From assembly GCA_964019425.1 (NCBI GenBank), contig OZ025805.1, positions 372,001 through 436,000 of the forward strand: DNA of 64,000 nucleotides. The letters run 5' to 3'. Below, piece after piece: positions 1 through 64,000 of the stretch. How positions within the stretch are numbered: the stretch's first letter is position 1; each line of letters starts with the position of its first letter. Under the pieces are notes generated by a model. The model had not been told where the DNA came from and ran no database searches. It saw only the letters and a program-made list of their open reading frames with translations. The DNA is from Flectonema sp. DT1601. Lineage: Eukaryota. The position numbers were made by a program, and so were the translations under genes.

Positions 1-1042
1 ATCTATTTCAATAATTCCTCTCATTGTTGTTCGCTTCTCAGCTTCGGACTTTATGAGCGCCAAGGAAGGAAGTTACGATGATGTTGAAGGTCCCAGAGAT
101 CCACCCATTACGTCTGTTAACATCACAGATACATGTGGCGAATACTAAAGATGCCGGGCAGGCAAGCTTCTTTCAGAGATTGTTGCCTATGAGATGGTAG
201 TTGCACACATTCATACAGCGCAGAAACTGCTGAAACTCAACCCCAGGTAGAGAACAGTACTGTGTGTATGAGATAGTGTCTTTTAGAGGGGAGTTATTAT
301 TAACTAGGTCATCATGTTTTCAACAGTAACAGTAATCGCCTCTCTCCTTTTTCTTGATACATGGAGGAGTTTTATACTATGGTACCACTCGAGGTTACTA
401 GTTCATCTTGAACCTGATTTTTCATGTCAGGTGTTACAACTGACAGGCAACCACTGACTTCCACCTTCTTGTCCCTGTTCTTCCACAATTCCTTTCCTAC
501 TTCTATCCCAGTCTTATTCACTTCTGCTATCCCCAGCCACTGGAACATAGAGTTTGTAGCAGTGTCCTCAAGCAGCTATAGATTCCAGATAAATTCCAGT
601 AATCCTGAGGGTGTACTTATTGTGAGTAGCATGCTCACATTGCTCAACCCATCACTGCCAGCAAGGGTGACTCAGAATCACCACCCGATATCGTACTCTG
701 CAGTTCTCACGGGATCTATGATTCTCCTGTCTCATCACTTCTCCTGTTCCTATCATTCCGGTCTTCATAGGAATCCAGGGTGTAAACAAATTTCTGCAAT
801 GTAGCTGCTAAGCTGGTTTTTGAGTATTTTGAGGGCAACCAACAGAGATACAAGGCAAAAGTACCAGAAACAGTCAAAAAATATGGAATTTTGAAACTGG
901 TGAGCAGTTAGAGGATGCCCCAGTACCGGATTTGAGTTTTTTGGATAGTATTTTCGTGGGGTGGTGAGCTCGGATTGGGTGTTAGGTGCCCACAGAATAG
1001 CCTGGTAAAAATTGGGGGGGGGGGGGTTTCTGCACCGCCTCA

Positions 1043-1807
1043 TATTTTATTGCATGGCATTTGCTCCAGATCGAAGTTATTATTATTTTTAAAACAGCTA
1101 CCCGGATGTACATTATTTTAGACAGAGGCTATCCGAAATTTTCAACTTTTTCATTATAGTTTTTTATAAACAATGTTTTTTTTTAATCTAAACTTCCATC
1201 ACAGGATACTTTTTCTCACCACAAGAACTCTTGCGATGCAGGTTTCTGTAGTGTTTCCCGACTCAGGATTTGGAGATGCAGTTTTGACATCAACATCAGA
1301 GTCTGTCGTACGTGATGTTATAGAAACAGTTAACTGAGGAATGGGATGTTGACTCAGAATTTATTGAGATGATGGTATTGCGGTGATGTTTTTTAGAAAG
1401 GAATGGTTTTACTGATTTGAATAAGATAAATAAATTGCTAACACCGAGTAATGACATTTATTTTGAACAATAAAATTAGATTAGACTTGTGAGACATTTA
1501 GCCCTGATCAGTAGCATAGGATCAGAGTTTATATTCGGTTGGGAATATTTGAAAAAAATAAGCAGGGAAGTTCTCCATTGATATCGGAAATGAGTACCTA
1601 GGCATGGGTCACATCCTTGTAGTGTTCACTTTTATTCATTCAGGTCACTGAAACAGATGAATCCTTTAGTAAAACAGTATTCATACCCCTTTGAGGGAAT
1701 GTAATTACATGTCGCATCCTCGTAGTATTCGATACCCAGATGTCACTTGTACGAGTTCTTTCTAACAGAACCTTTCCCACCTCACAGCAAATTATTTAAA
1801 AAAGACA
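1043..1807 (+). repeat. Duplicated upstream segment of Ubl-LRR genes (second copy about 11386-12181)
   Basis: Near-identical sequence from ATATTTTATTGCATGGCATT to CACAGCAAATTATTTAAAAAA in both places. Confidence 0.85.
1236..1400 (+). pseudogene. Divergent, frameshifted 5' fragment of a ubiquitin-like domain gene (second copy from 11565)
   Basis: MQVSVVFPDSGFGDAVLTSTSESVVRDVIETVN* resembles the MQVFVTCPDWGLPAVTVTAGADSVVNDVL N-terminus; GAGGAATGGGATGTT (EEWDV) follows out of frame. Confidence 0.65.
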
Positions 1808-2369
1808 ATGCAAGTTTTTGTGACGTGTCCTGATTGGGGACTCCCCGCAGTGACAGTGACGGCTGGTGCTGATTCAGTTGTGAACGACGTGTTGACAGAG
1901 GCTGCTGAGGAATGGGATGTGGATCCGGAGGAAGTTGAACTCTCGTTTGCTGGTGATACCCTTTGCGAAATTGATCGGCTGGCAGATCATGGAGTGGTTG
2001 CAAACAGCGAGTTGGAAATGTGGAAGAAGCAGTTTAGGATATTCGGTAAAAGCTGGTTTGTTGATGATGCAAAACGGGAGCAGCTGCTTCTTTGGATGAG
2101 AGATCACATTGCGGAGTATTTATGTCTGGACACTGCCACATTCGCAGAAGATGGTTGCCTAACTGTTGACGGTGACCTTCTTCCTTCAGATGCCGAACAG
2201 GTAGCTTTCCGCAATTCAAATTCCAACAGCACAGCCATGTCATCAGTTACCACTATCGGAGATGAGTTCTTGTCTTCCTGTTCACAAATTACTTCTCTTG
2301 ACCTTTCAAGTCTTAGTAGTGTCACCACTATAGGAAACTTATTCTTGTCTTCCTGTTCACAAATCACTT

Positions 2370-2437
2370 GGGATCACGACACCTGCCTCCTCGCGGCGGT
2401 CCCGGACGACTTCGATAGGGGTCGACAAAACAGTGTC
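2370..2437 (+). ncRNA. HDV-like self-cleaving ribozyme at the LINE 5' end
   Basis: P1 GGGATC/GGTCCC; P2 GACAC(C)T/AGTGTC; P3 GCC/GGC with loop TCCTCGC; P1.1 CC/GG; P4 CGACTTC/GGGGTCG; J4/2 with C2426 followed by As. P1 is 6 bp and P2 is bulged, so the fold is slightly non-canonical. Confidence 0.72.
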
Positions 2438-5341
2438 AAACACAAGAGATGCCAACAACATCAAAACCATCAAAACCAGCTACAACATCCAGAGCATACA
2501 AACCCTGGCTTGTCAAATAAAGAACGGAATAAACTAGCCCATGCCTTGAATGGCAATGGTGGACCAGGAAAGGACAGCAGAGACCGACGCCCGCGAGACG
2601 ATACTCGCGACAGGGACGAAAACCGTCCAAACAAGGAGGAACGTCGCATAGCGAAGCTCGAGAAAGAGAAACTCGACTCGCTAGACGAGATAGAGGAAGA
2701 GAAGCAACGACTGGGGCAGCAGAGAATGGCCATGGAACAGCACCACCACCAGAAGGAAACCAACCTTCAAGGACAAGAAAAACAGTTGGAACAGCAACGC
2801 CAACACCAACAACAAGAACTGCAAAGTCAGTACCACCAACAACAGCAGCAACTGCAAAGCCATCATCAGCTGAAGGAAACGGAAAGTCTCCAGAAGGAGC
2901 AAAACCTACAGGCTCAACTCAAGGAGCGACACCAGCACCAACAGAAGGAATTGGAGAAGCAATACCGCCAACAACAACAGCAACTGGAAAGCCAACAGCA
3001 GAAGAAGGACGCCGAGTCTGAACAGCAAACACATCTGACTCGGTCACAACTACAGAAGGAAAAGGAATCCTTCCAGACAGAGAAGGAACGGCTCCACCTC
3101 CAGCTGGATCAGCAGTTGAAGAACGAGAAGGAGCACCTCCACCAACAACTCCAACAGAAGGAAGACGAGGTTCGTAAAGAAAAGTTAGCAGAGAGAATAG
3201 AACTCCAACAACTGCGAGATGAACTAACTCAACAAGAACAGAACATCCAACGACGTGAGGAAGAGGTGAACCGAGGACAGCACCAACTACACCAACAACA
3301 ACAACAACTAGAGCAGCAGCAACAGCAATCGCAACATCAGCAACTGGAACTACAACAACAACGGCAACAACAGCAACAGCAACAACAGCATCAACAACTG
3401 GAACTGGAACAACAACAACTACAACAGCAACAGCAACTGCAACAACATCGACAACCGCAACAACAACCGCAACAGCAACCCGTACACTACATGCAACATC
3501 AACCGTATGCAACGTACGACACCTACGCCCAGCAGCAGCAGTCTTCCCACTACGAAGGGCTACAACAGGAACTGAAGCGGGAAAGAGAGGAGAAGAGCGA
3601 ACTACGCGAGATGCTCCGAACTCTCCAACAACAACTGGACGGATTGAGAGAAGAACTCAAGGCCCAACATGCTGAGGCGAAGAGGCAGCAGGAAACGGCG
3701 GGACGAGAAGCGAGAGAGATGCAAGAACGTTTCTTGCTAGAACTCGAAGCGGAACGGGTCCAGATCAGAGGGCTCAACTCACTGAGAGAAGAGGAAGAGG
3801 AACTTCAGATGGACACCACCCCTGATCAGGAAGCAAACACGGAAGTGAAGCAAACGCCACCAGTGAAGCTGCCCCAAGACGGTATGAGGGAGCTGGACGC
3901 CTCACGCAAGAAGCTGATGAAAGAAATCAATGAAGGGCAGGTAGCCGGACGATCGGCCATCCAAGAGCAGATGGTCCGAGAGGCCGGGAGACTGGCGCAG
4001 ACTCAGAAGAGCTGGGAGAACGCAGCACGCAAGGAGCGATCCAGGGTGGATAACCTCTCGCTGGCACCGGAATACTGGCCAGAGGGAATGGCGATCACGA
4101 AGGAGCAGTACGACGCCGGTGCAAAGGGAGTACACCTCACCACCAGAGAGGAGGCAAGGAAGAGGATGTCGGGAACACCTCCGGGAGCCTGGGAAACGTT
4201 ATCCCTGGTAACCCTGGAACCACCATCAGACACGGCGCAGAAAGTACAGGTAGTACTAAAGGAGACGACGAGCGACGGCGAGAAGAGAATTCTCAAGCAG
4301 CTCTGGATGACAACACTGGGAAGAGTGGTTGTACCATCCGGAACAGACGTCGTGCGGACGGAAAGCACGAGGGAGATGGTTGTCCGGGTGGACAAAAAAT
4401 GGTCCGGAGAGAAGAGATGGTCGGAAGTGAAGCGCTCCCCGTTCAGGGCAACGGAGGAATTGAAGAAGATGCCGGGGTATGTCGATACGTACAACCCGCG
4501 GATCGGAGACCAGAGCGTGACCGTGATGCTCAGGGTGAAGGTAGCCGAAGTGAAGAACTTCCTCCGAGAATCGGGGAAGGACGGCGTCTTCACCAAGGAA
4601 AAGGATCCGAGAGAGGAACGAGCAGTGAAGGCGGCGGTCATTTGGCTACCGAAGGACGAGACGCTCGGAATCGCTCGGGACAAGGCTGTAGAAGTCGATG
4701 GAGGGCTGGGACTCGTGGTAAACGAACACGGACTCGGGCTTCGAGTGACCAGCTGGCAGGAAACGGCGGCGAGGGAGAAACTGCACCTGCCGGCTAAGCT
4801 ACCGGAAACAAAGATCACGGGTATCCCGATCGGCACAACCACCGACGAAGCGATCAAGTGGCTGATCACGAAGGAAGGCTGGGAAGTGAGGAAGACGAAG
4901 GAAGGCGTACGGAACGGCATGCGATGGATGGTCGTCCGCGGTCCGGTGAGAACGCAGGAAACCATCACAGTGGATGGCGTCCTGTGCATGGTGGAGGCTG
5001 GGAAACAGAAGGAGGAAGTCGACCCGAAACGGAAGGAGACCAAACGCCCGAATGCGACACCGACGAAACCAGAGAAAAGGCGTGACCCGACGGAGGGAAC
5101 GGGAGGAAAGTGGTACACTCGATTGGAGTTCATCGAGTTTCATGGGAAGAAGAAGGGACAACGCCTATGGTTAGAAGCCAGCAACCCAACACCAACTACG
5201 ACGGCACCTACGAAGACAGCGACCGCAACGACAACAGCGAGAAAGGAGCCCAAGTCGACAAAAAAGAAGGAGAACAGCTCAGTGGACGAGAGATTGGACC
5301 GACTGGAACGTCTACTGATGGCGTTCATGGAACGGAATTGA
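2370..5341 (+). CDS. LINE ORF1: Q/E-rich coiled coil plus globular C-terminal region; true start uncertain
   Basis: Open from the element 5' end (in frame with host ATG 1808) to TGA 5339-5341; first in-frame ATG is only at about 2725. Confidence 0.85.
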
Positions 5342-8300
5342 CCGGCGGAGGACGGAAGGAACTGGGCGGAGACACGGAGACGTCTCCTGCTACAAGCTGG
5401 CGACGTTGAGAGGAACCCCGGACCGAGACCACGAATCGATGGGCTCACCGTGGGAACAATCAATGTCACCACACTAGAAGGAAAAATAGATGCCATCACA
5501 GATCTGAACCTAGATCTGATAGCTCTACAGGAAACTTCTCTGACGGGCCCACAGCAACGCCAGATGAAAAAACAGCTCGGTGAGAGAGGATGGGAGGCGA
5601 CGTTCGGGTTAGAGTGCAAATTACTAACCGATGGGCAAAAGACGTGGACGGCGGCGGGAGGCGTGGCCATCTTGACGCGCACTGGTACACCGGTGAGAAG
5701 GATAAAACACGATCGGCTCGACAACACAGGACGATTCGTACACGCGGGAGTGTCGTACGGAAATGGCAAGGTACTGCACGTTTTCTCGTTCTACGGAGAC
5801 GTACGTTCGGCGGTCTACACGGAAGAGTTGATTGCGGAGATGCTCGTGGAAGCAGCAGCTCTGGGTGATGTTCCCGTATTTATAGCGGGGGACTTCAACG
5901 TCGAAACAACGGAATCGCCGGCGCTTCTGTCGGCTTTCGCACACGGACTCTGGATAGATGCCGCCGTCTCGATGGGAAACATGACACCGACAAGCGAAGC
6001 GGGAAAAGGACTTCGTAGAATCGATGCTATTCTGATGAACCGCGGGGCGGCGACAGCAATCTCGAATGACACAACGATCCATGTGCATAAGAGTGAGCTG
6101 ATCCCGACACACAAGCCGGTCATCATTAGAAAGCTCAACATCTCACGCTACAACGAGAAGGCTCCTAGGCTGATAGTACCGAAACAGTTGGATACCTCCG
6201 AGACAACGGACCCGCGTGAGGGGAAGGCCGAAAGGCAACTCCACTGGACGCGAGCTGTAGCGACGGAAGATCCTGACAAGATGCTGGAGGCGCTTGGAGA
6301 GATCATCGAAAGATACCTTCTGACGGGAAAGCTGGAGATAAGTAACCCAGCCAAGTACAAGGGACGCGGGAAGAAGCGTGAGCCTGTGATGTGGACGAAC
6401 GCGGCGAAACAAGACGGGAGAGGAGCGACGTGCAGGGAAACGCGGAGAAGACTGCAGAAGATACGTGTTCTGGAGGAAGTGATGAAAATCACAAAGCAAC
6501 GCGATGGTCCGACGGTGCCGTCCCACGAAGTAATGAAACTCTGGAAAAAATTACGAAAACTCGATCCGACGACGGGATCCGAAATACCACAGACGGAGGA
6601 GCTTCGGATACTACTACAACAAGCGAGACAGGAGCAAGCGATAGAAAGCAAGAAGCTCCGAACTGAACGCATCCGCATGTGGAAACGGAATGTTGTCGAC
6701 AATTGGAATGACGACCGCACGAAGGTTTTCCAGTGGATCAGGAACGTCGAGCAATCGAAGACTGTTCTGATGGAAAAGGCAGATGGAAGCTGGACGGCCA
6801 ACTGCTCCGAGATGGATGAGGCCATGCACGCGGCATGGGACCCCATACTCAAAAAGTACTTGTCAGACCCGGAACCAGACTGGATGAAGTTCGAAGAACG
6901 GTACAGCAACTACATCGAGGAACACCCGATGCGATGCGAAGATATCACCGGGGAGGACGTTGCAAAAGCCCTCAGAAGGACTAGCTCGCGCAAAGCAGCT
7001 GGGGTAGACGGCTTCAGGATATCGGAGCTCAAGTTGCTACCGGAGGACATGATCCAGATGATAGCGGAATTCTACAACATAGTGGAGAGAACACACTGGC
7101 CGGAAGCACTTCTCACGGCACTGGTGTCGGCCATACCCAAAGGGGCAGGGACGAAACCACTGGAGCAGAGACCCATTACGGTGACATCCGCACTTTACAG
7201 GCTATGGGGCTGTATACGTATGGAAAAGGATGTAATGGAGTGGCAAGAAAAGTGGGCTCACGACGGGCAGTACGGCTACCGGAAGGGGAGATCTACGCTC
7301 GACCTCAGCTGGAAGATAGCACTAGACGTGGAACACGCAACTCTCTACGGAGAAGAGATTGCTGGAGTGACCACGGACTTCAGGAAGTGTTTTGACCTGA
7401 TCCCGCACGACATCCTCCTGAAATTAGTGAAGGAATTGGGCCTCGGTAATAAGATCCTGAGAACTGTGACGGATGTCTACCGGCGACTCAGAAGGAGATT
7501 CAAGTTCCCGAGCGGCGTCGGAGAAGAATTTGCCACCACCAACGGAATACTGCAAGGATGCCCGCTCAGCGTGGTGCTCTTCAATGCGCTGAGCTCGATA
7601 CTCAGCAAAGCAATCGAGAGGGAAGCCGATGTGACGCCCGGATCGTATGCGGACGACCTGACATTGTTTGGATCACGAACGAAGCTACAAGAAGGCGTGG
7701 AAGTCGTTGCGGAGTTCTGCACCCTGACCGGACAAGAACTCGCGCCTCAGAAATGCAAGTGGTTCTCGAACAGAGACCAGAGCCAGACCAACATCACAAT
7801 GGGGGACACAACACTGGACTTCGATGACAGTGTCGATATCGTGGGATGCCACCTCAGTATGAAAGGAACCACCAAGCAGATGGGGAGGATCACAGAAGAA
7901 GTGCTCGATAGAGCGAGGCGAATCCGGTTACTTCCGCTCAGATATCAAGCGAAGGAACAGATAGCTGCAGCTAGTGTCATGCCCAAGGCGCTCTTCGGAA
8001 CGGCACTGTACGATCCCGATGCGACGCGACTCGGACTGCTGAGAAGAGCAATGGCAACGGGGATTTTCCGCAAACTTGGAGGGAAAAGAACTAAGATGTC
8101 GCACACCATGGGCCTAACGCTACTCTGCAAGGGACATTGTGTGGATCCCGCGACGTACATTAGGTACAACAGACTCCTTGCACTCACCAGAATGCTACCG
8201 AAGCTAACTGAGAGGATACGCAGGGTATGGGAACACCTGCAAGAGCACACTGAAGCGACGAGAGGACCAGTCGGCCTCGCCCTGAGTACTCTGAAGGAAC

Positions 8301-10078
8301 TTGGATGGGAATGGTCAACTTTCTCGGTCTTCGAAGGTCCGGGAGGGACGACCGAACACGGACGGCTGGATGCGGGGCGCTGGCGGCACGATGTCAGAGA
8401 GGCGTGCAGGCGTTTCACCTGGAACAAAACAATTGCGGAAACGAGACGGGTAAACCTGAGAGGTATTGAAGCGGGCATCGACCGGAAAGAGACCCTGAAG
8501 GTCCTGAAGGAAGGAAAGGGCGACCCCTACCTGCGCGGAGTAGTGAAGCACTGCCTCCTGGACAACGTGTACACTGGTTCGATGAAGGCGGGAAACAAGA
8601 ACTGCGCGCACTGCGAGGAGGTTGACGACGTAGAGAGGACGGAGACCCTCGAGCACGTGAACTGGGATTGCAGAGCTTATGACACGATCCGACAGGAATA
8701 CCCGCAAGTGATGCTACAAGTTCGAAGCGATTGGCCCAATTGCCTGAGGCTACTCGGCATCAAGCCCGACAATGTGGAACTGCCGGCGGGGCTCACCGGA
8801 GACCTACAACGAATGTTCGCACGGATCAGGCTCCGCAGGGACGAGTACCAACAACTGGAGGAGAGACGGCTGACGGTTGTGGAATACGCTGGGAACAAAG
8901 AACCGGAAGTAGTTATGCGATACAACAACAAACTGGAAAAGTACATGCCAGTATACACCCAATGGCCCGAAGCCCTTGGATTGACCTTGTACTTAGCGCT
9001 TGCGAGCTACCTGAGGGAACTGAAGTGGCCTCGACAGCCAGACGGGGTCGGAGTCACCTTCCTGGAATTAGCGATCGACTTCGAAGCGTATGCGGGGGTT
9101 GACATACCGACCACAGTCCACGAAGGCCACGTAGCGAAGTGCACCAAAGACAGAGCCGCCGGGAAGAAAGCTGACGTCATGTGTGGACTGATGCTAAGAT
9201 TGAACTTGGTTCACAAGCATTTAGAAGGCGAGGAACAAAGAACCTTTCCCGACTACTGCGTAGGAAGCAACAAAGCCTTACGTCCACTAGGAGCCCCGGT
9301 ACTGAAAGGTTTGAAGAAACGACCAGCTTTTCTGATGGGAGACGAAACAGTAGACACAATTCGGAGGACGGTCCAAGAGGCGAACGACGGAAAAGCTGAC
9401 AAAATCAGATTCGGCTTCGAGACTGAGTGCAGGCACTCGAGCGAGAGGGAAGGGAGAGCGGAGAAATGGATAACCGCGGCACGACTTTTCCCATCAAAGG
9501 AAAAAGACGTACAGCTGAGGAGGGAGCTCTGCGAGCGAGGACCGACACGCCCGCCACCCGAGGTCGTCAAGAGACCGGGCATCGCGGAGGGACAAGGAAC
9601 GATGAACTCGACGTGCTACGGACACTTCAAGAAGAAATGCAATAGTTGTCGACGGGCCGGAAACACCATCTACCAGTGCTGCCACAACCATCACACTCTG
9701 GGGGATGAAGATGGACAAATACCGATATGGGACTTTTGCAGCAAGCACAAGCTTACTCCATGTGCAGTCTGCATAGTGATCGGCAGAGGATCTGAGCAAT
9801 GTTGCAGAAACAGCCACCACCGATGCCGTCACCACGAGATGGCTCCCTGCAACGACTGCAAGCGGAATCCGGATCCGGAACAACGGACTGCCACGAAATG
9901 CTGCAACAAAAAGCATCACGGGCCAATTATAAGGACGTTGACGAGGAGGGCGAAGCAGCCGACGAAGCATGATATGCAAACCAGCACATCGCTTCTAAAA
10001 TTAGGTTTCACCAAACAAATGAAACCAAAAGCAGAGGAAACCCCTGAAAGGGAACCCCAGGACAAGGGGTTAACTTAG
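5342..10078 (+). CDS. LINE ORF2: 2A peptide, APE endonuclease, reverse transcriptase, CCHC zinc finger, C-terminal Cys/His repeats
   Basis: APE motifs TINV, IALQET, GGVAIL, AGDFN, RIDAIL, PTHKP; RT motifs QRPIT, DFRKCFD, GILQGCPLS, YADD (7646-7657); CAHC...ETLEHVNWDC; frame is open from the base after the ORF1 stop. Confidence 0.95.
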   Translation, partial: PAEDGRNWAETRRRLLLQAGDVERNPGPRPRIDGLTVGTINVTTLEGKIDAITDLNLDLIALQETSLTGPQQRQMKKQLGERGWEATFGLECKLLTDGQKTWTAAGGVAILTRTGTPVRRIKHDRLDNTGRFVHAGVSYGNGKVLHVFSFYGDVRSAVYTEELIAEMLVEAAALGDVPVFIAGDFNVETTESPALLSAFAHGLWIDAAVSMGNMTPTSEAGKGLRRIDAILMNRGAATAISNDTTIHVHKSELIPTHKPVIIRKLNISRYNEKAPRLIVPKQLDTSETTDPREGKAERQLHWTRAVATEDPDKMLEALGEIIERYLLTGKLEISNPAKYKGRGKKREPVMWTNAAKQDGRGATCRETRRRLQKIRVLEEVMKITKQRDGPTVPSHEVMKLWKKLRKLDPTTGSEIPQTEELRILLQQARQEQAIESKKLRTERIRMWKRNVVDNWNDDRTKVFQWIRNVEQSKTVLMEKADGSWTANCSEMDEAMHAAWDPILKKYLSDPEPDWMKFEERYSNYIEEHPMRCEDITGEDVAKALRRTSSRKAAGVDGFRISELKLLPEDMIQMIAEFYNIVERTHWPEALLTALVSAIPKGAGTKPLEQRPITVTSALYRLWGCIRMEKDVMEWQEKWAHDGQYGYRKGRSTLDLSWKIALDVEHATLYGEEIAGVTTDFRKCFDLIPHDILLKLVKELGLGNKILRTVTDVYRRLRRRFKFPSGVGEEFATTNGILQGCPLSVVLFNALSSILSKAIEREADVTPGSYADDLTLFGSRTKLQEGVEVVAEFCTLTGQELAPQKCKWFSNRDQSQTNITMGDTTLDFDDSVDIVGCHLSMKGTTKQMGRITEEVLDRARRIRLLPLRYQAKEQIAAASVMPKALFGTALYDPDATRLGLLRRAMATGIFRKLGGKRTKMSHTMGLTLLCKGHCVDPATYIRYNRLLALTRMLPKLTERIRRVWEHLQEHTEATRGPVGLALSTLKELGWEWSTFSVFEGPGGTTEHGRLDAGRWRHDVREACRRFTWNKTIAETRRVNLRGIEAGIDRKETLKVLKEGKGDPYLRGVVKHCLLDNVYTGSMKAGNKNCAHCEEVDDVERTETLEHVNWDCRAYDTIRQEYPQVMLQVRSDWPNCLRLLGIKPDNVELPAGLTGDLQRMFARIRLRRDEYQQLEERRLTVVEYAGNKEPEVVMRYNNKLEKYMPVYTQWPEALGLTLYLALASYLRELKWPRQPDGVGVTFLELAIDFEAYAGVDIPTTVHEGHVAKCTKDRAAGKKADVMCGLMLRLNLVHKHLEGEEQRTFPDYCVGSNKALRPLGAPVLKGLKKRPAFLMGDETVDTIRRTVQEANDGKADKIRFGFETECRHSSEREGRAEKWITAARLFPSKEKDVQLRRELCERGPTRPPPEVVKRPGIAEGQGTMNSTCYGHFKKKCNSCRRAGNTIYQCCHNHHTLGDEDGQIPIWDFCSKHKLTPCAVCIVIGRGSEQCCRNSHHRCRHHEMAPCNDCKRNPDPEQRTATKCCNKKHHGPIIRTLTRRAKQPTKHDMQTSTSLLKLGFTKQMKPKAEETPEREPQDKGLT
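5381..5425 (+). other. 2A/StopGo ribosome-skipping peptide RLLLQAGDVERNPGP
   Basis: Exact D(V/I)ExNPGP match with the typical upstream LLLxxG, in the ORF1/ORF2 frame. Confidence 0.92.
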
Positions 10079-12181
10079 GTTGGCCGAACCAGTGCCTCGT
10101 CATCTCACCGTGCTAGCAAGCCTGAATGACAGCACTCAAAATGGTACATATATTCCTGTTCACAAATCACTTCTGTAAACCTTTCAGGTCTTAGTAGTGT
10201 CACCATAGTAGGAGGTGGATTCCTGTTTTCCTGTTCACGAGTCGTTTCTCTTGATCTTTCTTGTCTTAGTAGTGTCACCACTATAGGAAACTTATTCTTG
10301 TCTTCCTGTTCACAAATCACTTCTGTAAACCTTTCAGGTCTTAGTAGTGTCACCATAGTAGGAGGTGGATTCCTGTTTTCCTGTTCACGAGTCGTTTCTC
10401 TTGATCTTTCTTGTCTTAGTAGTGTCACTACTATTGGTGATAATTTCTTGTCTTACTGTTCACAAATCACTTTTCTCGACCTTTCAGGTCTCAATAGTGT
10501 CACCTCTATTGGTGATGATTTCTTGTATTCTTGTAAACGGATAGCAACAGTTGACCTTTCAGGTCTTAGTAGTGTCACCACTATTGGGAATAATTTCTTG
10601 TTTTCCTGTGAACAAATCACTTCTCTTGACCTTTCAGGTCTTTGCTGTGTTACTTCTATTGGAGATAGTTTCCTTTCTTTCTGTACACAAATCACTTCTG
10701 TGAACCTTTCGGGTCTTGATAGTGTAACCGCTATAGCAAATGACTTCTTGCGTTGTTGTGTATGTATTATTTCTCTTGATCTTTCAAGTCTTATTAGTGT
10801 CACCACAATAGGAAGTAATTTCTTGCGTAGTTGTTCAGAAATCACTTCTCTTGACCTTTCAAGTCTTGGTAGTGTCACCACTATTGGTGATGACTTTCTC
10901 AGTGAATGCGACGCTCTTGAATCTGTGCAGCTGCCTGAAAGTAATAGCGTTCTCTTTGAGGAGTCTGTGAAAGCAGCGATTGATCACTCAGGTTAAAGTG
11001 GTGAGTTGATTCTTAAAGTTTTGTTATTTTTGTTATTTTTGTTTTATTAATTAGTTGACCTTCGTGTACATTCTGACTAAAATATGAAAACTTCTTATCA
11101 AAGATTACGGAATAAGAACAATCATCGATTTGAGAACTACTTTAAAAGGTATTCCGGTCACATAAAAGAAAGGAAAGAAGAGTAAGAAAAGAAAATAATA
11201 ATTAAGAATATTTAAGAAAATAATATTTAAAAAAAGTAAATAAGTAAAAAAAAATGCTCCACAAGGCCGTGACCGTGGTATACGTTTCTCCAAACTTTTG
11301 GTTGGAATTGTAAGTTTTCCCTTAATAAAAAGTTCATTGTGACGATAACAACCCCATTTTTATTCTCCTTTTTAAAACTTTCTTAATATTTTATTGCATG
11401 GCATTCACTCCAGATCGAAGTTAATATTATTTTTCTTAAAACAGCGACACGGATGTAAATTATTAGAGACAGAGGCTATCCGGAATTTTACATTTTTATT
11501 AAAAATGCTTTTTTTTAATCTAAACTTCCATCACAGGATAATTTTTCTCACAAGAACTCTTGCGATGCAGGTTTCTGTAGTGTTTCCCGACTCAGGATTT
11601 GGAGATGCAGTTTTGACATCAACATCAGAGTCTGTCGTACGTGATGTTATAGAAACAGTTAACTGAGGAATGGGATGTTGTCAGAATTTATTGAGATGAT
11701 CGTATTGCGGTGATGTTTTTTAGAAAGGAATGGTTTTACTGATTTGAATAAGATAAATAAACTGCTAACACCGAGTAATGACATTTATTTTGAACAATAA
11801 AATTAGATTCGACTTGTGAGACATTTACTGTTGAAGATGTATTGATTTGATATCGAGTTGGGTAATTGTTTCCTATCTAACCTTCATTTGGTAATCTGAT
11901 CAGAGTTTACATTTGGTTGGGAATATTTGAAAAAAATAAGCAGGGAAGTTCTCCATTGATATCGGAAATGAGTACCTAGGCATGGGTCACATCCTTGTAG
12001 TGTTCACTTTCATTCATTCAGGTCACTGAAACAGATGAATCCTTTAGTAAAACAGTATTCATACCCCTTTGAGGGAATGTAATTACATGTCGCATCCTCG
12101 TAGTACTCGATACCCAGATGTCACTTGTACGAGTTCTTTCTAACAGAACCTTTCCCACCTCACAGCAAATTATTTAAAAAA

Positions 12182-14055
12182 GGGTTATGGCCCAAAATAC
12201 CCCAAAGTGGCCCAAAATACCCCGAAGTGGCCCAAAATACCCCAAAGTGGCCCAAAATACCCCGAAGTGGCCCAAAATACCCCGAAGTGGCCCAAAATAC
12301 CCCAAAGTGGCCCAAAACCCGGTCTGGCTGTGCACCCTGGGGTCCCAACCACATAGCTGGGTATGAGGATGGGTCACAGTCACCAGGTATTACTCATACA
12401 ACCATCAGGGTTTAGAGCATCACAAGCACCAGACAGGTCACCTAAATTTACTCGAAAGTTTGGGCAATTCGAACGTCAGCATTCACATTAGCAAGCAACC
12501 AGTCCTGAGTACTTAAAGAACCCAACCATTACGTGTATCAGCCACAGTCACACTTAGTATAGCGTTAGTACAGAGGACACGGATCTGCTATGCAGGGAAG
12601 TGACTTGAACTCGTTCAACTAATTAATGTGTGCAGATATAAGCGCCGCGAATTGACGGGTCTGAAGTTATGCTTTCCGAAGAGAGTAACCACCCACGCGA
12701 GTGTTATTTTGACGCCATAACCTGTAGCTTTCAACACATAACAACCAGGGATAATTCTCAGTAAGGCCGCCGTCACCGTGAAGCTGCTACGAATATAACC
12801 CAACAAACTAGCAATTCCTCCAACTTTGTTCATATGTGCAGACACATAGTCAGCTACACACTTGGAGACTTTCTTAATCTCTTTAAGCTACTTTGCTTTA
12901 GCAGTGGATCTTGCTTATACTATTTTTTTGGCTGAGTTTCAGTGGCAGCAGGTTGAGTTTCAACTATGTTTCGGGCATCTTAGAGATTGAGAATAAAAGT
13001 TCGTAGTAAAAGAGTAAAAGCCTAGAGAGAATGAAAACATTTGTGATTAGGAACCTGAACACTTTACTGAACGAAGCATCGTAGGCAACCAGTTTCCTTC
13101 GAGAATCTGCAGGTGGTGCAGGGCTAAATCGAGATGAGGAAGATAACACCCGTACACCTTAAGCGCACACGGATGTTGAGATAACGTTTGTATGATGTTC
13201 ACTTGACGAGATTATCAAAGACAAATACTCACGGATAGGTTGGGTTGCTCTTCAGGTCCTGATAGTATTCTCAGCCTCTGGAAGTTTTACTGAGTGCATG
13301 CAAAGAACGGTATGTGTGCAGGGCTGGGTCACCTTACAGAGAACTGCTGTCCTCTTACACGTCATTCCAACCGAATTTCAAAGTCAAGACACCTGCGAGT
13401 TACAGACAGCCTGGTCGCAAGCGACACTCCTGTTTCTGACCGGGTTATCAGGGTATCTAACTCATGCAGGCATGAGAGCTTTTTTAAGGCTACTTTGAAT
13501 TATCAAGAGCGCAGTACTGCCCGAAGGGTTCCCGCGTGTCAAGATGCATTTGCATGTACTGAGCAGAAGTTCCAGAAAGAAGATTACTTTTATCATTTCC
13601 CAAGTCATCACATCCTTAACCGTTTGTGTTATTAGCTTTCAATCAATCCATTACCATAAATCCACAGATGAGTGTGCTGAATAGAAAGTAAAACGGGACG
13701 GCAAAAAGCTTTTGTCCAAGTGACACAGAAATACTGGCCAGGCAGGTTCCAAAAAGAAGTTTCAAGAAAAAAAAACAAGAAAAAAAAAAAAAAAATTGGC
13801 AGTGGAAAAAGTTACAACTTGTAGTGAACAGCGAAAAAAAAAACATCACTTCCAGTTTCTGTACACACATTATCCTGATTTACAAGTTCCCAAAGCCGGG
13901 TTCGGTATATTTTGGACCACTTCGGGGTATTTTGGGCCACTTTGGGGTATTTTGGGCCACTTTGGGGTATTTTGGGCCACTTCGGGGTATTTTGGGCCAC
14001 TTTGGGGTATTTTGGGCCATTTGCAAAAAAAGTGGGGTATTTTGGGCCATTGCCC
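12182..14055. mobile_element. Non-autonomous foldback/Mutator-like DNA transposon with minisatellite TIRs
   Basis: Ends GGGTTATGGCCC... and ...GGGCCATTGCCC; arms of 20-bp tandem units GGCCCAAAATACCCC(A/G)AAGT (about 12189-12318 and 13905-14048, inverted); 9-bp TSD TTTAAAAAA at 12173-12181 and 14056-14064; empty site visible near 1795-1803. Confidence 0.88.
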
Positions 14056-14944
14056 TTTAAAAAATGACAATGCAAGTTTTTGTGACGTGTCCTGATTGGG
14101 GACTCCCCGCAGTGACAGTGACGGCTGCTGCTGATTCAGTTGTGAACGACGTGTTGACGGCGGCGGCTGGGGAGTGGGATGTGGATCCGGATGAAGTTGA
14201 ACTCTCGTTTGCTGGTGATACCCTTTGTGAAACTGATCGGCTGGCAGATCATGGAGTGGTTGCAGACAGCGAGTTGGAAATGTGGAAGAAGCAGTTTAGG
14301 ATATTCGGTAAAAGCTGGTTTGTTGATGATGCAAAACGGGAAAAGCTGCTTCTTTGGATGAGAGATCACATTGCGGAGTATTTATGTCTGGACACTGCCA
14401 CATTCACAGAAGATGGTTGCCTCACTGTTGACGGTGACCTGCTTCCTTCAGATGCCGAACAGGTTGCTTTCCGCAATTCAAATTCCAACAGCACAGCCAT
14501 GTCATCAGTTAACACTATTGGAGATGGATTCTTGTCTTCCTGTTCACAAATTACTTCTCTTGACTTATCATGTCTTTGTAGTGTCACTACTATTGGACAT
14601 AGATTCTTATATTTCTGTTCAGAAATCACTTCTGTAAACCTTTCAGGTCTTAGTAGTGTCACTACTATTGGAGATAAATTCTTATATTATTGTTCAAGGA
14701 TCGAAGTTATTATTATTTTTAAAACAGCGACGCGGATGTAAATTATTTGAGACAGAGGCTATCTGGAGTTCTACATTTTATATTTTACTCTAACTTCTGA
14801 CTTCTTGAGGAAAATAAATACATGAAGTAGAAATGTAAGGAAGTACAGTATTGATGTATGTGTTTGAACTGTTCAATAATCAGAAAGACTCACAAGCAGC
14901 GATTCGTACTTCTGTTTTTCGTTTGAAATCAATGAATAATGTAA

Positions 14945-15059
14945 TGGCCTTCCGACGCCACCTGGACCGCAACTCGTTCACAGTGCCCTACCCGGTTCTC
15001 CACCGGACCGTCTGAGCGACGGGATCCATGGGATTCAAACCCCTAAACACTGGTTAATC
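14945..15059 (+). mobile_element. 3' fragment of the ~690-bp ribozyme-headed short retroelement
   Basis: TGGCCTTCCGACGCC...CACTGGTTAAT matches the last ~115 bp of the full copies and abuts an LRR at the usual register. Confidence 0.9.
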
Positions 15060-15154
15060 TAATTGTTCAAGGATTACTTCTCTTGACCTTTCAGGTCTTA
15101 GTAGTGTCACTGTTATTGGAGATTGCTTCTTGTGTTGCTGTAAACAAATCACTA

Positions 15155-15227
15155 GGGTAACGAAACTCGGACAGCGCGCCTCCTCGTGGTGTTGCCTGGA
15201 TGCACCTTGTGTGTAACTAGAGTGCTG
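15155..15227 (+). ncRNA. HDV-like ribozyme heading the short retroelement (also 51349-51421, 52362-52434, 53149-53221, 54025-54097)
   Basis: P1 GGGTAAC/GTTGCCT with G1-U wobble; P2 CAGCGC/GTGCTG; P3 GCC/GGT with loop TCCTCGT; P1.1 CC/GG; P4 TGCAC/GTGTA; J4/2 ACTAGA. Confidence 0.9.
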
Positions 15228-15834
15228 ACGTATTGTTGTTGTTGCTGTGTATTCTTTTACCCCCGTTTTATTTTCCGGTAGCCTAACCTTTAAAAAAAAA
15301 GGACAACATAGCAGAAGGTCAGGTGATCCGGCCCGGGATACTCAGGCACCCAGAGCTCACAGGGGCCACCGGGTTTTTATTTTTTCCTTAGTGGCATGAT
15401 TTCCCTTTACCCCCATTTCCTTCAAACTTCCCCCGTTTAGTCTTTTCACGCATGGGGGGATTATAAGTTCAGGTCGCCTGAAATGTATTAACAGTATCAG
15501 CCCCGCGAGTTACTCGGGAAGCTCCCATGCAATGTGTGGAGAAAGAGGCCATCCCTCCCCCTACCTCTCTGCTTTACTACGTCGTTTTTTGTGTGTGGCA
15601 TTTCTTTTCTTTTCAATCCTGTTCTTTCACACGCGGTTGTTCGAGCGGTTGTGAACCACCTTGGGTCTCTTACGGTCTCCAAGCTACTGTTGTGCGAAGA
15701 AACAAATCTGTTGGTGCGGTGGCCTTCCGACGCCACCTGGACCGAAACTCGTTCACAGTGCCCTACCCGGTTCTCCACCGGACCGCCTGAGCGACGGGAT
15801 CCATGGGATTCAAACCCCTAAACACTGGTTAATT
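15155..15834 (+). mobile_element. Non-autonomous short retroelement (SINE/SIDER-like), copy A
   Basis: 20-bp TSD TTGCTGTAAACAAATCACTA at 15135-15154 and 15835-15854; near-identical to four copies at 51-55 kb. Confidence 0.95.
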
Positions 15835-17816
15835 TTGCTGTAAACAAATCACTATTCTAGACCTTTCTAGTCTCCATAGTGTCACCACAATTGGTCATGG
15901 TTTCTTGTATTCCTGTTCACAAATTACTTTTCTTGACCTTTCAGGTCTTACTAGTGTCACCGCTATTGGTGATCGCTTTATCAGTAAATGCGACTCTCTT
16001 GAATCTGTCCAGCTTCCTGAAAGTAATAGCGCTCTCTTTGAGGAGTCTGTGAAAGCAGCGATTGATCATTCAGGATAAAGTGTGAATTGATTCTTAAAAT
16101 TTTGTTTTTTTTAGTGATTTTTGTTTTATGGGAAAATAGTTTGCGAAATCGCCAACTCCCTACAAAAAAAAGTTGTCCACCAGGACTCGAACTTGACCCA
16201 AAATTTTGGCTTGCGGCGGGTTTTTTGTTTTTTAGCCTACCAAGCTGGGAAGAGTGCAAGGGGGGGCTTGCGTTATAGGTGGGAGGTTTACCAACAATGA
16301 AATACCACTACTCTTATCGTTGCTTATCCAATGATGGGGGAGCGGCAGCTGCCTCTTCGGAGGTTAGGGTCCTTTCGGACTCGTGGCTTTGACGATAAAA
16401 AACCCATTTTTATTCTCCTTTTTTTTCTTGTTTGAAAAATAAAACAACGAAATGTAATTTTTTTAATGCATACGAAATTTAGTCGCATGTATTTTAAGTC
16501 AGAGTTCGAACCTGGACATGTTTTAACAGGTCCGGCGCAGTTATGACCCTTAAACTGACTGTCATCTTGCCTGATCCCTTTGGTTTTCATTTCTTGCTGA
16601 GTGATATGGCTATGTGCTGCCCAAATCTTTTGTGGTACATTCCTAAAGCTTTTCGGTAAGCCCACAGTACAATTATAATGCTTTGGACAACTGGGGGTGA
16701 ACGATCCTCGGTACTGTTCCGGGGTTTTCTATCGTCTTTCGTGGAGTGTGGGCATATGGCACATGTGGTCGTATTATAAAGAAAGATGTATATGAAAGAA
16801 AGAAGTTTTTTTATTTTTTTCACCTTCCCCCCACTCCCGGATCATTTCTCTTTTATTTTCTTTAGTTGTTTACAACCTGTTAGCCTCTGGGCAAGGTGGA
16901 AGCTGGAAGTCGATCACTTCCAGCCAATACTATGAAACTACAATCTTCGCGATTGGGTCCTTACTGATGCGGGCTGCCCACCCCTCGTAGTCATCAGTTT
17001 GTATTTTGCTAACTAAACTAAACTAACTACAAGAGACCTGTTGTTAAGACATTCTCCCTCAAGCATCCACAGCACATGTTCAGAATTTGTCATCGCGAAG
17101 CGCTGACAAACATTATGAAGCGTTCTGGAAGCTAGCCATCTGTAAATATTGTAAAGGAGACGGAAAAAGATTTAAAAAAAAAAATATTATGAACTCGTAA
17201 ACCGGAACTAAAAATAAAAATAAAATAATATGTCACCACAAACACACTTGAACCATCTAAACAACGGGAACAGAACAAAACAAACCAAATCACATAATTA
17301 ACAAAAAAAAATGATAAAAAGTGCAAAAAAAAAAAAATGAAAAGAAAGTAATCAGCTTCAAACTAGTGCTAAAATTCCCAGCAACTTGCGTTGGGCGCCT
17401 CCACACCTTCGCTCATGTTGATACTATAAAGGTGTGTGTGCTGATGGCCTCAGTCTTCAAAAAAGATAAAATATGTTAGATCACCACATTGATTAAAAAA
17501 AAAATACTCAAAACTAACTGAGTCAAGACGTAGGGAGTGAGACACTAAGAAGTTCCTTCCTCAATGTTAGATTATTAAACAGAGCAAAGCAAACTAATAT
17601 CGAAAGCACAATCACATGACCTACAACAATAACGTTGTGTTCTTTTTTTTGATACGATTCAATAATTTATACTTCTCTTTCGAAATAGCATGATCGACAT
17701 GGGACGGATCTTTTTTTGCGTAATCAATAAAAGAATAACAATATAAGGGAAGTTGAACTGACAGTAATCTTTTTTGTGTGATACTGCTTTTTTGTATCAT
17801 TGTTATCTTCCATTAT

Positions 17817-17854
<38 letters not shown>

Positions 17855-17875
17855 GAACAAAAAGTAATAACAATA

Positions 17876-19711
17876 ATGGAAGTAGCCACTGCTGCAGTAC
17901 AGTTACCGATACCCACAGGTGAAGGTGATGAGGGTAGTGGGTTAGATGAAATGTTCGACTTAGAAGACGACGATCCCGACGTGGAGGATGACGAATCGCT
18001 CAACCAAGCCTTAAAACTTCTCAAACATCAACAAGAACAAAACGCTCCTCCAGAAGTCCGACCGACAATCACAAGACAACCCGAAGTCGTTGATGATTTT
18101 ATAAGAAATTTTTTAATAAATTTTGGGTTGAAAGAAACTCTTGAAGTTTTTGAATCTGAATGGTTTGAGCATCGTGCAAAACAGCAACAAGAAGACTCTG
18201 GTGATGTGAATGACAACAATACACTTGATATAATAGTACCTGATGTTTACGTTCACAATTCACAACTCACTGAAACTGTTCAACAACTTTCTAGCGAGTT
18301 ACAGGATAGTAAAGATGTACTAAAAACTGTTACCCAACAATACGAATCTCTCCGAAAGCAACGAGACTATCACAAACTTAGACACAGCAGGGTAATCCAA
18401 GAAAAATCACAATTGCAAAAAGATTTAAAAAAACTGCTATCCCACAATAAAACGATGGAACCAATGTTGGCTGAATTGCGTACCAAACACGAAGCAATAA
18501 TGAAAGAACGCGTTTTAATTAGACTAGACAGAGATAAATTACATTTGAAAGTAAAATCAATGGAAGATACAATTAGCAAACTCGAAGGAACTCCGAAAGG
18601 AATAGCTGCGGCTCCTGCAACTTCTGAAAAGAAGAAAAAGAAAATTGGAGCGACATGGCCGAATGAGGATTCCTTTAAGGGAGGAAAACGAAATGCCCTA
18701 ACAAACAGCGTAGTAGGAATGGGTTGTAGAACAACGTTTAAGGGACACACAATGGCAGTGACTGGTATATCATGTCATCCAAAGAAAAGTGTCATCGCAA
18801 CCTCTTCTGATGATGGCTCATGGAAGGTCTGGGCTGTACCGACAGGTGATCAAATCATGTCTGGTGATGGTCACCGAGATTGGGTTTCTGACATCTCATT
18901 CAGTCCCAAATGCACTCATCTAGCAACATCATCTGGTGACACTACTGTAAAGTTATGGGATATTCTTAAAGCTGGATGCGTGCATACTTTTACTGATCAT
19001 ACGATGGGTGTTTGGTCAGTCGCTTGGCATGATCAAGGTGAGTTCTTAGGATCTTGTTCGTTGGATCACACAGTCAGGATATGGGACACGACGGTGGGTA
19101 AATCACGTCAGACATTAAGAGGACACGTCGATTCAGTAAATTCATTACAATTTCAGCCTAGTTCAAATAATCTCGTGACTGGTTCTGGTGACAAAACAGT
19201 CTCAATTTGGGATCCTCGTTCAGGATTCTGCGTCCACACATTCTATGGACATTCTAATGCTGTAAATCACGTCTGTTATTCACCTAAAGGAGACACGATA
19301 GCTTCTGTTGATGCTGATGGCATGGTGGTATGTGCACTGGTTTTGTTATGTAAGATGTCAAAAAAAAAAAAAAATGACTATGTTTCTGTGATGCATAGCA
19401 GCAGACAAAAGTTTTCCAAAAAAAAAAAAAAAAAAAAAAAACAGATTCTCTGGGATATGCGAAACGCTAAGGAACGTTGTAAAGAAAGTTGTGGTCCACA
19501 CCCAGCAAACAGTTGTGCATTTGAGGGAAGTGGGAAGAGTGTTGCGGTTGGATCAGATGACAGTTTAATTTACGTATTGAATGTCGATGAGACCTCGAAA
19601 ATATCCACACTACGAGGTCACGAAGATGCTGTCCAATCTGTTTCATTTGGAGCAGATAACGGATTTTTAATATCCGCCTCGTCCGATGGCACTTCTCGAT
19701 ACTGGTCATAG
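17876..19711 (+). CDS. SPAG16: Flagellar central-pair WD40 protein PF20/SPAG16-like; intron 19328-19444
   Basis: N-terminal PEVVDDFIRNFL...TLEVFESEW, coiled coil, seven GH...WD repeats; removing the 117-nt GT..AG intron joins DADGMV to ILWDMR. Confidence 0.85.
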   Translation: MEVATAAVQLPIPTGEGDEGSGLDEMFDLEDDDPDVEDDESLNQALKLLKHQQEQNAPPEVRPTITRQPEVVDDFIRNFLINFGLKETLEVFESEWFEHRAKQQQEDSGDVNDNNTLDIIVPDVYVHNSQLTETVQQLSSELQDSKDVLKTVTQQYESLRKQRDYHKLRHSRVIQEKSQLQKDLKKLLSHNKTMEPMLAELRTKHEAIMKERVLIRLDRDKLHLKVKSMEDTISKLEGTPKGIAAAPATSEKKKKKIGATWPNEDSFKGGKRNALTNSVVGMGCRTTFKGHTMAVTGISCHPKKSVIATSSDDGSWKVWAVPTGDQIMSGDGHRDWVSDISFSPKCTHLATSSGDTTVKLWDILKAGCVHTFTDHTMGVWSVAWHDQGEFLGSCSLDHTVRIWDTTVGKSRQTLRGHVDSVNSLQFQPSSNNLVTGSGDKTVSIWDPRSGFCVHTFYGHSNAVNHVCYSPKGDTIASVDADGMVVCALVLLCKMSKKKKNDYVSVMHSSRQKFSKKKKKKKKQILWDMRNAKERCKESCGPHPANSCAFEGSGKSVAVGSDDSLIYVLNVDETSKISTLRGHEDAVQSVSFGADNGFLISASSDGTSRYWS

Positions 19712-20079
19712 AATTGTGTTCTATGACCAGGTTCTGGTTTTGACACTTTGTCGTCGTCTTCCGACAGCTGACAAGAATGTCAAAAAAAAAAAAAAAAAAA
19801 AAAAACGACAACAACAACAACAACAACAACAACAAACACCCTGTATATAGTATAAAAAGGTTTCTGATTTCTGTTATGTTTACATACAAAAAAAAAAAAA
19901 GAAAGTGACGCAAAAAAAAATATTAATTTTGTTTTCTTTTTAAATTAACAGGAGGTACACTTCACAATGACAACAACTGCTCTGCTGCAGTAGGCAGAGT
20001 GATATTTATATAATTGACGAAACGTAACATAGAATTAATTTTTAGTTTTTTATTTTCACTCTTAAAACAGGATCACTTC

Positions 20080-21463
20080 ATGGCGACCTCTCCTAGTTCC
20101 CCAAAAGGAGGGGGACAACAGGGAGATGGCCTTGATGGTTTAATCAGCCCTATGCTAGCCTCATCGGAGCCTCCAACTACTGCGGTCCAAGAAAGCAAAA
20201 AACCGACTACGAAGAAAGAAAATTTCGAATGGCAGAAGGTGTTGGGATACGGAAGTTATAGCAGGGTGGTCCTCGCGGTTCACAAGAAAACTCAAAAACG
20301 GTTCGCCGTGAAGGTCGTCAGCAAGATTCAAGTTGTAAATGAAAAAGCCCTACTAAACTGTGTAAAGAATGAAAGAGACATCCTAAAGCAATGTAACCAT
20401 CCCAACATAATAAAACTGATAGAAACCTTTCAATCACCAGTAGAGCTGTACTACGTTATGGAATACGCTGGCGGGGGTGAATTACTTCAATATATAAGAA
20501 ATGTTGGTCGCTTTGATGTGACAATATTAAGAATGGTCGCGGCAGAGTTGATCAACGGGTTAGAATACCTGCACAACAAGGGAATCGTTCACAGAGATTT
20601 AAAACCAGAAAATCTTTTATTGGATTCAAAAAATCACATCAAATTAGTTGATTTTGGAACAGCGTTTATGCAAACTGATAATAATCCAAAACCCCCTGTT
20701 CAGCAACCACAAAGAGAGTCAGCATCGGCTAAGGGTTCGATTTCACTTGCATCAGAAAGTGAAATACGAGGTCAGACTTTCTGCGGAACTTTTCAATACA
20801 TCTCACCAGAACTGTTGGATCAAGGCGTGACTACTATGGCATCAGACTTATGGGCATTTGGATGTATTCTGTATCAGATGGCTTCTGGTAGAAGACCCTT
20901 CGATGACGGAAGTGTGATGCAAATATTTGAAAAAATAAGATCACCTGAAAAAACATTAACCTACACTCCAGATTTTCCAATTGATGTAAAAGACTTAATT
21001 AAGGGTCTGTTGGTGTTGGACCCTCAACAGAGATTGGGAACGACCTCTATGGGTGGATATCAAGGTCTTAAGAACCATGTTCTCTTTCAAGGAATAGATT
21101 TTGTCGCCTTACCGACACAAGAACTAAGTTATCAGTGGAAACATTCAGCACCTCCTTGGGTGAGTGATAAGAAAGTAGCAAATTGCGGTAATTGCCAGGC
21201 TACATTCACATTCACTAACAGACGTCATCACTGTCGTAAGTGTGGATATATATTTTGCAATTCATGCAGCAGTAAGCAGTCAGCGATCCCTGGTTTATAT
21301 GAGGGGGTGAAGGTGTGTTTTTTTTTTGCTGGTTTTTGATTTTGACAAATATACAAATATACAAATGAAAAAAAAAAAAAAAAAAAAAAAAACACAGGTT
21401 CGGGTATGCAGAGTCTGCTTCAGCACATTAAAAAAAGCCCAATCACCTACAACTCAGGTGTGA
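20080..21463 (+). CDS. PDK1-like AGC Ser/Thr kinase with C-terminal FYVE finger; intron 21313-21397
   Basis: GYGSYS, AVK, HRDLKPEN, DFGTA, TFCGTFQYISPE; WVSD..CxxC..RRHHCRKCG..CxxC; the final exon supplies VRVCRVC. Confidence 0.88.
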
Positions 21464-22896
21464 GAAGTGAACTGATGACGATCTAGTCCTCATCTCATCT
21501 TTTTTTTTTTTTTTAATGAAATATTCTCAAATGCAAAACTACCCTGAGTAGGTGGATGTTATCTTTTGTTTTGGTCTGTCGAATCACACCTGATGTTGTA
21601 GCCTCATACTTGTATTTTAGTGTGTTATCTTTGTAGTTGGTTTTTTTTTTTTTTTTTTTTTTTTGTTGAAGCGCTTTCAAAAAAAAAAGACGTACGTCTC
21701 TTGTGATATTTAACACAGTCTGATTTATATATTGGTACACTTCAGCAAATTGCAAGTGGTTAGGGTTTGATTTTTTTTTTTTTTTTTTAAATTTTCAAAA
21801 CATTTTTCAAAGGAGGTATACGACCGAGAGTATCAGGGCGGGGGGGGCATATCATGTCGTCGGGTGAATGTTTTGTGGAATGCGCGCGTGGGTTCGCCAT
21901 CGAAGGCTCCCTCCCTTCCCCCATTTAAATTTTTTTTTTAAAAATATTTTTTCATATTAGTTCTTCTTCATTACTATGTGTCCCTTACTGCTTACTAACT
22001 GAAAACAATAATAATGTGGATGCATACCCATTCCACCTGTGCTGCCAAAAAAAATGTGTTTTTTTGTTTTATTGTTTTTTTTTTCCTTCAATTATAACGC
22101 CCTACGGTCACTTCTGGAAGCTTAATTAAGTTTTTTGATCCAATTTGTCTTTAAGGCTGCTGTCCCCAGACTGCTTTATTATTTTTTTTTTTTTTTATTT
22201 TTTGAAGAAAAAAAAAAAAAAAAAAAAAAGTAGCTGTAAAATCTACTTTTAGGTTGGATGTGAAGAGTGCTTTGACGAAGGAAAAACAAAACAAGAACAC
22301 AAAAAAAAATTGTTTCGTTAAACGCAGACAGAATCCTGTCGCACAGGGGGGAGGAGGGGGGTGATAATTCATAAACTTTATGACCATACTGTGGTCTTTA
22401 AGTGAATTGCGTGTTTTGTCCGCGTTACGTCGGTACAACGAAAAAAAAAAAAAAAAAAAAATGAGAGATTTTTTTTTTTTTTTTTTTTTTTTTCCCCCTT
22501 TCTTCCTCAAAATAGTTTTCTTTTCTGACAAGTAGTTTTTATGGTAAGTGACACGTTTCAGTTATCTTTTTGAGGTACTATCAAAAAAACATTTAATATT
22601 TTCTTTATTGCAGAGACTTCGAAAAAGCAAAAAATGTTTTGTGTGTGTTCGTAAAGTTTCCGACTAACAGCGCCAATCCCTATTGCAAGTGATTCTTTAA
22701 CCCTCATTTATACTTCACCCCCCTCAGGATCAAAAGGCTCAATTATATTTTTTCCCCTTTCTTCCTCAAAATGGTTTTCTTTTCTGACAAGTACTTTTTA
22801 TGGTAAGTGACACGTTTCAGTTATCTTTTTGAGGTACTATTAAAAAAAAAAAAAAAGCACTTCATACTTTCGTTATATGCAGAACAATAACACATA

Positions 22897-23442
22897 ATGA
22901 CATTCACTGGTGTGACCAGGGATATCATCGCTGAGGCTGGTGATGGTACCGAACCGTCAGAGGCATCAGCTGCGGCAATCTGTAGAGAAGTTAACAGATC
23001 TGAATTAGAGCTAAAACTACAACGTGAATGTGAGACTGCTTGTCGACACTTTATAAGAGCGTTGTCAATGCAGGGAAATGTTGAAAGAGGACGGGGTCTC
23101 GTTGAGGAACTCGGTAGTGTTATACTCAGTGTTCCAGACGTCAAGAGGAGAAAATATTATGAAGAGGCCGGGAGCGATGATCTAATAACACTTATTAGGG
23201 AGAGAGAGATCTCTTCGAAAAGGAATTCAAGACAGAAAACTAAACAAGACTCTTCCTCTTCTGGTATTAAATCTCTCAAAGAGTTGACGGAAATAGCTGG
23301 ACAAGTAGCAACTCTAAATAATGAAATAACAATTCTCACGTCGGCGATGAATAGTTCGACTGAAAAACTTCCCGTAAAGCTTAGCGTTGATAAGAGAAAA
23401 ACTGCCCTAACAACAATAATCAACAACTTGAGAGAGAAATAA
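22897..23442 (+). CDS. Hypothetical protein, 181 aa, helical/coiled-coil
   Basis: ATG-initiated ORF with ordinary composition between low-complexity flanks. Confidence 0.6.
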   Translation: MTFTGVTRDIIAEAGDGTEPSEASAAAICREVNRSELELKLQRECETACRHFIRALSMQGNVERGRGLVEELGSVILSVPDVKRRKYYEEAGSDDLITLIREREISSKRNSRQKTKQDSSSSGIKSLKELTEIAGQVATLNNEITILTSAMNSSTEKLPVKLSVDKRKTALTTIINNLREK

Positions 23443-23855
23443 CCATCTGTGATTTTGAGAATCCTTTTTATTTGGTGTCATCACTCCAGACTTCTACCAT
23501 ACTAAATGATGAAATACAGGTAGATTACTTTAAAAGGATAAATTAAGCATCAGATGTTGGTTCATTGTATCCTTAACAGTTTTTTTTTTTTAAATGTTAA
23601 AACAAAAGTCAAAACGATTATTCTCTCCCCTCAGCAAGCTGAATGCGTAATAAAGAGATGTGTATGCAGCTAAGTTGAAGCCCTCTACCAGTCATATGCG
23701 GGTGATACCTATACAAACATTACCTTCGGTTAAGTGTATCATAACTAAGATTATTATTATTATTATTATTATTTTTTTTTTTTCCATAAGTGTTTTGAGA
23801 ATATTTCATCCCCGCAAAAGAAGGGGGAAGAAAAAAAAAAAAAAAAAAAAACAAT

Positions 23856-24638
23856 ATGCCTGTTGGAGCCATCGCTGCAGTCGCTGCGAGCAGACGGAGA
23901 AATAAAAAGAGATCAGCTCCCAATGTGGTAGTTAGAGATGTTGAGTCCAAGGCTCAGACTGAATGGTTTTCATTACCTCAAAAGACACGTGTCGAGACTG
24001 CAGAGAAATATAAAACTATATGGCACACTTTGTCATGGGAACTCAAGTTGGAAGCAACAAAAAGAGATTGTACTGCTGTGTGTGAACCTTCGTTAACTAT
24101 GGATGGGGAAAGCCTTGATAACGATGCGACTGAAATAGAATTGAATCACCCTTCGCATGCAGCTGTGGAGATTTCAGTTCATCCTTTAGCAGTTGATAGG
24201 TCGACTATATCGAAATCATTTAGTAATGTTCTTGTTAGTCTTGCTGTGATAGATACAATGGCTTGCATAGGTTCATTTTTATTTATTGTATTGTCTAATT
24301 GCAATTCAAAATCAAAGACTCTGATGGGAATATATTTAGGATTCTGTATCCTTGTCACGGCTGGTACTTTCTATTTTCAAAAAAAATATAAAAATCACGG
24401 AAGCAATTATTTCTTTAAGGAGTTAGTAATTTGTTATTTGTTCCTTTCCGTAATGGGAGTTATTTTCATGTTGTTCTCAGAAAGATGTTTTATTTCTGTT
24501 TGTGTAGCGGTGATCGCTTACCCTTTGATTGGATGCCTTATTATATTAATTTCCTGGTGGTTTAAAGAACAGAAAGTAAAATCTCATTCCAAGCAGCAAC
24601 ATGTCTCTGCTGATATGGAAGACATCGTTGATTCTTGA
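23856..24638 (+). CDS. Hypothetical membrane protein with about four C-terminal TM helices
   Basis: 260-aa ORF with four hydrophobic segments. Confidence 0.7.
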   Translation: MPVGAIAAVAASRRRNKKRSAPNVVVRDVESKAQTEWFSLPQKTRVETAEKYKTIWHTLSWELKLEATKRDCTAVCEPSLTMDGESLDNDATEIELNHPSHAAVEISVHPLAVDRSTISKSFSNVLVSLAVIDTMACIGSFLFIVLSNCNSKSKTLMGIYLGFCILVTAGTFYFQKKYKNHGSNYFFKELVICYLFLSVMGVIFMLFSERCFISVCVAVIAYPLIGCLIILISWWFKEQKVKSHSKQQHVSADMEDIVDS

Positions 24639-24861
24639 AAAACTTGATGAGTCCTTCAGTATTATCATTATTATTTTTTTACTACACATTCTAGCTATCT
24701 GAGTGGTAATACCCCCCTTTACCTTTTCTTCGAATAAGAAGAGGACTGGGGTTATGGTCCAAAAAAAACCAAAACCATTATTTTGTTTGTCCTCACGATT
24801 ATATTATTATTATTATTTTTTTTTTTTGTTGTGATTAAACCCTAATATAGACATACAAAGA

Positions 24862-24902
<41 letters not shown>

Positions 24903-25376
24903 TGTTTCGATTCCAACGAGAGGTACTGAAGTTATTAATTAAAAATAGAAAAAAAAAAAAAAAAAACGAGCTTCTGCTCGTTAACTATTAAAAATATAAA
25001 ATCCTAAAGATAGGCTGACTTACCCTCTTTCGGTTTACTTTTTTTTGTTTTATTGTGTGGTTGTTTTTTTTGCTACAACAAAAAATGAATTTCTTTGTTG
25101 TTTTTCCCCTACAGTTTTGCAAACAAAATGACCGACTTACTTCTACACCATACTGATGATGAGACGTTATATGGATTACTCTCGAAACCTAAATAGTATA
25201 AAGCATCACCATAGTTCACTGTGTTCCTTAACAGATTGTTAAATTATCATTTTATGTTAATATGATTCGATACAAACATTCATTCATTCAACTCCCCCAA
25301 CAGTTTTCACGAAATAAAAAAAAACCTTACACAAATTTTTTAAACAACCCAAAAAAAAAAAAAAAAAAACTTAACA

Positions 25377-26774
25377 ATGCACACTGGTGACAACTGGACA
25401 GCTCCAGGTCAATTTCACCACTACAGCCACCCGATGCATAACTACGGTGGTAGAATGGCTGATGGAATGCACAGTCATCATCATCACAATGGAATGGCTG
25501 CCCATCATCACAATCACAATACTATCGAGCAAACATCACCGATGGTTCTAAAAGGAGCTGATGGATCAACTGTACAAATCCCATGGAGGATTAAAGTAAA
25601 AGACCCAGCCGTTAGAGGAAACATCTTATACGATACTCCGTCTTCAAAGATTGAACCGACATATGGGCTTTGGGAGTTCTTAGATTCCCAACAACGTGGT
25701 GGAGCTCACAAGCTTCAGTGTCACAGAGCTACTCTTTGTAAACTGTACCTCGAAGATAGGTGTGGTCAGGGATCAAAATGTAAATCATTTCATGTTGAGA
25801 AACAGTTTGTTCAAGAATCTAGATCGTCAATGAACGTTGAGTTTGACAACTCATTTTTAACTGAAGTAGCAGTTCTGACACCTGGTGGAATCATTGCTTC
25901 GATAAGGTACAAAGCAATCGGACGAACAAAAGGTCTTGACAACTACAAAGCAATGCTCCCTGGAATGAAAATTGTCCCACCAGCTACTCTATGTCCTCTC
26001 TACTGCAGAGGATTTGTTTGTGAAGCTGAAAGAAACTGTGAACATATTCACATTAAGCAATGTGATGTTAAAGAGTCGATCAGAAGAACTCCTTGTTGTT
26101 ATAAACACGGAGACTCGACGATGCAGAATAGAATTTCGACTGACGGTCAAGTTGAGGTTAGGAGCAAAACAGGAACAGGATGGTCTCTTCCATTGCAACG
26201 CATTGCATTAACGACTGGATGGGTTAGGAGGACTCCAAATATAATAGCCACAACAGATATTTGTGCCATGCATGTTAAAAGCCGCTGTAAATTCGGACGT
26301 GGATGCGATCGAATTCACGTCTGCAGACAATGGGCTACTGAATCAGGAATCCTTCCTTGTCTGTCAAACAGAGTCGCTCCAAACAGAACGTCAAACAATT
26401 TTGATAGTCCTCATCCGGCAGTACTCATCCCTTCAGGTAATCAGGTAAGCCCAACACATTCATACCCTCCATCACCATCGGGATATAGCTTGTTGAGTGT
26501 TTCTTCAGAGATTGATACTCCGCAGAGTTATCCTCTTCCTTTGTATGCGGCTTCAGCTAGAACGCCTCCTGTGGGAACTCCTTCTGAGGACTCAGAATCT
26601 CAACCTGCGCCGTCGACCTTGTGTTCAACCGTTTCAAACAACAGTAGAAGGTTGTCAGCTTTTCCTGTTTTCGACTACGATGATTTGGAAGCGTCGTTTG
26701 CATCGGCTCCTTGTCCAGAAGAAGAAGACATTATTTTTAATGCTGTTCAGCTTATTACTGAAGATGATGAATGA
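25377..26774 (+). CDS. Multi-CCCH zinc-finger RNA-binding protein
   Basis: CKLYLEDRCGQGSKCKSFH, CPLYCRGFVCEAERNCEHIH, CAMHVKSRCKFGRGCDRIH; His-rich N-terminus, S/P-rich tail. Confidence 0.85.
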   Translation: MHTGDNWTAPGQFHHYSHPMHNYGGRMADGMHSHHHHNGMAAHHHNHNTIEQTSPMVLKGADGSTVQIPWRIKVKDPAVRGNILYDTPSSKIEPTYGLWEFLDSQQRGGAHKLQCHRATLCKLYLEDRCGQGSKCKSFHVEKQFVQESRSSMNVEFDNSFLTEVAVLTPGGIIASIRYKAIGRTKGLDNYKAMLPGMKIVPPATLCPLYCRGFVCEAERNCEHIHIKQCDVKESIRRTPCCYKHGDSTMQNRISTDGQVEVRSKTGTGWSLPLQRIALTTGWVRRTPNIIATTDICAMHVKSRCKFGRGCDRIHVCRQWATESGILPCLSNRVAPNRTSNNFDSPHPAVLIPSGNQVSPTHSYPPSPSGYSLLSVSSEIDTPQSYPLPLYAASARTPPVGTPSEDSESQPAPSTLCSTVSNNSRRLSAFPVFDYDDLEASFASAPCPEEEDIIFNAVQLITEDDE

Positions 26775-26873
26775 TTTTTTTTAAAAAACAAAAAAAAAAA
26801 AAAAGAAACAACCTCTTTGAAAAGGGTCCCGTGTGTCTATTCTGCCTTTGTTCCGAAATAATATCCATCCATT

Positions 26874-26904
<31 letters not shown>

Positions 26905-27548
26905 CCACGCAAGATTCTTGATTAACATCGACACAATGTTGTTGCTCAGGATCTGCCCTTCTCACCTACTCACGACTTGTTTTTTTTTTTATTATTACCT
27001 TTGTCCCTCACCCCACTCATACCGAATATTATGCACTATTCTCTGATGCTTTTTTATTTTATTTTTTATATTGTTCAAACAAGATTTTCAGACGTGTAAA
27101 AGTCTGTTAGAAAAATTATTTTTTTTTGATCCCTTTTTTTTTCCTACCCTAGTATCTTTCATTAGAATTTTTTTGATGTTTTTTTTTTTTTTTTTTGATG
27201 TCTTATTTCATACGTGGATGATAGAACAGCAGACTTTGGGACGAAGGGGGAAAAAAAAAAAAAAAAAAAAAAATGAGAGAAAACGCACAATGCATTTTCT
27301 ATTTTTTGATGTGCGTATTGGCACTCTGAATATAACTTGTCATTGTGTCGTATTTTTTTTTTTTTTTTTTTTTTCCAACTTGGTTTGAAAAAAATTATCT
27401 CGCAGATATTAGCCGCTTGAGTTCGCTACTACCTAGCCTTTTTTTGTCAGGGAAAGAAAAAAAAAGAAATATGTTTTTTTTTTTTAAAGAAAACAAAAAA
27501 AAAAAAAAAAAAAAAATGAATCATCACGCACGCTCTTTATTTTTTTTA

Positions 27549-27579
<31 letters not shown>

Positions 27580-28681
27580 GTTATTTGTAGGAAACACTTA
27601 TATCGGATGTTCGTCCTTTTTTTTTTTTTTTTTTTTTTTGAATTTTATCCCTCCGTCTCAAAAGCTACAGAACAGAAACGAAACGAAAAGAAAAAAAGAA
27701 AGACAAAAGAAATTATTAACAACGGTTGGTACAGAAAAACCTTCAACTTAGTATTGGGGCAGTGGTTCTTTAGAACACTTATTGTACTGATACTGCGTGG
27801 TCGGTTCATTTGCCAGCTAGCTATTTATTTTTTATTAGTCTCGTTTGAGACGTCATTCTGATTGAAAAAAAAAAAAAAAAAAAAAAAAAATTGCACTCCG
27901 AAAGTCTTTGTTATAAAAAAAAAAAAAAAAAAAAAAGAAAACTTTTTTTTTCTTTATTTATGCTCTTCCTTTCGTACTTTGACAGTGAATCCGCGTTTTT
28001 GGTTGTCAGCCTCTACTTGCGGTCCTTTACACGTACAAAAAAAAAAAAAAAAATAACACTACTTTTTTGTTTTTCTTTCAATTTTTTATAGCCCCTATTT
28101 CCCTATTCTCATGTCTCACTTGTCCCCTTACCTCCGTTTGACGCTTGATGTTGGTTTGCCTTGTTGGAATAATTTTAAAAAAACAAGGGAGAAAAAAAAA
28201 AATGGAAAAAAAAGCAAACAAACAAATCGGACAGACCTTTGCTTGCTGTTGATGATGTGTTTTTTTGTTTTTGTTGTTGTTTTTTTTTTAAATTCCCTTC
28301 CCTTTTCTTCTCTTTTCTTCCATTGTCATTGGGGTTAAATGTAAACACAATGAGACCAGACGAGAGAGAAAAACGAAAAAAAAAAAAAAAAAAAAAAAAA
28401 CATTCCTATTTACCCGTTATCCTCCCAGGAGTGCGCACGTACATACGTAACAGCTAGAAATCCATGCGCCTGAAAACTGCGCGGTCTCTTTAGTAGGCGG
28501 CGTAGTATACCTTCGTTTATTGAGATTGGGTGATTTATATAGCAAAATCTGAAAAAAAAAAAAAAAAAAATAAAAAAAAAAGTAAGAACCTTAAAAAAAA
28601 TAAAATCTCGTACGCAACATTGTTATTGAAGGTGACACAACGGACATGACCCTTTCTACGTCGAAAAAAAAAAAAAATTAA

Positions 28682-30426
28682 CCCTTACACCACCGTAAGA
28701 ACCCCCAAAACAACGGGTCCAAAATTTTACTGTTTTTTCAAAAAGAGAAAAGGTACCCCCCCAGAAAACCTATGTACCAAACCGGACACAACTACTCCTA
28801 CGGGTCAATAGCACCTGTCACCCACACACCTAACGGTGCGTACCTTGGTGCGTTGTTGCACATTCAGCAGAACTAACAAAGTCGGCAGTGTCGCAATAAC
28901 GTACTCAACGGTTTCCATTCATAGCAGCTGCATGTTATTCCCTTCCCGTATTTTGAAAGGGATGATGTTTCTGCGCAACATCATGTCAGAGGGAGCCCAA
29001 GTAAAGAGAATGCCAAATCACGGCCGATATTAAATCGAAAAATCAGATTTTTTCCCTGTTTTTTGAGCTTGTAAAAGCCCTCTGTGGTCGCGGAAAATAC
29101 ACAAACAACCCGCATCATGGCACAGCAGGTTCAGACACACAGGAGGATTACCGCATCGGGGTTGATAAGCTCGAAAAATACAAATAACATCGATCCCAGA
29201 TCATGGAACTTCATTAGTAACAGTGCAGCTACTTAGATCAGACCGTGTTGGGCTGGATCTATAAACTTCCACCTCTTTACCCCACCAGCCTGGCATACTG
29301 GATTTTTGGGAAGTTGGCGGTTTAGGAACATCACAAGGAATTTTGTAGTTTTGGAGAATGTGATACCTTTTGAAATATGGGTAAGCACAAAGCGCTTGGT
29401 TGCATCGCTCACAGTAATCTAGTGATTGTGCGCGCTTTGCGCGAACTGCACACTGACGAGCCTTTTCCATCTTTCCGGGGTAGTGTCCCAAAGCTGGCTT
29501 GAGGCGATCAGGGATTGATACTGATTGTGGAGAAGGCGGTACTGATGGTGTTATTAATAGTGTTGGTGCCGCTCTGGTACGTTTAAATGTACCTAAGCTG
29601 CCCAAAACAAAGCCAATTTGAAGGATAAGAATCTCTTGCTTCTCCAGCCAGATTCACTACTATCCGTCCAAATTCCACCATGCCCACGTCGCATCAGGAT
29701 AAAGGAATTCAAAATACACGTCTCCACTTCGGATCCTCATGCTCGGGAGCAGGTAATATCGCAGAGAAGTGTAAGTTCCTCAGTATTTCGGCAAAGCGAT
29801 TACGTGAAAACACTTGCGGAAAGAACAACAGGGGGGGTCAACAGCATGTCATTCAAACCCCAGGAATCCCCTAGGTTAGATTTTATTGGGAGGCGCGTCA
29901 GTAGTGTTGTGCCAACAAAGGCCCTTCGCTCCTGCGTACTGGTTTTAAATTTCCTTCCCCTCTGTGAGGCATAGACCTCAGAGTTTTTCTTCATCAGCTG
30001 GAAAACTGACTATCCGAAGAAAAACTCAAAAACCTGCAGCTCCGACTTGCGTGCAACTCTAATCTTTAACGTTTCTTGGAAACGCGTTTTTATTCTTGGT
30101 AACCCTTGTTACCTCCCCTCCCCATTTGGAGTCAGATACTTCGTCAAGTGACGAATCGGAGCACACCGACGATGGATTAACAAATACTGTTGCATCCTCA
30201 TCAGAACTGTGGACCGACATATTTCCCAAGTTGATTTTGGCCAGCTTTAGCAAATGGAAAATTTACCATTTAATAAAAACTATTGCGGCGCAACACGTAA
30301 GGAACATAAAAGACATCTCAATAATACCTCTCCCGTGAAATCGTTGTACTCAGAAATGCAAAATTTTCACTTAGCAAAAAAAAAATTTTTTTTCAGACTG
30401 ATATATCAGCTCCGGTGGTGTAAGGG
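28682..30426 (-). mobile_element. Internally deleted piggyBac-like transposon
   Basis: TTAA on both sides; 14-bp TIR CCCTTACACCACCG; minus-strand acidic N-terminal remnant and cysteine-rich tail (HYP...CERCNQALCAYPYFKRYH). Confidence 0.88.
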
Positions 30427-30702
30427 TTAAAAAAAAAAAAAAAAAAAAGAAACAAAGAGTTGTAATAATACGAAACTTACCTTTTAAAAAAAAAAAAAAA
30501 AAAAAATTCCCCCCTTTTATTTGTCGAACCCCCCGTTTTCGCATTGTCCATGCACACACCAAATGGATGGTAAGCTGTGTGTGAGATATGGCAGTCGAAT
30601 TTATTATTTTTTTTATTTATTTGTTACATTTAGTTTTACCTGTGTTCCTTCGCATAAACCAGTTTAAGCTATTTACTTACAGGTTTGCCACGCGATAGAA
30701 GG

Positions 30703-30736
<34 letters not shown>

Positions 30737-31353
30737 AACAACCTTAATAGGAGAATAAAAAAATCACCTGATTTTTTTTTTTTTTTTACCTGATTATCGT
30801 GTTTCAAACTGTGAATATATATTATTTCATATTTTTTTTCTCTTTACTTGTTTTTTCCTCTCCCCTTTACTTTTTTTTTTTTTTTTTTGATGTTAAGGAC
30901 TATATTGAAAACGAAAAAAAAAAAATCCTTAAAAGAATAAGGCATCCGTGTCTTAGGTCTTTTTGTTCTGCTACACATTTCGCCTTTGATCCCACGCATT
31001 TATTTTTGCTTGTGGTGGGCAAAAAAAGAAAAAAAAAAAATACAAAAAAATACAAAAAACATTCTTATTGACTTTTTATATTTCTGAGTTCGCTGCGTTC
31101 AAAAGGTAATACAACAAGGCTTTTCAATTTGAGTTGTTTTATTCTCTCCGACTCACGTCAATACAAAAAAAAAAAAACAAAAAAAAAAACAAACAAAACA
31201 AACGTTTTCAATGAATATTTAATTCAACCACACTTACTCAGTCGATGGTATTTATTTTTGTGCTGCGAAACGGGAGAGAAACTTGGCTCATATTTATTAT
31301 GAGGATGATGAAAAAAATTTATTGCTATTTACGATGCGATAATAAATAGGAAG

Positions 31354-31384
<31 letters not shown>

Positions 31385-31690
31385 ATGTAGTTAATGATTT
31401 GCGCACGAAATTTAAAAAAAAAAAAAAAAAAAATTCAACTTTCCTTTTCCCTATTGTTCCAGTAGCAGTTACCTCCCTCTTTCTCTTTCTCTCTCTCTCT
31501 CTCCCCTGCTCCCTGAGTCCGCAAAACGAAAATAAAAACAAATAGGGTTGTTGAGTTGCTCATCTTGAGCACCGCTTCCTAGTTTGAATAACATGGTATG
31601 ATGGTGTGCGGATATGCAGATAGTGTTGTGGTCTGATTTCTTTCTGCAATTCACACTCAGTTCTCGTTTTCACCATCCCGCACTACCAAG

Positions 31691-31721
<31 letters not shown>

Positions 31722-33703
31722 CTTATCGCGAAATTGATGATTCCGTTCCGTTTTGTTTATTAAAATGTTTTTTATTATTATAAAAATAACTTGTTTCACT
31801 TTTTTTTTTTTTTTTTTTTTTTGAAAAAGCCCCTTAATGATTTACCCTTCATCTTATCTTACCCTAATATGTAAGAGGCTTAAGAAAAATACGATGTATC
31901 AAAGGAAAAAAAAAAAAAAAAAATTTAACCAAACCAAACAACTTTTTGTTCATAACGAAATTCACGGGTACCTTTTTCTGAATGATTCTACCCAAAACCT
32001 TTTTTTTTTTCTTTTTTTTTCTTTTCCAGAAAGTCCTTCGCTGTGGCTAATTTTTTTCCTAAAGCAGTCACACAAAAAGAAGAAGAAGAAAAAAAAAAAA
32101 AAAAAAATTACGATTTTCTATACTTTGTGCTTTTTTCTTTTTTTTTTGTCAGGTCCCTTCTTCCTCAATGGCTTATTATTTTAATTAACATGCTGCGTAA
32201 GAAGACGTTCGTTTACCGTCTCGTACTAACAAAGAAAACCTGTTTGTACCCTCCGCGAATAGAAAAAAACTAGAAGAAGAGAAAACAGAATTAAACTAAT
32301 AATAAATTCTCGGTTTGTTTTATGCAACAGAGGAAAAAGGGGTAAACCAAAAATTGGAGGGTGGGTGAAGGGGAGGGAAAAAAAAAAAAAAAAAAAAATT
32401 AACTAGCAACTAGCTCGTGTTTTTTTTTTTTTTTTTTTTTTTTGTGAAATAATATTTTATTTTAATTTTCTTTTTTTTGCGTAGCTGCAGCGGCAATAAT
32501 GAGAAATAAAGCCCCTTTACTTTATCCCTAAAAAAAGGGGTACAAGTATGGTAGCTGCAGCGGCAAATATTATTACCTGGTTTCAAGTTCGTTCTGCAGC
32601 AGCGCTATAGCGCTTGTTATTTTTATTTATTTATTCTTTTTTCCTTTTTTTTTTTTTTCTCGTTCTTTTGGCGACATTACACGAGGGAGTGTACGGTCGC
32701 AAGTATGAAGAAAGAATATAACGAGCCCCCTAACGATCTCTACCTCCCAACCCCCCTTGAGTGGAAGTGATGCATGATACAAAAAAAAAAAAAAGAAAAA
32801 AAAAAAAAAAAAATTTCCAAAGCAGAAAAAAAAAATTTCTTGTAAGTCTAAAAAAAACCACCAGTATTTACTTATTATTTAGTCATTTTTTTTTTTTTTT
32901 TTTTTTAAATATGCAAAGACCTTTTTAGCCATTTCCATTTTCCGGATTGAAGCCAAGTATGACAGGCTGGCTGTTACTGTGTTTCCTCTCCTCTCGAGTT
33001 AGTTTTGTATTGAGAATACTGGCTGTCCGCGGTCGTGTTTCTCTTGTCTATTATTGATTACGGGAAAGAAGCGATGGATTTCTTCCTCAGTATACTTTTT
33101 TCTTTTTTTTTCTTCTTTTTTTTCCTCTTGTGATTTTTTTTGTTCATATTATATTCCCCTGACATACGTGATTGCAACGAAGTAATGTTAGTTGTTCCCT
33201 TTTCACTGTTTTAAGTTTTTCAGATTGAAAAGAATTAAAAAAAAAAAAATATAAAAAAAAAAAGGAACTACTTTCCGCCATATCATTGGCGGCAAGGTAA
33301 AGTGGCAATATTGGCGAGTCAATGAAAATTTTCGGCGCACTCCGATATTCGGTACTCTCTCATGACGTATTTCTCGAGCAAAAAATTTCTCAGTTTTTGA
33401 CCTACGAAAATCCAGTAAAGTCACTTTTTTTTACCTTTGGGCCGCCAATGATATCCGTTTCTTATTGTTGTGCCTATTTTTTGCTTTAAAAAAATTTTTT
33501 TTGGTTAAAGGGAAAAAAAAAAAGAAGAAAAAAAAAAAAAAAAAAAAAAAGAGATCTCTGTGTGTATTAACAACGTACGTACGTAGGTTTGTTTCAGTTG
33601 AATTTGTTTTTTCCTGTGCTGAGGGAATCATGTCAGCGCGATCTTAAAAACATGGAAGAAAGAACAATGGAGACTGAAAAAACCTTGACTTGTAAAGTCG
33701 GAA

Positions 33704-33737
<34 letters not shown>

Positions 33738-34391
33738 TTCCCCTTCAGTTTTCTTCAAAATGCAAATATCCGACGGACGGTTTTTTTCATTCTCCCTCTG
33801 TGTCATCATTTCGGAATTGGGAAAAAGAAAAAAAAAGAAATGTTTGTCACACACAACACCTTTTTGTATCATACAGCCTCGACGTGGACGAATGCCTTTC
33901 CGTGATTCTTTCTATTTCCTTGCTTTTGCTTCTGACTTATTTTTTTTTTTTCCCCCAACATCTTTTTTGTTTGTCTCATGCAGAAGAAGTAGGGAAAAAA
34001 AAAAAAAAAAAAAAAAAGAGAAAGAAAGAAATATTTTTTTATTGGAACAGTATTTACAAGTAATATTCTTTTGTAAAAGTTCAACCTCTTCCCCTGCTAC
34101 CTCATTCCTCGTTCACAACAGACAATACAAGGCGATACCATTATATCGCTAATAACACTGACATGATTACCTCCGCTCCAGTTTTACGTTGGTTTCTGAT
34201 CTGTTAGAAAATATTGCACCCCACCACTCTACTGAATTTTTGGTATTTTCCTTTTTTTTTTTTTTTTTCTTCTTTAAAAGATTCGTCTCAGGTTTTAAAA
34301 AAAAAAAAAAAAAAATCAATCGTATCCGTAAATATTTATTTAATGTCAATAAAAAAATGATGCACCTGCGTGAGGAAAAAATCCCACGTGG

Positions 34392-34423
<32 letters not shown>

Positions 34424-34736
34424 TGAACACAACTAAGCTCAGTTGACGGCTTAATTGGTTGTTCTTCGGCAGACTTTATTCCTCTTTCAAATTCAAAAAA
34501 AGTACTTATTTTATGTTTTTTAAAAAAAATGCAATCGATAATACCCAGAAAATTGTTTCTAAATTCCGTAAGTAAAATCGCTTTCCGTCTTCTTCTTATA
34601 TGCAAACCGCCGCTGTGTTTTTTTTTTTTTTTTTTTTTTTGTCCTCTCTTTTCTTTCTTTTTCTCCAAAAGTTTTTTTTTCCTGCGAAAGGTATTTTCTA
34701 CTTTGTTTTGTTGTTTTTTTTTTTTTTTTTTTTTAA

Positions 34737-36464
34737 CCCTCTAATAAGAGGCAAAAAACCCTGTTTTTGAGAAAAATCGAAAAATTTGACAAAGGAGAAA
34801 AGGGGTGTGGGGAAAAATACAAAAAAAATACAGGGTGAAAGACACCCCCCCGCGCATTGAAAAAAAACTGAGGTCAGCCCGCAAGGGGGCCAAAATAACT
34901 TGAGAAAATGCAACAACAGCCTAAAAAAACACTGTTGCTTAGGACCCCTGGGTTCGCTTTGATTTTGGCAATGTTGTAGGAGTAGAGTGCTTCCGTTTCA
35001 TGTTTTTCGGTGGGATATGATTGTGTGTAGCAAAGGTATGGTTGTTGCAAACAGGGGCTGAATACTTGTCAATATTTTCGTGATATTGTTCGAAGCAGGG
35101 ATCCATGCATAAGAAAACCTCGCTTTTTGAACAACAAATCGATGACCTTACTTTTTTTGAGAACAAATCCGTGAACTGCAGTCCCCAAAAATACCGAATT
35201 TTCGTAGGTAGTGACATTTTGTGTGAGTTTGGTGTGTTCCGTGAACAATAAGTTGAGAACATAGCCTCTTTTTGAACTGAGCATATGTCCCGACGTCTTT
35301 TTCAGACTTCTTTTGGAGGGTGAAAACATTGAAGATAGAAATCTCTAACAAGTAGTGAAAGACTTTCAGGGTCCAGCGTTTTGTCATCAGAGTTCTTCTT
35401 GCCTTCCCCCTGATACCGTCTACGAGGTCAACACCACCCATCAGTTTGTTGTACTGATGGATCTGTACCAGTAAGTCGATGGTCACTTTTTGATAGATTT
35501 CCTTATTTTAGTCCATCACGTGGCTGTCTCATAATTCTCCTCGAGAGGCAATGTGCTGAAGACATGTACTTCTTTTGGATTGTCCCTGAATTTATGTGAT
35601 GCACATTGTGCTAGGACTGAAAGTACGAGGCAGAGAACTTCTCCACCCGTCCCTGCGCCTCCGCCTTATTAATCTCTGACCATTTGGGAACTATTGTTTC
35701 CCAAAAGCTGCGGATTTTGTAGAGCTTGTCAGTAGGTACGGGGTTGGTGACAGTGTAAAACTTTAGATTGGTTCGAATTTAGAGGAACCGATCTCAGGAA
35801 GCAAAGTGGGGTGTGTACGCCGGGTCTGATGTACCGTTCCTGTAATCTTAGGGTAATCTGAGATATTTGGCTTATCACAGAGACCCACGAGGATATTGAG
35901 TCCTAAAGAGAGTTTGAGTTCAGCTACGTTAAGATTGAGTGCCTAGTTGTTGCTGCAGTGCGAAATCATCTCATCACCTTTGGGGTGAACACAAGTTCAA
36001 ATTTCTGCAGTTCCTTCATCAATTTCAGGTCTGACATGTCCTGCAAGGACCGCCGAAACGTGTGTCGTCTTACCTTGGTGATTTTCTTGCTCCATTTCAG
36101 AGGGGAAATGCTTGGCTCTATTGTACTCTTTTCATCGCTCGAAGAAGACTCAGGAGCACCCGAATCTGGGATAGGTGACCCTACTGAATCATTTTCGATG
36201 GAAATAGCTTTAGGGATTTTAATTTTTGGCTGAAAACATGGGATAGTCATGGGCAACCTGGCTAAGACTGTTCCCAGTGCAGAAAAAAAAAAATGAACTT
36301 TTTCTCAGAAAAAGCTGGTGATTTTTGCAGCACGATCCCACATAAAATTTGTCGTTTTTTGGCAGCTCTGGCTCCACCCTTGTACTCACAAGGTACATTT
36401 TTCCCCTTTGTCAAAAAAAAAAAAACGCGAAAGGCCACTATAGTGGCCTTCAGGGCTTAAAGGG
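34737..36464 (-). mobile_element. Degenerate piggyBac-like transposon, different family
   Basis: TTAA-CCCT...AGGG-TTAA; minus-strand YNKLMGGVDLVD...KRWTLKVFHYLLEISIFN, ELKLSLGLNILVG and FLCMDPCFEQYH, split by frameshifts. Confidence 0.88.
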
Positions 36465-36479
36465 TTAAAAAGATAAAAA

Positions 36480-36516
<37 letters not shown>

Positions 36517-37187
36517 GTCTGTGGTAGTGTTGAATTACAATACAAGTAATTGTATCTTCGGTGAAGGGTTGTGTGAACTTTCTTCTTTTCTTCTTCTTCT
36601 TTCTTCTTTTTTTTCCCTCCTTTTTTTTTCCAATAAATAAAAATAGCGATTATATCGTTGAGGGGGTATTGTTTGGTATAAAAAAACTTCGTTCCCCCCA
36701 TTTTTTTTGCATTGAAAAAATGCGTTTTGATTATGTTGTTTCTGTGCCTCTTATCATCCTCTTGAAGCAGGGCAGATGTTGTGTTTTCCCTCGTCTTTTA
36801 ACTAAATTGCTAAAATTATCTTTTTTTTATGTTTTTTATGATACAATACAGTTGTAATTATTACAAAAAAAAAAAAAAAATCGAACATTCAACCTCCCCG
36901 TTGTCTTCAAAGTTCCGAAAATGCATCTTATCTGTTTTGTATCGCTATGTTACGCGATACAAAACAGTTGTATTTTACAAATTCAAACATTCAATCCCCC
37001 CCTTGTCTTGGGATTTATTATAATGTAAAGTATTTACGTCAATCGCAGAGTGTATACCTACACTAACATTACCTTTAGTCACTGTATCTCAGAACTAATG
37101 TTAAATTATCGTTATGTTGTTTATGATACAAAACATTTGTATTTTACGTACAAACTCGAACAGTTAACCCCCCTTGTCTTGGGCTTA

Positions 37188-37441
37188 GTAACTACATCCC
37201 AGTCCTGCAAACTGGAATGACTCAGTCTCAACATTTGACTGACTTACTTCTACACCATACTGATGAGAGAGAATAGAGGTAAGAAGTATATGGATTACTC
37301 TCGAAACCTAAATAGTTACTTTATTATGCTAAGTTGCGCATCACCCTTAGTCACTGTATTTAAAACTAATGTTAAATTATCTTTATGTTGTTTATGATAC
37401 AACACAGTTGTAATTTTTACAAAATCGAACATACATCCCCT
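37188..37441 (+). repeat. Dispersed structured ~250-bp repeat (also about 45439-45690; degenerate at about 25134-25275)
   Basis: Near-identical copies; internal hairpins and CTGATGA/GAAA core; its 3' part recurs degenerately at about 36800-37180 and 38355-38420. Confidence 0.85.
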
Positions 37442-39552
37442 CCTTGTCTTCAAAGTTCCGCAAATGCAGCTTTGAATCGTAGCTGATTGTTTTATTTTAG
37501 TTAACTCTGGTACAATACAGATATTTTATATTTCTCTTAATAAAATATATTTTAAAGCACTTTCAAAATCCCCAAACCGCAAAACTAACAGCCAGAATAA
37601 ATAAATAAGATTCTCTTTGTTTTTTTCTTACGATCACCACCCCACTCCCCTACCCTTTATTTTATTATTATTTATTTATTTATTTTTGTTCACCGAGGAG
37701 GAGGAAAACAAAACAAACAAAGAAAAAAAAAAAAAAAAAAAAGAAAAAAGGAAGGAAAGCCTTTGATTTTTTGCGCAGCAAGAAAGCGCGTGAACGAACG
37801 ACTTAACTCTTCCCAACTCCCGGTAGTAATTGTTGAATGGCAGTTGCGAAAAAAGGAAAAAAAAAAAAAAGAAGAAGAAGAAGAAAAAAAAAAACAACAA
37901 CTGCAGCATTGTTTATTATTGTTGTATATTTTTTTTGGTGGTTTATTTTTTCTTTCCAACACACGGTTTGCATTTGGTGGCCCACATACGAACGAGACCC
38001 TCAACGCAGATAGCTGTTTTTTTCTTCTTCTTTTTTTATTTATTTATTCCCCTTGCCCCATGTGCTTCCAATTTTTCCCTACAAACAAATAGTGACATTG
38101 GAAGTTTTTGTGTTGTTATCTTTTGTTCAATTCTTTTTTCCTTGCGGGGAAAAAAAAAAAAAAGAACAAAAAATCTGATTGTTGCCTTGCCTTGTTTTTT
38201 CCTGCAACCGGCCTGCAAAACAGAAAGAACAAAAAAAAAAAAAAAAAAAAAAGAAAGAAAACAGAAATGTGTTGTCTACCTCCGATTCCCCTGGAGTTCA
38301 GTCAATCCTGAAATCCAGTGAAGGAAAAAAAAAAAAAAAAACAGAAAGTTAGCTAAATTATCGTTATGTTGTTTATGATACAATACATTTGTATTTTACG
38401 TACAAAATCGAACAGTTAACTCCCCTGGAGTTCAGTAAAACCTGAAAGCCAGTGAAGGGAAAAAAAATAAAAAAATAGAAAGTTAGCCAAATTAGAAGTA
38501 GAAATGAAGTTGCTATTTATTTGTTTATTTTTATTTTTATTATTATTTTTATTTTCTTGAAAAAAAAAAAAAAAAAAAAAAAAAAGCCATTTTTAAAAAG
38601 CTCTTGTTATCAATACAATTATCAAGAGAAATAATGGCTCTTCAGCTAAGTGACATGCTAGTCAAGTTTATTTTTTTTCCGCAAAAAAAAAAAAAAAAAA
38701 TTGTGTCCGAGCGGTTAGTTAGTAAAAATGATATTTACATACAGTCCTTAGTGATTTTTTTTTTTTTTTTTTATATTGCCTGTTTTTTTTCCCTCTTTAT
38801 TTTTTTTTTTCCCCCTTTTTTTTTCCTTCTATAACACCCAGCCTTTTACTCAATTCTTATTCCCAAATCTCTCTCGTACGGTAGTGTTAGCAAGAGTGGT
38901 TTTTTTTTATTTTTTTATATTATTTTTATTTTTTTGAAAAACTGTGTTTACTTTCACCTTATGTCTGATTGGTAGGTAAAGTGAAGAGTTTTTATTGTTT
39001 TTTTTCCTTTCCTTTTAATACTCTTCCTCCGCCTTGTTTAACATTACCACGCACACAACACACAACCCCCTCTCCACTTTTGTCCCTATTCCCACCCTGT
39101 CATCGTGAATTTATTGTTTTTTTTTTTTTGTCTGAAACAAAAAAAAAAAAAAAAAAAAAAAATTATATATCCCCACCCTCCATTCCTACACATGGCTGCC
39201 AGCTGTTTAAAAAACACCCTAAACTCAATATCCCTGTTGAAGCTAGTTTTTCTCGATCCTTTTTTTTTTTTCTTCTTTATTTTTTGTTGTTGTTCTTATT
39301 ACAATGTCATTTAATTGAAAAACAGGCAACAAACAAAAAAAATGATGATGGGAAAGGACAAGAGAAGATAGTTTCTTATGATTTTTGTAATGTAGTAAAA
39401 CTATCTCACCTCTATAACAGTAATTGACATCTCAAATAATGACTACTGACAGGGGTCAACCAGCTACCACAAACGTTAGCGTTTCTTTCTTCTTTCTTCT
39501 TAATATGTGTTATTTTTACCGTAACAAGGAAAAGGATAAATAAATAAATAAG

Positions 39553-41442
39553 ATGGACAGACCTGATATAATATTCGAAGCTGAAGGTCATCAAATGAAA
39601 TGCAACAGAAAAGTATTAATGTCGAAGAGTACCTACTTGGAGGAATATCTAACTGAGAACGAACCCACCAGTAAAGTCTGTATCAGTAACGTTCCTCACA
39701 GCGCATGTGAAACAGTGATAAAATGGATGCATGAAGAAGGGGATTTGAATGAAGCGATACCAGAGTCTCAAGACTGTAAGACTACTCAAAAAGTTTGGGA
39801 ACTTTCTCTTCGGTTTGCTGTTGTTCAGATTACTGAACATTGCTCAAAGATATTAGTGAAGTTTATAACTCATGAGAGTGTTTGTGATTACCTGTCGTCA
39901 ATATTTCGATACACTAAACAGTGCAGTGGAACTCCACCTTCTCTAATCGAGTCTGCTGTCGAATTATTAAAAAGAAATTGTTTTGGATATCTGTCGAAAT
40001 ATCATTCAGAGATTCAAAAGACTCCTCCGTACTTTGCGATGATGACTTCCAAGAATTACCGTCTTCGACAAGCTGTTGAGGAAATGACTAATAACACTAA
40101 TACAGAAACACCAAAAGGAATGGCTGCTTTGTTACATAAATTAAAAGAACAACCTGTTCAGCCGTTGCCTCAAACTTCTGTTCTTAGATCCCATTCGGTT
40201 GGTCAAGAAACTACTTTTCTTGATTCTGATATTATTACACCAGCGGTTGACGATCCAGTGTATGAGGCATCTCTTAACAGTCGAAGTGATGTTTTTCAAA
40301 AAGGTGATGGAGAAGGTCGATCTCCGATTCCACAACCAGCTGCATTACTACAAAGTGATCTCGAGGACGTTGGTTTGCTTATTGTTAAAAATAATAATAT
40401 TCCTCTTCCACCAAACGTTCGACTTGCAACATGTGTCGAAGCACATACGAATAGAGTTATACTAAAAGACTTAATGGACAGCGTTGACGGAGGGTTCCTA
40501 TCGTCCTTTCAACTGCAAGATGGAAAAGTTGACGGTCCAGGTTTTGGTGTTCCTCTGAGGTTTACAACAGGTAAATTTCCAACCTGTTCAATGAGAATCA
40601 TTGTCAAACCTGATGAGTACAAACTAAATAAACTTCCTGCATCACCAATCCCAGCATCACAACGAAGTGTAACTGAACTCAGTAACAGCACTGTTGGGAA
40701 TATCAGCGCTGCGACTCCTGAACAACCGAAAAAAATTTCAACAGCATACGATACAGAGAGAGATAGTTTACTATTAAAACACTGTAAACTACAACAGGAA
40801 GTACGTGTGACAGCTCATGAGCTTGAAATGTTCAAGTGTGATTTTCAAGATTGGGAAACTAGTTTAAATGAAACGAACGCATTGAGAGAAGTTGAAGAAC
40901 AAAGATTAAAACAACGAATAGTTCAACAAAAACGACAATTGCTTCGAACGGTGTACGGACACACCATTGACAGTGAGAGTCCAATAAGCGACTCCAAACG
41001 TCAACGGGAACGAGACCAATTTAGAAAGCTAACAGACAATATAGACTCACAGGAAGATGGAGAACAGCTGCTTCAGATTAAAAAAATGTGTTCGGAATTA
41101 GAATTAGAAATATCAGGGTTAAGAGACGTGGAGAAACTTATCAAATCAGAGTTGTCTGAAAACATCCAGTACGATGAATACGGTAAAAGATATATCTCAG
41201 CTGTTAGCGGTGCTCAGATAGAACTTTCTGGCCTAATTCAGAATAACAATTTTAATAATGGATTGTTATCACTGAGTGATATAAAAAATCAGATAAAACA
41301 CGATCGTGATCAGTCAGAGTCTGAAAATAGTTCTCTAAGTGTTATAAATAAAAAATTAAGATCGAGAATTGAGAATGAATGTTCTCAGATTACCAGGATT
41401 CAAATGTTTCTTAATCCACAACTACCGGTTCCAATACCATAG
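39553..41442 (+). CDS. BTB/POZ-domain protein with C-terminal coiled coil
   Basis: PDIIFEAEGHQMKCNRKVLMSKSTYL...CETVIKWMH BTB pattern; 629-aa ORF. Confidence 0.8.
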   Translation: MDRPDIIFEAEGHQMKCNRKVLMSKSTYLEEYLTENEPTSKVCISNVPHSACETVIKWMHEEGDLNEAIPESQDCKTTQKVWELSLRFAVVQITEHCSKILVKFITHESVCDYLSSIFRYTKQCSGTPPSLIESAVELLKRNCFGYLSKYHSEIQKTPPYFAMMTSKNYRLRQAVEEMTNNTNTETPKGMAALLHKLKEQPVQPLPQTSVLRSHSVGQETTFLDSDIITPAVDDPVYEASLNSRSDVFQKGDGEGRSPIPQPAALLQSDLEDVGLLIVKNNNIPLPPNVRLATCVEAHTNRVILKDLMDSVDGGFLSSFQLQDGKVDGPGFGVPLRFTTGKFPTCSMRIIVKPDEYKLNKLPASPIPASQRSVTELSNSTVGNISAATPEQPKKISTAYDTERDSLLLKHCKLQQEVRVTAHELEMFKCDFQDWETSLNETNALREVEEQRLKQRIVQQKRQLLRTVYGHTIDSESPISDSKRQRERDQFRKLTDNIDSQEDGEQLLQIKKMCSELELEISGLRDVEKLIKSELSENIQYDEYGKRYISAVSGAQIELSGLIQNNNFNNGLLSLSDIKNQIKHDRDQSESENSSLSVINKKLRSRIENECSQITRIQMFLNPQLPVPIP

Positions 41443-41830
41443 TATCGGTTTTTTATATTATAATTAAGTTAGATATTTTTCTCCTAACCTCCTCTTCTTC
41501 CTCCTTCCTCATATTTCTTTTTTTTTAGATTTCGTTAGACTAATTGTGATATCATTCTGTCTTGTTCTATATTTATATTATTATTGTTATTGTTTGCGAC
41601 AGGAATCATCATCAAATTATGGGTGTTTTTCGGTTATTTATTTTTTTATTTTTTTTGTTTTTTTGCAAAAACAAAGTTTTTTAGGCAACCCAAATTATGA
41701 AAACTACAACAAAAATACCCCCCAAAAATAGGGATTGCGATCCAAAGAAACAGTTCTTAAGCACTTTAGAACAAGTCTTTGAAAAATCTCAAAAAGTGTG
41801 AACCAGTAACTGAGGGGGGGGGGGGGGTAG

Positions 41831-43799
41831 GGGGGGTACAAGCTGTCGATAAAGTACTTTTTCCGAATTTTGGTAAATATAACCTTCCCGGGGGCAAAAA
41901 TTACCCAGGACCCCATCAGAACCCCCAAAAATGTGATTTCGGGGCCGAAAAAACCTCGATTTGGCTGATTTCGGCAAGGGAATGAAATATCTCAAAAAGT
42001 GTGGACCGTGTGGTACCTGGGGGTCCAATTTTGAGGACTGTGAAATGCACCTTCAAATAATTTTTTTTTACAATGAGAAGAGGTGAGTCTTGGTGTGCCC
42101 CTGTATGCGCAGTTTGCTAATATACCATTTCCGTATCAGTTTCCACCTCAAGAACACGCCACGAAAAAGAACAGCGCTCTCGCTCGGCCATGCTTGAGGC
42201 CACGAGGCTCACGGGCAGGATAACGCAGCGGAAAACAACGTTCTGCAGGGCAGCTCACAAAGTCATTCTGCGGAGGAGAGCATTGATCCCAGAGTGCATG
42301 AAAACACCTCCCGAGGCATCTCTGAAGTTACTCAACAACACTTGGACAGTCAGAAGTAAGATACGCGTGAGAAAGGGGTCAAGAAACGTCCAGTATCTGA
42401 ATCGTGATCACAGAAGGCTCACAGAGTGGAGAAAGCGCCACGTCAGTACCCTAAACAGGGATAATCCTGAAGACAGCTGTAGTGGTAGTGCGTCAAATAG
42501 CAGTGCCATAGATAAGCAGCAGCGACATAGGGCAACATGCCCTATCCAAAAAGCCATTCAAGGCATCACTTAAGACCCAACCATACTCACCAGCGGGGCA
42601 TACAAGACACTCTAGTATATGCAGCATAAGGAGAAGTACGAAAGACACACCCGCTTGCAACTGTACCCAAACGAGGGGGATATACTCCTGGAGTCTTGGA
42701 GTCGTAACAACACTGCAGATATTGCGGCAAGAAGGGATCGGCGCAGAGACATCCAACTAAGTCCTGAGTGAGTGACATAGTTGAAGCTGTCGCAGGTGCG
42801 CAGATGGAAGAGAAGCGGGTCGAAGTCACTAATTATATCTTGAAGGACAGTCCGACTTGTTGATGGATTCACAGGTGATCTGTCGGTGACCTGACTTCTT
42901 GAAGCAGCAGCTTCCTCCTCACCCTCCGTCACATCGCTGCAGCATGATACTTCCTCTAGCGCCCGTCGTGCTCGTGGGATGAAGCTAACAACCGTGGCGT
43001 TCGTTGTCATCCTGCACCCCTCAAGGGATGGGGAGGTTATTCAGTGTTGTTGATAGTTCTTGGTCAACTGATGGAACCAGTGGCGTGAATGCTACTCTAC
43101 TGATAACGTACAACATATTCCAGAGGTACACGGACTTCCAAAGGCTACCACATCAACGCAGGACCACCGACCCTCTTCAGATTGGCAAGAACAAGCACAA
43201 CAGGAGGCGCTACAGGGGCTGAACGTACCACCCCGTCCTCACAGGGAAGACCTCTAGACAGCAAGGTCTAATACTAATCTGCCATCTGTATCCAAGGATT
43301 GGTCCTCTGTCTATCTTGTACAGAAAGAAGCACAGCTTCGGGCCGAATTTCGAAAGCTGAGCACATGGGATGTTCAAGAGAAGGCCAGTAGCCTAAACAT
43401 CGGACATGGGGGAATTAACAAGCCGGTCTGGTGGAGCATATTATTAAGGTTCAAATCAGGACGATAAAAATAAAAATTGGGTTCCCATTTCATTCCCCAC
43501 TCAACTCAGAGGGAAACCCTGGTTATGGATTGCTCAATGCACGGAATTACTTGTAATTTTTGTGAGCCCTCCTAACACACCCTTGTTTTCACCCCCCTCA
43601 GGTACCACACGGTCCACACTTTTTGAGATTTTTCAAAGACTTGCTCTAAAGTGCCGAAGAACTGTTTCTTTGGATCGCAATCCCCATTTTTGGGGTATAT
43701 GTTGCAGTTTTCATAATTTGGGTGCCCAAAAAACTTGTTCTCCGGAAAAAAACCGAAAGTGCCCAAAATCTCCGTAAAATCGATGCTTGTACCCCCCCC
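41831..43799. mobile_element. Non-autonomous TIR DNA transposon with G-run termini; further end fragments at about 41620-41810 and 45692-45827
   Basis: GGGGGGTACAAGCTGTCGAT ... ATCGATGCTTGTACCCCCCCC, flanked by TAG on both sides; subterminal inverted block ATCTCAAAAAGTGTGGACCGTGTGGTACCTG. Confidence 0.75.
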
Positions 43800-43803
43800 T
43801 AGG

Positions 43804-45333
43804 ACGACTGTACTTCAAAAGAAGACACAAGTCATTGCAAATGATGAACTCACACAGGTCCCGCCGATAATTCCAACAATGATACCAACACCAATTACAA
43901 ATTTATCACAATCGACACCGTCAATTGTACTTCAAAAGAATACACAAGTCAGTGCGAGTGATGCACTTACACAGGCCCCGCCGATAATTCCAACGCTGAT
44001 GCCAGCAAGGATTTCAAAAATATCACAATTAGCACCGCCGACTGTAATTCAGAAGAAGACACAAGTTATTGCAAATGAGGCACCTACAATGGCCCCACCT
44101 GCAATCCCAACGTTGATGCCAGCAACGATCTCAAAGGTATCACAATTGGAACCTCCGACTGTACATCAAAGTGTGATTCAATCTATGAAAACGATACAAT
44201 TACCGATTGTATCACCATTGGATCTGGATCATAATGATGTGGATATGATCGATATGCCGTCACCAGCAACAGTACAACTGGATACGGACACTGACATGGT
44301 AATGGAAACTATGTCACCAGAGACGCAGGAATCACCGGAGCATAGATATGCTGGCTTAATGACTCCATCCAAAGACAGGATGGAGTCACCACCAATAACT
44401 CCGATTAAGATTAAGACTCCACTGAAAATAAAGACGCCTCTGAAGATCGAAACTCCGACTAAAATAATTCCACAAACCCAACAAGCATGTTGGGATGGAA
44501 AGAACCTCGAATTAATACGAAGTTTGTCAAAAGAAAGACAGTTGGAGAAAATAGTCACCACATACAGACTAAGATCAACTACACCACAAACAGTAGCCAG
44601 GAAGATGGAAACACCACCTACTGTAAGCAGTAAAGCCACGAATTCCGGAACAACAATACCGATTACACCACAAAAGGTATCAAGAGTACTAACATACACA
44701 GATACAGAGAATATCGGTAAAACTTGCAAATATTGCAATAAATCCTGGAAGTCATTTATTGACCATATCAATAAATGTGGAATATTCAGAGCATCAAAAT
44801 AATATCCAACATATGTTGATGAAGATGATAACACTTCATTTACGGTCACTGAATACAAAACGGATCCTCGAAATAGTATTGTAACTGTTACAAAAGATGA
44901 GACAGAAACTCATATGTTATCTATCAAAAAGAATGGCAAGTTGGCAACACAAACGGTCGCTGATGAACCAGAGAGAAGCAGTAACAAGAGACTGAACTCA
45001 CAGAGTCCAATGCGAATTGTGAGAATCAAAAAATACCTGAGCAACCGGAAAAGGCTTAAAAATGAGTGTACTGAACATAAGTTGGCACAGAAAATGAAAC
45101 TTAAAGAAGTACAAAAACAGAAATTAGCAAAGGGAAAGGAAAAGAAGAAACTGAAATTGGTAAAAAGACTCAACTCGCAGAGTCCAATGAGACCGATGCT
45201 CAGAAGAAATACTCGAAAGAAAAGAAGCAAACAAGATGAACATGATTCTTCAGATGATATGAGTATTTCACAGAGATCTTCAACTCCAGATATCCCTGAT
45301 GCTAAGGAACAATTATCAGACTTTGATAATTAA
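43804..45333 (+). pseudogene. 5'-truncated T/P-rich repeat protein with C2HC finger and basic tail; one internal TAA (44800-44802)
   Basis: ORFs 43735-44802 and 44914-45333 share a frame and are separated by one stop; about 39-aa repeats; CKYCNKSWKSFIDHINKC. Confidence 0.6.
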
Positions 45334-45493
45334 AAACACTTTCTACAATTATTGTAGAAAAGTGCTCCACTAGTAGTGAGCTAAGAACTAGTAACAGCAA
45401 AAAATATGTTTTTTTTATTTATGAACATGAAACGCAAAGTAACTACATTCCAGTCCTGCAAACTGGAATGACTCAGTCTCAACATTTGACTGA

Positions 45494-45560
45494 CTTACTT
45501 CTACACCATACTGATGAGAGAGAATAGAGGTAAGAGGTATATGGATTACTCTCGAAACCT
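45494..45560 (+). ncRNA. Candidate permuted hammerhead ribozyme
   Basis: CCATA-CTGATGA-GAGAG ... AGG-TA-TATGG ... CTCTC-GAAA-CCT, plus a 10-bp extra helix. Confidence 0.6.
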
Positions 45561-46397
45561 ATAGTTACTTTAATATGCTAAGTTGCGCATCACCCTTAGT
45601 CACTGTATTTTAAAACTAATGTTAAATTATCTTTATGTTTTTATGATACAACACAGTTGTAATTTTTACAAAATCGAACATACATCCCCCCTAGGGGGTA
45701 CAAGCATCGATTTTACGGAGATTTTGGGCACTTTCGGTTTTTTTACGGAGAACAAGTTTTTTGTGCACCTAAATTATGAGAACTGCAACATATACCCCAA
45801 AAATGGGGATTGCGATCCAAAGAAACATGTGGCTCAGATAGCTCATAATTCATCATAAGTTGTGACTTCATATAAAGAAAGTGTTGTACAAGTGTTTTCA
45901 TTAAGTATCAAAGTAGCACACGTAAACCTTCTTTAACTTTATCAGTTTCGGTTCACGGGGTTTCGTGACACAAACAAAACATCACAGTTGTTATATTATT
46001 ATTTTCTGTATAGTTCAAGATAAAGCCAATTCTCTTTTAGTAAATATAAACCCATTGTTGTTTGGTAGAGCGTAATTAACCTATTCCTTTATTAAAGATT
46101 TTTTACTGGTTGCGCCAAAACAAAACTAAAATGAAGTGCAATTTGCCGATTCCTTTTTACCCAGGTAGTACTTTTACAAAGAATGTAGAACCGAATTGGT
46201 TAAACATTTCATTACAGGAATCTAACAACATGTCGCATTCTTCGTAGTATTCGATACCCAGACATGATTCAATGTAGGGATCGTATTTATATAATTGTTG
46301 CCGCCTGGCGTTTGGAACACAACATCCACACATTCTTTACACAGCAGCCATATATTAACACCCCACAGCAAATAGTAATTCAAAAAACTAACAAACA

Positions 46398-47393
46398 ATG
46401 CAAGTTTTTGTGACTTGTCCTGATTGGGGACTCCCCGCAGTGACAGTGACGGCTGGTGCTGATTCAGTTGTGAGCGACGTGTTGACGACGGCTGCTGGGG
46501 AGTGGGATGTGGATCCGGATGAAGTTGAACTCTCATTTGCTGGTGATACCCTTTGCGAGACTGATCGGCTGGCAGATCATGGAGTGGAATTTGAAATGTG
46601 GGAGAAGCAATTTAGGATATTCGGTAAAAGCTGGTTTGTTGATAATGCAAAACGGGAGCAGCTGCTTCTTTGGATGAGAGACCACATTACGGAGTATTTA
46701 TGTCTGGACACTCCGACATTCACAGAAGATGGTTGCCTCACTGTTGACGGTAAGCTGCTTCCTTCAGATGCCAAACAGGTTGCTTTCCGCAATTCAAATT
46801 CCAACAGTACAGCCATGTCATCAGTTACCACTATCGGAGATGAGTTCTTGTTTTGCTCACAAATCACTTCTCTTGACCTTTCTGGTTTTAGTAGTGTCAC
46901 TACTATTGGTGATGATTTCTTGTCTTTCTGTTCAGGAATCACTTCTCTTGACCTTTCCAGTCTAAATAGTGTCACAACTATTGGTTATCTATTCTTGTCT
47001 AACTGTAGGCGACTCACTTCTTTGAACTTCTCAGCTCCTAGTAATGTCACCACTATTGGCTGCTTTTTCATGTCTTCCTGTTCAGGAATCACTTCTCTTG
47101 ACCTTTCAGGTCTTAGTAGTGTCACCACTATTGGAAATAATTTCTTGACTTCCTGTTCGCGACTCACTTCTGTGAATTTTTCAGGTCGTAGTAGTGTCAC
47201 CACTATTGGTGATTGTTTCTTGCTTTCCTGTTCAAAAATCACTACTCTTGACCTTTCAAGTCTAAGTAGTGTAACGGGAATTGGATTGAACTTCCTCAGA
47301 AAATGCGACTCTCTTGAATCTGTCCAGCTTCCTGAAAGTAATAGCGCTCTCTTTGAGAAGTCTGTGAAAGCAGTGATTGATCATTCAGGATAA
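46398..47393 (+). CDS. Ubiquitin-like + BspA-type LRR protein, 331 aa
   Basis: Intact ORF with family N- and C-termini; small in-frame deletion in the Ubl domain. Confidence 0.9.
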   Translation: MQVFVTCPDWGLPAVTVTAGADSVVSDVLTTAAGEWDVDPDEVELSFAGDTLCETDRLADHGVEFEMWEKQFRIFGKSWFVDNAKREQLLLWMRDHITEYLCLDTPTFTEDGCLTVDGKLLPSDAKQVAFRNSNSNSTAMSSVTTIGDEFLFCSQITSLDLSGFSSVTTIGDDFLSFCSGITSLDLSSLNSVTTIGYLFLSNCRRLTSLNFSAPSNVTTIGCFFMSSCSGITSLDLSGLSSVTTIGNNFLTSCSRLTSVNFSGRSSVTTIGDCFLLSCSKITTLDLSSLSSVTGIGLNFLRKCDSLESVQLPESNSALFEKSVKAVIDHSG

Positions 47394-48534
47394 AGTGGTG
47401 AATTGATTTTTAAAGTTTTGTTTTTTGTTTAACTTTAATTTTTGTTTAACTCATTACCATCGTGTACCTTCTGACTAAAATATGAAAACTTCTTATCCCT
47501 TTGAGGGAATGTAATTACATGTCGCATCCTCGTAGTATTCGATACCCAGATGTCACTTGTATAAGTTCTTTCTAAAAGCAAGTTTAGCGTTTCGATGAAA
47601 TAATTCAAAAGAAGCAACGCAAGTTTTAGTGACGTGTCCTGATTGGGGACTCCCCGCAGCACTCGCTATGATGATGATGATATCACTTCATGTGGCTCAG
47701 ATAGCTCATAATTCATCATAAGTTGTGACTTCATATAAAGAAAGTGTTGTACAAGTGTTTTCATTAAGTATCAAAGTAGGTCCAAAAAGACTGGTAGTAA
47801 CAACCTGCCTCACCTGCACATGCTTAGTACTCTTTATTTTATTTTTACTCAATTTTCTGTTTTCTGGATCCCGCTGGGCCAGCAGTGTCCAATTAGACCC
47901 TTCGAATAATTATGTGATGCCAACCTCCCGAGTTCGAACGGAAATGAACCGAACGATGCGGCGCATTAAAATGCCTCTTCGATGGAAATTTTTACTATTT
48001 CTTTTAGGAAATATTTTTTGTTGTCTAGAATTTGGTCGAAAAAAATAATATTGACTTATGTTTTACTTTTTTTTTTGCATTTAACAAATATTTTAAGAAC
48101 GAAAAAGAATATTGAGGGTATCACACGTAAACCTCCTATTTTCTGTATAGATGAAGATAAAGCCAATTCTTTTTTTGTAAATATAAACCCATTGTTGTTT
48201 GGTAGAGCGTAACTAACCTATTCCTTTATTAAAGATTTTTTACTGGTAGCGCAAAAACAAAACAAAAATGAAGTGCAATTTGCCGATTTCTTTTTACCCA
48301 GGTAGTACTTTTACAAAGAATGTAGAACCGAATTGGTTAAACATTTCATTACAGGAATCTAACAACATGTCGCATTCTTCGTAGTATTCGATACCCAGAC
48401 ATGATTCAATGTAGGGATCGTATTTATATAATTGTTGCCGCCTGGCGTTTGGAACACAACATCCACACATTCTTTACACAGCAGCCATATATTAACACCC
48501 CACAGCAAATAGTAATTCAAAAAAGAAAGTAACA

Positions 48535-49389
48535 ATGCAAGTTTTTGTGACGTGTCCTGATTGGGGACTCCCCGCAGTGACAGTGACGGCTGGTGCTGAT
48601 TCAGTTGTGAGCGACGTGTTGACGGCGGCGGCTGGGGAGTGGGATGTGGATCCGGAGGAAGTTGAACTCTCGCTTGCTGGTGATACCCTTTGCGAAACTG
48701 ATCGGCTGGCAGATCATGGAGTGGTTGCAAACAGCGAGTTTGAAATGTGGACGAAGCAGTTTAGGATATTCGGTAAAAGCTGGTTTGTTGATGATGCAAA
48801 ACGGGAGAAGCTGCTTCTTTGGATGAGAGACCACATTACGGAGTATTTATGTCTGGACACTCCGACATTCACAGAAGATGGTTGCCTCACTGTTGAGCGT
48901 AAGTTGCTTCCTTCAGATGCCAAACAGGTTGCTTTCCGCAATTCAAATTCCAACAGCACAGCCATGTCATCAGTTACCACTATCGGAGATAAGTTCTTGT
49001 TTTGCTCACAAATCACTTCCGTTGACCTTTCTGGTTTTAGTAGTGTCACAGTTGTTGGTGACACATTCTTGTTTTGTTCAGGAATCACTTCTCTTGACCT
49101 TTCAGGTCTAAGCAGTGTTACTACTATTGGATACAATTTCATGTTTTCCTGTTCGCTACTCACTTCTCTTGACGTCTCAGGTCTTGGCAGGGTCGCCACT
49201 ATTGGAAATAACTTCTTGTCTTGCTGTTCCAAAATCACTTCTCTTGACCTTTCAAGTCTAAGTAGTGTCACGAGAATTGGATTGAACTTCCTCAGTGAAT
49301 GCAAAGCTCTTGAATCTGTCCAATTGCCTGAAAGTAATAGTGCTCTCTTTGAGAAGTCTGTGAAAGCAGCGATTGATCATTCAGGATAA
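48535..49389 (+). CDS. Ubiquitin-like + BspA-type LRR protein, 284 aa
   Basis: Intact ORF with family N- and C-termini. Confidence 0.9.
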   Translation: MQVFVTCPDWGLPAVTVTAGADSVVSDVLTAAAGEWDVDPEEVELSLAGDTLCETDRLADHGVVANSEFEMWTKQFRIFGKSWFVDDAKREKLLLWMRDHITEYLCLDTPTFTEDGCLTVERKLLPSDAKQVAFRNSNSNSTAMSSVTTIGDKFLFCSQITSVDLSGFSSVTVVGDTFLFCSGITSLDLSGLSSVTTIGYNFMFSCSLLTSLDVSGLGRVATIGNNFLSCCSKITSLDLSSLSSVTRIGLNFLSECKALESVQLPESNSALFEKSVKAAIDHSG

Positions 49390-51348
49390 AGTAGTGAATG
49401 GGTTCATTTGTCTTTAATAATTTAAAGAAGATTCTCTGATAGGAAGATTGATACCAACAATGTCATTCAACATGTCGATTCACGTGGAGTAGCTGTTGAA
49501 GACAATTAAAACAGAAAACACGACTTCTTGATGTGGTGACGGCCTGATCAATAACAACTAATACAAATCAATTTTTTCTTACAACTGGAACTGTGATGTA
49601 GTAATTGTTAGTGAGTGTTTTAACTACTTAGTAAGAGGGAAATAATAAAAGAATGTAGTTGTTGGAACCGACTCTACTAAATTACATTACCGACAATTAA
49701 CGTTTCGGTTGGGTTGTCGGAGCAAGAAAGAGAGAAGTATTTTGTCACATGCTTGGTAGTCTTTAATATGTTTATGCTCGATTTCCTTTTCTCTATTTTC
49801 TTGTTTTAGTACTTGCCTGTACTTACTGCTGAACTGATTCGGTGAACCACAAAATCTCTTTTTTCTCAATTCAGGTGACAAGTATGTGATGCCAACCTCA
49901 TTTAAATTAGTGAGAGCAACCAATCGAATCATATTACTGTAATCATAAATAACGTGGTGTGTAAAGAAAATTAGAATGGAACAATTTAAGAAATTAAAAA
50001 GGGGACGGTGGATTTATAAAAAAGTATTGAAGCACACATTTTGACTGTAAAATAGTAGTTTTTGAGAGACCATTGGGTACCTTCAGAAGGCAATAGTCCC
50101 ATACTTTATTATAAAATGCCAGGGAGCTGGGACTCCAATCGGATCACCCTGGCCTCGCAGTATATGACCAGTTTAGGGGACAGATAACTGAGGAAGTCCT
50201 AGACTAATCCTAACAGCCTTGGTACACAAGACCAACTTTAACCAGTTCAAATGTCGATAATTTAGTATCAGAAAATCAAAAACTTTATTTGCTAAAGTGT
50301 TTTCTGTGAATGTTTCTACTATTAAAAAACTGTGATTCTCTAAAAAGGCTCGTCACGTCTCATTTGGTCTATTGCAAAGGACGGTTACAAGGACTCGGCG
50401 TCACGCGGAAACTCGAAGAAAAATGCCGAGCAGTACAGAATAGACGCGGCAGCCTCCATAGAAGACACAAGTTTTGCGAAGGTGATGTGAGGATTACTGG
50501 CCGCCTAGCACACCTCGATATGATACATTCACTTCCAATACGAGTGAATGTATTAACAGTGTGTTCAAAGAAGCTCGTCAAACCTCGATTCTGGGGATTA
50601 TAAGATCGACATGAATGTGGATCGCTAATACTTTCGCAAAGCGACGGGGGATGTATTTTGGTGAAGAGGGAGTCGCACCGCTGCCAAATGTGAAAGATGT
50701 TATTGAGTTGTCAGTAGCACTCATGGCTCAATGTACCGTGAAATAGATTAGAACAGGGAAGCTGTGAAACACATTTGTGAATTACTTTTGTACACATTCT
50801 TTACACAGCAGCCATATATTAACACCCCACAGCAAATAGTAATTCAAAAAACTAACAAACAATGCAAGTTTCCGTGACGTGTCCTGATTGGGGACTCCCC
50901 GCAGTGACAGTGACGGCTGGTGCTGATTCAGTTGTGAACGACGTGTTGACGGCGGCGGCTGGGGAGTGGGATGTGGATCCGGATGAAGTTGAACTCTCGT
51001 TTGCTGGTTGTACCCTTTGCGAAACTGATCGGCTGGCAGATCATGGAGTGGTTGCGGACAGCGAGTTGGAAATGTGGACGAAGCAGTTTAGGATATTCGG
51101 TAAAAGCTGGTTTGTTGATGATGCAAAACGGGAGAAGCTGCTTCTTTGGATGAGAGACCACATTACGGAGTATTTATGTCTGGACACTCTCACATTCACA
51201 GAAGATGGTTGCCTCACTGTTGAGCGTAAGTTGCTTCCTTCAGATGCCAAACAGGTTGCTTTCCGCAATTCAAATTCCAACAACACAGCCATGTCATCAG
51301 TTACCACTATCGGAGATGAGTTCTTGTCTTCCTGTTACCACATCACTG

Positions 51349-52047
51349 GGGTAACGAAACTCGGATAGCGCGCCTCCTCGTGGTGTTACCTGGATGCACC
51401 TTGTGTGTAACTAGAGTGCTGACGTATTGTTGTTGTTGCTGTGTATTCTTTTACCCCCGTTTTATTTTCCGGTAGCCTAACCTTTAAAAAAAAAAAAGGA
51501 CAACATAGCAGAAGGTCAGGTGATCCGGCCCGGGATACTCAGGCACCCAGAGCTCACAGGGGCCACCGGGTTTTTATTTTTTCCTTAGTGGCATGATTTC
51601 CCTTTACCCCCATTTCCTTCAAACTTCCCCCGTTTAGTCTTTTCACGCATGGGGGGATTATAAGTTCAGGTCGCCTGAAATGTATTAACAGTATCAGCCC
51701 CGCGAGTTACTCGGGGAGCTCCCATGCAATGTGTGGAGAAAGAGGCCATCCCTCCCCCTACCTCTCTGCTTTACTACGTCGTTTTTTGTGTGTGGCATTT
51801 CTTTTCTTATATTCTTTTCTTTTCAATCTTGTTCCTTCACACGCAGTTGTTCGAGCGGTTGTGAACCACCTTGGGTCTCTTACGGTCTCCAAGCTACTGT
51901 TGTGCGAAGAAACAAATCTGTTGGTGCGGTGGCCTTCCGACGCCACCTGGACCGCAACTCGTTCACAGTGCCCTACCCGGTTCTCCACCGGACCGCCTGA
52001 GCGACGGGATCCATGGGATTCAAACCCCTAAACACTGGTTAATTTTT
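51349..52047 (+). mobile_element. Short retroelement, copy B
   Basis: TSD TTCCTGTTACCACATCACTG at 51329-51348 and 52048-52067. Confidence 0.95.
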
Positions 52048-52361
52048 TTCCTGTTACCACATCACTGCGCTTGACCTTTCAAGTCTTCATAGTGTCACAA
52101 CTATTAGATACGAATTCTTGTATATCTCACGACTCACCTCTGTTGACCCTTCTAGTCTTCGTAGTGTAACATCCATTGGTTATAGTTTCTTGTCCTATTC
52201 CGAAATCACTTCTCTTGACCTTTCAGGTCTAAGTAGTGTCACAAGTATTGGTGATTATTTCGTGTCTCGTTATTCCCACATCACTGCGCTTGACTTTTCA
52301 GGTCTTATTAGTGTCACCACTATTGGAAAGAGTTTCTTGAGTTACTGTTTAGGAATCACTT

Positions 52362-53053
52362 GGGTAACGAAACTCGGACAGCGCGCCTCCTCGTGGTGTT
52401 GCCTGGATGCACCTTGTGTGTAACTAGAGTGCTGACGTATTGTTGTTGCTGTGTATTCTTTTACCCCCGTTTTATTTTCCGGTAGCCTAACCTTTAAAAA
52501 AAAAGGACAACATAGCAGAAGGTCAGGTGATCCGGCCCGGGATACTCAGGCACCCAGAGCTCACAGGGGCCACCGGGTTTTTATTTTTTCCTTAGTGGCA
52601 TGATTTCCCTTTACCCCCATTTCCTTCAAACTTCCCCCGTTTAGTCTTTTCACGCATGGGGGGATTATAAGTTCAGGTCGCCTGAAATGTATTAACAGTA
52701 TCAGCCCCGCGAGTTACTCGGGGAGCTCCCATGCAATGTGTGGAGAAAGAGGCCATCCCTCCCCCTACCTCTCTGCTTTACTACGTCGTTTTTTTGTGTG
52801 TGGCATTTCTTTTCTTATATTCTTTTCTTTTCAATCTTGTTCCTTCACACGCAGTTGTTCGAGCGGTTGTGAACCACCTTGGGTCTCTTACGGTCTCCAA
52901 GCTACTGTTGTGCGAAGAAACAAATCTGTTGGTGCGGTGGCCTTCCGACGCCACCTGGACCGCAACTCGTTCACAGTGCCCTACCCGGTTCTCCACCGGA
53001 CCGCCTGAGCGACGGGATCCATGGGATTCAAACCCCTAAACACTGGTTAATTT
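52362..53053 (+). mobile_element. Short retroelement, copy C
   Basis: TSD TTACTGTTTAGGAATCACTT at 52342-52361 and 53054-53073. Confidence 0.95.
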
Positions 53054-53148
53054 TTACTGTTTAGGAATCACTTCTGTGAACTTCTCAGGTCTTAGTAATG
53101 TCACCACTTTTGACTACCGGTTCATGTATTCCTGTTCAGGAATCACTA

Positions 53149-53854
53149 GGGTAACGAAACTCGGATAGCGCGCCTCCTCGTGGTGTTGCCAGGATGCACC
53201 TTGTGTGTAACTAGAGTGCTGACGTATTGTTGTTGTTGCTGTGTATTCTTTTACCCCCGTTTTATTTTCCGGTAGCCTAACCTTTAAAAAAAAAAAAGGA
53301 CAACATAGCAGAAGGTCAGGTGATCCGGCCCGGGATACTCAGGCACCCAGAGCTCACAGGGGCCACCGGGTTTTTATTTTTTCCTTAGTGGCATGATTTC
53401 CCTTTACCCCCATTTCCTTCAAACTTCCCCCGTTTAGTCTTTTCACGCATGGGGGGATTATAAGTTCAGGTCGCCTGAAATGTATTAACAGTATCAGCCC
53501 CGCGAGTTACTCGGGGAGCTCCCATGCAATGTGTGGAGAAAGAGGCCATCCCTCCCCCTACCTCTCTGCTTTACTACGTCGTTTTTTTGTGTGTGGCATT
53601 TCTTTTCTTATATTCTTTTCTTTTCAATCTTGTTCCTTCACACGCAGTAGTTCGAGCGGTTGTGAACCACCTTGGGTCTCTTACGGTCTCCAAGCTACTG
53701 TTGTGCGAAGAAACAAATCTGTTGGTGCGGTGGCCTTCCGACGCCACCTGGACCGCAACTCGTTCACAGTGCCCTACCCGGTTCTCCACCGGACCGCCTG
53801 AGCGACGGGATCCATGGGATTCAAACCCCTAAACACTGGTTAATTTTTTTTTTT
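53149..53854 (+). mobile_element. Short retroelement, copy D (flanks do not match)
   Basis: Left flank TTCCTGTTCAGGAATCACTA, right flank TTCCTGTTTGCGTGTCACTT; both in target register. Confidence 0.93.
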
Positions 53855-54024
53855 TTCCTGTTTGCGTGTCACTTCTCTTTACCTTTCAGGTCTTAGCAGC
53901 ATCACCACTATTGGGAGTGGTTTCTTGTCTTCCTGTTCGCGACTCACTTCTGTGAACTTCTCAGCTCTTAGTAATGTCACCACTATTGGCTGCCGTTTCA
54001 TGTCTTCCTGTTCAGGAATTACTA

Positions 54025-54717
54025 GGGTAACGAAACTCGGACAGCGCGCCTCCTCGTGGTGTTGCCTGGATGCACCTTGTGTGTAACTAGAGTGCTGACG
54101 TATTGTTGTTGTTGCTGTGTATTCTTTTACCCCCGTTTTATTTTCCGGTAGCCTAACCTTTAAAAAAAAAGGACAACATAGCAGAAGGTCAGGTGATCCG
54201 GCCCGGGATACTCAGGCACCCAGAGCTCTCAGGGGCCACCGGGTTTTTATTTTTTCCTTAGTGGCATGATTTCCCTTTACCCCCATTTCCTTCAAACTTC
54301 CCCCGTTTAGTCTTTTCACGCATGGGGGGATTATAAGTTCAGGTCGCCTGAAATGTATTGACAGTATCAGCCCCGCGAGTTACTCGGGGAGCTCCCATGC
54401 AATGTGTGGAGAAAGAGGCCATCCCTCCCCCTACCTCTCTGCTTTACTACGTCGTTTTTTGTGTGTGGCATTTCTTTTCTTATATTCTTTTCTTTTCAAT
54501 CTTGTTCCTTCACACGCAGTTGTTCGAGCGGTTGTGAACCACCTTGGGTCTCTTACGGTCTCCAAGCTACTGTTGTGCGAAGAAACAAATCTGTTGGTGC
54601 GGTGGCCTTCCGACGCCACCTGGACCGCAACTCGTTCACAGTGCCCTACCCGGTTCTCCACCGGACCGCCTGAGCGACGGGATCCATGGGATTCAAACCC
54701 CTAAACACTGGTTAATT
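54025..54717 (+). mobile_element. Short retroelement, copy E
   Basis: TSD TTCCTGTTCAGGAATTACTA at 54005-54024 and 54718-54737. Confidence 0.95.
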
Positions 54718-55779
54718 TTCCTGTTCAGGAATTACTACTCTTGACCTTTCTAGTCTCCATAGTGTCACCACAATTGATCAAGAGTATTGATCAGATCTAA
54801 GTAGTGTCACCAGTATTGGTGATGACTTTCTCGATGAATGTGACTCTCTTGAATCTGTCCAGCTTCCTGAAAGTAATAGCGCTCTCTTTGAGAAGTCTGT
54901 GAAAGCAGCGATTGATCATTCAGGATAAAGTGGTGAATTGATTCTTAAAGTTTTGTTTTTTGTAATTTTTGTTTAACTCATTACCATCGTGTACTTCTGA
55001 CTAAAATATGAAAACTTCTTATCCCTTTGAGGGAATGTAATTACATGTCCCATCCTCGTAGTATTCGATACCCAGATGTCACTTGTATAAGTTCTTTCTA
55101 ACAGCAAGTTTAGCGTTTCGATGAAATAATTCAAAAGAAGCAACGCAAGTTTTAGTGACGTGTCCTGATTGGGGACTCCCCGCAGCACTCGCTATGATGA
55201 TGATGATATCACTTCATGTGGCTCAGATAGCTCATAATTCATCATAAGTTGTGACTTCATATAAAGAAAGTGTTGTACAAGTGTTTTCATTAAGTATCAA
55301 AGTTGCACACGTAAACCTTCTTTAACTTTATCAGTTTCAGTTCACAGTTACGTGACGAACAAAACATCACAGTTGTTATATTATTATTTTCTGTATAGTT
55401 CAAGATAAAGCCAATTCTCTTTTAGTAAATATAAACCCATTGTTTGGTAGAGCGTGACTAAGCTATTCCTTTATTAAAGATTTTTTACTGGTTGCGCCAA
55501 AACAAAACTAAAATGAAGTGCAATTTGCCGATTCCTTTTTACCCAGGTAGTACTTTTACAAAGAATGTAGAACCGAATTGGTTAAACATTTCATTACAGG
55601 AATCTAACAACATGTCACATTCTTCGTAGTATTCGATACCCAGACATGATTCAATGTAGGGATCGTATTTATATAATTGTTGCCGCCTGGCGTTTGGAAC
55701 ACAACATCCACACATTCTTTACACAGCAGCCATATATTAACACTCCACAGCATATAGTAATTCAAAAAAGAAAGTAACA

Positions 55780-56937
55780 ATGCAAGTTTTTGTGACGTGT
55801 CCTGATTGGGGACTCCCCGCAGTGACAGTGACGGCTGGTGCTGATTCAGTTGTGAGCGACGTGTTGACGGCGGCGGCTGGGGAGTGGGATGTGGATCCGG
55901 ATGAAGTTGAACTCTCGCTTGCTGGTGATAACCTTTGCGAAACTGATCGGCTGGCAGATCATGGAGTGGTTGCAAACAGCGAGTTTGAAATGTGGATGAA
56001 GCAGTTTAGGATATTCGGTAAAAGCTGGTTTGTTGATGATGCAAAACGGGAAAAGCTGCTTCTTTGGATGAGAGACCACATTACGGAGTATTTATGTCTG
56101 GACACTCCGACATTCACAGAAGATGGTTGCCTCACTGTTGACCGTGACCTGCTTCCTTCAGATGCCAAACAGGTTGCTTTCCGCAATTCAAATTCCAACA
56201 GCACAGCCATGTCATCAGTTACCACTATCGGAGATAAGTTCTTGTTTTGCTCACAAATCACTTCTCTTGACCTTTCTGGTTTTAGTAGTGTCACTACTAT
56301 TGGAGATGATTTCTTATCTTTGTGTTCCCAAATCACTTCTGTAAACCTTTCAGGTCTTCGTAGTGTCACCACTATTGGATATCTATTCTTATATTATTGT
56401 TTAAGGATCACTTGTCTTAACCTTTCGGGACTTAGTAATGTGACCACTATTGGTAATTCTTTCTTGCTTTGCTGTTCCCAAATCTCTTCTCTTGACCTTT
56501 CTAGTTTTAGTAGTGTCACCACTATTGGAAATGGTTTCTTATGTGTGTGTTCACAAATCACTTCTGTAAACCTTTCAGGTCTTAGTAGTGTCACCGCTAT
56601 TGGAGATAATTTCTTATGTTATTGTTCAAGGATCACTTCTCTTAACCTTTCAAGTCTTAGTAGTGTCACCACTATTGGTGATTGTTTCTGTCGTCGTTGT
56701 GCAGGAATCACTTCTCTTGACCTTTCGGGTCTTAGTAGTGTCACCGCAATAGACAGTAAATTCTTGTCCTCCTGTTCACAAATCACTTCTCTTGACCTTT
56801 CAGATCTAAGTAGTGTCACCACGATTAGTGATTGCTTTCTCGATGAATGCGACTCTCTGGAATCTGTCCAGCTTCCTGAAAGTAATAGCGCTCTCTTTGA
56901 GAAGTCTGTGAAAGCAGCGATTGATCATTCAGGATAA
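55780..56937 (+). CDS. Ubiquitin-like + BspA-type LRR protein, 385 aa
   Basis: Intact ORF with family N- and C-termini. Confidence 0.9.
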   Translation: MQVFVTCPDWGLPAVTVTAGADSVVSDVLTAAAGEWDVDPDEVELSLAGDNLCETDRLADHGVVANSEFEMWMKQFRIFGKSWFVDDAKREKLLLWMRDHITEYLCLDTPTFTEDGCLTVDRDLLPSDAKQVAFRNSNSNSTAMSSVTTIGDKFLFCSQITSLDLSGFSSVTTIGDDFLSLCSQITSVNLSGLRSVTTIGYLFLYYCLRITCLNLSGLSNVTTIGNSFLLCCSQISSLDLSSFSSVTTIGNGFLCVCSQITSVNLSGLSSVTAIGDNFLCYCSRITSLNLSSLSSVTTIGDCFCRRCAGITSLDLSGLSSVTAIDSKFLSSCSQITSLDLSDLSSVTTISDCFLDECDSLESVQLPESNSALFEKSVKAAIDHSG

Positions 56938-57160
56938 AGTGGGGAATTGATTCTTAAAATTTTGTATTTTGTTTAACTTTAATTTTTGTTTAACTCATTA
57001 CCATCGTGTACCTTCTGACTAAAATATGAAAACTTCTTATCCCTTTGAGGGAATGTAATTACATGTCGCATCCTCGTAGTATTCGATACCCAGATGTCAC
57101 TTGTACAAGTTCTTTCTAACAGAACCTTTCCCACCTCACAGCAAATTATTTAAAATAAAC

Positions 57161-57267
57161 AATGCAAGTTTCCGTGACGTGTCCTGATTGGGGACTCCCC
57201 GCAGTGACAGTGACGGCTGGTGCTGATTCGGTTGTGAGCGACGTGTTGACGGCGGCTGCTGAGGAAT
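57161..57267 (+). pseudogene. 5' fragment of a Ubl-LRR gene (shorter fragments lacking ATG at about 47617-47660 and 55143-55186)
   Basis: ATGCAAGTTTCCGTGACGTGTCCTGATTGG... breaks off after GCTGAGGAAT. Confidence 0.8.
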
Positions 57268-57685
57268 CAGAAAATGCACCTGAGAAAGAAGTATAAGTTA
57301 AGAATGAAGGTAAAGATAAAAACTGGAATTGTATCCACAACAAAGAAGTATCTACACACAGAAGGGGTGCAGATTACTTCTTCGTAGGGATTGTGCCAGG
57401 CCCGATCTTTTCGGTTCGACGGGACACCAGCACCTTCTTTTAAATTCGTGCTTGGAATAAGAAAAGTGTGAGCAGAGTCTGATAAAGGTAAAAATTGATA
57501 TCGTGAAAAATTTGCACTAAAAAAAATATCGCAGACAACGCGATTGTTATTTTTTATTTTTTTCTCTCGTTGTGCAGTGTTGGTGACGAATTACCTAAAT
57601 GGAATGTTGATGGTTGGTATTTTTTATTTTTATTTTTTTACAGCAAATATATAATAATAAAAAAGCGGGGGTTTTTTTTACCCAG

Positions 57686-60103
57686 ATGACTCGAGACGCA
57701 GCGTTTTACACGGAAAGCTGTCGACCGTATGTGGAGTTCTATCTTCAGAGATTGTTAAAAAATGAAGTTGGATTGATTCAGTTAAATTTAATTAGTAGAA
57801 ATGTTGATGATGATAATGTTGAAGAACTGATGAATGCTTTGAATGACAATACGGAAGTTAAAAAAATAATACTCGATGACAATAACATAAGCGATGTCGG
57901 TTTAGGGATGATTGCTGAGTTGCTTCGACGTAACGAAACGATCGTGGAAGTTTCGGTAGCAGCGAACAAACTCATCACAGATAAGGGAATTAAGCTATTG
58001 ACAGAGTCTATGTTGATTAATAATTCAGTGTTGGTAACAACAATAGATCGAATAGACAACATCACCCCTTCAGTTAAAAATTCCCTCCAACTAACCACAT
58101 CATACAACAGCCAACCCATTGCATTGAAAAATGCTATTGTTTCTATCTTGGAATGTAAAAATTCAGTTCAAAAAATTGATTTGTCAGAGCCGTCTGTACC
58201 ATCAAAACCGTTTAATATATCATCAGCAAAGTTAATAGCTGGGTTGATCTGTAGCTGTAGTACTCTTGTTTATCTTGATTTAAGCAATAATAATAAAGGT
58301 GATGAAGTTACTGGAATCATAAGTAAAGCAGTAGCAGATCATCCTTGTCTGGTTGAATTGCATTTATCGTCGAACTGTATCACAGACGTAGGAGCGAAGT
58401 ATTTGTGTGACTCTCTTCGGAACAACACAACCGTGACTGAGTTGGGTCTCTATGATAATATTATTGGGAATAGAGGAGCAGCGATGTTCGTCGATTTGGT
58501 CACGATAAACGAAACAATTTCCCACGTTAAATTAGATAAAAACAACATCAGTCCAGAACAACGTAGTAGAGTCGTCCATTCTCTTCTACTAAATTCTCAA
58601 CCTGCGAAGTTAAAATTAATATATGAATCACTATTCTTAAATGACAGCTCAATCAGAACCGTTCACATCGACGGGTTACAACAACCTGATGACAAACAAC
58701 TCAATGGAATATCATGTAGAGTCTTGTTTAATTGCCTTGATGGCAACACCACCGTAAAAAAATTAATTCTACCGAACAACAGGATTGAGGATGAGGGGGC
58801 GGAATCTCTCTCCCTTTTAATCCAAAGAAACCGACATTTAGAAGTTGTAAATCTACGGGGAAATAGAATCACTTCAAAAGGATGTAAATTATTAACTGAA
58901 GCGCTGTCTCGTAATACGAGTATCAAATTGTTTGATATCTCAGATCAAGTTCCTAATCCAATTCCGGTTGAAGAGCTTTCAGCAATGAGCATGCAGCTTA
59001 GCCTCAATGCTGAACCATTCGCATTAAAACAACTAATACCCTTACTGATATCAAATGATCCGTCAGCTGCAGTTGTAGATTTAGGTTCATTAAATATAAA
59101 AATCAAAAGCAACATAAGTACCTACCAACTGTTGAAATCTGGATTGGAAAACAACACGTTCGTAAAAGAGATCATCCTCGATAATAATAAGACTTTTGGA
59201 GAGGAATATAATTCAATATCGGGGTTTAATATTTTGATTGATGTGTTTTTGAGATCTGAACTTCCATTAACAATACTAAGCCTCTCTAACACGTCGTTAA
59301 CTGATGACAGCATTGGATTGATATCACGTCTTTTGGTAGAGTCAGGTAGTATAATTTCCATTAATTTATCGAACAACTGTTTTACAAAAGTAAAACAGTG
59401 GACTTCTATACTGCTTGATTCCAATCACACTTTAACTGATTTTGACCTTTCGAATAGCTGTGTTGGAGTTTCTAAGGAACACCTTTCTGAGTTGAGTACC
59501 GTTTTGAAAATGAACGCTCAGCCTTTGAAATTCAAGAAAATACTACTTCAAGCGTACAGCAACGATGAGGAATTGACGAGTATTTGTTTGGTTGATTACG
59601 AATCCTTGGGTGGATCGAATTATAAATACAGCAGAAGATACGATGATAAAAGTATAGAGCTTCTCTCTGACTCTTTAAAGGAGAATACCAACGTATCAAA
59701 ACTAGACATCTCATCCAACAGAATAGGAGATAAAGGTGCAGTATCAATCGCTTCATTACTTCAACAGAATAGATCAATAACGACTATATCGATGTCTAAT
59801 AATTATGTTACTGATCAGGGGTTTAGGGTTATCGCTGACTCGCTCATAGTAAATCCGACTCTCAGTTGTATTATTGTCGATGGGAATTTAATTTCGGATC
59901 CGTCGACAAGAAAACATCTGAATCTGGCAACTTGTCACAACGCAGCTCTTCCTCTCGATATTTATGGAAAAGCGGTTGCGGAAGTTTCTGGATTTCAGAA
60001 GAAAATCGAAGAAGCGATTGCAGCGGATGCTCTTTTAAACTACAACAGCAAGGAGTCTCTTCAGATGACAATGAAACGATTGGATGAACCTTTGTACAAG
60101 TAG
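57686..60103 (+). CDS. RNI-like (NLRC3/RanGAP-type) leucine-rich-repeat protein
   Basis: Repeated LxLxxNxIxDxGAxxLxxxLxxN; about 805 aa from ATG 57686. Confidence 0.88.
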   Translation: MTRDAAFYTESCRPYVEFYLQRLLKNEVGLIQLNLISRNVDDDNVEELMNALNDNTEVKKIILDDNNISDVGLGMIAELLRRNETIVEVSVAANKLITDKGIKLLTESMLINNSVLVTTIDRIDNITPSVKNSLQLTTSYNSQPIALKNAIVSILECKNSVQKIDLSEPSVPSKPFNISSAKLIAGLICSCSTLVYLDLSNNNKGDEVTGIISKAVADHPCLVELHLSSNCITDVGAKYLCDSLRNNTTVTELGLYDNIIGNRGAAMFVDLVTINETISHVKLDKNNISPEQRSRVVHSLLLNSQPAKLKLIYESLFLNDSSIRTVHIDGLQQPDDKQLNGISCRVLFNCLDGNTTVKKLILPNNRIEDEGAESLSLLIQRNRHLEVVNLRGNRITSKGCKLLTEALSRNTSIKLFDISDQVPNPIPVEELSAMSMQLSLNAEPFALKQLIPLLISNDPSAAVVDLGSLNIKIKSNISTYQLLKSGLENNTFVKEIILDNNKTFGEEYNSISGFNILIDVFLRSELPLTILSLSNTSLTDDSIGLISRLLVESGSIISINLSNNCFTKVKQWTSILLDSNHTLTDFDLSNSCVGVSKEHLSELSTVLKMNAQPLKFKKILLQAYSNDEELTSICLVDYESLGGSNYKYSRRYDDKSIELLSDSLKENTNVSKLDISSNRIGDKGAVSIASLLQQNRSITTISMSNNYVTDQGFRVIADSLIVNPTLSCIIVDGNLISDPSTRKHLNLATCHNAALPLDIYGKAVAEVSGFQKKIEEAIAADALLNYNSKESLQMTMKRLDEPLYK

Positions 60104-60111
60104 AAGATTTT

Positions 60112-60142
<31 letters not shown>

Positions 60143-60296
60143 TTCAGTTAATTATTTATTTTTACGTTAGGCATTCGCGTTTCTACTATTGGATGTCAGT
60201 CTCACTTACACTACTAAATATTCTTTTTTTTTTTTTTTAAATATTTTCTTTTTTAAATTCAAGTCTACTATTTGTATCAGATAAACAAAACAAAAC

Positions 60297-60590
60297 ATGA
60301 AATGTATTAATTGCGATGCCGTGTACGAAGAAGAAGATAATTACAACGGTATCTGTGTCTACCATCCTGGTGCTTATGGGCGTTGTGGAGCAATTAAAAG
60401 AGGAAATGGATGGACTTGTTGTGGGAGGGAATTTCATGAAAAAGGATGCATTCAGCAACGACATGAAATTACGAGTAGGAGACACGGCAGTCTCATTGAC
60501 GATTTGGAAATTATGATGAAAAAAAATAATACTAATACTGCTGCTGGAAAAAGACATTCAGCTCCTGGAGAGCTTACACCCGTTGCGTGA
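60297..60590 (+). CDS. Small Cys/His zinc-binding protein (Btk-motif/CHORD-like)
   Basis: CINC...CVYHPG...WTCC...GC...H. Confidence 0.7.
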   Translation: MKCINCDAVYEEEDNYNGICVYHPGAYGRCGAIKRGNGWTCCGREFHEKGCIQQRHEITSRRHGSLIDDLEIMMKKNNTNTAAGKRHSAPGELTPVA

Positions 60591-62325
60591 AATGATTTTT
60601 TTTTTTTTTTTTTTTTTTTTTGTAGTTTGTTCAGATTAAGAGCTGTTATTTCTCATGGTCATGATGTTTTTTTTCCCACGTGTGTGCGACAGGATTCTGT
60701 CTGCGCGTTCAACGAAATATAAGCTAATCTGAAAATCTGAAAATAATTTTTTTTTTATTTTTTTTATTTTAATTTGTTTAGTAAAATTTGCAAGTCTCGT
60801 CCTTTTTTTTTTTTTCTTTGCTTCTTCTTATCTAGCTAGCTGTTATTATTTAGTTACGAAAAAAATTGTTTTATAAAAAATAAAAAAAAAGATGAAATCT
60901 TTTTACGATTTTTTTTTGTTTTTGCTTTTTTTTTTTTTGCGATATCTTTTTCAGTGGACCACGGATTAGTGTCTACCAAGGTTGATTTTACGTTTACGTT
61001 TGACTTCCTTAAGATAAAAAGCCAGTTTTTATTTTTTTTAAATTTCTTTTTTTTTGTACCGTCAAAGTCGGGAGAAGAAAACCGTAAGTTTAGATTAAGA
61101 GGCCGTTTTATTTTTCATGATCAAATGTCCCAACAAAATATGAAGCTTTATCTGAATGGTTTCTTTTCCTTTCGACGGGGAGTAGTAAGCTTGGTAATGT
61201 GATCAGATATAAAGCAACTTGAAAACTGGCTAAAATGAATATTGAAAGAGACCAACAGTTGGTATCGATAAAGTCTCGGGGGGAGTGGAGGAAATTCCCT
61301 TTGAGAGGGTATTGAACTGGTTGTGTTTTTTTTTTTTGTCTTCGAGGAAGCCAAAGAGAATCTTCTAATTACACCAACAATCCTAAACAAGATTAGGTCT
61401 ACTTACATTACTGTTAGCTTTCGTAACTCTATTAGAGTTAATCCGATGCTTTCTTTTGGTACACAATGTAATAGACATCTTCATCTATCTATCTCTTCAC
61501 AGATAATCGGGTGTCCCCTTCACCTTGATATTAATGTTTCTGTGACAGACCTGACCTCAGTCTGTTAGTTTTCTTTTTATTAATTAACTCTGGTAGCAAC
61601 CTCATTTTTCAAAAGGAAAGAAAAAAAAAAGTGATTCTCGTTGACCTGATTCATTCCCTCAACAGGAAGTACCAAATCAAAAGGCTCAATTATACCCGAG
61701 TTTGTTTTGGTGATGGGAATCTATTATAAGTAGTTGTTTGTTAGTTAACTTCAATTCACATTTTGTTTTAGAACGATAACAAATTACCCACCAGATGTTG
61801 GGAAACTGCAGGAAAAATGAATACTTTTATTTTACTTTTCTCTTTAATGATTACTAAACTTCAATTCAGATAAATCACTCAATTATACGAATGTTGGGTT
61901 TTTGATGATCGACATCTCTTTGAGTAGTTGTTTGTTAGTTAATTTCAATTCACAATTTTATCTTAGAACGACAGCAACTTCAACACAGAATGATGACCTC
62001 ATTCATTCCCTCAACAGGAAGTACCAAATCAAAGGCTCAATTATACCCGAGTTTGTTTTGGTGATGGGAATCTATTATAAGTAGTAGTTTGTTAGTTAAC
62101 TTCAATTCACATTTTTATCTTAGAACGACAGCAACTTCAACACAGAATGAAGTCCCTTAAAACTTCCTGATGAAGGCCTAAAAAAGAGACAAGTAGTATA
62201 AGATCAAGGCTTATTACTGTAGATGTTAGGAATCTGCAGAAAAAATGAATACTTTTATTTTTACTTATCTCTATTTTGTATTCTCACAGTTTTTTTTCTA
62301 TCATAACAGGGTGTAGGGGAAAACA

Positions 62326-63866
62326 ATGAAATTATGGTCCTTGTCGTTGCTTTCCATCTTTTCAATCGTTGCGTCTAATCCTTTCTTAGAGAATAAGGAT
62401 GTTGCGGTTCATAATATTGAGAAGGAAGACATGGAAAAGTACGTTAAGAAAGACAACAAAGGATACCACGTAATGGTTCTCACAACTTACATCAAAGAAA
62501 TGAGAGAAGAGAAATGTCCTCATCACTGTACCTGGTTAGAAAAACAACAAGAAGCCTTAGCTGAAGCATACGTCAACCAGTATAACGGAAAGAGGATCTA
62601 TGACAATGGTGGTAAAAGAATATTCTTTGCTAAGAGGCTGTTGACAAGAGCACCTAAGAAAGGTCGAGTTCCGTCACTGATGATGTATACTGCAGACAGT
62701 TCTAAAGCAGATTTGTTTGGAAGTAGCTACCTGACTGAGAATGAAAATGATTGGGATAATTTGAAAAAATCACAGGAAACTAAAATATCAACAGCGAGAA
62801 AAGAAGCTGCCAGATCGTTTAAATCTGTAAAGAGAGGTGATCAGCGAAGGGAACGTCGTAAGCGTTCACTATCAACGCAAGAGATCAGAGAAGAACCACA
62901 ATACGGTATTAGAGATGCTGGTAATCCAAACATGAACAACATCTGTAAATGGGCCAGATTAACAACAAAGAATTTAATGCACGAATGTCCTCAGGATGTC
63001 GATCGTAACATTGCGAGTACTGAAGCAAAATCTGAGAGTGGAAAGAACATTTTGATAATGGTAATCAGTTTGAGTGGGTTCTTCTTCTTATTCAGGGCTT
63101 TCGGTGTTATCTTCCCCAGGTTCAATTCATCTGAGGAAGAACGTCGTAGACTCTTTCACATGGCTGCTGGAGTTGAGAAATATCAGGATAATCACGTCCA
63201 TCAGAAATTCATCGATCCTTTTTGGTCATTTTTCACCAACGTCGCATTCGTTGTTAGTTTGATTGGTGTTTCTTGCTGTGTTTCAGGAATGTATCATAAT
63301 TTTCTTAATAAGCAGGAGCTTTTGGGAGGTGATTTCAATCCTCCATTTTCTCGCTTTACCGGATACAAAGGTCAGCTCCCAATGCACTCACTCTGTGTTG
63401 CTGTAGCCACCAGTTATTGTGTTGTTATAATGCTTGCTCTTGGTAGAGTTGTATGTGTTTTTTTTTTTTTTTTTTTGCATTTAACAAGTATTGTAAGAAT
63501 GAAAAAGAATGTTGGGGGGCAGCACACGTAAACCTCCTTTAGCTTTATCAGTTTAAGTTCGGTTCTCGGGGGTTTCGTGACACAAACAAAAACATCAGCA
63601 AAGTGTTATATTACTATTTTTCTGTAGTTTTAAGAAACCAATTCTTTATTGTTGTCGCATCGACGAAAAAGTAACAAAAAAAAAAAAAAAAAAAACAACA
63701 GGCAACCAGCAACTACACTTTAATAAAAATGGCAGCAGTGCCAGCATTGATGTTTTTGTGGCTTCTTGGAGCTGGATTTTTAGGAAACTTGTTTGTTGAC
63801 AAAAACGGATATTATCTTCAGAATTCCAAGTATTACGACTACTTGCCGATTATTTTACGTCGTTAG
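62326..63866 (+). CDS. OST3/OST6 (MAGT1/TUSC3)-like membrane protein; intron 63451-63701
   Basis: Signal peptide, luminal CPHHC, four TM segments, SGMYHNFL...FTGYKGQL; splicing adds a final TM and FVDKNGYY. Confidence 0.6.
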
Positions 63867-64000
63867 ATTTAGTTCTTTGTTTTCCCCGTTCCCCCACTTC
63901 CATTCCCCATTTTTACAATATTGTAAAGAGCTTAGCAAAGAATGTTTGACAGCACACGTGAATTCCTTTAGCAGTTTTAAAGTCGGGGTTCGTTTTTTTT

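Follow-up and report, generated by a model that had tools for sequence, protein, structure and literature searches.

We describe one full-length LINE and five full-length copies of a short non-coding element that lie, always in sense, at a single register of the 75-bp LRR unit of a protein-coding gene family, together with seven junctions outside the window that fall at the same register. The window, by which we mean the whole 64-kb stretch of DNA analysed, contains 42 LRR units, all on the forward strand (as are all features given below); seven are occupied and 35 empty, and the units account for about 3 kb of 52.6 kb. Insertions are found in three of the six LRR genes in the window: g1 (1808–10996), which the LINE interrupts and which is fused in frame to the first LINE open reading frame; g2 (14064–16077), which is broken and carries a short-element fragment (F) and copy A; and g5 (50862–54929), which holds the four short-element copies B to E. 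Each insertion breaks the C-terminus of its host gene, and the paralogues g3 (46398–47393), g4 (48535–49389) and g6 (55780–56937) are uninterrupted, with g3 and g6 being of the BspA type (LRR_5).

The LINE spans 7,783 bp (2370–10152), without a poly(A) tail or terminal repeats, and its left 20-bp TSD (2350–2369) matches the right copy (10153–10172) exactly. ORF1 (2372–5341; 990 codons) is open from the first base of the element in the host LRR frame, has its first AUG at 2726, 119 codons in, and ends in UGA. This stop is common to the four ORF1-cluster members that reach that end, and a one-off nonsense mutation was rejected. The ORF1 product is a Gln-rich coiled coil followed by a C-terminal half that is conserved but belongs to no known family; its predicted model was unusable (pLDDT 39.7), and Atlas matches for ORF1 (0.76) and the C-terminal part of ORF2 (0.77) serve as leads only. 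ORF2 (5342–10078; 1,578 codons) follows directly after the UGA in the same frame. Twenty codons after the ORF1 stop, ahead of the endonuclease, lies a 2A-like motif, GDVERNPGP (5399–5425), under the definition given in PMC3708506. The APE endonuclease domain (5432–6211; PF03372) keeps the catalytic E, Y, D-N, D and H at invariant columns, and in the predicted structure (pLDDT 95.5; best match LINE-1 EN, E 7e-14) both the fold and these residues are intact. Further downstream are a reverse transcriptase (RT) domain with a YADD motif (7157–7783; PF00078, E 1.8e-23), for which the best PDB sequence matches were LINE-1 ORF2p and R2, and a CCHC-type motif (8603–8671). Pfam detected no RNase H in ORF2; the relatives P0010 and P0011 carry one just past the CCHC-type motif. 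Three Cys/His repeats (C-x2-H...C-x2-C...CC..HH; 9614–9919) follow, and these were rejected as a unique targeting domain because many Diplonema relatives have them too.

With its N-terminal APE, non-LTR-type RT and TSD and no terminal repeats, the element belongs to the APE-type non-LTR class. It groups with diplonemid sequences in a FastTree phylogeny of 118 rows, which comprises relatives only (named ingi, Tx1 and R1 sequences are not among the rows) and leaves out closely similar copies in two families as well as rows of fewer than 330 aligned residues. A scan with ORF2 confirmed none of 78 metagenome stretches, and among viral contigs none of five was confirmed.

The five short copies measure 680–706 bp and differ from one another at 2–8 of about 690 positions. 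Copies A (15155–15834), B (51349–52047), C (52362–53053) and E (54025–54717) are flanked by TSDs at 15135–15154 and 15835–15854, 51329–51348 and 52048–52067, 52342–52361 and 53054–53073, and 54005–54024 and 54718–54737, respectively, and end in 2, 5, 3 and 2 extra T. Copy D (53149–53854; 11 extra T) is flanked by two different units, both in register; it shares 5′ variants with B and one 3′ indel with C. The T-run at the 3′ junction of the short element thus varies from T2 to T11, and the LINE has no tail. Fragment F (14945–15059) retains 113 bp from the 3′ end of the short element, with its left side rearranged; its right flank is in register, and 14 of 15 bases match a broken left partner at 14687–14701. 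The short element has no detectable tRNA, its head being an HDV-like fold, and a tRNA-derived SINE was rejected on this ground. A metagenome scan with a short-element pattern returned no matches; one sequencing run, X1, contains the element, and in runs X2 and X3 the short element was not covered beyond a chance 34-bp match. No RNA run was listed as containing it, which carries no information about expression.

Coordinates and flanks bear out the first-pass annotation, which had placed six full-length insertions and one fragment in sense at one LRR register, with five exact 20-bp TSDs and mismatched, in-register flanks for D, and blastn agreed with its claim that neither element has a further copy in the window. 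The exact TSDs, those of the LINE and of A, B, C and E, differ mutually at 4–7 of 20 positions, and the 5′ junctions are exact in all five matched cases. Five mutually different pairs indicate that these insertions were independent. The chance of four further independent insertions at the same register and strand is 2.5e-14, or 2e-9 if insertions are confined to LRR units. As the annotation had anticipated, an origin of all copies from one insertion is rejected by the same five pairs. A broader account, in which gene duplication, unequal crossing-over or conversion spread one or two old insertions through the LRR arrays, or selection filtered insertions made at random, is already largely refuted, and we consider it extremely improbable. 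It draws on the unmatched flanks and mosaic variants of D, the rearrangement of F, the presence of four copies in one gene and the similar downstream units that follow A and E, but it accounts for D and F only: duplication cannot yield five different TSD pairs that are each exact on both sides, paralogues down to 47% identity are hit, and nothing would lead selection to prefer a single base out of 75.

Outside the window, all seven readable junctions (six fusion proteins and one X1 contig) lie in LRR genes at the same register, in agreement with the earlier claim that one register is targeted. The paralogues hit have N-termini 47–90% identical to the window gene, and five of the six fusion proteins are on contigs other than that of the window. 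Among six ORF1-cluster members, the two that reach the 5′ end (P0250 and P0259) are both LRR fusions in this register, and the other four start internally. All four proteins with a short-element peptide tag are likewise LRR fusions in register (P0279–P0282, among the five listed of 12 candidates), with a query that itself contained LRR residues; this protein test detects in-frame insertions in coding DNA only, intergenic copies being invisible to it. The X1 contig was found via the element alone and runs gap-free across the 5′ junction into an LRR unit that is new. Another three full-length ORF2 copies (P0001, P0089 and P0101) are known without flanks. Judged from the window and these seven in-frame or contig junctions, the data support targeting to a single register of the LRR unit.

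The specificity might instead be a relative site preference, as in ingi and L1Tc, with the enzyme reading a short motif present in every LRR unit and many copies lying elsewhere. For L1Tc, PMC6967402 links half of the copies to RHS genes and the other half not; our sample from outside the window favours coding DNA; and ORF2 pieces occur on at least 10 contigs, most of them known without flanks. We nevertheless regard a mere preference as unlikely, since none of the seven window copies lies outside LRR units despite the small share of the sequence that these occupy, the single unbiased outside junction (X1) is in an LRR, and no full-length unfused ORF1 of the LINE's family was found. The strict target consensus proposed in the annotation, TTnCTGTn6ATYACTn, proved too strict and was rejected: it fits all six window sites, from which it was derived and for which the fit is therefore circular, and 12 of the 35 empty units, but at most one of the seven outside junctions. 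Beyond this circular consensus, no position stood out between occupied sites and empty units.

Every full-length copy starts with a predicted HDV-like fold at its first base, a claim of the annotation that a structural descriptor supports at the level of the fold. In the LINE (2370–2437) it consists of P1 (6 bp), P3 (3 bp), L3, P1.1 (GG), P4 (7 bp) and P2 (5 bp), with a candidate catalytic C at 2426 and a J4/2 longer than canonical; in copy A it occupies 15155–15227, with the candidate catalytic C at 15217. The nested double pseudoknot (P1, P1.1, P2, P3, P4, L3 and the J4/2 C) can be drawn in all six copies, D lacking the first pair through a broken G1 wobble. On both strands of the window the descriptor gave six matches, all at element base 1, and none in 200 block shuffles, figures that come from a descriptor fitted after the sequences had been seen and relaxed when a first, stricter version matched nothing. 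Rfam yielded no HDV match at E ≤ 1, and low-complexity matches only. An HDV-type ribozyme reading of the heads is thus supported as a fold, with cleavage as its predicted activity.

The LINE and the short element were presented in the annotation as a pair, and this stands in part: target and TSD length are common to both, but no sequence is shared, neither blastn nor tblastn finding similarity, so the pairing itself is inferred. Their heads have the same helices in different sequences, the GCC-UCCUCG core alone being shared. An internal deletion of the LINE, of the RIME, NARTc or SIDE type, was rejected on the grounds that the 5′ and 3′ ends are not shared. It is possible, though we favour it less, that another LINE family with the same target moves the short element. 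The unshared ends, the differing ribozyme sequences and the presence of a T-tail in one element and no tail in the other would fit this, and sibling ORF1 families and an ORF2 family (P0004) do exist. Against it, register, orientation and the 20-bp TSD length are the same, and none of 22 sibling ORF1 proteins is an LRR fusion, although the flank is not visible for those that have a start codon of their own.

Taken together, insertions that were independent yet kept to one register, one TSD length of 20 bp and exact 5′ junctions, along with the intact endonuclease and RT motifs and the HDV-type fold at base 1, make it likely that the ORF2 protein of the LINE nicks the LRR unit at two constant positions and uses target-primed reverse transcription to insert the RNA of either element. 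Both elements would be transcribed within host LRR or polycistronic RNA, and the ribozyme would cut this RNA at element base 1, so that no host sequence is carried along. Ribosomes may reach ORF2 by reading through the conserved UGA or by re-initiating there, and the 2A motif would free the product. The ORF2 protein would make one nick in the bottom strand, two codons ahead of the Cys codon, and a second in the top strand 20 bp beyond it. The 3′ U-run of the short element could pair with the nicked strand, whose last bases at the window sites are AA, giving the T2–T11 tail. Recognition may be spread loosely across the unit (F-L-x-x-C-x-x-x-T), and diverged paralogues would therefore be hit. 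Each hit breaks one paralogue, a cost that the redundancy of the family likely absorbs.

The register could alternatively be set by pairing between RNA and DNA, with element RNAs extending into the downstream LRR and their 3′ flank annealing to a loosely nicked target, such that only in-register sites prime reverse transcription. In R1Bm, downstream rRNA sequence plays a similar role. Neither element has a poly(A) tail, elements without a common 3′ sequence would share the LRR flank, and divergence is tolerated in targets, all of which pairing would explain. However, a fixed second nick at +20 still requires protein geometry, the variable T-run fits an RNA ending in U, and donor-derived bases are absent from the five right TSD copies. 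As the determinant of register we find RNA pairing doubtful, and it is compatible with protein-directed nicking as an added step.

If the LINE enzyme does cut there, a mobile element would be landing preferentially in a protein-coding repeat, and this would bear directly on the turnover of LRR genes. Target-specific non-LTR elements fall mostly into three groups, the RLE clades, Tx1 and R1, whose targets are RNA genes and simple repeats, as outlined in PMC4640811. Target choice would have arisen separately in an APE element of a diplonemid-rich lineage that hits a single base of a degenerate coding repeat, with exact junctions and a fixed 20-bp stagger. The system also offers a test of how APE enzymes choose sites, by protein or by RNA pairing, because its natural targets vary widely. 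On a bolder and rather improbable reading, this is a strictly target-specific LINE outside the R1, Tx1 and RLE clades that lives only in a coding repeat and borrows from it transcription, an ORF1 start codon (ORF1 being translated as an LRR fusion, in frame, from host mRNA that is spliced but not cut) and a 3′ RNA flank that guides the next insertion into the same register; an unrelated ribozyme-headed RNA would hitchhike on it, and LRR units would be reshuffled by recombination at the copies.

Among known systems, the annotation had likened the LINE to R2, which is apt for the lifestyle but not for the enzymes. It had also cast the coding repeat as a safe haven, a putative role that sits less well with insertions that break their host genes, three of the six in the window being hit. 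In R2 and the SIDEs, as described in PMC3774820, an HDV-like ribozyme frees the element from a host co-transcript, insertion into a tandem repeat is sequence-specific, and there are short dependants. R2, however, has one ORF, a C-terminal restriction-like endonuclease and a 28S rDNA target, and membership of its clade was rejected given the two ORFs, the N-terminal APE, the lack of an RLE match in Pfam, the LRR coding target and the lack of an rRNA match. R2 elements that cleave their own 5′ end also have variable 5′ junctions, in contrast to the exact matched junctions seen here. Tx1 and R1 resemble the LINE in their APE endonuclease and sequence-specific insertion, but the targets named for them are RNA genes and microsatellites (PMC4640811).

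The claim that no example had been described does not hold, the precedents being ingi/RIME, L1Tc/NARTc, Tt.REP and TcTREZO. Three features had no counterpart in our literature searches: targeting of a repeat unit that is itself coding, a TSD fixed at 20 bp in elements lacking poly(A), and an ORF1 that is open in the frame of the host gene and leads, past a UGA, to a 2A motif and ORF2. Both ingi/RIME (Trypanosoma brucei) and L1Tc/NARTc (T. cruzi) insert in the RHS protein-coding family (PMC7563717, PMC6967402). They combine an APE-RT LINE with a short non-autonomous element and an HDV-like ribozyme at base 1, and have a fixed site in that multigene family, with pseudogenes as the result, a 2A motif before the APE and a fixed TSD length; a euglenozoan host is likely for the LRR elements as well (PMC7563717, PMC4035085, PMC3708506, PMC3820030). 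Unlike the ingi clade, with its single ORF, APE-RT-RNase H order, 12-bp TSD and poly(A) tail, the LRR-targeting LINE has a long ORF1 of 990 codons and no RNase H, and the LRR elements have a 20-bp TSD and no poly(A); moreover, the short element is not an internally deleted form of the LINE, and the target unit recurs to give many sites in each gene, g5 alone having taken four hits. TcTREZO is site-specific and mostly found in a protein-coding multigene family, the MASP (pseudo)genes (PMC5814959, PMC6967402), but is a composite non-coding repeat for which these accounts name no APE-RT partner or ribozyme. Tt.REP and Tm.REP of Tetrahymena are two-ORF non-LTR elements, with 76% and 86% of their copies, respectively, associated with LRR repeat units (PMC6564038). 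They lie in introns of 90-bp exon arrays and are removed from the somatic nucleus, and that account describes no fixed base position, TSD or ribozyme (PMC6564038), whereas the LINE described here sits in coding sequence at one base. After RHS and the Tetrahymena LRR arrays, the present system would make a third instance, unrelated to the others, in which mobile elements are linked to rapidly evolving multigene families of protists.

The LINE, a 7,783-bp APE-RT non-LTR retrotransposon at 2370-10152 in LRR gene g1, and a non-coding short element, present as copies A-E of 680-706 bp each (A in gene g2, B-E in g5) and as a 3′ fragment F in g2 whose left side is rearranged, all lie in sense at one register of the 75-bp LRR coding unit, as the first-pass annotation had described, and no copy of either was found outside LRR units in the 64-kb window. 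Exact 20-bp target site duplications (TSDs) lie on both sides of the LINE and copies A, B, C, and E. These TSDs differ pairwise at 4-7 positions, against just 2-8 base differences among the short copies, which makes the five independent insertions; a single insertion spread by duplication is ruled out as their source by the mutually different TSDs. Four further insertions would share register and strand by chance with a probability of 2.5e-14, or of 2e-9 if only LRR units count as possible sites. Copy D, probably a recombinant and reported earlier to have mismatched flanks, is bounded by two different LRR units, each in register, and shares some variants with B and others with C. With five distinct TSD pairs we regard duplication or selection as a highly improbable explanation of the pattern.

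Since both elements lie in sense and in register, predicted proteins can be used to read their junctions, a test that is blind to intergenic and out-of-frame copies. Two of the six members of the ORF1 cluster reach the 5′ end (P0250 and P0259), both of them LRR fusions at C-x-x-I-T; the other four start internally. The short element's 20-residue read-through tag, used as a query, gave five proteins among the matches listed, from 12 candidates: four carry the tag (P0279-P0282), all LRR fusions in register, the other one being an ordinary LRR protein. None of these six protein junctions is in the window and five are on other contigs, with host N-termini 47-90% identical to gene g1. In addition, a 290-bp contig from sequencing run X1, first found with the short element alone, spans a 5′ junction into an LRR unit with no gap, and its site 20-mer differs from that of copy A at 6 positions (one contig, depth 2). 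All seven readable outside junctions (six proteins and the X1 contig) are in LRR units at the register, a count that leaves out three more full-length ORF2 copies (P0001, P0089, and P0101). The blind spot of the protein test leaves room for a merely relative target preference genome-wide, which we consider unlikely. We conclude that the feature is real: non-LTR retrotransposition directed at a protein-coding repeat unit as its target.

The proposed consensus TTnCTGTn6ATYACTn held less well: it fits all six window sites, from which it was itself drawn, together with 12 of 35 empty LRR units, and at most one of seven outside junctions, because the residue before Cys is T, R, E, or G in four of six protein junctions, N replaces I in one, and L replaces I at the X1 site. 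F-[L/M]-x-x-C-x-x-x-T is common to all 13 readable 5′ junctions. No base was found that clearly sets the occupied window sites apart from empty units. In its downstream half, the unit carries a His codon at three of six occupied sites (A, B, E) and at 0/35 empty ones, a post hoc observation that may reflect paralogous units.

In the account we favor and consider probable, LINE ORF2p would nick the LRR unit at two fixed points 20 bp apart, target-primed reverse transcription would follow, and the ribozyme would cut element RNA free of host transcripts, with the short element travelling as a passenger of the LINE machinery. Of this account, the register, the TSDs, the precise junctions, and the intact motifs are observed, whereas transcription, cleavage, read-through, nicking, and the partnership are inferred. 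The rival explanations are not all mutually exclusive. One of them, that RNA-flank pairing sets the register, we hold to be unlikely.

The HDV-like fold at base 1 proposed in the first-pass annotation stands as a prediction: after a stricter HDV descriptor gave nothing, a relaxed and fitted one gave six matches, each at element base 1, and 0 in 200 shuffles; Rfam returned no match. The LINE and short-element heads form the same helices from different sequences, with a GCC-UCCUCG core in common, and substitutions in B and D preserve pairing apart from D's first pair. J4/2 is shorter in canonical HDV than in the LINE head. Judging from fold, we predict an HDV-like ribozyme with putative self-cleavage. 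Sibling ORF1 families (clusters P0251, P0252, P0253, and P0254; 22 proteins, 53-63% identical in the C-terminal half) start with MPPRGGLGR, the ribozyme core translated in another frame, and their full-length members begin with this translated core, so that conservation of the core from family to family is likely. A poly-Lys run precedes three members (P0252, P0264, and P0273), as if they were 5′-truncated behind poly(A), and P0271 repeats the head peptide. No LRR fusion was present among the 22 proteins, and no ORF2 proteins matching these families were found.

At the LINE 5′ end a single frame of three is open, the one that runs on from the host LRR frame, and the first AUG of ORF1 lies 119 codons into it, preceded by a motif that is conserved among sibling families; the region is open in P0250 and P0259 too, despite substitutions and small indels. 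R2 uses non-AUG initiation at its ribozyme, and the open region is consistent either with such initiation, the frame then agreeing by a one-in-three coincidence, or with the host AUG serving as the start of translation. A UGA common to the four cluster members reaching that point closes ORF1. ORF2 continues in the same frame; a 2A-like motif comes 20 codons later, followed by the APE and RT domains, one CCHC motif, and a set of three Cys/His repeats. The APE catalytic residues are invariant in an alignment of 14 relatives, and the best structural match of the predicted APE model (pLDDT 95.5) is the LINE-1 endonuclease. RNase H is missing at the point where relatives P0010 and P0011 carry one. 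Named ORF2 relatives belong to Diplonema papillatum and to Flectonema neradi, the latter 56-59% identical along the entire protein, which makes a diplonemid host likely. A FastTree phylogeny of 118 RT regions, built from relatives alone, places the LINE in one group with P0004 and two Flectonema proteins (SH-like support 100), inside a diplonemid-rich radiation. Relatives P0016, P0017, P0002, and P0003 carry an extra N-terminal domain ahead of APE, which is OTU (PF02338) in P0016 and, by eye, presumably cysteine-protease-like in the others.

The LINE and the short element have their register in common, no DNA or protein similarity joins them, and their partnership is putative. The short element has no tRNA, ends in 2-11 extra T ahead of the TSD where the LINE is without a tail, and, read in the host frame, reaches a stop 20 codons in (6 codons in for B and D). 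Movement by another LINE would suit this dissimilarity, the shared register, orientation, and 20-bp TSD speaking for the LINE described here; we see it as possible but doubtful.

The LRR genes of the window, all BspA-type, number six and comprise 42 repeat units, every one on the + strand, which also carries 14 of the 16 ORFs that reach 200 aa or more; the remaining two are antisense within the LINE. Seven units are occupied (LINE, copies A-E, fragment F), in three of six genes, one of which carries four insertions. Just before the start of g2 an element is inserted (12182-14055) that bears terminal inverted repeats as well as 20-bp subterminal repeats in arrays. Over 120 nt its arms are 96% complementary, a 9-bp duplication (12173-12181 / 14056-14064) flanks it, and it contains no ORF of at least 150 aa; from the TSD length we take it to be Mutator-like. 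g2 breaks inside an LRR unit at 14699-14784, where the joined sequence is 89% like 11413-11500, an upstream region of LRR genes. Directly downstream of the LINE, g1 has a tandem duplication of two units (150 bp; 10153-10452), and a 255-bp repeat, 97% identical, occurs outside LRR genes at 37187-37440 and 45438-45689. The N-terminal ~75 residues of the LRR proteins (1808-2030 and paralogues) look ubiquitin-like by eye, with no ubiquitin-like Pfam match at E ≤ 0.01. Diplonemid genes are described as forming co-oriented clusters, probably co-transcribed and trans-spliced (PMC10161547).

Membership of the LINE in R2 was rejected against the R2 descriptions consulted (PMC3774820, PMC4640811), and it differs from ingi in RNase H, single ORF, TSD length, and poly(A). 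The literature searched, with most subscription papers and Repbase outside its scope, showed no element aimed at an LRR coding unit, but the earlier claim of no described example gives way to several precedents. Tt.REP of Tetrahymena is tied to LRR repeat introns (PMC6564038), and TcTREZO is located in MASP pseudogenes according to reviews (PMC5814959, PMC6967402). The system in the window works like the ingi/RIME and L1Tc/NARTc pairs, which have an HDV-like head, a 2A motif, and a TSD fixed at 12 bp, and for which the RHS protein-coding family is a hot spot (PMC7563717, PMC4035085, PMC3708506, PMC3820030, PMC6967402, PMC12278014, PMC5814959).

Follow-up and report, generated by a model that had tools for sequence, protein, structure and literature searches.

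A non-LTR retrotransposon of Flectonema sp. DT1601 is inserted in a host LRR gene at a position where its first open reading frame, ORF1, continues the frame of the host protein, and the leader of ORF1 is free of methionine. Both the frame and a ten-residue motif at the end of the leader are conserved across relatives. The element was found in the window, a stretch of 64,000 nucleotides of contig OZ025805.1 (positions 372,001 to 436,000), to which all coordinates refer; the features of the host gene and of the element are on the + strand. The AUG-less, in-frame arrangement is real and not an artefact, and the element represents a ribozyme-bearing, site-specific type of non-LTR element with a probable second kind of self-processing peptide. 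We give an even chance to the proposal that uncleaved RNA is translated from the AUG of the host gene, and that the ORF1 protein (ORF1p) is then freed at the motif.

The insertion and the host gene

A single open frame of 1177 amino acids runs from the host ATG at 1808 to the TGA at 5339-5341, which bears out the continuity of ORF1 with the host Ubl-LRR frame reported in the initial annotation. The 5' part of the host gene (1808..2369, 187 codons) encodes a Ubl-like domain and the first BspA-type LRR repeats; its Pfam matches, Rad60-SLD (E 0.0014) and LRR_5 (E 0.0007), are both under the curated cut-off. The ATG of the host gene is the sole in-frame ATG upstream of the conserved motif, called here the NGN motif. 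The remaining LRR repeats follow the element and terminate at a stop codon at 10994-10996. With the insertion removed, the host gene reads as an intact ORF with a Ubl-like domain and BspA-type LRRs. Its paralogues are found in the window at 14064, 46398, 48535, 50862 and 55780. The region upstream of the host gene (1042-1804) is duplicated 10.3 kb downstream, at 11386-12182, with 88-100% identity in most blocks. Two arrays of a 20-bp unit in opposite orientations (12188-12327 and 13881-14050) lie beside LRR-gene upstream sequence and may mark another mobile element.

The element itself (2370..10152, 7783 bp) is a full-length APE-RT non-LTR retrotransposon and the window's only copy. Its first base is G2370, the junction codon is TGG (2369-2371), and it is flanked by 20-bp target-site duplications at 2350..2369 and 10153..10172, which agree at 20/20 bases. 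The APE-type non-LTR class is indicated by this duplication and by the direct repeats, which include no long terminal repeat. ORF2 matches the APE endonuclease (PF03372, E 2e-6) followed by the reverse transcriptase (PF00078, E 2e-23), and its best sequence match in the PDB is L1 ORF2p (E 5e-17). No match to RNase H was found in the element with Pfam. The nearest named relatives of ORF2 are proteins of the diplonemids Flectonema neradi, Diplonema papillatum and D. japonicum. Over 2321-3300, one contig at depth 2 aligns without gaps, differs in 13 letters and may be another copy.

The same target is used by a SINE-like non-coding element, present in the window as five copies (15155-15832, 51349-52042, 52362-53050, 53149-53843 and 54025-54715; 678-695 bp, ~95% identical) and a 3' fragment (14945-15057). 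Target duplications of ~20 bp were found in four of the five, and each copy starts with its own HDV-like fold, which has a 7-bp P1. The 3' ends of the non-coding and the autonomous elements differ, so the mobiliser of the former is uncertain. All five copies are inserted in the same register and, as an internal control, the host frame closes within 6 or 20 codons in every one of them. The register is common to the non-coding element and is therefore set by the choice of target.

The leader of ORF1

Two other readings in the initial annotation were accurate. The first in-frame ATG of the element, ATG 2726, is 118 codons from the element start, and an out-of-frame uORF (2449..2520, 23 aa, MPTTSKPSKPATTSRAYKPWLVK) contains AAA-CCC-T at 2500-2506 and ends in AAA-TAA (2515-2520), although this stop is not conserved. 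A Met-free linker (2438..2527), open in the ORF1/host frame, precedes the NGN motif. It is the most variable part, with a mean pairwise amino acid identity of 76% in five copies compared to 92% after the motif and 96% in the motif itself, and it carries two in-frame indels in this copy. A given frame remained open in 24% of 5000 dinucleotide shuffles of 2370-2524, and the third frame of the leader is likewise open, for 54 codons. The oddities of this copy alone are thus not beyond chance, and the case has been built on its relatives. Since 7% of the non-synonymous single changes in the linker would create a stop, its openness in five copies is only mild evidence of selection. A chance ORF was rejected as the explanation of the open frame.

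The ORF1 search returned seven proteins, whose clusters total 31 members, nine in the LRR-targeting family and 22 in three sister families. Four of the nine LRR-family proteins, which are known from gene predictions alone (and gene callers favour fusions), reach the 5' end; each of these is an in-frame fusion to a different LRR paralogue, with the junction at IT[W/R]DHDTC. The fixed insertion register suspected earlier is thus real. The other five proteins begin more than 300 residues downstream, and neither the uORF ATG nor Met 2726 is the start of any of the nine. The 5' ends of all full copies are precise, at G1, which suggests that the predicted ribozyme described below cuts. The ORF1 stop is in the same place in six other copies.

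The predicted ribozyme

Self-cleavage 5' of G2370, the first base of the element, is predicted from an HDV-like ribozyme fold at 2370..2437. The fold is a nested double pseudoknot that satisfies our ribozyme descriptor. It consists of P1 (2370-2375/2398-2403, 6 bp), P1.1 GG (2404-2405), P2 (2378-2382/2433-2437, 5 bp), P3 (2385-2387/2395-2397) with loop L3 (2388-2394), P4 (2407-2410/2421-2424) and a putative catalytic C (2426) in J4/2. The four other 5'-complete copies all have Gly where this copy has Ser, which implies a G at 2432 and thus a P2 of 6 bp. The stems of this copy are in the range of the R2 ribozymes, in which P1 has 6-7 bp and P2 at least 5 bp (PMC3774820).

The descriptor, which was written and tuned after the sequence had been viewed, has six matches in the window compared to two in 100 shuffled windows. 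The six sites are G2370 and the first bases of the five copies of the non-coding element. Rfam RF00094 aligns at 2368-2440 with 20.6 bits (E 1.3 in 601 bases), which does not reach the gathering score of 50, and the Rfam scan of the entire window does not list a ribozyme at 2370. Pairing probabilities of P1 calculated with ViennaRNA, without pseudoknots, are 0.2-0.8 here and 0-0.6 in the non-coding element, and are uninformative on cleavage. The ribozyme-core pattern had no match in the metagenome contigs. None of 19 distant loci from an ORF2-based scan (23-56% identical in their best segments) was informative on the 5' end, and no core was found in the ten of them that were inspected for ORFs and core. 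RNA downstream of the L1Tc ribozyme attenuates it in vitro (PMC4035085), which sets a precedent for partial ribozyme cutting.

The NGN motif

The sequence NKLAHALNGN (2528..2557) is a candidate cleavage or skip motif with a predicted cut after 2557. It resembles the viral motif NKxMHxxNGN, after which cleavage generates the capsid N-termini of IMNV and OmRV (PMC7968656). OmRV has a second such site, NHVMHALNGN, and the first capsid residue in the OmRV cryo-EM structure is directly after the motif, for CM-1 only (PMC7968656). Six of the seven fixed positions of the viral motif match. The seventh, Met, is Ala in all close families, and the predicted site is followed by Gly and not by Pro or Ile; both differences count against the proposed release of ORF1p at the motif. 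The positions that vary between the retrotransposon families are the x positions of the viral motif, as the natural variants NKLAHALNGN, NKLAHTINGN, NKLAHSANGN, NKEAHITNGN, NRRAHALNGN and NRRAHSLNGN show. Of six ORF1 families, five retain the form N[K/R]xAHxxNGN, at a distance of ~33-63 residues from the leader's first residue, and the number of NKxxHxxNGN matches expected from the composition of both ORFs is ~1e-5. A profile made from six instances was searched against 93 proteins and 19 loci, with a best reversed-sequence control of 3.2 bits. Among distant ORF1 homologues it gave 35.9 bits for P0213, 15.3 for P0171 (NKLMHSLFGN) and 6.9 for P0152.

PMC7968656, on OmRV, was the sole relevant paper on the motif in a literature search limited to the main texts of freely accessible papers; the motif is not in the 'pseudo-2A' literature, nor in PMC12846837. 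Within the same scope, most queries on the targeting of protein-coding genes in frame gave no result. Since the motif is conserved at the protein level, the ribosomes that read it must have entered ahead of 2528, in a part of the element that offers no in-frame AUG. Neither the ribozyme nor the motif was named in the initial annotation; with them, the point at issue is less the start of ORF1 than the way in which ORF1 is cut free. A ten-residue motif tied to two dsRNA viruses in the literature searched gains a cellular home and a set of natural variants. The mechanism of its cutting becomes directly testable, and it may yield a 2A-like co-expression tool.

Families with and without their own AUG

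A profile search with 103 matches added two families to the LRR-targeting family and its three sisters. A relative in the Flectonema neradi transcriptome is 38% identical in the C-terminal domain of ORF1 and 63% in ORF2. Two of three isoforms of its gene join a host LRR to WDRVTRLHAAVSDDFDRGR in the same register and frame. Its leader of 50 codons is Met-free, carries the motif NKEAHITNGN and cannot contain an ATG in the uORF frame. ORF2 is from the same Trinity gene as the host-fused ORF1, and the assembled transcript crosses the predicted cut site. The isoforms could derive from pre-mRNA or DNA, and the host start is possibly not genuine.

The cathepsin-targeting family is 42% identical and has a Met-free leader of 63 codons with the motif NRRAHALNGN. 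Three of its ten members are fused in frame, after GCNGGL, to papain-family protease genes (Pfam) that represent two distinct host genes. Four are fused in frame to another short ORF, on contigs of the same size, and perhaps belong to one array. Two are inner fragments, and P0220 is predicted from the first Met after the motif. All seven members that show the leader are therefore host-fused in frame. The cathepsin hosts start with what appears by eye to be a signal peptide. An AUG in another frame inside the ribozyme of this family is possible.

The families with Met-free leaders are in the host frame in three of three cases (LRR genes in two species, cathepsin genes and one further ORF), whereas the three AUG-bearing families all read the ribozyme in another frame and are not host-fused; all of these are predicted proteins, among which fusions are favoured by the gene callers. 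Nine of the 22 members of these sister families begin with MP[P/S]RGG, a sequence obtained when the ribozyme core is translated in the other frame from an AUG within it. At the position of this AUG the present copy has CTG, and TAG is found at 2416 in that frame. Two of the AUG-bearing families keep the NGN motif and one is without it. Three sister-family members are joined to poly-Lys runs. Beyond the ribozyme, the leaders of different families have no sequence in common, and the first Met after the motif is at +28, +56 or +229 depending on the family. The AUG-bearing clusters P0003-P0006 are rarely on contigs of the same size as full-length ORF2 matches; they may be ORF1-only elements or may have ORF2s that were not retrieved. 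The ribozyme-coding start of P0025 is tandemly duplicated.

Translation of ORF1

The initial annotation offered four origins for the ORF1 start: borrowed host initiation, a +1 shift, non-AUG initiation and a private 1-nt indel. Borrowed host initiation has gained ground, because in-frame fusions are found in five of five LRR-family copies that bear a 5' end, two of three Flectonema isoforms and seven of ten cathepsin-family members. If the host AUG is used, the capped, SL trans-spliced mRNA of the host gene would carry the element; essentially all D. papillatum mRNAs bear a trans-spliced leader (PMC10161547). Ribozyme cutting would be slow or incomplete, so that uncut RNA would be translated and RNA cut at G2370 would be the template for reverse transcription. 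The NGN motif would free ORF1p with one and the same N-terminus (Gly, 2558) irrespective of the host part, the length of which ranges among the known copies from 34 to 359 aa. ORF2p would be made at a low level by readthrough of TGA 5339 or by re-initiation and would then be freed by 2A.

The correlation of frame across targets favours the host AUG over an AUG-independent start, and both routes may operate. Frame agreement at three targets could arise by chance in about 1 in 27 cases, or 1 in 9 if only two of the targets are independent. An efficient ribozyme would sever the host AUG from ORF1, and the cathepsin signal peptide would send the fusion to the ER unless the cut were co-translational. 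The ribozyme and the apparent signal peptide thus weigh against host initiation, except if RNA cleavage is partial and the NGN motif acts during translation.

A broader and more tentative proposal, to which we assign somewhat less than an even chance, is that a diplonemid lineage has become a translational parasite. It would have lost its own ORF1 start, would insert into protein-coding multigene families at a codon-locked register and would be read from the host AUG through its own ribozyme. The host leader, even a signal peptide, would be shed co-translationally by NxxxHxxNGN, a self-processing peptide of a second class, distinct from 2A, that toti-like viruses also possess, and partial cleavage would split the RNA into mRNA and template. 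If this is true, target specificity serves translation: the choice of site fixes the frame and supplies the cap and the start codon. It has long been asked how R2 and other AUG-less elements with ribozyme-cleaved RNA are translated, and here families with and without an AUG can be compared.

We consider it rather unlikely that the ribozyme frees the element RNA, that this uncapped RNA initiates without an AUG in the leader as in R2, and that the NGN motif then trims the leader, the host frame being incidental. The HDV-like fold at the exact 5' end is consistent with such a route, which also accounts for the open Met-free leader, the motif and the precise 5' ends. In R2, the ribozyme is held to favour initiation that does not depend on a cap (PMC12203849), and the in-frame TTG 2510 corresponds to Leu in five of five LRR-family copies. 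However, the host frame of three AUG-less families at three kinds of target, as opposed to the other frame of the AUG-bearing ones, has no place in this explanation, and neither does the divergence of the leaders past the ribozyme.

It is improbable that the AUG-less copies produce no ORF1p themselves and depend for their movement on unseen copies, or on the AUG-bearing sisters, acting in trans. The sisters are in the same collection, and many copies are broken, including the five LRR-family proteins that start far downstream. Nevertheless, both ORFs of this copy are intact, three families that are 38-42% identical have the same AUG-less layout, and none of the four other 5'-complete copies has an in-frame AUG. 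A start of ORF1 at Met 2726 or 2732, reached by scanning or by re-initiation after the uORF, is about as improbable. These are the first in-frame ATGs, and P0220 was called from such a Met, but the 66 codons upstream, which would be non-coding, are conserved as protein; Met 2726 is Thr in P0012, and the first Met after the motif changes its place from family to family.

AAA-stop is the consensus of the Euplotes +1 frameshift. This copy has the sites for a shift from the uORF AUG 2449, at AAA-TAA or AAA-CCC-T, into ORF1 just before the motif; S-N-K, which permits AAA-TAA, is also present in P0007 and P0116, and an A-run is possible in three S-K-K copies. Poor decoding of UAA accompanied by +1 re-pairing has been described, and rampant frameshifting is not known even in non-Euplotes ciliates (PMC5009743). 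S-x-K precedes the motif in the AUG-bearing families as well, so AAA-TAA is likely a by-product. A programmed +1 shift is scarcely credible, because the sites are not conserved (AAA-TAA, which requires x-N-K, is impossible in three of the four other copies and AAA-CCC-T, which requires N-P, in all four), the Flectonema leader cannot hold the uORF ATG and the openness of the frame upstream of 2449 is left unexplained; an AAA-stop that is conserved and links an ORF with its own AUG to the +1 frame was not found. The private indel was rejected, since the uORF ATG is in frame in none of the four other 5'-complete copies, all of which are host-fused in the same frame.

Comparison with known systems

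The element resembles the L1Tc/ingi elements of trypanosomes (RIME/NARTc, RHS hot spot), which are euglenozoan APE-RT elements with a 5' HDV-like ribozyme and a 2A peptide before the endonuclease (PMC4035085, PMC3708506), a preferred site in a protein-coding multigene family and a short non-coding partner at the same site (PMC7563717). The ingi clade is described as lacking ORF1 (PMC3708506), whereas an ORF1 of >900 codons precedes ORF2 here. Insertions of ingi/RIME in RHS are described as nonsense or frameshift pseudogenes (PMC7563717), but the host frame is kept here. Furthermore, the RNase H match is missing here, and the NGN motif has not been reported for the ingi clade. Like R2, the element is site-specific, has a 5' HDV-like ribozyme fold and would be co-transcribed with its target and lack conventional initiation (PMC12203849). 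Unlike it, R2 has a single ORF, is not APE-type and targets rDNA, which offers no host frame to borrow.

The likeness to IMNV and Omono River virus extends to HALNGN, the end of OmRV CM-2 (PMC7968656), to the same variable x positions and to the distant ORF1 homologue with NKLMHSLFGN. The differences are Ala for Met, Gly after the site and the setting in a retrotransposon ORF1. A 2A peptide at the N-terminus of ORF2p is shared with the 2A-bearing APE-type non-LTR elements (Odon et al. 2013). Most of those are described as being without ORF1 (PMC3708506, PMC3894237), whereas here ORF1 is present and the head of ORF2 has no Met.

ORF1 body and ORF2

The ORF1 body (2558..5341) consists of a Q-rich coiled coil followed by domains for which the fold search gave a weak RRM match alone (E 9e-4, TM 0.14). 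ORF2 (5342..10078) begins in frame right after the ORF1 TGA, has no Met ahead of the endonuclease domain and comprises APE, RT and a Cys/His-rich tail. At its head is a 2A-like peptide (5351..5425, DGRNWAETRRRLLLQAGDVERNPGP), which starts three codons after the ORF1 stop. It ends at 5425 with GDVERNPGP, which agrees with the consensus D(V/I)ExNPGP, given as GD(V/I)ExNPGP in PMC3708506. The region 5336-5425, TGA-C followed by the in-frame, Met-less ORF2 with its 2A, is a candidate for coupling by readthrough plus 2A. This arrangement is apparently common to a sister family: the frameshifted tail of one of its proteins fits the same 2A run at 24/25 positions (shuffled maximum 14).

In two ORF2 relatives from Flectonema, P0033 and P0034, the endonuclease is preceded by an N-terminal domain, which in P0034 matches Josephin weakly (E 0.012). 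In place of 2A, P0033 has the words LRGG and IRGG there, whereas a 2A-like run is present in P0034, which points to several means of releasing ORF2p within the clade. The tail of ORF2 (~9600-9930) contains three Cys/His repeats, CxxHxxxxCxxC...CCxxxHH, which have no Pfam match and are kept in the diplonemid relatives.

Follow-up and report, generated by a model that had tools for sequence, protein, structure and literature searches.

Two groups of retrotransposons are the closest described comparators for the element reported here. R2 elements insert site-specifically into 28S rDNA, are co-transcribed with their host, and are freed by an HDV-like ribozyme whose P1 helix is typically 6 or 7 bp and whose P2 helix carries mismatches in about a third of cases (PMC6765202, PMC3774820); they have one ORF, an endonuclease of a restriction-like type, and no host frame to join (PMC3894237, PMC6765202). 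The L1Tc/ingi elements of trypanosomatids, which are euglenozoans, are APE/RT LINEs with an HDV-like ribozyme (Pr77) at +1, a 2A-like peptide just ahead of the APE domain (PMC3894237, PMC3708506), short non-autonomous partners that also carry ribozymes, and a record of repeated insertion into one multigene family, RHS (PMC7563717). Cleavage by the L1Tc ribozyme is reported to leave an RNA that carries a 5'-OH and starts exactly where the element does (PMC3185411, PMC3383444). The idea that an IRES allows translation of the ribozyme-cut, uncapped R2 and L1Tc RNA has been put forward as a proposal (PMC6765202, PMC3383444).

The window analysed here, the whole 64-kb stretch of Flectonema sp. DT1601 DNA, contains a LINE of 7783 nt (2370-10152) between 20-nt target-site duplications (TSDs), inserted into a gene for BspA-type leucine-rich repeats (LRR). 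The LRR gene minus the element is a single 461-codon frame without an internal stop, and five paralogous LRR gene starts lie within the window. The open frame that starts at the host ATG at 1808 continues into the element for a total of 1177 aa. ORF1 has 990 codons up to its stop and is followed in the same phase by ORF2 with 1578 codons. The element has APE and non-LTR reverse transcriptase (RT) domains, the TSD, and multiple copies with different flanks, and it is thus an APE-type non-LTR retrotransposon. The features are as follows.

1808-2369, forward strand: 5' portion of the interrupted LRR gene, which starts at the ATG at 1808, has an LRR_5 match, and runs in frame into the element
2350-2369, forward strand: left TSD of 20 nt, whose last base is base 1 of a codon in the LRR repeat
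2370-2437, forward strand: HDV-like ribozyme fold, with predicted catalytic C2426 and a predicted cut at 2369/2370
2369-2725, forward strand: leader of ORF1, open over 119 codons without a Met and continuing the host reading frame
2528-2557, forward strand: N[KR]xxHxxNGN motif, a predicted processing site that matches the polyprotein cleavage motif of totivirus-like viruses
2726-5341, forward strand: remainder of ORF1, with the first in-frame ATG at 2726, a Q-rich coiled region, a conserved C-terminal domain, and the stop TGA at 5339-5341
5342-10078, forward strand: ORF2, with APE endonuclease, reverse transcriptase, and a Cys/His-rich C-terminus
5384-5425, forward strand: 2A-like peptide ending NPG/P, in the same frame, 14 codons past the ORF1 stop
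10079-10152, forward strand: 3' UTR, without a poly(A) tail
10153-10172, forward strand: right TSD, equal to 2350-2369
10173-10996, forward strand: 3' part of the host LRR gene, resuming beyond the right TSD
15155-15834, forward strand: copy 1 of 5 of a short non-coding element with its own HDV-like ribozyme and the same LRR target phase

With R2 the element shares the preference for a site, the predicted co-transcription with the host, and a ribozyme with a P1 in the usual R2 range; membership in the R2 clade was rejected, the target being an LRR gene and the endonuclease an APE rather than 28S rDNA and a restriction-like enzyme. It is like the L1Tc/ingi elements in its euglenozoan host, its APE/RT organization, the ribozyme at +1, the position of its 2A-like peptide, a putative short ribozyme-bearing partner, and its repeated insertion into one multigene family, but it differs in several respects. 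Its ORF1 is long, whereas PMC3708506 describes the L1Tc/ingi clade as lacking ORF1 and treats elements that combine ORF1 with 2A as exceptional. No RNase H was found by Pfam at E 0.1, whereas L1Tc has one, and its TSD of 20 nt compares with about 12 in L1Tc (PMC6765202). The host frame is kept here, in contrast to the ingi/L1Tc insertions into RHS genes, which are described as producing nonsense or frameshift changes (PMC7563717). Membership in the L1Tc/ingi clade was rejected on ORF1 and RNase H, the 2A-like peptide being present, and no protein named L1Tc or ingi is among the best 20 of 7993 scored RT matches, where the closest named relatives come from Flectonema neradi, at 61-63%, and from Diplonema papillatum, at 39-45%, so that a diplonemid is the likely host. 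A metagenome scan with the RT alignment gave 454 pattern matches, of which 0 were confirmed, and an exact 22-nt core occurred in metagenomes at four loci, 0 of them extending into the LINE. At one metagenome match (L003, 2001-2022, GC 0.49), the flanks resemble an unrelated HDV-like ribozyme.

The preliminary description had proposed a nested HDV-like pseudoknot starting from the first base after the TSD, and this was borne out, with the ribozyme beginning at the base that follows the 20-nt duplication and with all helices of the nested double pseudoknot (P1, P1.1, P2, P3, and P4) found, 17 of the 18 modelled pairs being standard in the window copy. P1 joins 2370-2375 to 2398-2403 in 6 bp, and P2 joins 2378-2383 to 2432-2437 in five pairs plus a C2383.A2432 mismatch, with U2384-A2430 topping the helix and C2431 bulged. 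P3 is formed by 2385-2387 and 2395-2397, L3 comprises 2388-2394, P1.1 is formed by 2389-2390 and 2404-2405, and P4 occupies 2407-2424 with 7 bp. C2426 is followed by AAA, and both the L3 nucleotides and the J4/2 segment (catalytic C, then N-A-R) agree with the HDV-like consensus. As had also been described earlier, the helices are unlike those of the short element's ribozyme in sequence, and the fold is common to both. An HDV descriptor of our own, drawn up after the sequence had been viewed, matched six places on both strands of the 64 kb, the LINE 5' end and the five short-element 5' ends, with a chance rate of 1 match in 1328 simulations of the window and 3 in 8802 simulations of the LINE. 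The descriptor singled out element 5' ends alone, and an Rfam scan up to E=1 gave eight weak unrelated matches and no match to an HDV-type model. The minimum free energy of nested folding was ordinary (z 0.10), which is expected because the fold is a pseudoknot. In our assignment 2370-2437 is an HDV-like ribozyme fold at the LINE 5' end with predicted self-cleavage, an activity that we infer from R2 and L1Tc; none of the papers listed in a literature search concerned HDV-like ribozymes in diplonemid-type elements.

The ribozymes of relatives were read back from proteins whose frame crosses the ribozyme, the DNA thus being deduced from protein, and their fit was scored on 28 constraints consisting of 18 pairs and 10 fixed bases. 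In the Flectonema protein P0055, 8 of the 23 ribozyme-coded residues differ from the window copy, and all 28 constraints can be accommodated. The paired changes Asp-to-Val at codon 4 and Val-to-Asp at codon 23 require U-A in place of A2379-U2436, and Cys-to-Arg at codon 6 with Asn-to-Arg at codon 21 changes both sides of U2384-A2430 to either C-G or A.G, C-G being the choice that pairs. Only 6 of 26110 random peptides with eight changes reach both the full fit and the double changes. In P0057/P0124, where 18 of the 23 residues differ, the fit is 28/28 with a free register, a score reached by 1 of 1414 shuffles with the register likewise free, and it is 25/28 in the fixed register of the window; the free-register fit has a G.U first pair and an unbulged 7-bp P2. 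Covariation is therefore seen, at the level of DNA derived from protein, as two forced double changes in P0055 and the complete fit of P0057, and the pairing whose absence from other LINE copies had been named in advance as refuting the ribozyme is conserved in them. The amino-acid changes within the ribozyme are radical and track RNA pairing, and the comparison indicates that the ribozyme fold is under selection.

One earlier suggestion was not upheld, namely that the 6-bp P1 and the bulged P2 would slow cleavage. The length of P1 was rejected as a sign of slow cleavage, given that 6 or 7 bp is typical of R2 ribozymes, and the P1 duplex energy of the LINE (-7.8 kcal/mol) compares with -7.2 to -7.4 kcal/mol for the short element with its 7-bp P1. 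The P2 duplex energy is -5.8 kcal/mol in the LINE, and -7.4 kcal/mol (three copies) or -5.8 kcal/mol (two copies) in the short element. In three sister copies, codons 21-22 encode DG; this places G at 2432 and repairs the P2 mismatch, and the unbulged P2 of P0057 speaks against the suggestion as well. Inclusion of the upstream flank in nested folding lowers the P1 probability from 0.98 to 0.29 in the LINE and from 0.28 to 0.01 in the short element; the effect is larger in the short element, so the LINE is not singled out by it. The 6-bp P1 and bulged P2 are thus, to judge from these copies, not a conserved brake. The same mismatch and bulge could instead mark a crippled ribozyme, in which case the LRR gene would be disrupted or domesticated and its main product a host-ORF1 chimeric protein. 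In favour of this are the A2432 of the window copy and of a contig from sequencing run X1, which breaks a P2 pair intact in the sisters, and the weaker P2 compared with three of the five short-element copies, but the remaining two short-element copies have the same -5.8 kcal/mol, and P2 mismatches are common in R2 ribozymes (PMC3774820). The A2432 variant furthermore occurs at two different targets and so has likely transposed, and ORF1 and ORF2 are both intact, which makes a crippled copy the least probable of the readings considered here, and a very improbable one.

The junctions of other copies bear on how the element sits in its hosts. Seven members of the window's own LINE family cluster were read, four of which are internal fragments, and the three with a 5' end (P0046, P0047, and P0052) are all in-frame fusions to different LRR paralogues or repeats in the same register. 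The X1 contig spans 2321-3277 without a gap, crossing the junction; its ribozyme is identical but its flank is not, and 13 letters differ; among the six differences listed, three are in the TSD flank and 0 in the ribozyme, and the contig is likely a second target site. Runs X2 and X3 gave short or unrelated pieces only. Flectonema P0055 and P0123 are isoforms of one Trinity gene and are LRR fusions at an equivalent register, and the third member of their cluster starts at the first Met; their junction-spanning fusion is a Trinity transcript assembly, for which pre-mRNA, DNA, or a chimera are possible sources. The P0057 cluster has 10 members, of which 7 are in-frame fusions, three to cathepsin-L-like genes (with Pfam matches to Peptidase_C1 and I29) and four to another family, the remainder being P0126, which starts at the first element Met, and two fragments. 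Several of these fusions may not be independent insertions but duplicates or isoforms, and called proteins, as a sample, favour open fusions. As an out-of-phase control, the +1-frame peptide was found in one protein among 18 candidates, which has the same junction and an earlier frameshift in the host gene; this control covers the +1 frame only, and the +2 frame stops after 15 codons. P0054, whose ORF1 is 57% identical, departs from the pattern: its start is called within the ribozyme, which it reads in the +2 frame. It is represented by one copy, which is internally deleted but retains the NGN motif. We conclude from these junctions that insertion takes place at a single codon phase within host multigene families, namely LRR genes for the window family and cathepsin-L-like genes plus another family for the relative. 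As side observations, P0057, P0127, and P0128 place the sister family in frame directly past GCNGGL of cathepsin-L-like genes, the N-termini of these hosts resemble signal peptides, and the ESM Atlas gave no usable match for the 35-residue leader of P0125, from the second host family of the P0057 cluster.

Intron-encoded homing endonucleases and maturases offer a partial parallel, being expressed as in-frame fusions to the upstream exon and then processed. In both cases a mobile-element protein is fused to a host N-terminus and later processed, a step that is predicted for the LINE, but self-splicing introns restore the host mRNA, whereas the LINE truncates the host gene and its ribozyme would cleave. 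For in-frame host fusion through the ribozyme of a retroelement, none was found in the titles and abstract starts of the literature searched, and a precedent is possible, for example of ingi fused to a host gene or of translation beginning within the ingi ribozyme; PMC4035085 adds nothing here on insertion frame.

The ribozyme bases are read without stops, as the preliminary description had it, and its peptide (WDHDT...NSV) is right, the first codon (2369-2371) taking one host base. This openness is ordinary in itself, as the 23 ribozyme codons are open in 61% of 5000 shuffles and two of the three frames are open across the ribozyme, and it was rejected as evidence taken alone. Of 10000 shuffles, 2051 leave the 53 codons ahead of the NGN motif open, or 21% per lineage, and the 96 codons from the ribozyme to the ATG at 2726 are open in just 2.2%. 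The first element Met is at codon 120 in the window, 93-119 in the sisters, 290 in Flectonema, and 102 in P0057, so the Met-less leader extends for 92-289 codons across elements, with a TTG at 2510 as a possible in-frame translation start in the window.

The strict form of N[KR]xxHxxNGN is found within this leader in 13 stored proteins from four ORF1 clusters or lineages, and a loose form in two distant ones. Across all six frames, the window contains it once, at 2528-2557; shuffling of leaders produces it in 25 of 300000 cases, and its His is at codon 55, 57, 58, or 68, always ahead of the first element Met. The motif recalls NKxMHxxNGN of Omono River virus (OmRV) and IMNV, after which the polyprotein is cleaved to give the capsid N-terminus, the capsid starting at the residue that follows the last Asn of the motif with an Asn/Pro N-terminus (PMC7968656). 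The N, K/R, H, and NGN positions are alike, all fixed positions of the viral motif being matched except Met, which is Ala or Val, and position 2 being K or R; also alike are the placement upstream of a structural protein within a longer frame and the co-occurrence of a 2A peptide. It is unlike the viral case in lying in a LINE ORF1, where processing is predicted. PMC5018817 adds nothing here on the cleavage mechanism, and a full-text literature search for the motif, which returned PMC7968656 and one unrelated paper, found no report of it in a retroelement.

These features can be set against an ordinary ribozyme-bearing LINE that starts at the ATG at 2726 or by reinitiation, with a 5' region that is untranslated and an open frame and host fusion that are coincidental, arising from low T content and the target sequence. 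Chance openness of the ribozyme, a T content of 10-17%, radical residue changes that follow RNA pairing, and the proteins P0126 and P0122, which begin at the first element Met, would all suit such an element, but it leaves the 2.2% openness beyond the ribozyme, the 289 Met-less codons in Flectonema, and a peptide motif that the leader retains between lineages whose ORF1s are 41-57% identical to coincidence, and we consider it improbable. Conversely, the leader is very probably translated in some way, and the idea raised earlier of an uncleaved host-element fusion mRNA gains support from the in-frame fusions in three lineages, the Flectonema transcript assembly, and a processing-type motif placed before the Met.

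The ORF1/ORF2 junction suggests a further departure from conventional initiation. ORF2 has no in-frame ATG ahead of the APE domain, four full-length ORF2 proteins are called only from a codon at the APE start, and the TGA at 5339 is kept in the X1 contig while five ORF1 proteins end at the same residue, on which grounds a private mutation was rejected. The conserved TGA and the missing ATG together imply readthrough or non-AUG reinitiation combined with the 2A-like peptide (the motif as defined in PMC3894237), and the order of a conserved ORF1 stop and an in-frame 2A-like peptide suggests stop readthrough followed by ribosome skipping. The junction differs in relatives, P0002 and P0003 having their own Met and an extra domain, and P0004 lacking 2A. 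By eye, the ORF2 N-termini of P0002 and P0003 contain an extra Cys/His protease-like region, and P0094 has an OTU match at 976-1067 in a single ORF1-ORF2 frame of 2834 aa; such extra protease-like or OTU regions are candidates for a protease that processes the polyprotein in relatives.

Our preferred reading is of a site-preferring LINE with a 5' HDV-like ribozyme in which a single host co-transcript serves as template when cut and as message when uncut, and the NGN motif frees ORF1p. It is built on the observed fold and its placement directly beyond the TSD, on the codon phase that the junctions share, on a frame that stays open from the host ATG through the ribozyme to ORF1, and on the Met-less leader with its conserved motif. 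The LINE would be transcribed together with the host gene, and, by analogy with R2 and L1Tc, cleavage at 2369/2370 would leave an RNA that has a 5'-OH and begins precisely at the element boundary, and this RNA would be reverse transcribed into a new target. Transcripts that escape cleavage would retain the host's spliced-leader cap and AUG, and a spliced leader is present on essentially all mRNAs of D. papillatum (PMC10161547). Ribosomes would then translate from the host N-terminus through the ribozyme into the leader, and processing after NGN (2557/2558), by a protease, by self-cleavage, or by ribosome skipping, would release ORF1p from its variable host piece. ORF2 would be made by readthrough of the TGA at 5339, or by non-AUG reinitiation, with a 2A skip, and the peptide encoded by the ribozyme is probably a disposable linker, its sequence being dictated by RNA structure. 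We judge this reading slightly better than evenly balanced. The broader proposal, of a diplonemid LINE lineage that has no start codon of its own and combines a fixed phase in expendable multigene families, translation from the host through the ribozyme, release at NGN, and cleavage as the switch between template and message, is offered more tentatively, at a little under an even chance.

The main competitor keeps the cut RNA as both template and message, with the ribozyme acting in an IRES-like manner, a non-AUG start in or just after it, NGN trimming the leader, and the host fusion a by-product of target preference. Such a start on the cut RNA has been proposed for R2 and L1Tc (PMC6765202, PMC3383444), and in P0054 the start is called within the ribozyme, in a different frame, with the motif retained. 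The in-frame TTG at 2510 and the 21% chance openness ahead of the motif also fit, and target preference at the DNA level, acting on codon-periodic repeats, could account for a fixed phase. This reading nevertheless leaves unexplained why the same phase recurs in three unrelated host families, and the changes in length between ribozyme and motif (His at 55, 57, 58, or 68) keep the frame except in P0054. A cut signal is moreover more useful where the N-terminus varies by host. Translation of the cut RNA is accordingly rated as rather unlikely, though well ahead of the untranslated 5' region.

If our preferred reading is correct, the LINE lineage offers a different and testable answer to the translation of ribozyme-bearing elements, in which the uncut fraction is the message. 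Target choice would then operate at the level of codon phase, HDV-like ribozymes would be extended to diplonemid-type elements, and a viral polyprotein cleavage motif would be placed in cellular mobile elements; if the NGN motif works alone, it would be a candidate second self-processing peptide beside 2A.

The short non-coding element provides a comparison within the window. Besides the copy at 15155, its copies start at 51349, 52362, 53149, and 54025, are 680-700 nt long, and have a canonical ribozyme and a T-ending 3' end, with a 20-nt TSD in four of the five copies. The host frame reaches a stop within the ribozyme in all five copies, despite the LRR phase being the same as that of the LINE, which shows that phase is fixed at insertion and that the open frame is kept by the coding element only. 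By eye, the 3' end of the short element is unlike that of the LINE, and a 5'-truncated piece of it lies at about 14945-15058. Elsewhere in the window, 12187-14022 is an element bounded by inverted arms of 20-nt tandem repeats, just upstream of an LRR gene start, and is DNA-transposon-like, and the segments 43663-45827, with 134-nt inverted repeats (97%), and 41653-43758, with 93-nt inverted repeats (91%), are likely DNA transposons.

Follow-up and report, generated by a model that had tools for sequence, protein, structure and literature searches.

Near the start of ORF1 in a non-LTR retrotransposon of Flectonema sp. DT1601 lies a 16-residue sequence, LSNKERNKLAHALNGN, which, judged by sequence comparison, is a real and conserved motif and the same as the NGN cleavage signal of viruses. 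Its placement in retroelements is new to the literature consulted, and its distribution is much wider than given there. On balance it appears probable that the pattern W-x-[LI]-S-x-K-x-R-N-[KR]-x-[AMQ]-H-x-x-N-G-N represents a second, 2A-unrelated class of protease-free self-processing in dsRNA and several (+)RNA virus lineages, LINE and DIRS-like elements, and that a diplonemid LINE clade inserts in frame in host multigene families, borrows the host start codon, and cuts the resulting leader off. That the LINE site is cut at all is very probable. The particular route that we prefer, a co-translational, protease-free split of ORF1 after the last Asn of NGN that would release a 927-residue ORF1p from its leader, is a tentative proposal and close to an even call. 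The signal has been published as NKxMHxxNGN, the cleavage motif of IMNV and Omono River virus (OmRV) (PMC7968656). In literature searches lying mostly outside subscription journals and supplements, motif strings led to that paper only, and combined terms to neither a wider class nor use by retroelements.

The motif and the element that carries it

The window (the whole stretch of 64,000 nucleotides that was analysed) encodes exactly RNKLAHALNGNG at 2525-2560 on the forward strand, just where the first-pass annotation had noticed a motif in ORF1, in the frame of a 1191-codon ORF (1766-5341); the site is the single match to N[KR]xxHxxNG across the window's six frames. It lies 53 codons from the start of the LINE, with a Q/H/N-rich stretch on one side and an R/D-rich stretch on the other. 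The conserved unit is longer than RNKLAHALNGNG and comprises the 16 residues at 2510-2557 (+), with the core NKLAHALNGN at 2528-2557 and a predicted scission at 2557/2558 (Asn|Gly). Counted back from that scission, Asn at P10, His at P6 and Asn-Gly-Asn at P3-P1 are all present as in the IMNV/OmRV type, and six of the seven fixed positions of NKxMHxxNGN, a consensus which the annotation had given and which is indeed in print (PMC7968656), are identical; at P7 the published type has Met and the window Ala. Scored with a position matrix drawn from 135 viral motif contexts, Ala-type copies excluded, the site reaches 30.1 bits, while the runner-up among 64,622 stop-free six-frame 16-mers reaches -0.2 and the maximum over 300 shuffles of the ORF is 1.0 bits. 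AlphaFold places a helix across NKERNKLAHAL, ending at P4 and followed by coil (pLDDT 71), and the only PDB match to the motif is the OmRV precursor as deposited (E=3.3). Other accounts of the sequence were considered and rejected: conservation due to out-of-frame ATGs within the motif (their ORFs span 2-33 codons, and codons differ by residue between families), descent of the NPGL just 5' of the motif from a 2A (it is missing from other copies), and likeness to the HALNN stretch of Josephin domains (there is no Cys).

The carrier is an intact APE/RT non-LTR retrotransposon (2370-10152), in frame within a host Ubl-LRR gene and bounded by a 20-bp target duplication (left copy 2350-2369, right copy 10153-10172, both +); an ORF with APE and RT, a target-site duplication, and no LTR place it in the APE type. 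The 5' part of the host gene, with Ubl and BspA-LRR, occupies 1808-2369 (+; Rad60-SLD, E=0.005, and LRR_5), and its 3' part extends with the right duplication over 10153-10996 (+). Five paralogues of this gene lie in the window, at 14061, 46359, 48496, 50823 and 55771. The regions 1200-1800 and 11520-12180, both upstream, are nearly identical and contain a degenerate copy of the start of the Ubl-LRR gene; a 20-base tandem repeat (12188-12320) comes after the second. Among contigs of three sequencing runs one piece, from run X1, spans the host-element junction; X1 is possibly the window's own source, and the piece therefore gives no independent support. Named relatives of the element are those of Flectonema neradi and Diplonema papillatum, which points to a diplonemid or close kin as the probable host.

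A predicted HDV-like ribozyme (2370-2437, +) begins at the element's first base and is also translated in the host frame. The predicted fold is a nested double pseudoknot of P1, P1.1, P2, P3 and P4, with pairing of 6/6 in P1, 5/5 in P2, 3/3 in P3 and 7/7 in P4, UCCUCGC as L3, and CC/GG for P1.1; the descriptor matches exactly at base 2370 and in 0 of 200 shuffled elements, and the usual J4/2 spacing requires a small internal loop in P2. Rfam gave no ribozyme match at 2370-2437, and the MFE is ordinary (z 0.61), free-energy folding being uninformative for a pseudoknot. L1Tc/ingi elements are alike in the ribozyme fold at the first base, APE and RT, a 2A ahead of APE, and euglenozoan relatives, and it is by HDV-like ribozymes that L1Tc-type elements are freed from co-transcripts with the host (PMC4035085). 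Unlike what is described there, the window element has two ORFs and no RNase H match, its predicted ribozyme is translated as part of the host frame, and it sits at a fixed codon register of multigene families that encode proteins.

From the ATG at 1808, which belongs to the host gene and is the sole in-frame ATG 5' of the motif, the frame stays open across ribozyme, leader and motif as far as the stop codon of ORF1; the element's first in-frame ATG does not occur before 2726. Shuffles of the leader likewise stay open in 335 of 2000 cases, and by itself the open leader frame is weak evidence. Cleavage at NGN|G would yield a 250-residue host-led fragment and a predicted mature ORF1p of 927 residues (2558-5341, +; TGA at 5339-5341) with a basic start, a Q-rich coiled coil, and RRM-like domains. 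The latter rest on modelling of the C-terminal part, for which the best Foldseek match is raver1 RRM1-3 (E 3.5e-4, low TM-score); ESM Atlas matches of ORF1 to DUF4780 and Pre-C2HC (0.76-0.80) are leads only. In frame 3' of the ORF1 stop and ahead of APE stands a canonical 2A-like peptide with the D[VI]ExNPG|P core, W..RRRLLLQAGDVERNPG|P (GDVERNPGP; 5363-5425, +), and the Flectonema relative P0004 has the same peptide. ORF2 (5342-10078, +) encodes an AP endonuclease (~5489-6058), a reverse transcriptase (~7157-7783) and a Cys/His-rich C-terminal region (no Pfam match at 9600-9950), and is followed by the 3' untranslated end of the element (10079-10152, +), whose limit is set by the right duplication. 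It is in frame with the ORF1 TGA and has no ATG for 74 codons (none before 5564); an AUG-less ORF2 opening with a 2A suggests stop read-through or re-initiation in this family. In Flectonema relatives P0004/P0005 the N-terminus is longer by ~180 residues, which include an AUG and show a weak likeness to Josephin.

Related ORF1 families and insertion in frame

Conservation in related LINEs, a check proposed in the first-pass annotation, bears the motif out and supports that annotation's reading of it as a processing signal that would free ORF1 from a leader. Relatives of ORF1 were sought with its C-terminal half alone, the motif not being used, and 7 proteins in five families were found; the motif is present in four of the five (NKLAHALNGNG, NKLAHTINGNG, NKLAHSANGNG, and, in a Flectonema family whose ORF1 C-terminal domain is 39% identical, NKEAHITNGNG), in each where a leader, host-derived or short, gives way to the ORF1 coiled coil. 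Over 17 motif residues the four families are 59-76% identical; outside the motif, the window shares 4-8% identity with the other three on the upstream side and 3-31% on the downstream side. The P0025/P0048 family is missing the motif and retains a full ORF1. Two further relatives, recovered by way of the motif and hence no unbiased addition to the count, are P0217, which scores 292 bits against the ORF1 profile, and P0213, with E 1.4e-14 in a set of 181 proteins. P0169 (Eupelagonema) failed the ORF1 profile and the P0188 family matched it weakly (E ~5e-4 among 181 proteins), and for these reasons both were left out of the family count. A profile search with the ORF1 domain gave no additional distant family, and none of 363 candidate ORF1 relatives from JGI metagenomes was confirmed.

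Likewise, the in-frame fusion to a host Ubl-LRR gene, which the same annotation had mentioned, does exist, and further copies and families show it too. LRR-gene fusions at the window's register occur in P0021, P0032, P0033, and Flectonema P0027/P0053, all known through gene calls, which favour open frames; the transcriptome-assembly names carried by P0027/P0053 hint at the existence of uncut co-transcripts. In the ORF1 clusters to which the window belongs, five other members begin at inner Mets or are fragments, and in P0143 the upstream stretch is non-LRR. Of the 10 members of the P0217 family, 7 are in-frame fusions, with a cathepsin gene as partner in 3 and another short ORF in 4; the remaining 3 have no N-terminus. 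P0217 and P0220-P0226 represent a LINE family lying in frame at one cathepsin-gene site (after CNGGL) and in another gene family, a pattern which, read from the sequences, is site-specific targeting of protein-coding multigene families. ORF1 families B and C keep the motif despite an ATG of their own in the ribozyme region, 38 codons upstream. By back-translation (MPPRGG) the ORF1 start ATG of P0024, P0026, P0025 and P0038 lies inside the ribozyme, in a frame that differs from that of the host-fused families.

A non-coding SINE-like element of ~680 bases occupies the same LRR register as the LINE (15155-15834, 51349-52044, 52362-53052, 53149-53845 and 54025-54717), and in 5/5 copies the host frame stops after 6-20 codons. 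The copies have an HDV-like ribozyme fold of their own, sit at the codon register CxxIT| of paralogous LRR genes, and have 20-bp duplications that are clear in four; their 3' end is unlike that of the LINE. The LRR gene at 14061 bears a second insertion (14697-15065), which begins with sequence resembling 1070-1140 and 11410-11480 and whose 3' sequence is that of the SINE-like element.

Carriers among viruses and other elements

A pattern search in viral and retroelement proteins, also among the checks proposed at first pass, recovered the same motif, the Ala variant too being viral. The back-translated NKxMHxxNGN pattern occurs at at least 122 viral loci, and 77 of the first 80 matches listed lie in ORFs of at least 150 codons; the Ala-form pattern occurs at 12 viral loci against 3 for a scrambled pattern, 2 of those 3 with an internal stop. 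Viral Ala-type sites L126 (LSNKQRNKLAHALNGN) and L132 (LSRKERNKLAHALNGN) share 15 of 16 residues with the window motif. Two upstream residues that were absent from the search pattern also distinguish the types, S at P15 (14/24 Ala-type against 16/118 Met-type contexts, p ~1e-5) and R at P11 (14/24 against 20/118, p ~7e-5), related viruses not being independent in either comparison. Ala-type and Met-type copies stand together in one polyprotein in two cases (L023, L029). Given that Ala-type copies occur in viruses, two of them beside Met-type copies, the published consensus with Met at P7 looks too narrow; the experimentally mapped NGN sites in the literature consulted are Met-type and none is Ala-type.

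A 32-column profile made from the window and 20 viral sites found 200 proteins at E <=0.001 among 1.84 billion, a member of the ORF1 family fused in frame to cathepsin genes being one of them. Among the best 150 of these, 147 have NxxxHxxNGN and 61 have 2-4 copies. Pfam scans of the 120 profile proteins of at least 150 residues placed 31 in a family (24 of the 31 being RdRp, RNA helicase or capsid) and gave no family for the other 89 and no RVT_1 match among the 120. In P0074, P0076 and P0184 the motif separates RdRp from S-domain capsid, and in P0133, a single-ORF DIRS/Ngaro-like element whose RT and RNase H were identified by eye, it stands between RT-RNase H and tyrosine recombinase. Named carriers include Monilinia hypovirus D, Caloscypha fulgens fusagravirus 1, and proteins of Chromera velia and Eupelagonema oceanica. 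The first-pass attribution of the motif to IMNV-like arthropod totiviruses understates its range, which besides viruses of arthropods takes in hypo- and fusagraviruses of fungi as well as Chromera and diplonemids. A metagenome scan for the motif gave 15 loci, none of which matched window ORF1 or ORF2 by tblastn. An 11-codon pattern gave 11 matches in viral contigs and, in 596 Gb of prokaryote genomes, 2 against ~1 expected, one of them in a 53-codon frame; absence from prokaryotes is equally expected if prokaryotes simply need no polyproteins.

In the literature consulted, the mapped cuts are those of OmRV. Its cryo-EM models have the capsid start with Pro789 and the protrusion protein with Ile244, in both cases the residue that follows a motif, and the second OmRV site is NHVMHALNGN (PMC7968656). 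With CM-1 and CM-2 of IMNV/OmRV the window shares the core N-x-x-x-H-x-x-N-G-N, its HALNGN being that of OmRV CM-2; in both the NGN motif and 2A peptides occur in the same genome or element, and in both the motif precedes a structural or nucleic-acid-binding protein. The window differs in having Ala for Met, an extended LSxKxR helix, and a LINE ORF1 after a host-derived leader, and its cut is predicted only.

How the chain may be split

Across 201 instances information is found at P18-P1 and at P1' and none beyond P3'; the profile biases this set to the Ala type, and Met-type sites from the DNA pattern are equally one-sided. Trp at P18 occurs in 66% of profile matches and 11/119 Met-type sites and is not in the window copy. 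P1' is T in 39, I in 18, G in 13, P in 8 and S in 6 per cent. Successive copies are spaced 17-25 residues apart in 14 of 76 cases, and copies adjoin or stand in series with a 2A in L010 (directly after the 2A), P0184 and OmRV. One-sided information, closely spaced copies and a helix ending at P4 together give the build of a 2A-type nascent peptide. Such peptides (PMC3894237) are similarly short, one-sided signals of helix then Gly turn near the start of retroelement ORFs, conserved within ~18-20 residues upstream of the cut; like the NGN motif they are not enriched in prokaryotes, functioning in eukaryotes only, and they too may stand ahead of the ORF1p coiled coil. For ticks, a 2026 survey of such sequences in eukaryotes describes 2A-like peptides in just this place in front of ORF1p, and its main text does not contain 'NGN'. 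Unlike 2A, the NGN motif has no D[VI]ExNPG|P core with Pro at P1', has a free P1' (Thr, Ile, Gly, Pro, Ser), and has an invariant His. Since P1' is not restricted to Pro, 2A chemistry cannot apply as is, and the motif may work like a 2A without being one. The window element also departs from the pattern described in PMC3894237, in which a 2A on ORF2 is linked to ORF1 loss, in having both ORF1 and an ORF2 2A.

In the co-translational proposal, the LINE occupies a fixed register of a host LRR repeat and leaves the host frame open through ribozyme, leader, motif and ORF1, as is observed. Host read-through RNA that escapes the ribozyme would serve as capped mRNA, and RNA that is cut would be a template with a precise 5' end. 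The chain would split at NGN|G, as at the viral sites, the leader here being 250 residues from the host ATG: a nascent helix ending in the N-G-N turn would promote release of the upstream chain at Asn, possibly by attack of the Asn side chain on its own tRNA ester, and elongation would then resume. ORF2 would be reached by read-through of the TGA or by re-initiation, and freed by the classical 2A. Against this, an active ribozyme would remove the host part from the RNA, P0025/P0048 do without the motif, and it persists in families B and C, whose ORF1 has an ATG of its own.

The same cut might instead be post-translational, the N-G-N turn bringing His to the last Asn and a succinimide breaking the next bond, as at the C-termini of inteins, where Asn cyclises to succinimide and the following bond breaks. 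The invariant Asn(P10), His(P6), Gly(P2) and Asn(P1), the predicted helix terminating at P4, and a P1' preference that is not limited to Pro but extends to Thr, Ile, Val, Gly and Ser are consistent with this, and the (predicted) cut after Asn with a nearby His recalls inteins. However, the motif has no HINT domain and only ~18 conserved residues, amide cleavage is poorly catalysed by 18 residues that lack a folded domain, and conserved basic and aromatic residues extend to P18, beyond the needs of such a turn. The position of the OmRV cut after Asn (PMC7968656) accords with Asn cyclisation, which we nonetheless regard as rather unlikely. Quite unlikely, too, is recognition of the motif by a conserved eukaryotic host protease or one encoded by the element. 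Viral NGN cuts are ascribed to proteases in the literature consulted, a figure legend has the capsid precursor processed by cell proteases (PMC5018817), and relatives of ORF2 contain OTU domains (P0010, P0012) or a weak Josephin-like domain (P0004, E=0.012). Yet a protease would have to recognise 18 residues on one side only, constant from fungi to arthropods and protists; window ORF2 has no protease-like N-terminal domain; and by Pfam scans toti-like, noda-like and DIRS-like carriers have no common protease family.

Distinctly unlikely is a LINE motif that does not cut and is a stalling, localisation or binding signal tuning ORF1 output or targeting the protein. The basic helix could direct the protein to the nucleus or to RNA, many 2A-like peptides of eukaryotes reduce protein abundance instead of skipping (PMC13405545), and the P0025/P0048 family manages without the motif, but mature OmRV N-termini lie directly after it in the published models and it recurs at domain borders and in tandem. 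Chance resemblance, for which the shortness of the motif and its Ala in place of the published Met might speak, is refuted for practical purposes by the matrix score (30.1 bits against a background of -0.2) and by local conservation across ORF1 families, the scrambled-pattern control (3 loci against 12) pointing the same way.

If the motif acts alone, as the co-translational proposal would have it, the implications extend beyond this element. The polyproteins of many unclassified RNA viruses, such as single-ORF RdRp-capsid genomes, would be re-annotated, and a second class of linker, with no forced N-terminal Pro, would become available for multi-gene expression. It would also explain how a clean ORF1 protein may come from a LINE that has no start codon of its own and lies inside a host gene.

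Follow-up and report, generated by a model that had tools for sequence, protein, structure and literature searches.

An in-frame UGA and a 2A peptide between ORF1 and ORF2 of a LINE from Flectonema sp. DT1601: a candidate for stop-codon readthrough followed by StopGo

The element and its insertion site

The window analyzed here, a 64,000-nucleotide stretch of contig OZ025805.1 of Flectonema sp. DT1601, likely a diplonemid host, contains one copy of a non-LTR retrotransposon (LINE). The features under discussion, all on the forward strand, are the following.

2350..2369, forward: 5' target-site duplication of 20 bp, within an LRR unit of a host BspA-type LRR gene
2370..10152, forward: full-length APE-RT non-LTR retrotransposon of 7783 nt (~7.8 kb)
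2370..2437, forward: predicted HDV-like self-cleaving ribozyme (P1 of 6 bp, P2, P3, L3, P1.1, P4; candidate catalytic C2426)
2369..5341, forward: ORF1, 990 codons, open from the first bases of the LINE
2510..2560, forward: conserved motif S-x-K-x-x-N-x-x-x-H-x-x-x-G-N at the ORF1 N-terminus, 5' of the first AUG
5339..5341, forward: in-frame UGA that ends ORF1, candidate readthrough codon
5342..10078, forward: ORF2, 1578 codons, with 2A, APE, RT and a Cys/His-rich C-terminus; stop TAG
5342..5425, forward: leader of 27 codons ending in a canonical 2A, with predicted skip between Gly (5420-5422) and Pro (5423-5425)
5365..5391, forward: predicted 9-bp bulged hairpin
5398..5471, forward: predicted long stem-loop spanning the 2A core and the first APE strand
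10153..10172, forward: 3' target-site duplication, after which the host LRR gene continues to 10996

The LINE differs from the rest of the window in GC content (~0.50-0.56 vs 0.31-0.48), and the 20-bp direct repeats on its two sides are perfect. LRR_5 matches the interrupted host gene weakly and a paralogue strongly. APE and RT lie in a single ORF, a target-site duplication is present, LTRs are absent (no terminal self-match) and copies are dispersed, the 22 members of the ORF2 cluster being spread over many contigs, all of which are attributes of an APE-type LINE. The element is young, intact and multi-copy, its other copies having been compared as proteins and through one contig (X1). In a 41-row tree without reference RTs, it groups with three Flectonema proteins (support 100/100). 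No relatives were found in a metagenome scan (3-sequence alignment) or in a viral scan, X2 and X3 gave no match across the LINE body, and the 64-kb window contains no tRNA.

The 5' end of the LINE RNA is probably made by the predicted HDV-like ribozyme, which begins at base 1 of the element; all five helices pair and the double-pseudoknot pairing fits. Canonical HDV-like ribozymes have a P1 of 7 bp. A descriptor, written after the site had been seen, gave one match in 128 kb (both strands) and 0/300 in shuffled sequences, and Rfam returned nothing credible across 2200-10300, including this site and the 3' UTR.

ORF1

The ORF1 reading frame is open from 1766, and its first in-frame AUG occurs only at 2726. 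A Q/E-rich, putatively coiled-coil region is followed by a conserved alpha/beta domain (~4049-5000) and a C-terminal helix. The domain has no match in Pfam or in Atlas, and an AlphaFold model of ORF1 of low confidence (pLDDT 47.6) had tandem-RRM proteins as its top fold matches, which were non-significant (E 3e-3 or worse), none reaching E 0.001 or better. The N-terminal motif is present in 14 ORF1-type proteins, the ORF1 of the window counted in; it also occurs close to the N-terminus of P0115 and immediately before the APE in P0120, P0142, P0145 and P0192. Close to the ORF1 end, 'LEASNPTP' was considered as a 2A-like motif and dropped, as it is not conserved.

A conserved UGA at the ORF1/ORF2 junction

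The junction reads AAT TGA CCG GCG, and its UGA is the sole in-frame stop separating ORF1 and ORF2, as an earlier sequence-only reading had claimed. A junction frameshift is rejected: ORF1 and ORF2 share a frame, and the two alternative frames close at 5407 and 5475.

ORF1 ends at the same alignment column in 28 of 30 ORF1 relatives. Six of the eight close copies end in ...MERN, two break off early and none continues past the column, and the 22 members of ORF1 clusters ~57-63% identical all end there, judged by protein ends and not by the identity of the stop codon. No matching ORF2 was found for these 22 divergent copies. A second copy, on the X1 contig, shows 8 differences in 1801 nt across the junction, none of which falls in the UGA; X1 variants partly recur in other copies, such as the change from G/N to S/D at 7445-7448, also seen in P0003. 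The sequence-only reading had named a sense codon in other copies, that is, a private nonsense mutation, as the outcome that would overturn it; this was not borne out, since the stop is common to copies and subfamilies. A lone, conserved in-frame stop after which the coding frame is conserved as well, the pattern generally expected of programmed readthrough, is found here. No close relative with fused ORF1 and ORF2 was found among the 969-2765-aa proteins searched, and a search for ORF2 relatives among 304-968-aa proteins gave one distant match. Of the 22 members of the ORF2 cluster, 15 are listed; 8 of these are called from the GUG at 5450, none reaches further upstream, and the longest has 1542 aa.

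The 2A leader and ORF2

The 2A that had been proposed to follow the UGA is canonical and conserved. DVERNPG/P starts at 5402, so that the predicted skip site lies 27 codons after the UGA; it fits the core motif (D/G/C/N)(V/I)ExNPGP (PMC12846837) and no other [DGCN][VI]ExNPGP occurs in any of the six frames of the window. The upstream residues, LLLQAG, resemble the LLLLSG-like group and P2A, as expected of a 2A. The leader is identical to that of Flectonema P0004 at 19 of 27 residues, with 57% identity over ORF2 as a whole, and the first 28 codons of ORF2 match a Flectonema 2A at 70% identity. The likeness to P0004 extends back to codons 2-6 beyond the UGA, suggesting that ribosomes are already in frame within ~15 nt of the stop, where the only in-frame near-cognate codon is AGG. 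No ATG occurs in any frame between the UGA and the 2A. The first in-frame ATG of ORF2, at 5564 (Met75), comes only after two APE motifs, GTINV (aa 38) and LQET (aa 62), which agrees with the earlier statement that no ATG precedes the first APE motif.

Within ORF2, APE was matched by Pfam Exo_endo_phos (E 1.9e-6, aa 50-239, ~5489-6058) and RT by RVT_1 (E 1.8e-23, aa 606-814, ~7157-7783). Comparison with the X1 copy gave 16 synonymous and 8 non-synonymous differences (pN/pS 0.15, p 8e-6), a ratio indicating that ORF2 is under purifying selection.

RNA structure and stop context

The sequence-only reading had also held that UGA-C and a 3' structure favor readthrough, and here the outcome is divided. 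The UGA is followed by C, and the hairpin is predicted as described, with the core GGAGAC-8nt-GTCTCC at 5368-5387 extending to 5365-5391; its pair probabilities are 0.71-0.92 in three 200-311-nt folds and 0.92-0.97 in a 181-nt fold, and it is missing from the MFE structure of three 79-119-nt folds. On the other hand, the full context is UGA-CCG, not the UGA-CGG or UGA-CUA of Type II readthrough, the hairpin is separated from the UGA by 23 nt, and no downstream structure was found in three relatives of the same layout, L001, L007 and L002 (z -1.0 to +1.2). Folding of the first 40-120 nt after the UGA is no more stable than that of shuffles (z -1.0 to +0.3). The first 200 nt give z -3.2, with 0/200 shuffles as low, a value equally low in 2/30 other 200-nt tiles of the LINE. 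The predicted long stem-loop has pair probabilities of 0.9-1.0, and a 10-bp long-range stem beginning at the base directly after the UGA appeared in one of three folds.

Possible routes to ORF2 translation

We lean towards a mechanism in which readthrough of the UGA, followed by StopGo at the 2A, makes ORF2p. Most ribosomes would stop at the conserved UGA and release ORF1p, and a minority would read through in the ORF1 frame and skip at the 2A, freeing an endonuclease-reverse transcriptase that begins with Pro; ORF1p would then be in excess over ORF2p. We infer the readthrough, the 2A activity and the ORF1p excess from features seen directly, namely the intact element, the conserved stop position, the shared frame, the lack of an AUG, the conserved 2A and the purifying selection on ORF2. 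The stop context, the distance of the hairpin and the unstructured relatives count against readthrough. In Candida Tca2, as far as the available account goes, an in-frame gag-UGA-pol junction by itself did not direct readthrough.

A rather less probable alternative, which nevertheless deserves attention, is termination at the UGA and AUG-independent reinitiation within a few codons, in which case the 2A would trim a short variable leader and ORF2p would always begin at the same Pro. The available descriptions report termination-reinitiation for SART1, where it requires downstream RNA structure, and propose it for L1; here, the 200 nt after the UGA are structured and a further hairpin lies directly upstream of it (5272-5326, z -2.3). 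Such trimming would have its precedent in L1Tc/ingi-type elements, in which the 2A follows a short leader. Reinitiation at the ORF2 of L1 is reportedly AUG-independent. ORF1, too, lacks an AUG ahead of its first conserved motif, so the LINE may start translation without AUG altogether. Nevertheless, reinitiation would be needed in frame within ~5 codons, where AGG is the one near-cognate, and a start at CUG 5387 would leave just 12 residues of the 2A. Moreover, reinitiation requires no shared frame, yet ORF1 and ORF2 share one, and one-ORF relatives exist.

It is improbable that ORF2 begins independently at the in-frame GUG at 5450 (Val37), whether by internal initiation or from a trans-spliced or sub-genomic RNA, with the 2A as a relic. 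This GUG, overlooked by the sequence-only reading together with the HDV-like fold, has a strong Kozak-like context (ACC-GUG-G). According to the accessible descriptions, diplonemid mRNAs receive a spliced leader and Tca2 carries a cryptic junction promoter, and a 2A can decay, as in P0005. However, a start at Val37, a residue that is Leu in P0004, would cut the first APE strand, and the conservation of the 2A exceeds that of ORF2 as a whole. The pyrimidine tract at the junction is weak, reaching at best 9/12 before an AG (<=6 T) vs 10-12/12 upstream of four host genes. The version that the sequence-only reading had named as a possible refutation, a spliced-leader acceptor and an AUG giving ORF2 its own mRNA, fails on the same tract and on the loss of the first two APE motifs from a protein starting at Met75.

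Very little probability attaches to removal of the stop in RNA by splicing or UGA editing, or to its decoding as selenocysteine or Trp. The stop being a UGA and the non-canonical introns described for diplonemids speak for such routes. Altered RNA would be copied back, and fused copies would therefore be expected; there are none among 30 ORF1 members, 15 listed ORF2 members and the X1 contig, and splicing or editing is rejected. All 44 Trp codons of ORF1 and ORF2 are TGG and internal TGA is absent from both, so UGA does not serve as a general sense codon in this LINE and a host code with UGA as Trp is rejected. Selenocysteine is rejected as well, the 74-nt 3' UTR showing no SECIS-like fold by eye and no Rfam match. 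Least credible of all, and largely refuted already, is a disabling mutation or an untranslated ORF2 relic spread in trans, which the many broken copies in the cluster might suggest and against which stand a stop column conserved across clusters ~57% identical, an intact ORF2 with its low pN/pS, and the perfect target-site duplication.

Relatives with other layouts

Readthrough in a shared frame may be viewed against relatives that organize the same domains differently. In the P0115 family (4 members, 2678-2834 aa), a homologous ORF1 domain (HMM E ~1e-14 among 186 targets; best reversed control E 0.65), OTU, APE and RT occur in a single stop-free ORF, and in P0181 and P0156 an ORF1-like domain is fused to APE (E 3e-4 and 1e-3, iterated search). 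It is likely, judging from these sequences, that the layout derived from a one-ORF polyprotein of ORF1 domain, processing element and APE-RT, as a distant relative still encodes.

In L001, L007 and L002 a frame runs without interruption up to a UGA, and beyond it the same frame stays open as far as a 2A or 2A-like motif and APE; in-frame AUGs before that motif are absent from L001 and L007 and present in L002. These counts are not above chance, the frame being shared in 3/6 other informative relatives (p 0.32) and the same-frame stops being UGA in 3/3 (p 0.24) and UGA-C in 2/3 (p 0.14). In L008 and L005 ORF2 has an AUG of its own and does not share the upstream frame, and L012 has several stops. 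The ORF1 HMM found no match in loci L001-L015, so their upstream frames are 'ORF1-like' by openness and composition only. In the closest relatives, P0004 and P0005, ORF2 has a Met of its own at the start, with a Josephin-like domain, and the 2A is gone from P0005; the conserved leader may thus be an inheritance and not the product of selection where it now stands.

Comparison with known systems

The L1Tc/ingi LINEs of trypanosomatids resemble this element in a 2A directly before APE. They carry a 5' HDV-like ribozyme, for which the present LINE has a predicted candidate, and differ, as described, in having one ORF and no ORF1; the ORF1 here has 990 codons and conserved relatives, and an in-frame stop precedes the 2A. 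ORF1 is kept together with a 2A ahead of ORF2 in CR1-26_BF, CR1-53_BF and CR1-1_LG, and a 2A separates both domains in one protein in the ORF1p-2A-ORF2p proteins of Cordylochernes scorpioides (PMC13405545). The available descriptions of these elements mention neither a stop in frame between ORF1 and the 2A nor an ORF2 that lacks an AUG.

An enzymatic ORF that continues the frame of the structural ORF past one stop is described for gammaretroviruses (UAG and pseudoknot) and for Tca2 (UGA), whose stop-bypass mechanism its authors, in the account available, left open. Both are LTR elements, whereas in the present LINE the 2A would free the enzymes. These elements release their enzymes by a protease of their own. 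Type II UGA readthrough in alphaviruses, tobraviruses, furoviruses and coltiviruses likewise combines UGA, a following C and predicted 3' structure within 200 nt, with CGG or CUA there vs CCG here and, in the part of the source available, a stem spacer of 7-12 nt vs 23 nt (PMC3159437). SART1 and L1 are also described as having bicistronic RNA with ORF2 3' of a long ORF1; the former uses a UAAUG overlap and the latter a 63-nt spacer and AUG, whereas the junction here has neither AUG nor spacer.

Implications for LINE translation

Each component is already known; no LINE that combines them was found in the literature, and supplements of 2A surveys may list similar elements. Gene callers truncate such ORF2s and hide the 2A, as in the 8 of 15 listed copies called from GUG, so that protein-based 2A surveys miss the layout. 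As far as the available text goes, Luke et al. (2013, PMC3894237) present the translation start of LINE ORF2 as an open and important question and argue that the 2A replaces ORF1 as a brake on ORF2. The LINE described here has kept ORF1, added an in-frame stop, dropped the AUG and kept the 2A, so that readthrough and AUG-free reinitiation predict opposite outcomes on a ~250-nt cassette; Diplonema papillatum is described as genetically tractable.

A broader reading, offered tentatively and itself open to considerable doubt, is that of a protist LINE clade with a retrovirus-like polyprotein logic, in which a single frame would be combined with UGA readthrough as the valve that sets the dose of ORF2 in several lineages, and with release modules that can replace one another. 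The modules might include the canonical 2A, GEAxxPG-type 2A-like motifs, OTU and Josephin proteases, and the putative SxKxxNxxxHxxxGN. If true, this reading would give non-LTR retrotransposons their first case of stop-codon readthrough, with a readthrough-StopGo stack tighter than any other in a cellular genome. Either mechanism, readthrough or reinitiation, would be an added one for LINE ORF2.

The LINE and its ORF1/ORF2 junction

The junction studied here belongs to a full-length LINE that interrupts a BspA-type LRR gene of the host. Its target-site duplication is perfect over 20 bp, and ORF2 contains both the endonuclease (APE) and the reverse transcriptase (RT).

2370-10152 (+), LINE
2369-5341 (+), ORF1, closed by UGA 5339-5341
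5342-10078 (+), ORF2
1808-2369, 10153-10996, 14070-14741, 46392-47393, 48496-49389, 50856-51368 and 55741-56937, BspA-type LRR genes

The junction DNA reads ATG GAA CGG AAT TGA CCG GCG. As the sequence-only reading had claimed, one UGA separates two ORFs sharing a frame, which is open from 1766 to this stop and for 1578 codons downstream. A DVERNPGP 2A core, unique among such motifs in six frames of the window, starts at 5402, so that the predicted ribosome-skip (StopGo) site lies 27 codons 3' of the UGA. ATG is absent from the stop-to-2A interval in all three frames; the further claim that none precedes the first APE motif also holds, the earliest in-frame ATG of ORF2 being Met75, downstream of two APE motifs (residues 38 and 62).

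In ORF1, a region resembling a coiled coil is accompanied by an alpha/beta domain that, in a weak model, resembles tandem RRMs. The ORF1 N-terminus, ahead of the coiled coil, carries the motif S-x-K-x-x-N-x-x-x-H-x-x-x-G-N (2510-2560), also found in the relatives P0115, P0120, P0142, P0145 and P0192. This motif abuts APE in four relatives, at the site of the 2A in others, and could represent a signal for skipping or cleavage that has escaped recognition. From its first base, the 5' end of the element has the pairing potential for an HDV-like double pseudoknot (by a descriptor made after the site was seen; no Rfam match). L1Tc/ingi elements are known to carry such ribozymes at their 5' ends (PMC4035085). 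In divergent ORF1 subfamilies (P0025-P0027, P0038, P0042), some adjoining poly-A runs, the initial peptide matches another frame of this sequence (2370-2437), and therefore they likely share the predicted ribozyme. The window copy (2350-2372) and P0022, P0032 and P0033 are inserted at the same host LRR-unit phase, suggesting a target-site preference, and all four are in frame with the LRR gene, forming LRR-ORF1 fusion ORFs.

Conservation of the stop

Among 30 ORF1 proteins in six clusters, six terminate in ...LMAFMERN, 22 (clusters about 57-63% identical) stop at the same column in ...LVGSK/GK, two break off early and none runs on into 2A. Being gene-caller products, they give the position of the stop (common to 28 of 30) rather than the identity of its codon. 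The UGA itself is unchanged in a second copy of the element, a depth-2 contig of sequencing run X1 (which may be the source sample) that spans the junction with 28 differences over 4600-9659. The stop is thus real and shared among copies, as the earlier check on UGA conservation sought, and a private nonsense mutation is largely ruled out. The ORF2 cluster has 22 members; of the 15 that were listed, eight are called from a GUG at 5450 and none goes farther upstream. No fused close relative was found among proteins of 969-2765 aa (7992 candidates scored). Searches detected no ORF2 partner for 22 divergent ORF1 copies (P0024-P0027, P0034-P0051), possibly ORF1-only non-autonomous elements.

Sequence and structure after the stop

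Over ORF2 residues 2-28, 19 of 27 positions agree with the 2A region of Flectonema P0004, one of the two closest ORF2 relatives, exceeding the ORF2 average; the stretch 3' of the UGA is probably translated. P0004 has a start Met of its own, followed by a Josephin-like domain (Pfam E 0.012, which is below cut-off), and the 2A is gone from P0005, so the leader likeness may in part be inherited. Outside the family, ORF2 is closest to Flectonema neradi transcripts (57-60% identity), which makes a diplonemid host likely. From 152 relatives, 94 were aligned at the APE start and the 75 residues upstream inspected: the canonical 2A core is present in five and an NPG or HPGP variant in 28, 37 have neither, and 24 are too short. 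An OTU protease domain precedes APE in 7 of 18 long relatives, and together these counts make a pre-APE release element common in the clade.

The hairpin previously proposed is present at 5365-5391 and well populated in longer predicted folds, but it begins 23 nt 3' of the UGA, and the first 120 nt fold no more strongly than shuffles. Over 200 nt, z is -3.2, a value that two of 30 further tiles along the element equal. By comparison with the readthrough consensus in PMC3159437 (UGA-CGG/CUA, stems 7-12 nt away), the context here (UGA-CCG) and the stem distance are non-canonical. In Tca2, a gag-UGA-pol junction was not enough by itself to give readthrough (PMC2194720), which, with this stop context, counts against readthrough in the LINE.

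Layouts in relatives

The distant P0115 family joins a homologous ORF1 domain, OTU, APE and RT in a single stop-free ORF (E about 1e-14); P0181 and P0156 join a weakly matched ORF1-like domain to APE. Seven of the 15 fetched loci of relatives extend upstream of APE (L011, the seventh, is cut).

Layout upstream of APE
L001: open frame, in-frame UGA then UGC, 39 open codons to 2A or 2A-like motif
L007: open frame, in-frame UGA then CAA, 75 open codons to 2A or 2A-like motif
L002: open frame, in-frame UGA then CUG, 332 open codons to 2A or 2A-like motif, in-frame AUGs between
L008, L005: ORF2 in a different frame, with AUG
L012: several stops

Layout counts are not above chance, the ORF1 HMM has no match in upstream frames of the fetched loci, and L001, L007 and L002 lack unusual structure 3' of the stop; these three show recurrence of the layout, not selection for it. 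L012 has two 2A motifs in different frames (470-830) between the end of an ORF1-like frame and APE; either its layout involves a frameshift or the copy has decayed. In L001, a frameshifted copy, UGAUG (97-101) overlaps the stop with the AUG of a short out-of-frame ORF and could be a remnant of a stop-start junction. L011, L012 and L013-L015 are eukaryote-type LINE contigs within MAGs of bacteria and archaea, probably through contamination during binning.

Other features of the window

The host LRR genes, built of 75-nt units, form an expanded family, several members of which are disrupted by insertions. Just 5' of one, an insertion of ~1.8 kb (12187-14022) between long inverted arms that consist of tandem 20-nt units looks like a DNA transposon remnant. 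Near-identical repeats of ~0.8-1 kb in LRR genes (14950-15900 and 51250-54780) occur in five or six copies that agree at 99-100% over 300 nt; they may be a SINE-like element that shares the target of the LINE. Long inverted repeats (134 nt, 97%; 41712-43704 and 43663-45827) flank ORFs at 43717-45333, the first without a Pfam match; the region is a probable DNA transposon.

Mechanism and alternatives

The stop is conserved, the frame common, ORF2 AUG-less, the 2A canonical and ORF2 under selection. We lean, by a modest degree, towards partial UGA readthrough followed by StopGo release of ORF2p: readthrough would yield ORF1p-X-leader-2A, StopGo would free Pro-APE-RT, and ORF1p would be produced in excess. 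This reading would account for the common frame, the coding likeness right from the first post-stop codons, the 2A requirement and the one-ORF relatives. LINE ORF2 translation has been described as reinitiation (PMC5972666, PMC10275272), and AUG-independent reinitiation with 2A trimming is the most serious competitor, at perhaps one chance in four. An ORF2 start at GUG 5450 or from a sub-genomic RNA is improbable. Removal of the stop at the RNA level, or an altered genetic code, is very unlikely. A dead relic is hardly credible, since 16 of 24 ORF2 differences from the X1 copy are synonymous (pN/pS 0.15).

Viruses such as cardioviruses combine StopGo with frameshifting. In the portions consulted, 2A-bearing LINEs mostly lack ORF1, with three named exceptions (PMC3708506, PMC3894237), whereas the element here has ORF1 and a 2A before APE. 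PMC13405545 reports 2A joining ORF1p and ORF2p in a single protein, 2A ahead of ORF1p coiled coils, and ORF2p with Josephin or OTU domains. The readthrough table of PMC3542737, as far as consulted, holds viruses and retroviruses only. Literature searches on readthrough combined with StopGo, or within non-LTR elements, listed no paper describing this layout in a library with few subscription journals (see also 10.64898/2026.09.24.754024, PMC10161547, PMC12846837, PMC8310308). The proposed readthrough-StopGo mechanism is likely for this junction, which is genuine, is conserved in a LINE family that looks active, and combines known parts in a new variant.

What the first reader, a model, noticed from the sequence alone, without database searches (positions are those of the whole stretch)
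15155..15227. Canonical HDV-like ribozyme on the short element, with structure-preserving variation among copies
Seen: 7-bp P1 with G1-U. Copy B changes the P1 U-G pair to U-A (GTTACCT). Copies B and D change the first P2 pair from C-G to U-G. Copy D has A opposite G1 and may be impaired. All five 5' junctions fall exactly at G1. Inference: these non-coding elements need no promoter; they are cut from host LRR transcripts and would also cleave the host mRNA.
Basis: partly seen in the sequence, partly recalled or inferred. Interest (0 to 1): 0.8.

Follow-up and report, generated by a model that had tools for sequence, protein, structure and literature searches.

The report
Ribozyme-tipped retroposon targeting LRR genes
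A short non-coding repeat sits at one fixed codon position inside leucine-rich-repeat genes of what is likely a diplonemid protist and begins exactly with a predicted self-cutting RNA of the hepatitis-delta type, which would free it from the host transcript so that a longer retrotransposon using the same site could likely copy it; the ribozyme trick is known, but such strict targeting of a protein-coding repeat is unusual.

Summary
The fold and all the listed copy differences are real. 15155-15227 forms a complete HDV-type double pseudoknot. G1 is the first base of a ~680-nt non-coding element in 5 of 5 full copies, and 4 of the 5 have exact 20-bp target-site duplications. 'Canonical' is slightly too strong: J4/2 is one base long, and Rfam gives no match. 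The variation among copies is not evidence of selection: 3 sites, no compensatory pair, one change breaks a pair, and a copy in run X1 has lost the catalytic C. Better support comes from outside the finding. A 7.8-kb APE-RT LINE in the window (nearest named relative Flectonema, a diplonemid) starts with a different-sequence ribozyme of the same fold. It sits at the same codon phase of the LRR repeat with the same 20-bp duplication, as do two copies on other contigs. Best reading: a non-autonomous retroposon released from host read-through RNA and copied in trans into a fixed site of LRR genes. It works like RIME/NARTc and R2/R1 SIDEs but is not an ingi-type element or an internal deletion of this LINE. 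'No promoter needed' and cleavage itself are untested.

The parts
15155..15227 (+). Predicted HDV-like ribozyme, copy A. P1 15155-61/15191-97, J1/2 15162-71, P2 15172-77/15222-27, P3 15178-80/15188-90, L3 15181-87, P1.1 15182-83/15198-99, P4 15201-05/15211-15, predicted catalytic C 15217
   Evidence: 23 of 23 pairs standard in copy A
15155..15834 (+). Short non-coding element, copy A (~680 nt, ends in GGTTAA plus a short T run, no ORF over 109 codons)
15135..15154 (+). 5' copy of the 20-bp target-site duplication (LRR codons x-C-K-Q-I-T plus one base)
15835..15854 (+). 3' copy of the 20-bp target-site duplication
14945..15059 (+). 5'-truncated copy F (3' end only); its 3' junction is at the same LRR phase, its 5' flank is not LRR
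14070..16078 (+). Host BspA-type LRR gene interrupted by F and A (frame already closed at 14741)
51349..52047 (+). Short element copy B, 20-bp TSD
52362..53053 (+). Short element copy C, 20-bp TSD
53149..53853 (+). Short element copy D, G1-A mismatch, flanks do not match (likely recombinant)
54025..54717 (+). Short element copy E, 20-bp TSD
50862..54928 (+). Host LRR gene carrying B, C, D and E in successive repeat units
2370..10152 (+). Long element (LINE), same LRR phase, 20-bp TSD at 2350-2369 and 10153-10172; candidate donor of the insertion machinery
2370..2437 (+). Second predicted HDV-like ribozyme with a different sequence (6-bp P1, G1-C, predicted catalytic C 2426)
   Evidence: weak Rfam RF00094 match, 20.6 bits against a gathering score of 50, E 0.31
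2369..5341 (+). ORF1 of the long element, open through the ribozyme and in frame with the host LRR gene from ATG 1808; first own in-frame ATG at 2726
5342..10078 (+). ORF2: 2A-like motif (DVERNPGP, motif name recalled), APE endonuclease, reverse transcriptase, Cys/His-rich C-terminus; no RNase H found

Best explanation
15155-15227 is a predicted HDV-like self-cleaving ribozyme that forms the exact 5' end of a ~680-nt non-coding repeat, which is likely a non-autonomous retroposon copied in trans by an APE-RT LINE into one fixed codon position of BspA-type LRR genes. Shown: the fold can form completely; G1 is the junction; the 20-bp duplications; one site and one orientation; a LINE at the same site with its own ribozyme fold. 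Inferred: (1) host read-through transcription, probably polycistronic as proposed for diplonemids, passes through the copy in sense; (2) the ribozyme cuts 5' of G1, so host sequence is not carried along and new copies start at G1; (3) the LINE's endonuclease nicks the LRR unit 4 nt upstream of the Cys codon and again 20 nt further on, and its reverse transcriptase copies the element RNA by target-primed reverse transcription, the variable T run arising at a target that starts with TT; (4) the host gene copy is lost through premature stops, and the multicopy LRR family absorbs this.
For: All five helices and the core signature are present: L3 U..G, the P1.1 CC/GG pair, and C then R-A in J4/2 (feature definitions from passages of PMC6326823 and PMC3386971). 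6 of 6 full 5' junctions in the window lie 16 nt after the Cys codon start. TSDs are exactly 20 bp in 5 of 6 and differ in sequence, so A, B, C, E and the LINE are separate insertions. About 41 such sites in 52.6 kb of host DNA give ~2e-14 for four further hits by chance. A contig in run X1 holds a copy at the same phase with different flank letters. Both of the 2 ORF1-cluster proteins that reach the element's start (2 of 6 members) read C-x-x-I-T then the ribozyme-derived peptide, on other contigs (P0256, P0270). The LINE's ribozyme keeps the fold with different P1, P2 and P4 sequences. Nine of 22 ORF1 proteins of sister families start with the ribozyme core read in another frame. A theta ribozyme chosen for its elongated J4/2 was active (PMC10879173 passages).
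Against: No cleavage or RNA data exist here. J4/2 is C-U-A-G-A, where HDV uses two adenosines for an A-minor contact (PMC3386971 passage), and the extra base tested in theta ribozymes was at the last position, which may not be the case here. A competing helix pairs the P1 end and the P1.1 GG with the catalytic C and J4/2 (-6.9 versus -3.2 kcal/mol for P4 alone). In nested-only folding the upstream LRR flank can pair with the P1 5' strand, in B almost as strongly as native P1 (-7.2 versus -7.4). The short and long elements share no significant sequence: the 3' ends scored as well in 151 of 1000 shuffles, and blastn's best E was 0.19 in simple repeats. So the donor LINE is inferred from the shared site and TSD length only. 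Rfam has no match for the short ribozyme.
Confidence: 0.75

Rival explanations
1. [quoted passage not shown] This keeps the retroposon reading and changes only the source of the RNA.
For: Pr77 of L1Tc/NARTc does both, with a CGTG core at +25 to +28 (PMC5814959 section 11). CGTG is present here at +31 to +34. Copy A lies in a gene whose frame is already broken upstream.
Against: CGTG here is part of L3/P3 and is needed for the fold; it lies 6 nt off the Pr77 position, and the LINE's ribozyme has CGCG there. All copies are in sense inside genes, and diplonemid genes are likely co-transcribed (PMC10161547 passages).
Confidence: 0.2
2. The short element's ribozyme is weak or dead (long J4/2, competing helix), and the precise 5' ends come from a transcription start or from an ancestral active version.
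For: Non-standard J4/2; competing helices; D and the X1 copy carry damaging changes; folded but inactive examples exist among SIDERs (PMC5814959 section 11).
Against: Four independent recent insertions (11 substitution sites in 678 nt among five copies) start exactly at G1. Nested-only folding cannot score a pseudoknot. D and X1 may have been damaged after insertion.
Confidence: 0.1
3. The repeat is a non-canonical intron or an exonised segment that is spliced out, so the LRR genes stay functional.
For: Diplonemids have non-canonical introns, and euglenid ones are flanked by short direct repeats (PMC12621601 passages). The element has a GT at +3 and four pyrimidine-tract/AG motifs.
Against: 20-bp duplications, 3' T tails, a 3'-end-only copy and a LINE at the same site are marks of retrotransposition. 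By inspection, a GT at +3 joined to an AG in the downstream flank does not restore the frame in A or C, and B has no AG in its TSD.
Confidence: 0.03
4. There was one insertion, and the copies spread by duplication or gene conversion inside the LRR array, so the shared phase is trivial.
For: D has mismatched flanks, its 5' flank differs from E's TSD by one base, and four copies lie in one gene.
Against: A, B, C and E each duplicate their own different 20-mer exactly. An unrelated 7.8-kb element uses the same phase here and on two other contigs. This rival probably explains D only.
Confidence: 0.03

Closest known systems
ingi/RIME (T. brucei) and L1Tc/NARTc (T. cruzi), with the RHS gene hot spot
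   Same: Euglenozoan APE-RT LINE plus a short non-autonomous partner; HDV-like ribozyme cutting at +1; 2A-like sequence; TSDs; a hot spot inside a protein-coding multigene family that yields pseudogenes (PMC7563717 passages; PMC5814959).
   Different: Here there are two ORFs, no RNase H was found, the tail is T- or AT-rich rather than poly(A), and the short and long elements have different ribozymes and no shared ends, whereas L1Tc and NARTc share their first 77 nt. All junctions seen lie in the target family, whereas L1Tc/ingi show only relative specificity. No ingi- or L1Tc-named protein was among 92 RT hits (word-limited search, most hits unnamed).
R2 SIDEs and R2/R1 hybrid SIDEs of Drosophila
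   Same: Non-coding; 5' HDV-like ribozyme releases the element from a host co-transcript; fixed target; in the hybrids the ribozyme and the mobilising LINE have different origins and the TSD length is that of the donor LINE (PMC3414825 abstract).
   Different: The target is a degenerate protein-coding repeat, not 28S rDNA; no 3' end shared with the candidate LINE could be shown.
HDV-like ribozyme class (HDV RF00094, CPEB3, theta ribozymes)
   Same: Nested double pseudoknot, 7-bp P1 with G1-U, 3-bp P3, 7-nt L3, 2-bp P1.1, cytosine at the start of J4/2.
   Different: One extra base and G-A instead of A-A in J4/2; not detected by any Rfam HDV model.

Membership tests
HDV-like ribozymes | Five helices P1, P1.1, P2, P3, P4 in nested double-pseudoknot order | tested here: met
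   23 of 23 pairs standard in copy A; 98.6% of cells over 3 distinct sequences, against 22-57% when slid
HDV-like ribozymes | P1 of ~7 bp starting at G1 paired with a pyrimidine | tested here: met
   G1-U in 4 of 5 copies, G1-A in D
HDV-like ribozymes | L3 with the U..G trans-wobble signature and CC pairing with GG (P1.1) | tested here: met
   L3 15181-15187 and GG 15198-15199 (definition)
HDV-like ribozymes | J4/2 = catalytic C, one looped-out base, then R-A | tested here: inconclusive
   C-U-A-G-A: fits only with two looped-out bases; an elongated J4/2 was active in one theta ribozyme
HDV-like ribozymes | Rfam covariance-model match | tested here: not met
   No HDV family at E<=10 for the short ribozyme; the LINE's ribozyme reaches 20.6 of 50 bits. 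The models are lineage-specific (recalled), so this speaks to those Rfam families, not to the class.
HDV-like ribozymes | Mg2+-dependent self-cleavage 5' of G1, lost on mutating the catalytic C | not testable with these tools
   needs an in vitro assay
Non-autonomous non-LTR retroposons | No coding capacity, TSDs, variable 3' tail, 5'-truncated copies | tested here: met
   copy F is 3'-end-only but its 5' flank is rearranged
Non-autonomous non-LTR retroposons | 3' end shared with a partner LINE | tested here: not met
   Not significant against the window's LINE: 151 of 1000 shuffles scored as well. 3' ends of sister LINE families could not be fetched.
SIDE (short internally deleted element) of the window's LINE | 5' and 3' ends homologous to the full-length element | tested here: not met
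   blastn best E 0.19; only the P3/L3 core is alike
ingi/L1Tc clade | Single ORF with APE, RT and RNase H | tested here: not met
   Two ORFs split by TGA at 5339; Pfam finds APE and RT only in ORF2 and in P0002-P0004 (definition)
ingi/L1Tc clade | Poly(A) tail | tested here: not met
   Short copies end in a T run, the LINE in an AT-rich stretch
ingi/L1Tc clade | Pr77 sequence hallmark and RT placed with ingi in a tree | not tested
   No Pr77 or ingi sequence was available from a call; the tree has no ingi row
ingi/L1Tc clade | 2A-like motif ahead of APE | tested here: met
   DVERNPGP at the start of ORF2, also in P0003 and P0078; motif consensus recalled

The most novel reading that the evidence does not exclude
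A LINE and an unrelated short passenger have specialised on one codon position of an LRR gene family because the host gene supplies both transcription and translation start. The LINE's ORF1 has no AUG of its own ahead of its conserved N-terminal block and would be made as an LRR-ORF1 fusion from uncut, capped host mRNA, while a slow or flank-tuned ribozyme later releases the exact retrotransposition template. The short element would exploit the same site using only a ribozyme of its own.
Probability: 0.2. Interest if true: 0.8.

Novelty: new variant of a known kind. Interest (0 to 1): 0.55.

Why it matters
A 5' HDV-like ribozyme on a non-autonomous retroposon is known from trypanosomes and Drosophila, so the ribozyme alone is ordinary. 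What would matter is the system. It would extend ribozyme-processed retroposons to diplonemids and to a LINE lineage with an architecture unlike ingi. It shows strict codon-phase targeting of a degenerate protein-coding repeat with a fixed 20-bp stagger, which makes it a natural model of sequence-specific insertion by an APE endonuclease. It interrupts 3 of 6 full-length LRR genes in this window and may drive turnover of that family. The J4/2 variant is a cheap test of how far the HDV core can vary. I found no description in the listings of paper searches (I saw only the top 2-25 listings of each, and subscription papers and Repbase are not covered), so absence from print is not established.

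Tried and rejected
No genome was held for the window, so there is no genome-wide copy census. Rfam on the whole window gave 8 low-complexity matches and no ribozyme. The sequencing-run search listed one run, X1, as contigs: no RNA holder listed. Metagenome scans found nothing for the ORF2 alignment (454 pattern matches, none confirmed) or for a 21-nt ribozyme pattern (0). A viral-contig pattern for the same J4/2 gave 4 loci that by eye lack P3/P1 pairing, taken as chance. My impression of a shared 3' motif between short and long elements failed the shuffle test (322 of 1000 against the whole element, 151 of 1000 against the last 100 nt). The element body folds no better than shuffles (z 0.27). 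No tRNA gene was found in the window and no sense-strand A or B box in the element, so a tRNA-headed SINE is rejected. The PDB and Atlas searches gave only generic LINE-1/R2 RT matches, and the profile-free representative search gave unnamed relatives. Five look-ups of earlier findings were empty. Three relevant papers were not held (Ruminski 2011, Webb and Luptak 2011, Bringaud 2002), so natural J4/2 variation and the RHS insertion frame could not be checked at source. No supplements were read; the descriptor files in the supplement of PMC10879173 may bear on the J4/2 question.

Full report
Observation. The window at 15155-15227 can form all five helices of an HDV-type double pseudoknot with 23 of 23 standard pairs: P1 15155-61/15191-97 with G1-U, P2 15172-77/15222-27, P3 15178-80/15188-90, a 7-nt L3, P1.1 CC/GG, P4 15201-05/15211-15, and a cytosine at 15217 at the start of J4/2. 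My descriptor found six hits on both strands of 64 kb: these five and one at 2370. In 100 shuffles the loose form averaged 0.02 hits and the strict form gave none. I wrote it after seeing the sequence, so that figure flatters it. The independent check is position: each G1 is the first base after a target-site duplication.

How canonical it is. The L3 U..G signature, G1 paired with a pyrimidine and P1.1 match the features given in passages of PMC6326823 and PMC3386971. J4/2 departs from them: C-U-A-G-A, one base longer than C-N-R-A, with G-A where HDV has A-A. Passages of PMC10879173 report an active theta ribozyme with an elongated J4/2, and passages of PMC3774820 report loose J4/2 conservation in silkmoth R2 apart from the C and one A. 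So the variant is plausible but unproven. Rfam does not detect the short ribozyme. Nested-only folding shows two competitors: a 4-bp extension of P4 that would bury the P1.1 GG and the catalytic C, and pairing of the P1 5' strand with the upstream LRR flank, strongest in B. Such folding cannot score the pseudoknot, so these are caveats, not refutations.

The variation is not evidence. Three of 73 ribozyme positions vary, against 8 of 605 elsewhere (Fisher p=0.10). Two changes keep a pair on one side and one breaks G1-U; none is compensatory, and the shuffle control equals the observed value on all five measures. Of 46 possible transitions at paired positions, 28 would keep a pair. One depth-2 contig of run X1 has both of B's changes, different flank letters and an 11-nt deletion across the catalytic C (a single low-depth contig may contain errors). 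The copies are simply young.

What the element is. It is about 680 nt long, has no ORF over 109 codons, ends in GGTTAA plus a variable T run, and is flanked by exact 20-bp duplications in A, B, C and E, each with its own sequence. D's flanks do not match and it is likely a recombinant. A 3'-end-only copy lies at 14945-15059. The host genes encode BspA-type LRRs with 25-residue units; 3 of 6 full-length genes in the window are interrupted. All insertions are in sense and 16 nt after the start of the Cys codon of a unit. With about 41 such sites in 52.6 kb, four further independent hits have a chance of about 2e-14. The host frame stops inside the ribozyme in 5 of 5 copies.

The long element. 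A 7.8-kb element at 2370-10152 occupies the same phase with the same 20-bp duplication. It starts with a second ribozyme fold: same P3/L3 core, different P1, P2 and P4, and a weak match to Rfam's HDV model. That conservation of fold across different sequences is the real comparative support, although homology and convergence cannot be told apart here. ORF2 carries a 2A-like motif (name recalled), an APE endonuclease and an RT, and no RNase H was found. Its nearest named relatives are two Flectonema neradi proteins (75% and 72% over the RT), then Diplonema papillatum. A quick tree of 68 RT regions (25 of 93 dropped for short coverage; the careful search did not finish) puts the window protein, P0001, P0004 and the two Flectonema proteins in one clade with support 100. 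The host is therefore likely a diplonemid (inference). Among the 6 members of the LINE's ORF1 cluster, 2 reach the element's start, and both are LRR fusions at the identical phase on contigs of other lengths; 4 are downstream fragments. Among 22 ORF1 proteins of sister families, 9 begin with the ribozyme core read in another frame, 3 begin with poly-Lys joined to a truncated ribozyme peptide, 10 are fragments, and none carries LRR units. For most of these the flank cannot be seen, so their target is unknown.

The short element is not a deletion derivative of this LINE: neither its body nor its 3' end is significantly similar. The donor is inferred from the shared site and TSD length, and could be another LRR-targeting family.

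Mechanism. Shown: fold, junction at G1, TSDs, fixed site and orientation, a LINE at the same site. Inferred: host read-through transcription (diplonemid genes are likely co-transcribed and trans-spliced; PMC10161547 passages), self-cleavage at G1, then target-primed reverse transcription by the LINE protein with nicks 20 nt apart. 'Needs no promoter' is open, because Pr77 in L1Tc/NARTc is promoter and ribozyme at once (PMC5814959 section 11; PMC4035085 abstract and parts 1-2 of 7). Cutting of the host transcript would follow from activity but matters little for genes already truncated by stops. In the gene with four copies, each ribozyme would also give the preceding copy its 3' end (inference).

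A bolder possibility concerns the LINE. Its ORF1 frame is open from the host ATG at 1808 through the ribozyme, and its first own in-frame ATG (2726) lies after a block conserved with sister families, which have an ATG inside the ribozyme in another frame. This fits translation as an LRR-ORF1 fusion from uncut mRNA. But the three fusions are not independent, since the phase is fixed by the target; one frame in three would match by chance; and cap-independent or non-AUG initiation has been proposed for L1Tc. I give it 0.2.

Comparison and verdict. It works like RIME/NARTc with the RHS hot spot (PMC7563717 passages; PMC12278014 passages) and like R2/R1 hybrid SIDEs (PMC3414825 abstract). It fails the ingi tests on ORF number, RNase H and tail, and the SIDE test on shared ends. 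I also read passages of PMC4908430 (J1/2 length affects rate, and the 10-nt unpaired J1/2 here could slow cleavage), section 18 of PMC3774820 and passages of PMC12621601. Searches listed nothing on diplonemid ribozyme-bearing or LRR-targeting retroposons; I saw listings only.

Noticed in passing
window 1808-5341: The LINE's ORF1 is in frame with the host LRR gene, also in P0256 and P0270; its first own in-frame ATG (2726) follows a block conserved with sister families.
   Followed up: partly
window 5339-5430: ORF1 ends in a single TGA followed in the same frame by a 2A-like motif and ORF2; read-through or re-initiation is possible.
   Followed up: no
window 15800-15815 (minus strand): The short element's 3' end holds an antisense tRNA T-arm/B-box-like motif with one mismatch; could be chance.
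   Followed up: partly
window 15240-15640: Four pyrimidine-tract/AG motifs in the element body (copy E); the last has lost its AG and 13 nt in copy A. Possible trans-splice acceptors.
   Followed up: no
window 16165-16400 (minus strand): B-box-like motif followed by a T run, suggesting an unidentified Pol III RNA; ARAGORN finds no tRNA.
   Followed up: no
window 14699-14784: A non-LRR repeat (also at 11413-11500 and 1069-1133) lies between the LRR frame and truncated copy F, pointing to a rearrangement.
   Followed up: partly
window 12187-14022 and 41650-45827: Segments bounded by long inverted repeats (93-134 nt arms), likely DNA transposons.
   Followed up: no
P0002, P0003 (Flectonema neradi): An extra N-terminal domain ahead of the endonuclease; weak Josephin match in P0003 (E 0.012, below the cut-off).
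   Followed up: partly
P0257, P0271, P0280: Sister-family copies appear 5'-truncated inside the ribozyme and joined to A tracts (poly-Lys N-termini), hinting at a different target.
   Followed up: no
window 21307-21397: A likely host intron with a T tract after the donor and an A tract before the acceptor; a simple pattern found 3 such on + and 4 on -, so it is not shown to be a rule.
   Followed up: partly

Follow-up and report, generated by a model that had tools for sequence, protein, structure and literature searches.

A candidate hammerhead ribozyme with its conserved blocks in the order C-S-G lies at positions 45494-45560 (+) of the window, i.e. the whole stretch of 64,000 nucleotides analysed here. 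We are highly confident that the motif is a selected CSG fold and expect, with good confidence, that it would cleave in vitro; its carrier is probably an element of Penelope type. The reading that we favour, and hold as a whole with reasonable confidence, is that of a type-CSG hammerhead in the 3′ untranslated tail of a dispersed 5′-truncated element, likely Penelope-like (of the Naiad/Chlamys kind) or a dependent derivative, in a likely diplonemid host.

The hammerhead has been split into three blocks, C, G and S, and its six orders have been named by Eckert et al. 2023 (PMC10085705). In the passages of that paper considered here type CSG comprises two similar soil-metagenome sequences of unknown origin, CSG-1 and CSG-2, which cleave at 0.004 and 0.026 per min, and single-motif constructs of both cleaved during transcription; the evidence for biological relevance was rated weaker for type CSG than for type SGC (PMC10085705). 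A search on "type-CSG" in literature mostly outside the subscription journals returned Eckert et al. 2023 alone. The parts of the window motif and of the RNA around it are as follows.

45494..45560 (+): type-CSG hammerhead candidate, intact copy A, with four helices, based on sequence, descriptor and shuffles
45494..45503 (+): 5′ strand of the extra helix, by which stems I and II are linked, partner 45525-45534
45506..45522 (+): block C (stem I 5′ strand, CUGAUGA, stem II 5′ strand), within the extra-helix loop
45535..45544 (+): block S (stem III 5′ strand, U16.1-A17 site, stem I 3′ strand)
45549..45560 (+): block G (stem II 3′ strand, GAAA, stem III 3′ strand)
45438..45569 (+): predicted enclosing RNA domain, with outer stem 45438-45445/45562-45569 and hairpins 45446-45470 and 45473-45493

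Stem I is formed by CCATA (45506-45510) and TATGG (45540-45544), stem II by GAGAG (45518-45522) and CTCTC (45549-45553) and stem III by AGGT (45535-45538) and ACCT (45557-45560); all three adjoin the core and are fully Watson-Crick paired (5/5, 5/5 and 4/4 pairs, respectively). The core strand CTGATGA occupies 45511-45517, G10.1-C11.1 is the first pair of stem II, and stem III includes A15.1-U16.1 and C15.2-G16.2. Every element required of a hammerhead core is thus present (CUGAnGA, GAAA, an NUH site, G10.1-C11.1 and A15.1-U16.1), the cleavage site triplet being GUA with the cut predicted after A45539. Stem I (-3.2 kcal/mol) and stem III (-2.5 kcal/mol) are weak, short and A-U rich, and the extra helix comprises 10 pairs, one of them G-U, with a duplex energy of -10.4 kcal/mol and pair probabilities of 0.92-1.00. 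The strands, the three stems and the 10-bp helix had been proposed in an initial annotation of this DNA and were recovered at these coordinates, beyond chance in shuffles. Its claim of a non-circular strand order also held, the six-order descriptor giving C-S-G, which matches the published type-CSG definition, and so did its suggestion of a pseudoknot: each of stems I, II and III crosses the other two, and stems I and II are also crossed by the extra helix. The two halves of the core lie 36 nt apart. In nested folding the extra helix and stem III appear as two adjacent hairpins whose loops contain the strands of stems I and II. While the pairing is seen in the sequence, we infer by analogy with CSG-1 and CSG-2 that the three-dimensional fold would be a monomeric double loop-loop pseudoknot, in which the two hairpin loops would pair twice, as stems I and II, and give an ordinary core in one molecule.

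The descriptor covered all six block orders at stringencies of 4/4/3 and 5/5/3 (stem pairs), and 45494-45560 was the sole window site at both; with stem III relaxed, copy B (below) was also retrieved. In 150 shuffles of the window no match of any order was obtained at 5/5/3, and 5 matches, 1 of them CSG, at 4/4/3 with G-U pairs allowed. Among 16,876 shuffles of the 36-46 kb region (337.5 Mb, both strands) there were 15 loose CSG matches and none with stems of at least 5/5/3 and an extra helix of at least 8 bp, a criterion chosen after the site was seen. We therefore consider it extremely improbable that the motif arose from random pairing within an A/T-rich repeat and is cargo of a DNA transposon whose terminal inverted repeats measure 134 bp. 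Copy A does lie between inverted repeats (43663-43796 and 45694-45827), and the nested folding energy of the bare 76-nt motif is ordinary (z = -0.26); nested folding, however, cannot score pseudoknots, and the transposon was rejected because the other 6 copies of the element have no such inverted repeat.

The expectation of the initial annotation that standard descriptors would miss the motif was borne out for Rfam, which gave no hammerhead at gathering score across the whole window, none at E<=10 in 45250-45850, and five chance matches below gathering score. Nor does the motif fall under types I-III, its order being none of CGS, GSC or SCG and its stems crossing instead of nesting. Pattern scans for relatives returned at least 120, 2 and 0 loci among viral contigs, 30 among metagenome contigs and 33 among genome contigs; no CSG arrangement with stems of 4/4/2 was present among the matches listed (185 loci). 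These scan negatives are weak, as the metagenome pattern should by eye match CSG-1, yet CSG-1 was not returned, and as that pattern was unable to match the nematode stems described below. At looser settings a Chthoniobacterales bin (L161) gave a weak CSG match of 3/5/3, and two loci of one Kordiimonas bin (L167 and L178) gave GCS matches of 3/3/4 with relaxed stems, all probably due to chance. Three further loci (L002, L116 and L165) are ordinary hammerheads, two of them in viral contigs with the type II order and one in a Thermoflexus bin with the type III order.

Two other window copies of the element carry ribozyme sequence, and their damage had been correctly described in the initial annotation. 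The ribozyme of copy B (37243-37309) differs from that of copy A by a single base, which breaks the middle pair of stem III. The remnant at 25 kb (25148-25190) has lost about 12 nt, among them the extra-helix 3′ strand and the stem III 5′ strand, has one additional T directly after CTGATGA, and is predicted to be inactive. An intact ribozyme is thus found in one of the three ribozyme-bearing copies, and this damage, together with the stop in the copy A ORF, the short A-U-rich stems I and III and the often poor cleavage in vitro of Penelope hammerheads (PMC4209133), could suggest a remnant that has decayed or is not catalytic, its fold retained as a structural signal or for protein binding, or its activity lost in this genome. 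We regard such a remnant as highly improbable, since all core bases are perfect in copies A and B and in a contig of public run X1, which differs at 25 places elsewhere.

Placed beside CSG-1 and CSG-2, as far as these are described in the passages considered, the window motif shares the C-S-G order, the full core and a fourth helix, in which the stretch 5′ of stem I pairs with the linker that follows stem II; it is 67 nt long versus 66 nt there, with a fourth helix of 10 bp, its stem I and stem II 3′ strands are separated by 4-5 nt of A/U-rich linker, as there, and it was likewise found in DNA. In contrast, the stem sequences are unrelated, the triplet is GUA and not GUC, stems I and III are one pair shorter and the fourth helix measures 10 instead of 8 bp. 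The window motif, known from sequence alone, is surrounded by a larger predicted multi-branch domain and belongs to a multi-copy element in an assembled eukaryotic genome, whereas CSG-1 and CSG-2 come from short soil contigs with unknown host. Since it is unrelated to them outside the core, 45494-45560 is a new, independent candidate member of a published, very rare type, its novelty lying in the setting. The initial annotation had set the order apart from types I-III; it is not a new architecture, the order with its fourth helix having already been published as type CSG, and both published examples cleave (PMC10085705).

The same annotation had also suggested that the motif might act as a dimer, for which nothing in the window calls. 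In a hammerhead working only as a dimer or in trans, the block-C loop would pair with the S/G hairpin loop of a second RNA. Linkers of 0-4 nt could make it difficult to thread three stems that all cross each other, there are copies in tandem, and minimal Penelope hammerheads needed dimers (PMC4209133). On the other hand, the cleavage of CSG-1 and CSG-2 as single motifs, described with no concentration series in the passages considered (PMC10085705), the window linkers, which lie within the range of CSG-1, CSG-2 and seven nematode Naiads (0-16 nt before stem III and 2-5 nt before stem II), and the tandem neighbours of copy B, which have no ribozyme part, make such a requirement very unlikely.

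The 133 nt at 45438-45570 fold with z = -3.84 (0/200 shuffles equally stable), and the outer domain lifts the pair probability of stem III from 0.64-0.68 to 0.92-0.97. Its conservation was followed in three public runs, X1-X3, as assembled contigs only, so that presence of a contig in an RNA run does not show transcription; X2 and X3 have small word shares and may stem from the same or a close organism. The X1 contig (367 nt) covers 45274-45639, from the ORF end through the ribozyme, and differs there by 20 substitutions and 5 gaps. Places are listed for 16 of the substitutions; none of these falls in 45494-45560 (p = 0.017) and one, which keeps a G-U pair, in 45438-45570 (p = 0.001), both tests being post hoc and on one contig. 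A loose end of X1 (30 letters), aligned by eye to the first hairpin, has two compensatory double changes (45449-45467 and 45451-45465) and two lost pairs; one pair of that hairpin is also broken in copy B. In the X2 contig three of the listed changes fall in a hairpin loop and one more preserves a G-U pair; four unlisted changes are near the contig ends. Domain variants in the other runs are by eye mostly in loops, G-U-keeping or compensatory. Both the X2 contig and the 25 kb copy carry an extra U between A9 and G10.1, after CUGAUGA. Among the three window copies no significant covariation was found and the structure test was not above shuffles (166/500), in an alignment in which the stem II rows were misaligned for the 25 kb copy; across CSG-1, CSG-2 and the seven Naiads the stem sequences differ yet pair, as read by eye. 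Two further short hairpins (45340-45381) lie in the 3′ UTR just past the ORF stop, upstream of the ribozyme domain.

The ribozyme is situated about 130 nt from the 3′ end of an element represented in the window by the following copies and associated features.

43804..45692 (+): likely extent of 5′-truncated element copy A, with ORF remnant, 3′ UTR containing the ribozyme and a tail of about 130 nt to a C-run
43804..45333 (+): ORF remnant of no known family, with one in-frame stop at 44800-44802
45694..45827 (no strand assigned): the upstream flank 43663-43796 copied in inverse orientation (134 bp, 97%), directly next to the copy A 3′ end
37187..37443 (+): copy B, 97% identical to 45438-45689, ribozyme at 37243-37309
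36810..37183 (+): three shorter 3′-end copies (about 36810-36899, 36930-37001 and 37067-37174), head to tail with copy B
38350..38426 (+): 3′-end-only copy with a 74-bp direct duplication, 38287-38360/38421-38494 (91%)
25100..25298 (+): diverged copy containing the ribozyme remnant 25148-25190

The initial annotation had placed the motif on a small mobile repeat. A mobile repeat it is, but not a small one, the carrier being the 3′ end of a longer 5′-truncated element with an ORF. All seven copies of this 3′ end are on the + strand, have ragged 5′ ends and end at runs of at least 4 C, a run that may partly be element sequence (CCCC starts at 210 of the 64,000 window positions). The four tandem copies at 36.8-37.4 kb are each followed by a C-run and a similar target word, and three of the four units are missing the ribozyme. 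Head-to-tail joints were also seen in the X2 contig, where the last 117 nt of the element are followed by a 14-nt spacer and a restart, and in the X3 contig, where 3′-part sequence is joined to position 45351. Copy A is flanked by a 10-bp direct repeat (43794-43803/45686-45695), its left boundary being inferred; flank duplications across copies measure 10, about 16 and 74 bp and resemble flanking sequence more than part of the element. The 5′ ends lie near 45438, 45572, 45588, 45616, 45623 and 45645, and no copy starts at the predicted cut site, which does not support insertions starting there.

The ORF remnant contains 117-bp repeats, a Cys/His motif and a Lys-rich end, with no Pfam family at E<0.01 and all Atlas matches below 0.9. 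Its relatives are short and occur on many long contigs; most have the same C-terminus but a different N-terminus and continue across the stop position. The shared C-terminus and varied starts are as expected for dispersed 5′-truncated copies. No longer or reverse transcriptase-fused relative was found in databases (a weak negative). Upstream of the 37067 copy the sequence 37010-37066 differs from copy A and recurs in loose ends of X1, X2 and X3; it likely represents a second subfamily sharing only the last 100 nt, and no hammerhead core was found in its visible part. Another repeat family, which has G-run/C-run ends, forms nested inverted repeats at 41657-42023 and 43592-43800; copy A sits at its C-run end and is followed by the 134-bp inverted copy of this end.

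These properties resemble those of Penelope-like elements. In the parts of Craig et al. 2021 and its supplement considered here, Naiad and Chlamys elements are 5′-truncated, partly tandem and biased towards simple repeats, (C)n in Chlamys and (TA)n in Naiads, and have no canonical hammerheads, 18 records being flagged with a core or "half core"; the (C)n-targeting Chlamys are not among the 18 flagged rows (PMC8557442). The window copies show the same 5′ truncation and partial tandems, flank or tail duplications and non-autonomous derivatives, the bias to C-runs (7/7 copies) as in Chlamys, and, in the 3′ UTR, a hammerhead core whose halves are widely separated (36 nt, versus 35-50 nt for the "half core"). 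Where a terminal tail of 30-40 bp is a mark of Penelope-like elements, the window copies have the three flank duplications listed above and the X2 contig a 14-nt spacer. Naiad/Chlamys elements are marked by a telomerase-like reverse transcriptase with N-terminal GIY-YIG and a CxC motif; for the window element no GIY-YIG, CxC or reverse transcriptase domain of its own was found among the ORFs scanned, all copies seen being 5′-truncated. Its UTR is preceded by an ORF of no known family, and Naiads prefer (TA)n.

A parallel to the ribozyme was met in the Naiads themselves. Parsed by eye, the 3′ ends of 7/7 nematode Naiad consensus sequences in parts 13-15 of the 59 supplement parts of PMC8557442 form a CSG hammerhead with a fourth helix, each with different stem sequences; these parts were chosen after a motif search had shown candidates (4/21 passages), and 7/7 is not a rate for all Naiads. 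The seven are an unnamed record before Naiad_Parc, Naiad_Parc, Naiad-1_Nbra, Naiad-2_Nbra, Naiad-3_Nbra, the record before Naiad_Hpol, which we take as Naiad_Hcon, and Naiad_Hpol. Stem I reads GTCGTA/TACGAC in Parc, AACTCA/TGAGTT in Hcon, GCTTA/TAAGC in 2_Nbra and TCTTA/TAAGA in 3_Nbra; by eye the fourth helices are of 9-16 bp and the motifs lie downstream of the reverse transcriptase ORF. The architecture and position are thus common to the window element and these Naiads and the sequence is not; convergence is possible. Other Naiad tails (supplement of PMC8557442 near parts 10-12 and 24) have GAAA before CUGAUGA and paired stems in a different scrambled order. No diplonemid or euglenid entry occurs in the parts of this supplement considered, and no paper linking CSG to Naiads and no natural hammerhead or Penelope element from diplonemids were found in literature mostly outside the subscription journals; "Penelope" has 0 occurrences in the D. 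papillatum genome paper.

The type I hammerheads, canonical and minimal, that Penelope pseudo-LTRs and non-LTR retrozymes carry (PMC4209133; bioRxiv 10.64898/2026.07.22.740005, as far as described in the parts considered) likewise belong to a tandem-forming retroelement terminal repeat, and those of Penelope share the occasional extra base between positions 9 and 10.1 (PMC4209133). In contrast to the window element they have the circular C-G-S order and frequently need dimers, and not every tandem unit of the window element carries a ribozyme. A non-LTR retrozyme, made of non-coding tandem units each with a type I hammerhead, was rejected on the CSG order, the three of four units without ribozyme and the ORF upstream in copy A.

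The sole reverse transcriptase among 98 window ORFs scanned (22 + 76, the remainder of the 125 listed lying in LRR arrays or already-scanned genes) belongs to a LINE at 5450-10078, and no Penelope reverse transcriptase or GIY-YIG domain was found in these ORFs. A linked Penelope-like reverse transcriptase, for which the initial annotation had advised looking, was thus found neither in the scanned window ORFs nor fused to the element ORF in databases, the latter a weak negative. The LINE (+) has an intact-looking ORF of 1542 aa with APE endonuclease and reverse transcriptase, and before it lies a Gln-rich ORF whose start resembles that of the local LRR genes. The LINE protein cluster has 22 members, and the named sequences nearest to it come from Flectonema neradi (70-74% identity) and Diplonema papillatum (43%); on these relatives of one mobile gene a diplonemid host is likely.

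A real CSG hammerhead might accordingly ride on a SINE- or retrozyme-like element that is moved by a host LINE such as this one, is unrelated to Penelope-like elements and uses the ribozyme to free its RNA from a polycistronic transcript. The LINE reverse transcriptase and its cluster would fit this, as would the position of 7/7 copies on the host-gene strand (four separate loci, weak) and the 5′ truncation, compatible with any target-primed retroposon; HDV-like ribozymes in trypanosome LINEs offer an analogy. We nevertheless judge it unlikely. The 3′ 360 nt of the element have no similarity to the LINE region (best E = 0.37) and none of the 7 ends has a poly(A) or simple-repeat tail, on which a SINE mobilised by the window LINE was rejected; the partial tandems, the long duplications of flank and the targeting of C-runs are in keeping with Penelope-like elements, and the nematode Naiads parsed by eye end in the same ribozyme fold (PMC8557442, parts considered).

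The window long ORFs with a Pfam match are all on one strand, which fits the co-transcribed gene clusters described for D. papillatum in the part of that paper considered (PMC10161547). They are accompanied by tandem gene arrays at 10100-16100 and 46400-57000 with 25-residue (75-bp) BspA-type leucine-rich repeats and many near-identical intergenic segments, a short remnant at 35151-35507 (-) of a decayed DNA transposase (Pfam DDE_Tnp_1_7, E = 9e-6), and inverted arms from a 20-bp tandem repeat at 12187-12317 and 13901-14022, about 1.6 kb apart, possibly DNA transposon ends.

Under the Penelope-like reading the element would be transcribed with the same-strand gene cluster of the host or from head-to-tail copies. 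The outer stem and the two additional hairpins may stabilise the short stem III, and the ribozyme would cut long read-through or tandem RNA into element-sized pieces; cutting of long precursors has been proposed for Penelope hammerheads, in which an extra base between positions 9 and 10.1 is also reported (PMC4209133). The template was likely uncut or re-joined, possibly circular, RNA, because genomic copies end about 150 nt beyond the cut site, which is intact in two of them. A reverse transcriptase from elsewhere would prime at C-runs and often stop early. One Penelope element has been shown to initiate reverse transcription internally (PMC11167929), which on an uncut or re-joined template would allow a fixed 3′ end. 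More tentatively, and with more doubt than confidence, CSG may be the working ribozyme of a deep Penelope-like branch: nematode Naiads and the diplonemid family would both end in it, CSG-1 and CSG-2 would derive from such elements, and cutting and re-joining would make the template for tandem, C-run-primed insertions.

Type CSG has so far consisted of two similar sequences of unknown origin. A multi-copy genomic example together with seven divergent Naiads would supply covariation and give the type a biological home, and the window setting suggests where it lives. Naiad and Chlamys elements have been reported to spread without canonical hammerheads (PMC8557442); on our reading by eye the nematode tails analysed appear to carry a permuted one, which would make these published jumping genes the bearers of a CSG fold.
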